Translations under genes and position numbers: made by a program
In this document: positions 1 to 20,000 of the stretch, one piece after another
Numbering within the stretch: position 1 is the stretch's first letter
How the letters are laid out: every line of letters starts with the position of its first letter
The notes under the pieces: generated by a model
The model's database searches: none
What the model was told of the DNA's origin: nothing
What the model saw: the letters and a program-made list of their open reading frames with translations, nothing else
Origin: Psammoneis japonica
Taxonomy: Eukaryota
DNA length: 20,000 nucleotides
Direction of reading: 5' to 3'
Assembly (NCBI GenBank): GCA_008632985.1
Contig: QPGO01000066.1
Coordinates: forward strand, 120,384 to 140,383

Positions 1-1
1 A

Positions 2-1213
2 TTCTGGGCGTTTGAAGTAAACTACTTCACAGCCCGACTCATTCTTGTGATACTTTCGGTTCTTCATCCACGTTGTGTCAGGCTTGTCAAGAATCCTGTC
101 CCATGTCAGATACGCAAGGGAATCACCAAGCTGTCTGAGCTCGTCGCTATCAAGTTCGATTGTGTATTTCTGCATCATCTTTGAAAGACGAGCAAAGTCT
201 CGGGCTTCGCTCAAGCCTGCTTGTCGAAAAGCTGATCTCATGGATTGCTCTCGATTCTTGCCGTTGTGACCATAGTGTCTGACGGTCTCTGCAGGGCCGG
301 GCAAGTAATTGTGCGACGTTGACAGGACCTCTACTCCATTATTGTACATGTTTGGGTAGAGAAAGGCGTTGACAGCGCCTTGTTCCCAAGAAAAGTTGGT
401 TGCACACCAGTTGATATTCCACCACCTAGAAAGCACTTGACGTCCTTCTTCTGAAGGGGCAAGGATAAAGTTGCTGGTAATTGCGGCTTCTCCGCAAAAG
501 GGGCGGTTCGAAAAGAACAGCATGAATGAATCTCTTTTGAGCTTGTTGCACTCTGGAGTAAGACAACCCTCATATAATTCTTTCGGCGATTCGATCTTGA
601 GCTCGCGGTATCCTTTGGAGGAGCAGCCGAGGCCTGTTCCATCTAGAAACGTTTGAATAGACACCTCTTGGCGAATCCAAGCAGAGTCGGAGTCCATCCA
701 CATGAGTGATCCTGAGCTTATCGAAAGAGCCTTTTCCATTGCAAGCAGTTTTCCCCATGCAGCGTGTCTTAAACCAAACAAGGGATGATAGCATTCGTTA
801 TCTGCCAGAACAAAGTGATAATACGTGTAACCGTTTTTCTCCGCGTATGCCATGTTGATCAAAGATGCCCACTCATAAAATGTTGCGTTCTCAGGAGTTA
901 AGCTCTCTAAACCGAAACGGGGGCGTCGATTGTCCGCTGAGACAAGAGTGAACAGATTGCGAGTCAAGCGATGTTCATGTTTCATTGAAAGGATCCAGGT
1001 CAGAAGCCCGCAGCCACAAATAAGGAGCACAAGCACCATACGAGCAACGGTATTCTTCTTGGCGCGGACAAAAAGGACAGATCTCTTGACACCGCCCATC
1101 ACTTTCGCCAGCTCTATCTGTCCAACCTCATGTGATGCGGCTTCTGAAATTATGTGCTTCCTTTCATGGAACTTTTCACCACCTGTCGCCTCGTACCGCC
1201 GCTTCAATCCCAT
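2..1213 (-). CDS. Glycosyltransferase, GT34 (GMA12/MNN10-like) family, type II membrane protein; 3' end outside the window
   Basis: Manual translation gives an open frame from ATG 1213 (alternative ATG 1099) to the window edge, about 404 codons with no stop. It has an N-terminal hydrophobic anchor (MVLVLLICGCGLLTWILSM), then YAEKNGY, AAWGKL, the DxD motif WMDSD and WEQGA, typical of GT34. Tyr and TpA content are normal. Missing from the ORF track because its stop lies outside the window. Confidence 0.8.
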   Translation of the reverse strand, partial: MGLKRRYEATGGEKFHERKHIISEAASHEVGQIELAKVMGGVKRSVLFVRAKKNTVARMVLVLLICGCGLLTWILSMKHEHRLTRNLFTLVSADNRRPRFGLESLTPENATFYEWASLINMAYAEKNGYTYYHFVLADNECYHPLFGLRHAAWGKLLAMEKALSISSGSLMWMDSDSAWIRQEVSIQTFLDGTGLGCSSKGYRELKIESPKELYEGCLTPECNKLKRDSFMLFFSNRPFCGEAAITSNFILAPSEEGRQVLSRWWNINWCATNFSWEQGAVNAFLYPNMYNNGVEVLSTSHNYLPGPAETVRHYGHNGKNREQSMRSAFRQAGLSEARDFARLSKMMQKYTIELDSDELRQLGDSLAYLTWDRILDKPDTTWMKNRKYHKNESGCEVVYFKRPE

Positions 1214-1512
1214 CGTGCGACGGCGTACAGTATGCCGATTGCAATGATAGGGCTACAGTAGAGGCCATAGCACATGGCGAAAGCCCTCTGCCAATTAGTA
1301 GAACGCCTCGTATGTAGAATTTCTACTGAGACCTACACGATCGCTTCTTTTTCGATCATCGCTTTGCTTGTGCACACGAAATCTCAACTGATGTTTGCAA
1401 TTTCGACAAGATTCCAGGTGCAAATCGATGCTTCTTTGCATTTTCTAAGGAGCTAACAACACTCAAAACGATCACAAAGAAGCAACAAAACAAAAATAGT
1501 TTACTTGACGAT

Positions 1513-1532
1513 TTGGGGTGTTCGCACCCCAA
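1513..1532. other. Perfect 8-bp hairpin TTGGGGTG-TTCG-CACCCCAA
   Basis: Read directly; lies near the transition from normal to TpA-depleted DNA. Confidence 0.6.
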
Positions 1533-1969
1533 GTAAAACTGTTTTTTCTTTGTCTCAAAAAAATTCCTCTGACGAGACTCTTCCTTGTGCACCCGATTGC
1601 TCAGTGGGAACACGTCGGATGAATGTGCACAGATGTGACATGGAGAGCTGAGAGGAAGAACTAAGGAGCCATCATGGCACATTTCGACTTGCAGGGTTTT
1701 TTTTGGAATGAATCATGCACACGCTTTGTGCTTTGGTGGGGTGGTGTTCACTGTCATGAAATGAAAACTGTGCCGGGCTGTTGACTGAGGCAAGACATGC
1801 AAAATTGATGAAGCACATCCTCAAACACCTGGGATTCTTCTGTGCATGATCCCTCACACATCATAAAATGTGGCGCGGCTGTTTCTCCCACACAATTTTC
1901 ACAACCAAGCAGCTGTCGACAATGGTCTTCACGAGTCAGAACCAGCCGCAACAGAGAAAAGGGTGCAGA

Positions 1970-2169
1970 GACGCGTTCCAGACGTGGGTGGGAATCCGTG
2001 TGACCTTGGGCCCGCAGAATTCCACATGCAAGCTCTGCAGCAAAATTGCAAGGCAATGGAAATGTCAATGATTGCCAACAGAAAATGAGGCAATTTTGCG
2101 AATGCACAAACCAGGCCATGATTGACGAACATCATTTTTTACTTGGCCAGTTGCGTTCTTCAGACATTG
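1970..2169 (+). mobile_element. Truncated copy (one end) of the GACGCGTTCCAG-terminus MITE family
   Basis: Colinear with 15428-15627 (GACGCGTTCCAGACG...TTCTTCAGACATTG). No partner terminus found. Confidence 0.8.
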
Positions 2170-2337
2170 TGGAAAACTGTCAATTGCAGTCTCCCAAGGA
2201 AATGGCACACAGGCAAACAACAACAGCTCTGTCAAAAATCTGTTCACTCATCATCTCTGCCCACTGGAGCTGAGTCTCTGCAAGCCAAGTCATTGTGACA
2301 AAGCAGAAGCATCATCAACTGCCTGCTGCTGCCTGCT

Positions 2338-2421
2338 GCAATCTCTTGCTGACTGGTGAACAGTGAAGAAGGAGGCCTTTTCCCTGCCACCATGAAGCCC
2401 AGCAACAAAAAGATGGCCCAT
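2338..2421 (+). repeat. Dispersed ~80-bp direct repeat, second copy at 3742-3816
   Basis: GCRATCTCTTGCTGAC..GTGAACAG..AAGAAGGAG...AAGCCCA...GGCCCAT in both copies. They differ by TG versus CA at homologous sites (CAGTGAAG/CAGCAAAG, CCATGAAG/CCACAAAG). Confidence 0.8.
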
Positions 2422-2546
2422 GTGTCGTGTGCTGCATTGCACCCCTGCTGAGAGACAGGTCTGATTGGTCAATTGTTGCTGAGTGAACCAACACATGCCA
2501 CTCAATTCTGCAGCATGAGGAGGCTGTGCGGCACAAAAGCACAACA

Positions 2547-2588
2547 CAGCAGCAGCAGCAGCAGCAACAACAACAACAACAACAACAG
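2547..2588 (+). repeat. (CAG)n(CAA)n trinucleotide microsatellite
   Basis: 14 consecutive CAG/CAA units read directly. Confidence 0.95.
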
Positions 2589-3231
2589 AGCAGCTGGCAG
2601 GTGCGCCTGCACTGTGCGTGCACTCTGTGCTGTGGCTCTCCTGCTGGCACTGGGGCTGGCACCATCATGTGCCATCATGTTTTGCACGGGCACATCAAAG
2701 GATCTCACAGCCAAAAGATGATGGAGCCACCAAAGTGAAGGGCCTCCCACATGCCCAAATGGATGGAAAAGTGGAGCTCATGCTTTGGGAGTTGTTCTTT
2801 CATGCCAAAATTCTTGACCCACCAGCAGGTTCCCACTCCCACAAAATTGGTTTCATCTTCTTCCTTGGTTGCTGGCAGTGTGTTGCAAAGATTCACAGCA
2901 GGTGCGGCAGTCACCGGGGAGGCCTTTTCCTCCTGGTCCTGTGCCATGATGTGGAGCCCGTGCCTCAGTGCCAGCAAATTTGACCAAACCCACCTTGTGA
3001 TGAATCAAGATGGCCACTCAGGCACAACCCACCATGCCACCAATGAGTGAGTGTGTGAGGGAGACTCATGAGCTACAAAGGCCATGCCAATGGCTGGCCC
3101 AACACAGGAGGTTGCCAAACTCAGCAACACAAAGAGCAGAGGTCGGCCTGGGCCAGCACGGACCATGCCCAGTGGGAAATCTGGAGGAATTTGTTGTTGC
3201 ACAAGCCCATGGCTCCAAAGCCAAGCCAATT

Positions 3232-3325
3232 GAATTCTGCCCATGAGCTCTGCAGCTCATGCTCTGGACAATGGGAGTGTTTGTCGTTGACACACAAACA
3301 AATGACTGAGTTTGTGGAGCATTTG
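3232..3325 (+). mobile_element. Internal fragment of the same MITE family
   Basis: GAATTCTGC..GAGCTCTGCAGCTC..CTCTGG...TGTTTGTC..GACACA.AAACAAA matches the reverse complement of about 5635-5729. Confidence 0.7.
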
Positions 3326-3407
3326 CACCGCTTGATGCTTGCAATTTTTGAAAATCCCCACCTGCCCCCTTCACAGTTCTCAAGACAATCGAGAATTGAT
3401 CTGAAGA

Positions 3408-3494
3408 AAAGGGGCATTGGGAGATTGCTGGTTGTTGTCGGCCATTTCTGCAGTGGCAGAGTTTGACGGCACCATCAAACAGCTCTGTCGCAAG
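3408..3494 (+). pseudogene. Calpain (CysPc) catalytic-Cys fragment
   Basis: Translates KGALGDCWLLSAISAVAEFDGTIKQLCRK, matching the calpain motif QGxLGDCWLLxAxxxLAE. Similarity is not evident on either side. Confidence 0.8.
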
Positions 3495-4170
3495 TCGCGA
3501 AAGCTAACGAAAATGTGTTTTTCTGACATGAGAGAAGAAATCGAACATGCACACGATTGTGCAACAGCGGCATTCAGCATGTCAGGTTGTTGTGGTTTAG
3601 GAGTGCCTTCCTGCATGTTGGCAAAAACAGCAAAAAGGTTTTCTTGCCATCCTCGAGGGTGCAAGGTGCCATGCGACAGCATGACATGCTTCCTGTGGCA
3701 CAGTTGCACCAGAATGTTCCCTGGCACCTTGCCATGCCGCTGCGATCTCTTGCTGACAAGTGAACAGCAAAGAAGGAGACCTTCCGCCACCACAAAGCCC
3801 AATGAAGGTGGCCCATCTGCTGGATTGCATTCCCAGACGATTTGATTGGTTGCTTGATGCTTCATGCGAAGTCAAAGGAACGACATGGATGACATGCATT
3901 CCAGGCCAAACGAGAAGAGTTGCGACTGCTCTCTTCATGTTGGGTGCGTGCAATTCCTTTGTTCAGGCACCCTCATCACTGGGTTTGCAGTCCACACAAC
4001 TTCTGCAAAACGGCTCCACAAGATCGTGATGCAGGCTTTGCACTTGAAAAAAGGTCATTCACACATTGTGGTGTGATTGCAAACAAAGCGGGACGGGTCA
4101 ACATGTCTCACGTTGTTCGCTCTCACGTGTCTTTCTTTGTCGCTGGATTGGTCGCCCTGTCCTCAGCTCA

Positions 4171-5386
4171 TCAGTCAGCAGAGAACAGCTCCACTTGAAC
4201 ATGTGCTCCCGACGACAAAGACCGCCAAAGATTTTTGCGGGGATCTTCTCCTTGCAGAGGAGACCAATGATCGTTGTGCCCTAAATCATCTGTGTCCGAA
4301 CCCAAGCGCGGGGAGTTGCGCGCAGATGCCACAGCTGGCATTCTTTGGTTTCGACCAGCAAACCAATTGGCCGCAGCCTTCACCGCAACCAGACAAGGAT
4401 CTGGGAGTGATGTGCGTTTGGCAATTCTGGCCTTGACGATCCTCATGCCCCATGTGGCAAGGGAAGTGGGATTCGCTTTATCCACAACAGTTGGGTTCAC
4501 GCGAGGAAGGTCAAATTCGGTGTGACGGTCCACCATTGTGTGGTTGATTCCATCAACTGCAGCAGCGACCAAAGGATCAGGAGTGTTGTTGGCCGACACT
4601 GATTCCATGATGCTGTCATTGAATGTCGATGTCGCGATGGCGCGAGCAAAAGTGGACAGCAGTGCCGTCACCATCACGACGTCTTGATGTGTGCATTCTG
4701 AGTCAGGTCCACGATGATTCTGAAACAATTCTTGGTGTGTGGCCTCCGCGTCTGCGCCACCACGAGAACAGATCACAACACTGCATGAGCAATCCTCGTC
4801 TGGGTCAATTTCATCCCAATTAAGAACGTCGGTCAGGGACATGATCGGAACAATCAGAAGAAAAGGGACATTGTCCATGGCTTCTTTCTGAAATTTGAGT
4901 CTTGGCATGTTGCATTTGTTGTGTTTTAGGCCAGACTGGGAGACACGCTCGATTCTTCCATTGCTCAGCCTGTGCTCCACTCCTTTCACAAGTTTGAGAT
5001 GAATCTCTGGACTCACATTTTTCAGTCCCAGTGCAGCTTTGGAGACAAACCCACACGATTTGGATCCTCCTTTTGCATCGGAGATCACATGTGCTTTTTG
5101 AAAAATTCTGTGGCCAAGCAGATCTGTTGCCACATCACCGGTGCTGTTTGATTTTCCAGAAGAATTCTCACTGCGCCCTGGGGCTTTGGAACTTGCAAGG
5201 TCCAAACGAAGCTTCTCCTCTGAAAACACGGGCTGACACATCTTCGGCACAGACCGGCGGCGGATGGGTCCCAGGGCATCCACCCTGCTGTTGCTGCTGC
5301 ACAAAGTGATCTGTGCTTTCTCGATGTTCCAGAAACTGTCGTAAAAGGAGAAATGGGCACCTTTCTGTCGCTGATCCTCCTCCACA
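4171..5386 (-). pseudogene. Hypermutated gene, possibly an HNH-like endonuclease-domain protein; 5' part interrupted by a MITE
   Basis: Longest ORF in the track (432 aa) with protein-like composition but only one Tyr. The KAHVI...GLKHNKCNMPRL...MDNVPFLLIVPI spacing resembles HNH_2 (AHxI..NxxxL..D). The track start at 5469 lies inside the MITE, so it is not the true start. Family call is tentative. Confidence 0.45.
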
Positions 5387-5775
5387 GACGCGCTCCAGGT
5401 CCAGGTGGGACCTCGTGCTGCTGAACTGTGACATCGACAGTTTTTTGAATCGCGTCGTATGTCGCGCACGTAGATTTCTACGTGATTTTGGCGAAATTTT
5501 GCATCATTTTACAGTGCAAATGTCAGGCGATCCATTCAGCAACTTTTAATGTTTTTTTCTTCTACGCCATTCTCGAGTGTCTTAAGAATGGCGCAGGGCA
5601 GGCGTGTTGTCCAAAACTTCGAGTGCGAACAGAAATGCATGCACTGCAAACTTGGCCGTTTGTTTTGTGTCGAAGACAAACATGTCCATCAACCAGAGTA
5701 CGAGCTGCAGAGCTCGCACGCAGAATTCCACGGGGCAAATGTCACAAAAAGTCCCACCTGGGACTGGAACCCGTC
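5387..5775. mobile_element. 389-bp MITE with imperfect TIRs and 4-bp TSD CACA
   Basis: Left GACGCGCTCCAGGTCCAGGTGGGA, right TCCCACCTGGGACTGGAACCCGTC. CACA at 5383-5386 and 5776-5779. Internal hairpin CACGTAGA-TT-TCTACGTG (5468-5485). Confidence 0.85.
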
Positions 5776-6118
5776 CACAGAGACAGCTGGTTTTGGTTGG
5801 TCAGGGGGGGGGGGGGGGAGGAGAGCAGCCATTTCTTTCGTTGGCCAAGTGACACTGGCTGTTGCGATGCATCGCGCATCCAGCATGCCCCTGAGGCTCC
5901 ATGTTGTCAGAGGACCTGCTGGCATCTGGCTGGGGCATCTGGTGCAGAAGCCACGTGAAGCCACGCGTGACAAGAAAACCAGCATCAAACATGATGACGT
6001 TGGAGGCAGCAGGTGGCCGATCGCCGCCACGAAACCACAAGGCAGCCACAGAAGGAACCACACATTGTCTGAGCAACTGCTGGATGGGACATGGTGGCAA
6101 CCACATCAAAGACATCTC

Positions 6119-6380
6119 GGCCTGCTCCAGCTCCAGGTGATCCGCTTTTCATCATGTGAGTGGCCGATTTTCTGCGCAGTTTGGCACATCAAACTCCTTC
6201 AATTTTGAGTGTTTCGAAAATCGAAAGGCAAGTGTGCACCCGAAAATACGCGCAAAGTGCACACTTGCCCTTCGATTTGGCAAAAAACGGATTTTGAGAA
6301 AGTTCAGTGTGCCAAATGCACAAATTGCCAAATGATGGGAATCGAGCCCGTGCGGGGATCACCTGGAGCTGGAACAGGCC
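6119..6380. mobile_element. 262-bp foldback MITE with related TIR and 4-bp TSD TCTC
   Basis: TIR GGCCTG(C/T)TCCAGCTCCAGGTGATCC (6119-6143 / 6356-6380). TCTC at 6115-6118 and 6381-6384. Inner 22-bp inverted repeat at 6218-6239 / 6257-6278 (21/22 match). Confidence 0.85.
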
Positions 6381-9300
6381 TCTCCTGCCTTTGCTTCTCA
6401 GATCCTTGGGGCAGAAAAAGGGGCAGAAAAAGGGGCGCAAAATGTGCCACCTGTGTGTTGCTCACTTCAATCATCACATTTGCATTGAAAGCCAAAAGGA
6501 GAGAACAACTTGCAGCTCCAGAGAGTGCCCACGTGCACATCACCATGGTTGAAAGTCACTTGGATGTCATTTTGCAATGCACATCATGTTGAGCGCTTGG
6601 CCAGCTTGTGCACCCTTGACATGACAATGCGCGGAAAAGCCAACAATGAGAGCAACGGAAAGTGGCCAAATCCAATCTGTTGCCAGTCAAGAAACATCCA
6701 ATGGGGAGCTCCAATGAAGCCACAATTTGATGACAATGGGGGAGCAGGCAAAAACTTGAGAGCTGCTTGAAATGTGTGCCCAGCTGGCTTGTTGTCTTTC
6801 CAGAAATCAGATGGCAACTTTGACGAAAACATTGGATTTGCAACAACCCACCACTTGAATTCTTTGCAGCAGCAGCTGCACTGGAGAAGAAACACCTGCC
6901 ACACAAAATGACAAGGACATGCTGGTGATGCCAGCAGAAAAGAGAAAGTGAGAGTGCGCAGCTGCAAAGTTGTTGCCCATGTGCACAAATTCTGCCAATG
7001 ATGTGAGGCAGACAAACTTCTTTAACACAACTGCACCATGCATTGTCAAGTGCATTTCATGTGTTTGTGCATGTGTTCAAATGTCATCACATTTCAATCG
7101 TGCGTGTCAATCGCGGGTTCACATGAAGGACAGATTGACCACACAGACTTGATTGGATGTCAAAAATTACAAACGCAATCACTTGACAATGTCGACATCT
7201 TGCACATCAACAGCAATTGCATTTGCTGGACAATCTGTTGTCATGATCACATTCTCTGAAAGACCTTTCATTTGCAGAAGCAGTGCAGAAGCTTTGGGCC
7301 ATTGAGAGCTCATCAAGAGAAACCCAAAATGATTGAGCAAAATCTGATCTCATGATTTTCACTTTTTGCAATTTGCTCTGCTTTCATTTGCATGTGTTCT
7401 GAAGCATGGTGCACAACAAATGTGGGGTGGGGTGGCACCAAAGATGGCTGCAGAGAAATGGCAGAGTTCCAAGTGGAGGAGGATTGTGAGTTGTGAGAGC
7501 AAAGGTGGCACACAAATCCTTGCTCCAAGAGCAGCACAAGTTGTCATTGCTGAGACAATGATCAGAGCAGGAGCCATGGAAAGCAAATGCAGAGCAAACT
7601 TGTTGGCTGGGTGCAGAAAAACTGCTCACAGAAATTTCAAAGCGGTGTCAGCATTGCTCATTTGCCAAAAACTTGTTGCACTCAAATTGTGCTTGCGATG
7701 CATGTTTGTGTGTGCAACCTCTGCTCTTTCAAAACTCTCGTCAAAGGGACAACATGGTTTAGAAGCCCTTGAGAATTCTTCAAAATTGCAATTCCAGAGA
7801 GCCCCGCATGAGAAATGGCTTTGTCAAACAAGTCACCTCAAAAAATGCAACCTCTGACTCCCATCAATCATGCAATGCTGACAATGAATGTGAGAGCCTT
7901 CCCAATCGTGTCCATGCCACACCAAATGACAAGGTGAGCAACTTGTGACAAATGCAAAAAGATGCAAGAGGCATCAGAGCAACAGAGACAATGGAGCTCT
8001 GAAACAATGTGGAAATTTGTGCAAGAACAGCACCAAACAAGTGGGGTCAGACTTCCACACATTGTGGACAAAACAGAGCACCAACTGACATGAGGACAAC
8101 AGATGCACACAACATGAGTGACAGATGCAATGCATTGAGGCTTCACAACAATGCTCCAAGCCATGTGTTGCACCATCATCTTGTGGTGTTGTTTCTTGTG
8201 TGCATTTTTGATTTTTTTCTTGTCTGACGGGATGCTGCATGCTGTGGCAAGACAATGCCAGAGCTGCAGGCTGATTTTTCCATTGCGGTGTGCACGACCT
8301 CTTGCTCAGGATGCCCCAGAGTCTCTCCATGTGCATCTGAGGCCAAGCAGGGGTGTGAAGGCAACTGCCTCTGCACTCGCCATGTCATGCTGGTGCGCCC
8401 TGCTTTCTGAGATGATGTCAACAAAAACAAGTGGTGAGTGACATTTTGTTGAGACAACCACGCCATGAACGACAGCATCATTCATGTGAACCATCAGCCA
8501 AAGTGAATGACAACACACAAAATGTGCTCACAACACACCCAACTGTGATTGTCACTGCATGTGTCTTGTTTGTTTTGGGCTTTTTGGTGCACCCACATCC
8601 CAAAACCAACACACAACATGAGCAGCTGCCGTGTCATTTGACAATCTCTTGTGACAGAGTGCACTCAAAATTTTCTCTTTTAGATGCATGTTCTCATTTC
8701 TTTGTTTTTTGTGAGAGAAAGAACATTGAATTGAAAACAGCTCATTTGCCGCCATCTCAACGTTGTTTGCTTTTGATCAGCAATCCAGAACAAACAACTT
8801 GAATTCAAGCGCGATGCAAATCTGCCTGAAATCCACAGAGAAAGATTCCTTTTTCTTCATGAAGTCAGGAGTTTGGCTGATTTTGTCGAGTGCGAAGGTG
8901 GTCACATTCACAATCTGTCACTCTGCTGTCTTTCCTTTTGCAGGCACTGTGCTGTGCAGCAGCATCAGCTCCGCTGGCACTCCCGGTTGGCATGAGCCCA
9001 CCCACTGGCATGACATGTGCGCTCCACATGATGCACACAGGGAAGCCCAGTTGATTTTTGCCACTCAGGCATGAATGAAACATTGAGGCATGTGCAGACA
9101 AAAATGGAATCTCGTTGACATTTTCCCACTGTTGCAGGCACATGCAGCCTCTCATGCAAAGCCTGTGCATGTAAAATGCCACGCTGTTTTACAGTGATCC
9201 CATTTTTTGGATTCCAACGAGTGTGATTTGCTCAACAAAATGCCATTCCATGCCAACAATGACAAAGACACATGGTTGAGAGGCTCACAGAAAAAGACTT

Positions 9301-11433
9301 TGCAACTCTGGCACTTGGTGCCATTGTCAACAACACTCTTGAGAACAAGGGATTTTCATGACTGAGTGCACTCATGAACTTGACAAACCAAATGTCTGCA
9401 ACGCCAAAACATTCAAGGACATGTTCCTGTCGTTGCTGTCATTGCAACAATGCACCATCATCATGCCACCAATTTCAGCGATGATGCAGGCAGCGTGCGC
9501 AACATTTCCAGGGACACATGGCATTTTGTTGTGTTTCCGGACAAACCTGACTGCACGAGACTTATTTTGCACAATTTAAATCTCTGCAAATCATTGGTCA
9601 CATTTGTTGCAGACAATTCACAACAAACACATGCGCCAAAAACCAGTGCTTTAAGATTCGATGCATGCTCAATGAATGTCCACATGCATTTCAGCAGCAA
9701 CATGACTTCGTTGTTTGGCAGCTCTCCTTTTGTCACAGAGACAAATGGCAACAGATGCAAAACGAGCTGTCCAAGACAAAACAAACAGTGACAAATGGAG
9801 ACAGAGACAAAACAAATGGCCTGAAACAGCGCAAAAACAAATTCAGAAAACAAGCGCCGTGATCGCGGAAATGCACACCGGCCATGTGCATGCGCGCCGG
9901 TGTGACTTGCGGGTGTCGTCGGGTGTGTCAATGTTGTTGCTCTTCTTGAATGTAAAAAACACATCAATCCACTGACACCATGCATGCGAGTTCAATGGGA
10001 TGCAGGATCTTTGCAAAATCTGGGCAAAAATTGTCCCTTCGTGCTTCGCTGTGCTAAAAACCCCGCGACAATCCTCCACAATGAGTGAAAATTCAACTTT
10101 TTGTCAAAAACTCTTGTCACGTGCTCATTCAGTGCTCCATCGATGCAAACAAATGAGAAAACTCCAAATGCACTCCACAAAAAGTGAAAATCAACAGCCC
10201 CGCTGCGGCCAAAAACTCTGCACGCTTTCAGTGCCAAGTTGCATGTGTCAGCAAATCAGCTGTCACCAATCGCTCAATCAGCTCCCAAAACAACTCAATC
10301 ATTGTCATCCAACATTTTTGCTGCACTCATTGTCACATGAGTTGTCGTCTCGGTGCACCAGAACCCCCCAGTCAGCTGTTGTTGTCGTGTGTGGCAATCG
10401 CCAATGTCGCGGCATCGTTGCCGTGATGTTTGTTTGTGTCAGAGTGAATTCAAATCGATCGCTGCTAATTTCGCAGCACACTCTACATGCGCAAATTTTG
10501 TGCAGATCAGTGTGGGAACTGGATTTTTGAAAAGTGCGTTGCCCCATTTGGGTTGAATGAGAAGCTGTTTCTTTTTTGCCATCATGAGCTTCCTCCCATC
10601 CAAGGACTTCTTGACTTCTCGAGGCACAACATCACCCCATCCAATGTGGCCGATGAAGTCAGAAGGCCCAAGGGGTCGCTGCAACACCTGTGTTCATCGT
10701 CGTCATGGCTGTGGCATCTTTTGCCCGGGGCGCTCCATGGTTCTCTGGTGGCAATCGGCACACCCCTGTGGCAGGGGAGAATGTGGTGATGTCATGGTCA
10801 CATGGCAGCTTGTGTCTTGTTCATTGCATTTTTGCACAAATGTTCTTACATTCATTTGTGCATTTGCACACAAATGCTGGTGGCAGCAGGAAAAATCCTG
10901 AACCACATTCTCCCCTGAAACTCTAACCACCAAAAACTGAGGGTGCGGAAGCGCACTTTTGGAAGTTCTTTTCTCCACAAAAAAAACACGCGTTTTGACA
11001 ACTCGACCATGATGATGCCTCGTGCTTCTTCCCCATTGCCTTCCCAGGATGCCGATCCTGCTGATGCCATTGCCAATGACGCTGATGCAACAGGCAATGT
11101 CATTGTTCCGGTTCTCGTGGGTGTGATGCATGCAAAATGAGATGCCACAAACTTGCACTGTTGTTTGCACGCTCCACCGCCTCCCACAGATGCTGTCACA
11201 AATTCCAAAGCCGCACCTGTGTTTTGGGCCCCTGGCATGCCCGACACTGTTGCTCCCGCCCTTGCTGCCGCAGGTGCTGTTGACATTGTTGTTGTCTTTT
11301 GCCAATGACGTCCACAATGAAATGCCAACAACTCACACTTCTTTCATGCTTGCCCCACCGCCTCCCACAGATGCTGTCACAAATTCCAAAGCTGCACCTG
11401 TGTTTTGGGCACCTGGCATGCCCGACACTGTCA

Positions 11434-12378
11434 CTTGGTCTGCGATCAAAAAAGGCAACTGGATGGGAGAATGCGGCTCGCAACCGGCTTGCTGTTTGTT
11501 GCCCGGCAAAATTCAGGGCAAAAGAAGTTCAAGAAATGACTGTTGTGTGCGACATCCATCCCACATTGCTGCAATTAGCGGGGTGCTCAGATGTGCACAA
11601 AACACTGCGCCCACGCATGAATGGAAGAAGTTTTCAGTGATTGCTGGTTCGTGAAAATGCTTGCTGGCCACAAGAACGTGCACACCTTGCTGGCAAGACT
11701 GGCAAACCTGAGGCTTGCAAGGCATCAGATGGCTGGTCCCACCGTTTCACCAAGTTGTGTTTGCTTCCAATCGACAAGAGAAGCACTTCTTTTGCACTGG
11801 GCAACTGGGCAGTCGTCAATGATGATGGCACCTGGGGACTCTTTGACCTGTCGAGTGACCCAAAACAGGAGAAAGACCTCAAAGACATTTTGCCTGCAAC
11901 CTTTTGCTGAATGCAGCAAGGCCATTTCTCAGAGCCAGAAAGCATCCGTGGGGAAGATCATGCGTGGTCAGACCCAGTTCAACTCATTGGCCTTCCCGGT
12001 GTTGAGCAACCGCACCCAGAGATGGAGCATGCATGCCGCTTCAAGGGCAAGAATGCCTTCACTTGGTCGAATTCATTTTTCGAGGAAGTTGGAGCCACCC
12101 AGGAAATGAAAGTCAGAGTCCTTGAGCCAGCAACGTGCGATGTTGAACTTCGCACTGAGATGGCACCGAGGGGAACAAAGATCCAGCTTTGAGGTGGTTG
12201 GGACATGCACACTGCCCTTTTGAATGCAGAAAAGAAGCACCACTGTGTTGGCCGCTTTGCATTCCCTGCAGGAGATCAATCCACATCAACAACAGTTGTC
12301 AACTCCGATGATCGGGAAGATCTGAGAAGAATGTTGGCGTGGAGTTTGTGTCTCACGAAAGTGCACTGGGTGACATAG
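11434..12378 (+). pseudogene. Sulfatase (arylsulfatase-type) C-terminal fragment
   Basis: One frame: LRSKKATGWENAARNR...DIHPTLLQLAG...MNGRSF...WGLFDLSSDPKQEKDL, matching sulfatase motifs KxxxWE, DIxPT, GRS and LFDLxxDPxE. In-frame TGA at 11638, 11908 and 12190. The catalytic N-terminal half is absent and the 3' limit is uncertain. Confidence 0.8.
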
Positions 12379-12489
12379 CGTGTCCTCTTCACAGCCTCAT
12401 TTTCATGGACATCTGTGCTCCTGCCACTGACTTGTGTGTTGTGGCTTTGAGGGCTGCAAAAATGCAATCGATTGACATCTCCAGTTTGG

Positions 12490-12815
12490 TGGAGAAGAAT
12501 CAGTCTGATTTTCTTCCCATTTTTGTTGTCGTCGACGAACTTCTTTTTGACACCATTTTTCCGCATCGGCCACACCCGACTCGTGCATTTCATTCATGAC
12601 TTCTGGTGATGACGACTGGAGGACGAGCTTCAGCAGAGTTGGGACACTGTTTGTTTTGCTGCATGGACTGATTTCATCATTTGTGTCCACGTCGCCTGAC
12701 GGATTCCTCAAACGAATCTTGCTGAGCGGAATCACAGACACATTCACGGTCCGCTTGACTTGCGAGCCATGCATTTGTTGCAGGACTTTCAAGTCGGGAC
12801 AACCAAATCGACAGT
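12490..12815 (-). pseudogene. Gene fragment, possibly the C-terminus of a patatin-like phospholipase
   Basis: RFGCPD...KRTVNVSVIP...DEISP...LLKLVLQSSSPEVMNEMHESGVADAEKW resembles the patatin/PNPLA tail (..YExGxxDAxxW). No GxSxG motif present; tentative. Confidence 0.4.
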
Positions 12816-13465
12816 GACGTGTTGCTGCTGTTGTGGTTGCGTGAGTTTCCTGGTCTGCCGTCATCCATTGGGCTCCTTCCAAAGCAAAAACAACAACAGC
12901 ATCAACAGCACCTGCAGCAGCAAGGGTGGGATTGACAGTGTTGGGCATGCCAGGGGGCCGAAACGCAGGTGCGGCGTTGGAATTCGTGACAGCATCTGTG
13001 GGAGGCGGTGGGGCGAGAATGAAAGAAGTGTGAGTTGTTGGCATTTCATTGTGGATGTCATTGGCAAAAGACAATGACAGCATCAACAGTGCCTGTGGCA
13101 GCAAGGGTGGGAGCAACAGTGTCGGGCATGCCAGGGGCCCAAAACGCAGGTGCGGCGTTGGAATTCGTGACAGCATCTGTGGGAGGTGGTGGAGCATGCA
13201 AACAACAGTGTGAGTTTGCAGCATCTCATTTTGCGTGCATCACACCCACGAGAACCGGAACAATGACATCACCTGTTGCATCAGTGTCATCAGCAATGGT
13301 GTCAGTGGGATCGGCATCCTGGGAAGGCAATGGGGAAGAACCACTGGGCAACATCATGGTCGAGTCGTCAAAACATGTGATGTTTTGGTGTGTGTGCTGT
13401 CTTCCAAAAAGTGCACTTCTGTGCGCACCCTCGGTTTTTGGTGGTTCACAGCTCCCCTGCCACAG

Positions 13466-14885
13466 GGACACACTGCATTTTGTCGCATTTGGCGACATTT
13501 TCTTAAATGAATTGATGATTTGTCGCGAAAAGACGCGAATTGCGACAAAGTGTCCGGGTTGGCGATAAACAGGACAGAAACATTGTTCAACCAAGTCACA
13601 AAATGATTGTTGTCATTTACAACCAACCTGCACTTTGGTGATGTCGTTTCAATGAGTGGGGCAATCAACAGAATTTGGCGATCGATGTCATCGACGAAAA
13701 TTCATCTGACAAAATTTGTCGCATCCGACAAATTTTGTCGGACGTCCGACAAAATTTGTCGGCATGTGACACGACACGACACGACACAACAAAGACACGA
13801 CAAGAAACGACACGACAAGACATGACATGACACGTCACGACACGTCACGACACGTCACGACACGACGACTCACGACTCATGAACGAAACACCCATGCCCC
13901 CCACACACGCCAACCGCTAACGTCTCCGTCAACACCATGTCTCTTTTGCACGATGATGCAAAGTGACGATCGTGCCGCTCTCGGCGGTCTCCAACATTTC
14001 ATCCACAATCTCGTGGAGACGGCACGTCCATGCGACTGGGCACTTCTGAATGTTGGGGAGCGTTGCATTGTCGGCATGTCGCAAATGTCCATCTGTCGGC
14101 ATTTGTCGGCTCTTGTCGGCGTTTTTCGTACATTGTCGGGGTTTGTCGGACATGACAAAATTTGTCGTGTGCAGTCTTCGCCGAAAGTCAAGGATGGATC
14201 TACGTGCTGCGGTCTCATTTAAAACAGCTCGCATTTCCCGCACTTCACCGTGCCATTTTGACCTGCCTCGGAACACCCCCAAACACCACTCATGCGTTTG
14301 TCAAACCCTCATGGGGGCTGTCAGATGGCTTTAAGAGCTGCACATTTGGTGCTTCAAATGCCACTTGTCGACCTGTGCCCTGTTGTCAGGTCAAAAAAAC
14401 TGCCATTTTTTGCTAAAATCAGGCTTCTCATGGGAGATCAGCGGCAACTTTCCGGGAAATGCCAACAAGTGGCATTTGACTGGCTGTGGACATGTCTCCA
14501 GTCGTTGCGGTAAAAGTCGCTCATGGTCACACCTGTTGTTTGAGCATTCTAGGGTGTCTGGCGAATGGACAAAGTTCGACCAATCGCTGAAATTTTTTTT
14601 TTTGCGAACGTGCGCGCATTTGCTGCGATGCATCCGGGTTGTTTTTACAAAAATTGCGAGCTCCCAAAAAACAGAACACAGCACACAGATCCATCCTCAA
14701 ATTCATCATGTGGCACTGCAGTTGACACAACGTTTGTGTTTGGGACATGCCATCGCCAATTGAATGATGACTTTGTCTTAATTTATCGCCAACGATTGAA
14801 ATTTGTCTCAAAGGGCATTTTTCACGACAAATCGTCCAATTCATGCATGGGAATGTTGCAATTGGCGACAAAATGCCGTGTGTCC
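13466..14885. mobile_element. 1420-bp non-autonomous TIR element, PIF/Harbinger-like (3-bp CAG TSD)
   Basis: About 130-bp imperfect TIRs starting GGACACAC(T/G)GCATTTTGTCGC. CAG at 13463-13465 and 14886-14888. Excision restores CTCCCCTGCCACAGGGGTG. Many TGTCG/CGACA motifs. Confidence 0.8.
13725..13880. repeat. Perfect 38-bp palindrome followed by a degenerate (CACGA)n array
   Basis: CCGACAAATTTTGTCGGAC|GTCCGACAAAATTTGTCGG (13725-13762), then GACACGACACGACACG... from about 13768 to 13880. Confidence 0.9.
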
Positions 14886-15427
14886 CAGGGGTGCAATCGG
14901 CGGATTGAAAGATTTCAGCCTTGGACCCAATTAAAAAAATCAACGGACAAGTGAACTGAAAAATGTGGCGGTGCATGCAGTGCACTGTGCGTGTCGGCAC
15001 GACTTGGTCAACGGGTGCGGTGGGCACACCCCTGTGGCAGGGGAGCTGTGTGTGTGTTCGTGGTTGCACGCGCACGGCTTTGCCGTGCGTTGAGTTTCAA
15101 TGTCAACATCCACATGAATGTGTGTGTTCCACAAGCAAAAATTCCCATTCCACAGCTCCCCCAAAACTCCAACCACCAAAAACCGAGGGTGCGGAAGCGC
15201 ACTTTTTGGAAGACTGCACACACACCAAAACATCACGCGTTTTGTCGACTCGACCATGACGACCTCCCGTTCTTCGTCCCCCACACCACCTGACGCATCC
15301 CCGCTGCCACATCTGATGTGGCAGTCCCTCCTGCATTGGCCGGCACCGTTGCACCCGCTGTCGTCACCCAAACACAGCCGATTTGCCATCCAGAGGATTT
15401 GGGCTTCTGTTCGCCGGATCCTGTGCC

Positions 15428-15823
15428 GACGCGTTCCAGACGCAGGTGGGAATCCGTGTGACATTGGGCCCGTAGACTTCTGCGTGCGAGCTCCGTAGTA
15501 AAATTGTGCAGCAATTAAAATGTCAATGATCGCCAACAGAAAATGAGGCAATTTTGCGAATGCACAAACTCGCACATGATTGAAGCACATCATTTTTTGC
15601 TTGGCCAGTTACATTCTTCAGACATTGAAGAATGCAACTGGCGCATCATTGTTTCTATAAATTTGTCATGTAAAACGTCAGGGGCTTCGCAAAACAGCGA
15701 GTCTGGACAATTTTTTTTAAACATCACATGCAGAAATCTACGTGCAAAACATACGACGGATGACAAAAATTGTTGTTGTCACACGTCAGTGCTACGAGCT
15801 CCCACCTGGGGCTGGAACGCATC
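15428..15823. mobile_element. 396-bp MITE (GACGCG terminus) with 4-bp TSD TGCC
   Basis: Left GACGCGTTCCAGACGCAGGTGGGA, right TCCCACCTGGGGCTGGAACGCATC. TGCC at 15424-15427 and 15824-15827. Opposite orientation to 5387-5775; retains several TA sites. Confidence 0.85.
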
Positions 15824-15953
15824 TGCCTGAAACACAAACACAGCGCTGGGATTGGTCTGCCCCTGTCATTGCATCCCCAGAGAAACTGGACTCTTGTTCG
15901 CATCATCGTGTTGTGGAAGGTTCTGATGAGCCGTCTCTCAAATGGTCTGGGGT

Positions 15954-16596
15954 GCAGCTCCGAAACCAGCCGCCACGGAAACGACACAAGATGAAGAGGA
16001 TGAAGAAGAAGAAGAAGAAGATCTTCATGCAGAAGAAGCAGTTGCGGATGATTGTTTGTATGAAGAAGAAGAGGAGGAGGAAGTGGAATTCAATCCCATG
16101 TCCATGTCCATCTGAGGCCGCACTTGCAGGAGTTTTTGCAAAGCATTCATGGCAAGCATGAATTCATTGTCTTTACGGCATCTCAACAAGTTTGTGCCGA
16201 TGAGTTGTTGAATTGAATTGATCCGGGTGAGTGGCAGTGCATGTTGCAGTTGTGTGTTTTTTGAGTTGAAGTGCGCTTCCCACCCACCCATCAGATGGCA
16301 AGTTTGTTCAACACCGCATGTTTCGTGAATCCTGTCTTGCCGTGGAAGGCAATTGCCTCAAGGACTTGAATGTCTTGGGCCGTGACTTGGACAAGACGGT
16401 CTTGGTGGACAACTCGCTGCACGCCTTTGGCTGTCAGGTGGACAATGGCATTCCCATTGAATCGTGGTTTGACGATCCCAACGACGTGGAATTGTCAAAG
16501 CTGGCGGAATTTTTAGAGAAGCTGCCTCACGACAATGTCAAGCCCACGGTGCGAGCCAAGTTTCAAACGTGGAAACTTGCACAAGAGGCACGTTAA
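15954..16596 (+). pseudogene. FCP1/SCP (NIF) CTD phosphatase fragment, CTDSPL2-like, with retained intron and deleted catalytic motif
   Basis: An acidic tract ending EEEVEFNP is joined out of frame at about 16098 to VHVHLRPHLQEFL..KHEFIVFTASQQVCADELLN*IDP. A GT-AG intron at 16227-16294 follows, then DGKFVQHRMFRESC..GNCLKDL..LGRDL..TVLVDNS..AFGCQVDNGIPIESWFDD. DLDETL is absent. Confidence 0.9.
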
Positions 16597-16696
16597 CGAA
16601 AGAAAAACATGGGGAAGAAAAGAAAACAATTGCAGCACTGTTGGCTGTGGACAATGGATCTGTCATGATTTGACTTGCAGTTTGTGCATGCAGTGT

Positions 16697-17140
16697 TCTC
16701 TGGCAGGCTTGTGGCACTGCGTGATGCTTGCAAGGGACTGCAAGGAGGCAAGTTTGTGTGTGTCACAATGTGTTCTTTTTTCTGCTAGGTCGCATGTTGC
16801 AGCAATCCACACACCCAAATTCAAGCAGTCGTTGTCATTTGTGGGCCCTGTCCAATCTCCGGCAGGCATTGTGTGTTGCACTGTGTGTTCTTTCCAGTCG
16901 ACTGCAAGATGGCACAATGTTGTGTGTCTCCATCATTGTGTGTTCTTTGGCCATTTTGCAGCAATCCGCACACACGAGTTCAAGTGTTCTGCTTCATTGT
17001 CGTTGTCATTTGCACCCAATCTCTGGCAGGCATGTTGCACTGTGTGTTGCTTCCAGTCCACTGTGAGGCAGCTGCAAGTTGTGTGTCCATCACATCATGT
17101 GCTCCACTGTTTTTCACTGTGTCGCAGCAATCCGCACACC
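16697..17140 (+). repeat. Degenerate tandem repeat, ~160-bp unit, ~2.7 copies
   Basis: GCAGCAATCCRCACAC at 16799, 16958 and 17124. TCTC(C/T)GGCAGGC...GCACTG(C/T)GTG recurs three times. Confidence 0.8.
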
Positions 17141-17637
17141 TGAACTCAGGTCTGTTTGAAGCACACGGCATGACATGTCACTCTGCCAAGCATGCGGAGC
17201 CTTTTGGAAGACATCAAGAGAGACCCGCAAGATGGATGCGGCGGCAGTGTCATCGGAAAAGGTGCCGTCAATTTGGCTGGAAACGGCAGCATCCATGCAA
17301 ACATCTTGTGCAGCAGCAGTGTGTTGGTTGCCCGAAATTTGAGGCATCCCGCTAGAAGGAAGCATGCCACACATGTCAGCAGAAACGGGAGAAGAAGGCG
17401 GTTCGGCGCATGTGTGGACGGAGGAGCAGCAAGGTGCAGGGGACGAAGAACGGGGGGTCGTCATGGTCAAGTTGTCAAAACGCGTGTTTTTTGTGCGGAG
17501 AAAAAGAGCTCCCAAAAGTGCGCTTCCGAACCCTCGGTTTTTGGTGGCCAGAGTTTCAGGGGAGAACATGGTTCAGGATTTTTCCTGCTGCCACTAGCAT
17601 TTGTGTACAAATGCATAAATAAATGACAGAACATTTA

Positions 17638-18346
17638 TCTCGCGCACGTGTGCGCGGTTATTAGACTGTGTAGGCGTGCGCACGTGTGTGAGGTGTAAGT
17701 AGAATAAACGTAGAATTACTGCTGAGTGAGTTGACATGCGGTGGATTTTCCGCCGGTACACAGTCTACGTGGTCTACATGAAAGATAAATTTATGTTGGT
17801 CTCTTATGGTTTTACATATCATTAACATTGCTCCGGTCTTGAAAAGATACATACCCAAATTCAAAAAAGTGAGGAACACCCCGAAACATATTTTAAAATC
17901 TGAATAAAAAAAATTTCTATTTAACGTCCCGAACAGAGTTGTCGCGAAGCGCTTCTCAAATTATCTTCAGATTGGATATAGCGAAAACTCCACTATTACC
18001 AAAACAGAGTCACTATGGGCAAAATAGATGTCCGTCCTTCGCGCGCAATAACAGCAGCCTCACGATAACGCACAACAACACCATGGCGAGCAACGCGAAC
18101 GCCGTTCACTTATCTACCAGCTTATTGGACAATATTTATGCAATGTATTTCTGGGTCTAGTTGGGATTCTTCTCATTGCTTGTTGCCGTGTCATGTTACA
18201 ACGTTTGACCCACCCCACGCCGTGTTTTTTGCTTTGTTGCCTCTGCTCGCGCGCCACCAACAGCTTTTCCTGCAGGGCATGGCTAGTTGGACGGTCACAT
18301 CGAACCCAAACGTGCGCAACCAACTAGCCCTACCCCGGCTAACTCA
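17638..18346 (+). mobile_element. ~709-bp non-coding insertion with normal TpA content; Helitron2/Helentron-like ends
   Basis: Splits the alpha-type end of Pack element 2; the flanks rejoin to match the reverse complement of 10761-10885. 5' hairpin CGCGCAC-GT-GTGCGCG (17641-17656). Asymmetric 8-bp inverted repeat GCGCACGT (17642-17649) / ACGTGCGC (18310-18317). 3' stem GGCTAGTTGG / CCAACTAGCC (18281-18329). No TIR. The insertion is well supported; the class is tentative. Confidence 0.6.
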
Positions 18347-18466
18347 CACAAAAATATGATGAATGAGACATGAGCTGCCACGCAACCATGACATCACCAC
18401 GTTCTCCCCTGCCACAGGGGTGCGGCGGGCGGCGGCGGGGGGGACTTGGGACACAACAATGCACTG

Positions 18467-18740
18467 TGTAGGATGGAGAGTTCAGGACTCTCTTGAGGTT
18501 GTGCAACACAACAGAGGATGATAAGAAGTGGGTTTGGGACAACAAGATGCGCCAAAGACACGAATTGTGAGAAGATCTCACGAGGGATTGGAGATGACAT
18601 TGTGACCCAACGGTCGTGTGTGTCACTCCGATTGCTGTCGCTAGAAGACTCAACGGACATTTCTTCCGGAAGAAGAGATCCATGACCGGAAGCGTCATCC
18701 GTGAATCAGATTCGGTTGTTGACTCGTGACTCTCCCTCTC
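18467..18740 (-). mobile_element. Polypurine tract and putative 3' LTR of the Copia element
   Basis: The minus strand reads GAGAGGGAG (18740-18732) shortly after the pol stop, then AGTCACG... to ...CATCCTACA (18467). The LTR end cannot be confirmed without the 5' LTR. Confidence 0.55.
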
Positions 18741-18767
18741 AACCGAAAAGAGAAGGAGAACTGTCAG

Positions 18768-20000
18768 TCACCAGCCCATGAGGGCTTTGCGACCAGCACG
18801 GAACAGATCAACAGTCAATCCTTTAGCAAACTGGTCAGCAAGCTGTGCAGCTGAGCTCACAGGCTCAATTTTGATCTCCAAAGCCTCAACTTTAGTGCGA
18901 AACCAATGGCAGGGAATGCCGATGTGCTTGGTTCGTGGGGACAATTTTGGCATGCGGGCGAATTGGAGGCAGGCAGCATTATCTTCGTACACAACGGATG
19001 CTGGGAGGTTAGTGGAGTCAATGGGAGAATCCTCAGTTCCGTCGTTGGTGTGTCGGAAAGCCTTCGAATGTGTCGAAATATCGGTCTGTCTGTCCGGCTG
19101 TCCGAAAACGAGCGCGTTGATTTCCTTCACGATCTCGCGAAGGGGGATGAGATCACGCATCGCTTGGGAGAGGGCGACATGCTCGGCTTCCATGGCAGAG
19201 AGTGCGACGAGGGTCTGTGGCTTGGACACCCAGACAATCGGACATCCTGCACAACAAATGACACATCCCGCACGTGACTCAACAGACGTGGGATCTTGTC
19301 CATCTTCAACACTGAAGAGTCCCGCGAAATCAGCATCAACATGGCAGTCGAGTCGTTGATCGGCGGTTGGAGTTAGGATAAGTCCTTTATCGGCTGCATC
19401 CTTCAGGTGACGAAGAATGCGCTTGACAGCCGCAGCGTGGGAGGCCTTGGGTGCGCAGGAGAACCGTGCGACTTGATGGGTCGCGCAAGCAATGTCTGGG
19501 CGGCTGTTGGATGCTAGATGCATCAGCATGCCGACCACGGAACGGTGGTCACAAGGCTCTTCGAACGGTGGCCCTTCGGCATCGCTGCCAGCAGGAGCAG
19601 GCAAGGCAGGAGTGGGTGCGCCATTGCACTCAGTCATCTGTGCGGTGCGGAGAACTTTCTCAATTAGGCCGGGTTGGGTCAGGAGGAATCGGCCGTCTTC
19701 GAGCTTTTGAATCTTGATGCCTGGAAAGTTACCGACTTCGCCTTCATCACGTAGATCAAAGACATGGCGTTGCTCATCGTCAGAAATGCCCAACTTGGCA
19801 ATCTCTGCTTCCAAGGCTTGGGCCGATGCGCCGGCGAACACGGCATCATCAACATGTGCCACACATGACATGCCCTTTTTGAAATAAAGACAAGGGTCAA
19901 TGGCGGATTGAATCCATCCTCTTTCGAGCAATCCGTCCCTCAGCTTTTCATAGAAGCACTTGGGAGACTGGCGTAGGCCGCACAGGCCTTTCAACAATTT
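18768..20000 (-). mobile_element. pol: Ty1/Copia pol, RT and RNase H region (CoDi-like), hypermutated and probably inactive
   Basis: Motifs GLRQSP, IDPCLY, HVDD (=YVDD), SRPDIA, VDADFAG, EAEHVALS, YEDN, RTKHI, QLADQFAKGL and terminal LMGW*. Continues beyond the window. Confidence 0.97.

Follow-up and report, generated by a model that had tools for sequence, protein, structure and literature searches.

A TpA-depleted, TpG/CpA-enriched domain of repeats and gene relics in a diatom genome and its probable origin by DNA-level hypermutation

Features of the locus and extent of the depletion

The window analysed here is a stretch of 20,000 nucleotides from the diatom Psammoneis japonica, in which an intact gene lies beside a long block that has lost nearly all of its TpA dinucleotides (Table 1). 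The gene is glycosyltransferase-like: its nearest Atlas clusters carry PF05637 (Glyco_transf_34), two homologues share 52% and 44% identity with it, and tyrosine makes up 4.3% of the residues of its product. Together with its upstream region (1-1534) it has a TA observed/expected ratio of 0.51, and three 500-nt windows across it hold 16-21 TA each (0.47-0.60), in agreement with the preliminary description, which had reported the gene as unaffected; this single-copy gene is thus not depleted.

Table 1 Features of the window, with positions counted from its first nucleotide.
Feature	Position	Strand	Remarks
GT34-like glycosyltransferase gene, intact	2..1252	-	417-codon frame open; TA-normal; internal control
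Non-coding upstream region of GT34-like gene	1253..1534	.	TA-normal, 13 TA in 282 nt
TpA-depleted, TG/CA-enriched, partly CpG-depleted domain	1535..17594	.	made up of repeats, gene fragments and stretches at single-copy depth
Calpain-like (Peptidase_C2) remnant, weak lead only	3405..3842	+	Pfam E 3.3e-4 over 33 residues, under curated cut-off
Tyr-stripped 445-codon ORF (P0002), relic of uncharacterised protein family	4174..5508	-	13 homologues, 42-64% identity
Inverted repeat (~515 nt), left arm	10925..11433	.	internal 181-nt subrepeats; 87.6% identity to 12933-13446
Inverted repeat, right arm	12933..13446	.	pairs with 10925-11433
NIF (CTD-phosphatase-like) fragment, exon a	16100..16226	+	Pfam NIF E 4.6e-9, profile positions 35-76 of 160
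NIF fragment, intron	16227..16294	+	68 nt, GT..AG (GTGAGT...CAG), TA-free; frame restored across
NIF fragment, exon b	16295..16596	+	Pfam NIF E 2.9e-24, profile positions 79-154
High-copy island (~760 nt) inside mutated repeat copy	17595..18355	.	TA-normal, 50 TA (0.84); CpG-normal, CG 1.21
Copia (RVT_2/RNase H) polyprotein fragment, partly hypermutated	18768..20000	-	RVT_2 E 1.6e-10

The depleted block (16,060 nt) contains 70 TA against about 1036 expected from its composition (observed/expected 0.068) and 652 expected from the ratio in the flank and island, and 1000 mononucleotide shuffles gave a mean of 1036 (sd 24, minimum 962), none falling below 962. TG and CA are correspondingly frequent (1679 and 1729, both 1.70) and CG is reduced (572; 0.59), so that, relative to flank levels, about 11% of the expected TA is left versus about 63% of the CpG. 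In 500-nt windows the count stays at 0-9 TA (0.00-0.25) for all 32 starting positions from 1501 to 17001 and reaches 34 and 18 (0.78 and 0.64) at 17501 and 18001. Earlier counts of 4 TA in 6301-9120 and 39 in 1-1200 were reproduced exactly. The depletion previously placed at 1700..20000 is real, but it starts near 1535, directly at the end of the upstream region, with the next TAs only at 1662, 1864, 2140 and 3074; nor is it continuous, being interrupted by the TA-normal island and only partial in the last 1.6 kb, where the copia sequence lies (0.22 over 18356-20000). Repeats at 5.3-6.0 and 15.3-16.0 kb likewise retain part of their TA.

Logan contigs of run X1, at a single-copy depth of about 32, show zero differences from the window over 2598-5413, 6321-7255, 7341-10024, 11447-11892 and 12093-12524, although this run represents one sample, possibly the very one from which the assembly was made, so that the agreement is not independent support for the bases. 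The P0002 open reading frame lies in such an exact contig (depth 31.7); its best named relative comes from a diatom MAG. For the window as a whole, the closest named relatives are proteins of diatoms, two of them at 60-64% identity. The NIF fragment has 3 TA in 497 nt, and its profile positions run on from 76 to 79 over the intron. Its first exon carries an in-frame TGA at 16213-16215 (read as X in the Pfam comparison), and in the second a conserved tyrosine is now cysteine, solved chains of human SCP reading GNYVKDL and the window GNCLKDL. The DNA transposons that the earlier statement counts among the targets are putative, since no transposase domain was found in the window.

Direction, strands and level of the change

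Comparison with homologous proteins shows that the change is mutation away from TpA and toward TpG/CpA, as had been proposed, with conserved tyrosine codons turned into cysteine or histidine codons. In P0002, nine conserved tyrosine columns hold one tyrosine, five cysteines, two histidines and one phenylalanine, while 140 of 177 other conserved columns are kept; in copia, compared with 60 homologues, nine such columns hold no tyrosine, six histidines and three cysteines, and 181 of 207 others are kept. Pooled over these two unrelated families, the 18 columns contain 1 Y, 8 C, 8 H and 1 F, and of the other conserved columns 321 of 384 are preserved (Fisher p 4e-12). Under a looser threshold the window proteins retain one of 12 tyrosine columns per family, and the 73 homologues retain 6-12 each. 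The 81 substitutions at conserved columns comprise 31 single TA>TG/CA steps (among them T|ACN>T|GCN, T|ATG>T|GTG, CTA>CCA and GTA>GCA), nine of CpG type and 41 of neither kind, so that ordinary divergence has also been large; polarised changes are hence not confined to the CpG type. Relatives of the affected sequence are not TA-poor themselves, the P0002 family having TA ratios of 0.53 and 0.56 at two metagenome loci.

Single elements carry changes on both strands, as described before, with 10 TA>TG and 8 TA>CA changes in copia and 10 and 3, respectively, in P0002. The balance of TG and CA holds in all 32 windows (chi2 26.1, df 32), and the order of the two outcomes along copia shows runs as expected at random. 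Since the intron-bearing NIF fragment is depleted, the change took place at the DNA level and in situ, which upholds the earlier view. Paralogous copies mutated independently: over 2744 aligned columns, paralogue pairs differ by 42 TG<->CA doubles, 18 TA<->TG/CA differences and 59 out-of-context transitions, and sites that became TG in one copy and CA in another imply mutation after insertion. The inverted-repeat arms differ by 20 CpG-type changes, 9 TG<->CA doubles, 3 other transitions and 16 transversions.

Context specificity, targeting and boundaries

At the dinucleotide level TA is lost and AA is not (AA 1.26, flank 1.19), with AG at 0.85 (flank 1.10). The undepleted AA argues against both an ADAR-like preference and the WA preference of Pol eta, a candidate of the preliminary description that is further disfavoured by AG not being raised. 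Over 23 bins, residual TA tracks residual CpG (rho 0.74, p 5e-5), which suggests that exposure time in chromatin presumed silent from its CpG depletion set the extent of the loss; one stretch, 13341-14007, has near-normal CpG (1.31) yet a TA ratio of 0.09.

The loss had been called repeat-targeted. Repeats are indeed hit, but depletion does not depend on copy number as measured by depth (23 bins; rho 0.22, p 0.31), six bins at single-copy depth match the repeats (0.00-0.06), and the island, with a summed contig depth of 4571-5430, is untouched, so that the term does not hold as it was used. On the right, the block ends within a repeat copy, in which 17439-17594 is without TA and the adjoining homologous 17595-17636 keeps five; the paralogue at 10838-10880 has TG or CA in place of all five. 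This boundary fits neither a simple element-wise nor a simple domain-wise model.

Related systems, proposed explanation and alternatives

The first report of A>G/T>C hypermutation at TpA only, a rare signature, dates from 2026 and concerns the alga Bigelowiella natans (Mettrop et al., bioRxiv 10.64898/2026.01.13.699255). Two integrated viral regions there gained 231 de novo mutations, of which 230 were A>G or T>C; all of these lay at TpA, and the rate was about 6e-7 per site per generation. The preprint also describes 124 TpA-depleted, CpA- and TpG-enriched clusters, names an ADAT2 candidate and refers to activity of the amphioxus and trypanosome ADAT2 enzymes on DNA (bioRxiv 10.64898/2026.01.13.699255); the earlier remark that no mechanism had been described is therefore superseded as regards both the signature and the ADAT-type hypothesis. 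In both organisms the change is exclusively TpA>TpG/CpA, lies in discrete regions beside normal genome and runs GC-ward against the usual direction. The B. natans clusters combine TpA loss with CpA/TpG gain as the window does, and show an excess of RT and DDE domains and of unannotated ORFs; the single-copy NCLDV target matches the copy-number independence seen here, and an ADAT2/3-like candidate class is common to both. The host differs, probably belonging to another supergroup (the preprint text mentions diatoms 0 times), and saturation is far higher in the window, at 0.07 over 16 kb versus 0.45 for the B. natans NCLDV region and a cluster threshold of <=0.43. The targets are integrated viral and foreign DNA in B. 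natans and, in the window, where no viral hallmark gene was found, copia, unclassified repeats and cellular-type gene relics. A further point of difference is the CpG decay that accompanies TA loss in the window, and the window offers a footprint read from sequence, whereas the B. natans mutations were measured de novo.

Among better known systems, ascomycete RIP resembles the window in its dense, context-specific transitions on both strands, which inactivate mobile DNA in situ and spare neighbouring genes. RIP changes C to T mainly at CpA, creates TpA and needs duplicated sequence; the window shows the opposite chemistry and direction, destroying TpA and creating CpA/TpG, and its single-copy-depth stretches are equally hit while a high-copy repeat is spared. 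Decay of 5mC at CpG likewise acts on a palindromic dinucleotide, yields TG/CA, is present in the same domain (CG 0.59; nine polarised changes) and co-varies in extent with the TpA loss, but it cannot remove TpA, and TA loss in the window is far more complete. Deamination of A to I, read as G, by ADAT2/3, TadA, fungal sexual-stage mRNA editing or ADAR would give the outcome seen here; the known natural role of all of these is on RNA, ADAT/TadA-type enzymes prefer a 5'-U/T neighbour, and ADAR also takes a 5' A, whereas AA is untouched in the window. APOBEC3 is comparable as deaminase-driven hypermutation that restricts mobile or foreign nucleic acid (a deaminase being presumed for the window), but it converts C to U on single-stranded cDNA, one strand per cycle, and the window shows A>G on both strands, non-retroelement DNA included.

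We propose, with a probability of roughly 0.7, that a silent domain underwent in-situ, DNA-level TpA->TpG/CpA hypermutation by an ADAT/TadA-like deaminase recruited to silenced, cytosine-methylated chromatin. The agent would deaminate adenine to hypoxanthine in 5'-TA-3' DNA and may be related to the tRNA-A34-deaminases (ADAT2/3, TadA) or be another deaminase-superfamily protein. In its target domain, where repeats lie among gene relics and defunct mobile elements, it would turn the palindromic TpA into TpG or CpA, that is, A:T into G:C on either strand. Conversion has gone almost to saturation and ends no more than about 100 nt from the promoter region of the active gene next to it. Acting over long periods, it would have fully stripped the older residents and only partly the younger insertions. 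The process may be of the same kind as that in the B. natans mutation-accumulation lines, here in a diatom.

Equal damage to both strands would also be expected if a symmetric adenine or thymine modification in silent chromatin, placed on TpA, which is palindromic like CpG, decayed or were mis-repaired to G:C much as 5mC decays at CpG, making the loss a by-product of an epigenetic mark with no dedicated deaminase. Sharp, chromatin-domain-like boundaries and the co-variation of TA and CpG loss, as expected if both marks share chromatin, fit such a mark, but the TA-poor stretch with near-normal CpG does not. The known eukaryotic 6mA systems mark ApT, not TpA; we know of no TpA-specific DNA modification in diatoms, and to our knowledge neither 6mA nor 5hmU decays at a high rate into a G- or C-pairing base, so we regard this reading as unlikely. 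A Y-family polymerase like Pol eta, misinserting G opposite T at motifs during silent-chromatin repair, appears still more doubtful. In somatic hypermutation Pol eta generates A>G changes at WA, but this motif covers the undepleted AA, the roughly 90% loss of TA is hard to attain through occasional repair patches, strand-coordinated tracts are absent from the 32 windows and the random TG/CA runs of copia, and the B. natans de novo data fit events at TA and none at AA.

Editing of RNA from A to I by an ADAR- or ADAT-type enzyme, followed by reverse transcription and re-insertion of the edited copies, is largely refuted and very improbable. One affected element is a copia retrotransposon, and both ADAR and ADAT-type mRNA editing favour a 5' U; yet the copia sense strand carries T>C in 8 of 18 polarised events, impossible from sense-RNA editing, the intron-retaining NIF fragment and non-retroelement sequence are equally stripped, AA is untouched, and the doubles between copies indicate mutation after insertion. 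Just as improbable is a sequencing or assembly artefact (for example, miscalls at modified bases), a foreign-DNA composition or selection against TA. Although read support comes from contigs of one sample, possibly the assembly's own, exact contigs of up to 2.8 kb with even depth give the same bases, and Illumina data revealed the same signature among de novo mutations of B. natans. The depleted state is common to unrelated elements, to pseudogene relics and to an intron, and the embedded repeat and adjacent gene do not share it, while Tyr>Cys/His at invariant positions speaks for degradation, not functional composition.

A point against the proposal is that, in the part of a model-diatom mutation-accumulation study available to us, a GC-to-AT bias is reported without mention of a TpA effect (PMC6604790). 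The domain described here is probably a new and more saturated case of the B. natans-type signature in another lineage.

Extent of the TpA depletion and contents of the window

The base content of the 20-kb window is near-equal, and the depletion of TpA is localised, with boundaries at approximately 1535 and 17594 and normal sequence adjoining them. Within this block TpA occurs 70 times in 16,060 nt (observed/expected 0.068), while 1000 mononucleotide shuffles gave a mean of 1036 (sd 24, minimum 962) and 652 would be expected at the ratio of 0.63 seen in the normal parts of the window. Each of the 32 windows of 500 nt starting at 1501 to 17001 contains 0-9 TA, and the longest gap without TA in the block is 1128 nt. 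On the left, about 320 nt separate the boundary from the first ATG of the GT34-like gene, upstream of which it lies. The preliminary description had reported that TA is nearly erased from the repeat domain and that the neighbouring GT34 gene is spared, and both observations hold: its counts (4 in 6301-9120, 39 in 1-1200) are exact, and TA observed/expected in the gene-bearing flank is 0.51.

The block contains 1679 TG and 1729 CA (observed/expected 1.70 each) as well as 572 CG (0.59). The values for AA (1.26), AT (0.93) and AG (0.85) are unremarkable beside that of TA (0.07), and compared to the flank (AA 1.19, AG 1.10) there is no sign of AA>AG change. With the left flank as baseline, the excess of TG and CA is approximately 1055, against deficits of approximately 460-580 for TA and 330 for CpG, so that the loss of TpA and CpG together accounts for most of the gain.

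Features of the window and TA content (observed/expected) of its compartments
Feature	Position	Strand	TA obs/exp	Remarks
Gene flank	1-1534		0.51	
GT34-like gene, intact	2-1252	-		Open frame; Atlas neighbours with PF05637
Depleted block	1535-17594		0.068	
Calpain match, sub-threshold	3405-3842			Pfam
Relic ORF, uncharacterised P0002 family	4174-5508	-		445 codons; 13 homologues, 42-64% identity
Inverted repeat, arms of ~515 nt	10925-11433, 12933-13446			87.6% identity
NIF phosphatase fragment, two exons	16100-16226, 16295-16596	+		Profile positions 35-76 and 79-154 of 160
Island	17595-18355		0.84	
Stretch with copia	18356-20000		0.22	Intermediate
Copia RVT_2 fragment	18768-20000	-		Pfam

The Pfam scan covered 20 long ORFs and, of the 167 ORFs of at least 70 aa, the 150 between 1359 and 18356, making 170 ORFs in all, and matched only RVT_2, NIF and the sub-threshold calpain; no transposase or viral hallmark domains were found among them. 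For the GT34-like protein, the protein collection contains two homologues (52% and 44% identity) and no near-identical protein; as the reference proteome of Bigelowiella natans is public, this speaks against that reference as the source, and a diatom or other stramenopile is likely. The copia fragment belongs to a protein family that is huge in the protein-representative search; its best named relative is a protein of the diatom Fragilaria crotonensis (60% identity), and one of its top three Atlas clusters is mostly Bacillariophyta, with the phylum known for two members only.

The best named relative of the 445-codon relic comes from another diatom, Bacillariaceae sp. MAG (64% identity). Members of this family (P0006-P0018 and the relic itself) are about 360-480 aa long, and numerous positions are invariant, such as those near HNKYNKLR and WDE. 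No Pfam family matches at E<=0.001, with only scattered weak matches among 14 members; there is no PDB relative at E<=1 and no relatives in IMG/VR, and the AlphaFold model is poor (mean pLDDT 48). In L001, a metagenome contig carrying one relative, the gene adjoins an amino-acid transporter gene, and based on this cellular-type neighbour the family may be a host gene family rather than a mobile-element protein. The family gene in L001 is intact and TA-normal, and the last ~700 nt of the contig (L001:3996-4692) contain 7 TA only (TA observed/expected ~0.15-0.3 in steps of 200 nt), together with little CpG and an elevated TG/CA content. A second organism may thus carry the signature, although the stretch is too short to judge.

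The two NIF exons are split by a 68-nt GTGAGT...CAG intron, across which the frame is restored. The fragment has an in-frame TGA at 16213-16215 and is missing the first 34 profile positions, where the catalytic motif is located; it is a dead copy that arose at the DNA level. A contig of sequencing run X2 (822 nt, depth 36) matches 16297-16604 from the very first bases of the second exon, with 14 differences, and its upstream 510 nt are without a match in the window; the contig may represent either a paralogue or the parent NIF gene's spliced transcript. Just downstream of the fragment, at 16697-17139, a unit of ~160 nt occurs three times in tandem, with divergence between the copies. The arms of the inverted repeat carry subrepeats with a 181-nt period and flank 1.5 kb without a recognisable domain, and the whole structure (10925-13446) is possibly a non-autonomous DNA element with long terminal inverted repeats. 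Several shorter paralogous pieces also lie within the window. Finally, the window has 50 stop-to-stop frames of at least 120 aa, and many overlap one another on the two strands. As TAA and TAG stops disappear along with TpA, gene prediction in such regions will yield spurious long ORFs and Tyr-poor, Cys/His-rich 'proteins'.

Direction and molecular level of the change

The direction of the change was read from conserved Tyr columns. At the nine columns where at least 75% of 13 aligned homologues have Tyr, the 445-codon ORF carries five Cys, two His, one Phe and a single Tyr, while it keeps 140 of the 177 other conserved columns. The copia protein, aligned with 60 homologues (P0019-P0078, the best 60 of 120 listed), has no Tyr at nine conserved Tyr columns (His 6, Cys 3) and keeps 181 of 207 others. 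Taken together, Tyr is kept at 1/18 columns and other residues at 321/384 (Fisher p 4e-12), and 16 of the 18 Tyr columns have become Cys or His. With a threshold of 60% there are 12 Tyr columns per family, of which the window proteins keep one in both cases and each of the 73 homologues (13 plus the best 60 of 120) keeps 6-12. The Tyr content is 4.3% in the GT34-like protein versus 0.45% and 0.73% in the two relics.

Among the 81 substitutions at conserved columns, 31 are explained by a single TA>TG or TA>CA step and nine by a single CpG>TpG/CpA step, and 41 fall in neither class. The 31 polarised TA changes comprise 20 to TG and 11 to CA in the two ORFs, and TA-type steps also cross codon borders, such as T/ACN>T/GCN (slash at the border), found five times in copia. 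In the NIF fragment, GNCLKDL stands where solved human SCP chains read GNYVKDL. In two metagenome relatives of the 445-codon family, TpA is present in the DNA at ordinary levels (observed/expected 0.53 and 0.56), which makes TpA the ancestral and TG/CA the derived state. The mutational reading in the preliminary description, from TpA to TpG/CpA, is thus well supported, with one of 18 Tyr columns kept and 31 TA-type steps.

On the sense strand, the changes are 10 A>G and 8 T>C in the copia ORF and 10 A>G and 3 T>C in the 445-codon ORF. TG and CA outcomes show no runs along copia (9 observed versus ~10 expected), the balance of TG and CA holds in all 32 windows (chi2 26.1, df 32), and no strand-coordinated tracts were found in either the windows or the order of copia outcomes. 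Depletion of TA is no weaker in the NIF intron and the non-coding DNA around it than in the ORFs.

Paralogous copies were compared in 18 alignments within the window (2744 columns), some of which overlap and are therefore not independent. The differences include 79 of the type CpG<->TG/CA, 18 TA<->TG/CA, 42 double TG<->CA, 59 other (out-of-context) transitions and 175 transversions. Double TG<->CA differences are expected when two copies independently resolve one ancestral palindromic step. There are nine of them in the 508 columns of the inverted-repeat arms, implying ~18 ancestral TpA (3.5%, compared to 3.6% in the flank) if half resolve discordantly, and some of them may stem from CpG instead of TpA. 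The five TA of the repeat copy at 17595-17636 are without exception TG or CA in the paralogous stretch at 10838-10880. The results on strands, intron and paralogues fit post-insertion mutation of resident DNA and do not fit RNA editing of retroelements. Change at the DNA level and on both strands, as had been proposed from the sequence, is borne out by the sense-strand T>C changes in copia and by the depletion of the intron-bearing NIF fragment. A near-identical contig at 1426-1947 has six differences, namely three of CpG type, a TG/CA double that takes up two neighbouring positions, and one further transition, with no sign of ongoing TA loss among them.

Copy number and surviving sites

Copy number was approximated by the summed depth of contigs from one sample (run X1) matched to the window at >=80% likeness, with a single-copy depth of ~32 and no cover in the bin 1-667; copies diverged below 80% identity fall outside this measure, so that past duplication is possible. 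Over 1335-2668, 5337-8004, 9339-16008 and 17343-20000 the summed depths lie between hundreds and tens of thousands, which makes a large part of the block repetitive; by contrast, 2669-5336 and 8005-9338 are at depth 32-51. In 23 bins inside the block, residual TA observed/expected does not correlate with summed depth (rho 0.22, p 0.31) but does with residual CpG observed/expected (rho 0.74, p 5e-5). Six bins at depth 31.7-51.1 have TA values of 0.00-0.06, and the two deepest bins (61,646 and 79,685) have 0.24 and 0.28. The island (761 nt) has a depth of 4571-5430, yet its TA and CpG (1.21) are both normal. The claim that the process targets repeats is therefore not upheld for copies of at least 80% identity, as bins at single-copy depth are equally depleted, depth does not correlate with loss, and a high-copy island is spared. 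The affected sequence comprises copia, high-copy repeats and two decayed genes of cellular type, namely the NIF fragment and the P0002-family gene.

The right boundary of the block lies inside a repeat copy, with 0 TA in 17439-17594 and 5 in 17595-17636. The island interrupts this copy, whose paralogue at 10761-11034 is contiguous, and the sequence is already unmutated ~42 nt short of the apparent site of insertion, still within the homologous part. The island may be either a young insertion or a protected stretch. In our reading, any sequence resident in a silenced, cytosine-methylated domain would be exposed to the process, and the extent of TpA loss would reflect residence time, with the island and copia as putative younger arrivals.

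The surviving TpA sites are biased in context. TTA or TAA accounts for 49/70 in the block versus 46/105 in the normal parts (p 7e-4), and ATA or TAT for 12/70 versus 56/105 (p 1e-6), with no ATAT among the survivors in the block. This bias may represent an extended preference of the agent or new TA born by later mutation.

Mechanism, known counterparts and implications

We consider in-situ deamination of DNA adenine at 5'-TA, on both strands and in silent chromatin, to be the most probable explanation (probability about 0.7); the agent would be a DNA adenine deaminase, a class that we infer together with the targeting cue. A symmetric base modification at TpA that is itself mutagenic is improbable. 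The preliminary description had also named Pol eta, whose WA mutagenesis yields A>G at TA and AA; with TA depleted but AA untouched (AA 1.26 versus 1.19 in the flank, AG 0.85 versus 1.10), this candidate is disfavoured and has only a small chance of being correct. RNA editing followed by retrotransposition, of ADAR type, would produce sense-strand A>G after 5' U or A in retro-copies only. Although a retroelement is among the affected sequences, T>C on the sense strand makes up 8/18 copia events, the intron-retaining NIF fragment is affected, AA is not depleted and outcomes are independent in paralogues, which leaves this explanation very unlikely. Equally unlikely is an artefact, foreign composition or selection, given the exact contigs, the embedded normal island and gene, and the loss of Tyr at invariant sites.

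Deamination of DNA at 5'-TA would be of the same kind as a process reported in the chlorarachniophyte Bigelowiella natans in a preprint dated 2026-04-14 (Mettrop et al., bioRxiv 10.64898/2026.01.13.699255), so the mechanism can no longer be called undescribed. Of the 302 nuclear point mutations recorded in 15 mutation-accumulation lines, 231 lay in integrated NCLDV (186 kb) and virophage (25 kb) regions; A>G or T>C accounted for 230 of these, each of them at TpA, at a rate of ~6e-7 per site per generation, ~1000-fold above background and in a subset of lines only (bioRxiv 10.64898/2026.01.13.699255). The genome also contains 124 clusters of 1-kb windows depleted in TpA and enriched in CpA+TpG, and 324 low-TpA CDS enriched for DDE and RT domains, and an ADAT2/ADAT3-like DNA adenine deaminase was proposed as a defence against foreign DNA; diatoms are not mentioned (bioRxiv 10.64898/2026.01.13.699255). 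The window shares with B. natans A>G/T>C change at TpA giving TpG or CpA, the restriction to TpA among the steps that contain A, and the occurrence in discrete regions beside normal genome. The targets in B. natans are integrated viral or other foreign or mobile DNA; those in the window include both mobile DNA (copia, high-copy repeats) and cellular-type relics, and the 170 ORFs scanned gave no viral hallmark domain.

Fungal RIP changes C to T at CpA or another CpN, which raises TpA and lowers CpA/TpG, and it depends on duplication; the window is opposite in composition (TpA 0.07, CpA/TpG 1.70), and its loss does not follow depth for copies of at least 80% identity. Fungal RIP and 5mC decay drive repeats toward A:T. 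The erasure of TpA drives the opposite way and had no described counterpart until the 2026 preprint. Literature searches on TpA with diatoms and transposable elements found no paper, those on diatom hypermutation and transposable elements had none relevant by title or abstract among the matches listed, and those on TpA/TpG hypermutation, giant viruses and Bigelowiella gave only the B. natans preprint as relevant. For Phaeodactylum, mutation accumulation revealed a GC>AT bias with CG, CC and TG as mutagenic contexts, and the accessible part of that report mentions no TpA effect (PMC6604790).

The window is thus a new, unusually saturated case of a kind of hypermutation described once, and it probably lies in a different major lineage from B. 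natans. Tentatively, TpA-directed DNA adenine deamination might be an old, chromatin-coupled layer of defence, widespread across at least SAR, that complements cytosine methylation, is independent of repetition and of viral origin, and affects residents of silent chromatin throughout their stay. If so, no example outside Rhizaria would precede the window and none would be more saturated, and the sparing of TTA/TAA with erasure of ATA/TAT would be the first read-out of the enzyme's extended preference. The data point to a natural DNA adenine deaminase activity with a strict 5'-T context, which is relevant to base editing.

Diatoms are major ocean primary producers with methylated genomes rich in transposable elements. 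If the signature is present in them, TpA hypermutation would be no peculiarity of one chlorarachniophyte, could proceed near to completion, and would have no tie to viral DNA or copy number. It would also mislead annotation, via Tyr replaced by Cys or His, lost TAA/TAG stops and spurious six-frame ORFs, and would affect both the dating of transposable elements by substitution counts and models of GC content.

Follow-up and report, generated by a model that had tools for sequence, protein, structure and literature searches.

Near one end of the window (the whole 20,000-nucleotide stretch of DNA analysed here), a minus-strand reading frame encodes a Ty1/Copia polyprotein segment in which residues that are conserved in its relatives have been replaced. 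The question raised by this locus is whether these replacements reflect ordinary decay of a dead transposon, or a mutational process that acts on DNA and is directed at one dinucleotide, TpA. The first-pass annotation had proposed the latter from the translation of the frame. Here we compare the frame with its relatives, survey TpA across the window, and weigh the explanations that could account for the pattern.

A Ty1/Copia pol remnant at the window edge

The frame (P0001) and the sequence downstream of it contain the following features:

18768..20000, minus strand: P0001, 3' end of a Ty1/Copia pol, open over 410 codons, with the 5' side cut by the window edge
19602..20000, minus strand: C-terminal part of the RT domain, residues 1-133 (Pfam RVT_2, PF07727)
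19845..19856, minus strand: mutated catalytic box HVDD (YVDD in relatives), with the His codon CAT at 19854-19856
18816..19361, minus strand: predicted RNase H-fold domain, about residues 214-395 (AlphaFold2 model and VIA-align)
18768-18770, minus strand: pol stop codon TGA, from the translation
18356..18767, minus strand: TA-poor sequence downstream of pol (TpA o/e 0.13, 3 TA), putative start of the 3' LTR
17433..17636, minus strand: repeat continuing beyond an insertion, with paralogs at 10838-11034 and 15156-15287

P0001 aligns collinearly over its whole length (100% query cover) with 59 Copia polyproteins, to which it is 52-61% identical, and in tblastn comparisons the match reaches the last residue of all nine full-length Copia proteins tested. 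A near-length protein search returned no relative above 61% identity, and the sole named close relative is a protein of the diatom Fragilaria crotonensis (60% identity). The frame matches Pfam RVT_2 (PF07727) with 41.4 bits (cut-off 31.6) over profile positions 115-243 of 244, the domain being truncated by the window edge. In the Copia gene order the integrase precedes RT, and in relatives of P0001, PF13976 is located before PF07727; the upstream part of this element, with its 5' LTR, lies past position 20000 and so outside the window. An AlphaFold2 model of the protein (pLDDT 70.8) contains an RNase H fold, which VIA-align superimposes on RNase H domains with Z scores of 8.6-10.4 over 108-129 aligned residues. 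The partners are cellular RNase H1 and the RNase H domains of the HIV-1, MoMLV, XMRV, CaMV and foamy-virus reverse transcriptases. Foldseek gave nothing for this model against the PDB at E <= 0.001 (best E 0.033), a weak result by itself, and the fold call thus comes from the second look with VIA-align only. PDB sequence searches with P0001 and with profile A1 gave zero matches.

By its sequence, P0001 can be identified as a dead Ty1/Copia copy comprising the C-terminus of RT and an RNase H fold. The catalytic YXDD box is not intact: P0001 has HVDD, whereas YVDD occurs in 58 of 59 relatives, with TAT>CAT inferred as the change, in an ancestral ATAT context. Because HVDD replaces YVDD, we filed P0001 as a dead descendant rather than an active element. 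CoDi elements of diatoms (Maumus et al. 2009, PMC2806351) are described as having, like P0001, a Ty1/Copia pol; the likeness draws on the one named relative from F. crotonensis, and the copy studied here is inactive.

Downstream of pol, positions 18349-18427 recur at 10756-10834, and many related contigs from the sequencing runs align over 18356..18767. The repeats at 17433-17636 and 18349-18427 suggest that this sequence is probably the 3' LTR. At five sites, the 17433..17636 repeat has TA where its copy at 10838-11034 reads CA or TG. Contigs of DNA run X1 show that the Copia family of P0001 is repeated.

Substitutions at conserved positions of pol

We scored 198 conserved columns against the 59 closest relatives of P0001, taking ancestral states from these proteins, which are 52-61% identical to P0001 and are not sister copies. 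P0001 deviates at 31 of the 198 columns, by a single base in 26 cases and by several bases in five. Sixteen of the 26 single-base deviations are T>C or A>G changes at an inferred ancestral TpA, divided equally on the sense strand into eight T>C and eight A>G. The ten that are not of the TpA type comprise one other transition and nine transversions, and 16 of 17 inferred transitions accordingly lie at TpA. In DNA-level controls from 14 related loci, such TpA changes account for only 3 of 250 deviations (Fisher p 1.3e-16). Tabulated by dinucleotide context, the substitutions thus show the TpA bias that the first-pass annotation had predicted, and its claim that each change is one transition at a TA holds for all 16, since each position would have been TpA.

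As a result, conserved sites have exchanged Tyr for His or Cys, Thr for Ala, Lys for Glu, Leu for Pro and Val for Ala. All eight conserved Tyr columns are altered, six to His and two to Cys, as are 10 of 11 columns in which Tyr is the majority residue. Tyr>His/Cys makes up 8 of the 31 deviations in P0001 versus 3 of 510 in the 59 relatives (p 7e-9). At five or six of the Tyr sites none of the 59 relatives has His, and at no site do more than two. Among 240 wider relatives, His or Cys occupies none of the 11 Tyr sites in 173 proteins, one in 48, two in 16, three in two, and five in a single protein. At 0.73%, P0001 has the smallest Tyr content among 241 proteins, whose median is 3.13%.

The altered columns are strongly conserved. 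Besides the catalytic box, Tyr is found in 59/59 relatives at the positions of HRS, LRHL and EAEH, in 57/59 at PCHW, in 51/59 at CHVDAD, and in 49/59 at LMHL, where the other ten have Phe. The FPG column is Leu and the E241 column Lys in 59/59 relatives, and Thr occupies the columns of A244 (49/59), A269 (59/59) and A392 (57/59).

Every altered motif listed in the first-pass annotation (HVDD, DHRS, LMHL, DIACA, LRHL, CHVDAD, EAEH, PCHW, FPG, SKPQ, ESRAGC, SAMEAE and FAKGL) is present in the translation, and the direction that it assigned, from Tyr and other conserved residues to the derived ones, agrees with relatives that are nearly free of such changes. A few of its assignments are less secure. 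DIACA is present, but its ancestral residue is ambiguous (Y in 39/59, F in 16/59); the Pro of SKPQ is likewise present, but Leu (30/59) and Met (28/59) are about equally frequent in that column, which makes CTA>CCA one of two histories; and a Tyr origin of the Cys in ESRAGC (C246) is a weaker claim, with Y in only 46/59. The annotation also counted three surviving Tyr residues. The number is right (TAT at codons 17 and 39, TAC at codon 338), but of these residues only the one at codon 338 occupies a column with a Tyr majority, so that one of the three is ancestral; at codons 17 and 39 the relatives have mostly Phe (47/59 and 59/59). Overall, the presence of TpA-type missense changes in P0001 is confirmed at the level of sequence, and the reading that TpA-directed mutation disabled the element is supported.

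TpA loss across the window

Within the P0001 frame, TpA o/e is 0.25, with 16 TA left, and CG o/e is 0.88. The TA count is no extreme outlier: the GC-rich relatives L001, L022 and L023 have 24-28, the lowest TpA o/e among 80 related loci is 0.33, and the median for the relatives' coding DNA is 0.56. The proof lies in where TpA was lost and not in the raw count. Outside the Copia frame, the window contains four further features:

2..1252, minus strand: P0122, neighbouring ORF with ordinary TpA, an internal control for the region
2000..17594, no strand assigned: block almost free of TpA, enriched in CpA and TpG and lowered in CpG
4171..5508, minus strand: P0125, open 445-codon ORF of an uncharacterised family, inside the TpA-free block
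17637..18348, no strand assigned: block of about 700 nt with normal TpA, absent from the paralog at 10761-11034

Over positions 2000-17000, TpA o/e is 0.07 (67 TA), with o/e values of 1.69 for CA, 1.72 for TG and 0.59 for CG, and TpA o/e falls to 0.03 over 17001-17594. For the whole window, CA o/e is 1.62 and TG o/e 1.60. The TpA-depleted blocks are also CpG-poor (CG o/e 0.19-0.6). Positions 17595-18355 have a TpA o/e of 0.84 (50 TA) and a CG o/e of 1.21, and the block at 17637..18348 was either inserted later or is an element that escaped targeting; a candidate target-site duplication around it is 6-7 bases long, too short to judge. P0122 has a TpA o/e of 0.50 (42 TA); it has two homologues, and a language-model lead points to glycosyltransferase family 34. 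Stretches at single-copy depth are as TpA-depleted as repeats, and a dependence on repetition is therefore not evident.

The stop codons reflect this composition. Across six frames of the window we counted 863 TGA, 126 TAA and 92 TAG, and between 2000 and 13500 the counts are 527, 32 and 16. The 20 kb contains 65 ORFs of at least 100 aa, with long frames on both strands. Conversion of TA to CA or TG makes no TAA, no TAG and no new in-frame TGA, so a frame exposed to it remains open; the earlier explanation of the open pol frame, that the process creates no TAA or TAG, is logically sound and fits this census. Pfam searches of 23 other long ORFs gave no family above threshold, Rfam and tRNA scans of the window gave no features, and a protein atlas query with P0247 gave no usable match.

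P0125 has homologues in 85 clusters, the best at 52% identity (E 7e-114); neither it nor 11 of its relatives matched a Pfam family. Against its four closest relatives, P0125 has 38 deviations, among them five Y>C, one Y>H, three M>V, one T>A and one L>P. Tyr>Cys/His thus makes up 6 of 38 deviations in P0125, versus 0-1 in each of the four relatives, and P0125 has 2 Tyr residues versus 9 and 15 in its two full-length relatives. Judged from these alignments, P0125 is a second, independent marker of the mutation's direction. P0108, which comes from a different public assembly, is an unrelated Copia polyprotein with the same pattern: 6 of its 28 deviations are Tyr>Cys/His, versus 3 of 900 in its comparators.

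P0125 also carries changes of the CpG type (A>V, R>H, E>K, P>L and S>L). Decay by CpG methylation and deamination likewise feeds CpA and TpG, and it appears to be present in P0125 and in 2000-17000, where CG o/e is lowered; it cannot remove TpA, however, and is nearly absent from the Copia frame, with its higher CG o/e and its one non-TpA transition. CpG decay in 2000-17000 and P0125 would be a second, separate process. Differences between paralogs within the window comprise CG/TG (45), CA/CG (38), CA/TA (9), TA/TG (9) and double CA/TG differences (45). The CpG-type differences are thus more numerous than the TA-type ones. Because the 45 double differences could derive from either TA or CG, intra-window paralogs cannot fix the direction; outside the Copia piece, the excess of CA and TG has a mixed origin.

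Not all TpA sites were lost equally: ATA/TAT contexts are targeted most and TAA/TTA contexts are spared. Among 87 surviving TA, 67% lie in TAA or TTA, versus 42% of 14,015 TA in related loci (p 3e-6), and 21% lie in ATA or TAT, versus 48% (p 1e-7). In the Copia ORF, TAA/TTA contexts account for 4 of 19 inferred mutated sites versus 10 of 16 survivors.

Mechanism and relation to known systems

The best explanation, which we regard as probable, is transition hypermutation of silenced or foreign DNA that is directed at TpA and acts on both strands at the DNA level. In this model, TpA in integrated Copia DNA would be converted to CpA or TpG, equally on both strands, and TAY Tyr codons together with T|A codon junctions would be where the loss of TpA affects the protein. 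P0001 would have been disabled by missense changes at TpA, including YVDD>HVDD, and not by ordinary decay, and the same process would have cleared TpA from about 15 kb nearby while sparing the adjacent ORF and the ~700-nt insertion. The counts establish the sites, direction, strand symmetry, block structure and flank preference of the changes; the agent would be a host enzyme acting in defence or as a by-product of silencing. The most likely chemistry, and our leading candidate, would be that adenines 3' of T, on either DNA strand, are deaminated to hypoxanthine.

TpA is its own reverse complement, and for this reason attack on the A (3' of T) and on the T (5' of A) are inseparable by sequence. 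The thymine of TpA might instead be modified in silenced DNA, for example to a 5-hydroxymethyl- or 5-formyl-uracil-like base, and mispair with G at replication, giving T>C on either strand that is visible as TA>CA and TA>TG. Oxidised thymine mispairs with G, and thymine modification favours TpA in some algae. Owing to the palindrome, all of our counts fit attack on T as well as attack on A, and the CpG depletion of the same blocks suggests that this DNA was probably subject to base modification. Still, we consider this route unlikely, and the sole published analysis, as far as its account extends, proposes adenine deamination with an ADAT2-like candidate.

Far less probable is an artefact of sequencing or assembly, in which a modified base at TpA is misread while TA is still present in the cell. 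No RNA run is listed with window sequence. The only run found with the sequence, DNA run X1, contains 47% of sampled window words and may be the source sample of the assembly; it is weak independent support. X1 contigs at word depth 31-35 nonetheless match the TpA-free sequence without a difference over 2598-5413, 6321-7255 and 7341-10024 (2,816, 935 and 2,684 bases). Overall, the substitutions among copies in the X1 contigs comprise 228 A>G, 232 T>C, 260 C>T and 257 G>A, with 27-39 of each transversion. Moreover, neighbouring blocks of the window show normal TpA reads, the pattern of P0108 comes from another assembly, and de novo changes are reported from Illumina data in a preprint (10.64898/2026.01.13.699255).

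Slightly less credible again is ADAR-like A-to-I hyper-editing of the transcript, fixed by reverse transcription before insertion. The element replicates through RNA, and A-to-I editing is described as favouring U before the edited A (10.64898/2026.01.13.699255). Editing of RNA predicts A>G on the sense strand only, however, and not the equal numbers of A>G and T>C in this ORF, and the depletion spans ~15 kb outside the Copia element, including an unrelated ORF. Ordinary lineage divergence or selection, in which the family uses His/Cys or the genome avoids TpA everywhere, is the least probable of all: although the relatives used are distant and their coding DNA is itself TpA-poor, catalytic and invariant positions have changed, including the Tyr of YVDD, and TpA is normal in the neighbouring ORF and the insertion, observations that already contradict it.

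TpA-directed hypermutation is not a process new to science. It was previously shown directly in Bigelowiella natans, where TpA-restricted A:T>G:C hypermutation of integrated viral DNA is described from mutation-accumulation lines (Mettrop et al., 2026, bioRxiv 10.64898/2026.01.13.699255). In that account, two integrated viral regions acquired 231 new mutations, of which 230 are A>G or T>C transitions, all at TpA, and TpA-depleted CDS are enriched for reverse transcriptase and DDE domains. Our locus shares with B. natans, as reported there, the exclusive conversion of TpA to TpG and CpA on both strands, the targeting of foreign-DNA blocks within an otherwise normal genome, and a long-term loss of TpA with gain of CpA and TpG; the enrichment of TpA-depleted CDS for reverse transcriptase domains is a further parallel. 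It differs in target and depth: the B. natans targets are described as an integrated giant virus and virophage with mild depletion (Rho TpA 0.45 in the giant-virus region), whereas here a Copia retrotransposon and a 15-kb block are affected, the latter at a TpA o/e of 0.07. The main text of the preprint does not use the words 'Copia', 'retrotransposon', 'diatom', 'stop codon' or 'trinucleotide', and it includes neither a protein-based polarity test nor the stop-codon consequence or the flank preference.

RIP of ascomycete fungi (e.g. PMC2621366), as described there, likewise hypermutates DNA by transitions at a specific dinucleotide, inactivating transposons and leaving a dinucleotide footprint. 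Its direction is the opposite: RIP converts CpA to TpA and yields TpA excess, AT-rich DNA and many new stops, whereas in the window TpA is lost, GC content goes up and stop codons disappear. With TpA o/e of 0.07-0.25, rare TAA and TAG, and open frames, the window does not have the signature of RIP. Within the literature covered on algal and diatom transposons and hypermutation, fungal RIP dominates, and the B. natans preprint was the only report of TpA>CpA/TpG hypermutation.

We put forward, tentatively and as one joint proposal that is a serious possibility, that the locus records TpA-directed DNA hypermutation in a second algal lineage, whose host Copia is closest to those of diatoms. As parts of this proposal, the process would target LTR retrotransposons and whole silenced domains, and not repeats as such; it would have an extended preference in which ATA/TAT is hit most and TAA/TTA is spared; it would only remove stops, and so leave long 'ghost' ORFs (410, 445 and, in the other assembly, 1603 codons) that gene prediction would pick up as genes; and in marine algae it would be a widespread equivalent of fungal RIP that has been overlooked so far.

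If true, this proposal would add a further organism, and retrotransposons as targets, to a mutational defence described once, in one preprint, with a footprint far deeper than in B. natans over 15 kb. The change of conserved Tyr to His or Cys would offer a simple test of direction that needs only an assembly and can be run over any genome, and the spared TAA/TTA context would be a testable property of the mutating enzyme. For annotation, erasure of TAA and TAG with no stops created would leave long open frames, in which dead transposon genes may look intact.

Identity and altered residues of the Copia reading frame

The features on which this analysis rests are listed below, with observed/expected ratios (o/e) for TpA where calculated.

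2-1252, minus strand: neighboring open frame of 417 codons; TpA o/e 0.50
2000-17000: TpA o/e 0.07 (67 TA)
4171-5508, minus strand: P0125, an open 445-codon frame inside the TpA-free block
17001-17594: TpA o/e 0.03
17433-17636 and 18349-18427: repeat split by the block at 17637-18348
17595-18355: TA-rich block; TpA o/e 0.84 (50 TA)
18356-18767: TpA o/e 0.13
18768-20000, minus strand: Copia ORF, an uninterrupted 410-codon frame cut by the window edge; TpA o/e 0.25
18768-18770, minus strand: TGA stop codon of the Copia ORF

Residues 1-133 of the Copia ORF match the C-terminal half of Pfam RVT_2 (41.4 bits; cut-off 31.6), and the C-termini of Copia-type polyproteins, many with a gag-pre-integrase domain upstream, align end to end with the whole frame at 52-61% identity. 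RNase H domains superpose on a predicted structure of residues 196-410 (19 relatives in the alignment; pLDDT 70.8) with Z scores of 8.6-10.4 over 108-129 residues; Foldseek by itself gave only weak matches to this model, and PDB sequence searches with the Copia ORF gave none. Taken together, the RVT_2 match, polyprotein alignment, and modeled RNase H superposition identify the Copia ORF as the terminal RT/RNase H portion of a Ty1/Copia pol gene. Its sole named close relative is a protein of the diatom Fragilaria crotonensis. A search of a 5.8-billion-protein collection gave no identical or close protein for either the Copia ORF or the ORF at 2-1252, which one would not expect of an annotated reference genome. 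We found no further parts of this pol gene within the window.

We defined conserved columns as those with at least 80% agreement among the 59 closest Copia polyproteins. The Copia ORF departs from its relatives at 31 such columns, 26 of them explained by one base, and 16 of these 26 are transitions at ancestral TpA, changing either its T to C or its A to G (eight of each on the sense strand). All eight conserved tyrosine columns are altered (six to His, two to Cys), as are 10 of 11 Tyr-majority columns when three further ones are counted, along with five Thr>Ala, one Leu>Pro, and one Lys>Glu. Otherwise the Copia ORF is barely decayed, with one other transition, nine transversions, and no frameshifts or stops; the TpA process, a proposed TA to CA or TG hypermutation of DNA, is therefore much faster than ordinary decay.

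At the DNA level, we compared these changes with 16 related metagenome loci, two of which were excluded for stops. TpA transitions make up 16 of 26 single-base deviations in the Copia ORF versus 3 of 250 in the remaining 14 loci (Fisher p = 1.3e-16). The first-pass annotation had read altered Copia motifs as transitions at former TpA sites; its observation is confirmed and its interpretation supported. All the motifs it quoted are found in the translation. Three of these cases are less certain: DIAYA to DIACA (Tyr in 39 of 59 relatives), the Cys at C246 in KSRTGY to ESRAGC (Tyr in 46 of 59), and SKLQ to SKPQ (Leu in 30 and Met in 28 of 59). Its count of three surviving tyrosines is correct, but only codon 338 is an ancestral Tyr position, with relatives mostly carrying Phe at codons 17 and 39. 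All three control transitions come from one locus, L018; at L018:3001-4173, 3 of 22 single-base deviations are TpA-type, with a TpA o/e of 0.46 and a CG o/e of 0.30, and this may be a metagenomic element that was mildly affected.

Protein-level controls agree. Tyr>His/Cys accounts for 8 of 31 deviations at conserved columns in the Copia ORF versus 3 of 510 in the 59 relatives, whose other deviations include one Thr>Ala and no Leu>Pro or Lys>Glu. The Copia ORF has His or Cys at 10 of the 11 Tyr-majority sites; among 240 relatives, 173 have none, 48 have one, 16 have two, two have three, and one has five. Its Tyr content (0.73%) is the lowest of 241 proteins (median 3.13%), and its TpA o/e is the lowest of 81 sequences (minimum 0.33 and median 0.56 in 80 related loci). 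Its raw count of 16 TA, however, is close to the 24-28 in GC-rich relatives, which weakens a simple reading of TpA loss; the proof therefore lies in the sites of loss, not their number.

TpA depletion across the window and similar changes in other frames

The signature extends beyond the Copia piece, with whole-window o/e values of 0.15 for TpA, 1.62 for CpA, and 1.60 for TpG. For the TpA-free block as a whole, CpG o/e is 0.59, falling to 0.19-0.25 in the kilobases with the strongest depletion. At 2001-3500 and 6501-8500, this low CpG is found together with the lowest TpA o/e values (0.01-0.04) and CA/TG of up to 1.9; these domains may be subject to both methylation and hypermutation, or a single enzyme may act on both dinucleotides. 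The ORF at 2-1252 has ordinary dinucleotide content and probably belongs to the host; no more than ~750 nt separate it from the start of the TpA-free block. Two homologues are 52% and 44% identical to it, a language model points tentatively to glycosyltransferase family 34, and a Pfam search gave no match.

P0125 is unrelated to the Copia ORF. A 1.84-billion-protein library contains 85 clusters homologous to it, the best at 52% identity (E = 7e-114), and Pfam searches of it and its relatives returned no family. The conserved motifs of this uncharacterized family include AHL...CHKAYG, SGLKHxKYNK, and LPDPxLxxVKAA. Scored where its four closest relatives agree, P0125 shows 38 deviations, including five Tyr>Cys, one Tyr>His, three Met>Val, one Thr>Ala, and one Leu>Pro, while each relative has 0-1 Tyr>His/Cys. 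Only two tyrosines are left, versus 9 and 15 in two full-length relatives. P0125 also carries CpG-type changes (two Ala>Val, Arg>His, two Glu>Lys, Pro>Leu, Ser>Leu), so two processes are recorded here, TpA>CpA/TpG and CpG>TpG/CpA; only the first is visible in the Copia ORF. The TpA process also seems to have acted on P0108, a full-length Copia polyprotein of 1603 residues encoded on a 36-kb contig. It belongs to another family (41% identity to the Copia ORF), and its frame is again open: 6 of 28 deviations are Tyr>Cys/His versus 3 of 900 in 30 comparators, and its Tyr content is 0.87%.

About 700 nt at 17637-18348, in the TA-rich block, have no counterpart in a paralogous repeat at 10761-11034. 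The TA-rich block has a CpG o/e of 1.21, and the surrounding repeat is TpA-free. Many related contigs of the DNA sequencing run X1 match 17637-18348, and tRNA and Rfam scans found no match there. This stretch may be a later insertion post-dating hypermutation, or an element escaping it. The repeat that it splits is probably the Copia 3' LTR, with the 5' LTR outside the window.

Two other stretches, 5337-6003 and 15342-16008, have summed X1 word depths of 61,646 and 79,685 versus ~31-35 at unique stretches and appear to belong to a short repeat family of extreme abundance, with related copies at 1970-2174, 5704-5782, and 15421-15632. Separately, 10925-11433 and 12933-13446 form an inverted repeat of 458-515 nt whose arms are 88-89% identical, contain no TpA, and differ by 20 CpG-type changes and nine CA/TG doubles; direct repeats of 181 nt lie inside it (11166-11431, 12886-13195).

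Proposed mechanism and flank preference

Because TpA is its own complement, the chemistry is unreadable from sequence. We favor deamination of the A 3' of T, as also proposed in a preprint on Bigelowiella natans (bioRxiv 10.64898/2026.01.13.699255), over modification of the T 5' of A to a base mispairing with G, which would leave an identical footprint. The process would act on integrated double-stranded DNA, because T>C and A>G are equal on the sense strand of the Copia ORF and depletion reaches flanking DNA and the unrelated P0125; both observations argue against RNA editing prior to reverse transcription. A read-out artefact at TpA is argued against by normal reading of TpA in blocks adjoining depleted ones, and by the same Tyr>Cys/His pattern in P0108, which comes from another public assembly. 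X1 contigs reproduce 2598-5413, 6321-7255, and 7341-10024 with no differences (word depth 31-35), and many related contigs match the Copia part and flank; this agreement is limited support, X1 possibly being the window's source sample.

Stretches of single-copy depth in X1 (2669-5336, 8005-9338) are as TpA-depleted as repeats, and the insertion, apparently abundant, shows no depletion. A requirement for repetition is therefore not evident, a weak conclusion given that summed depth does not equal copy number.

The 87 TpA surviving in depleted parts lie in TAA/TTA (67%) and ATA/TAT (21%) contexts, versus 42% and 48% of 14,015 TpA in 80 related loci (p = 3e-6 and 1e-7, respectively) and 44% and 54% in the window's normal parts. 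In the Copia ORF, TAA/TTA contexts make up 4 of 19 inferred mutated sites versus 10 of 16 surviving TpA. The mutator therefore prefers ATA/TAT and spares TAA/TTA, which explains the near-complete loss of Tyr codons (TAY).

Open frames and comparison with known systems

The first-pass annotation argued that such a process cannot create TAA or TAG and leaves the frame open, which is right and matches the stop census. TA>CA/TG converts TAA and TAG to CAA, CAG, and TGG, and gives an in-frame TGA solely from TAA, already a stop. Six-frame stops number 863 TGA, 126 TAA, and 92 TAG in the whole window, and 527, 32, and 16 in 2000-13500. This erasure of TAA/TAG accounts for the 65 ORFs of at least 100 codons on both strands and for the open Copia ORF and P0125 frames.

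In a literature search for comparable TpA hypermutation, the B. natans preprint was the one relevant report. According to its main text, 231 of 302 new mutations in mutation-accumulation lines were located in the DNA of an integrated giant virus and a virophage; 230 of these 231 were transitions from A to G or from T to C, without exception at TpA, and the rate came to about 6e-7 per site per generation. TpA depletion marked 324 coding sequences, among which reverse transcriptase and DDE domains were enriched, and an ADAT2-like candidate deaminase was named (10.64898/2026.01.13.699255). The signature described there is the same as ours, whereas here a Copia element and an entire 15-kb block are affected rather than integrated viruses, and TpA o/e is 0.07 here versus 0.45 in the B. 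natans viral region. Beyond what that text reports, our analysis proves the direction from protein residues and describes both the effect on stop codons and the preference for flanking bases; the terms 'Copia', 'retrotransposon', 'diatom', 'stop codon', and 'trinucleotide' are absent from it (10.64898/2026.01.13.699255). Fungal RIP, which turns CpA into TpA, is the mirror image of the TpA to CpA/TpG change seen here, and depends on repetition, a dependence not evident in the window. The window adds an example to a type of hypermutation previously described in one recent preprint only; the lineage may be new, and the class of target certainly is.
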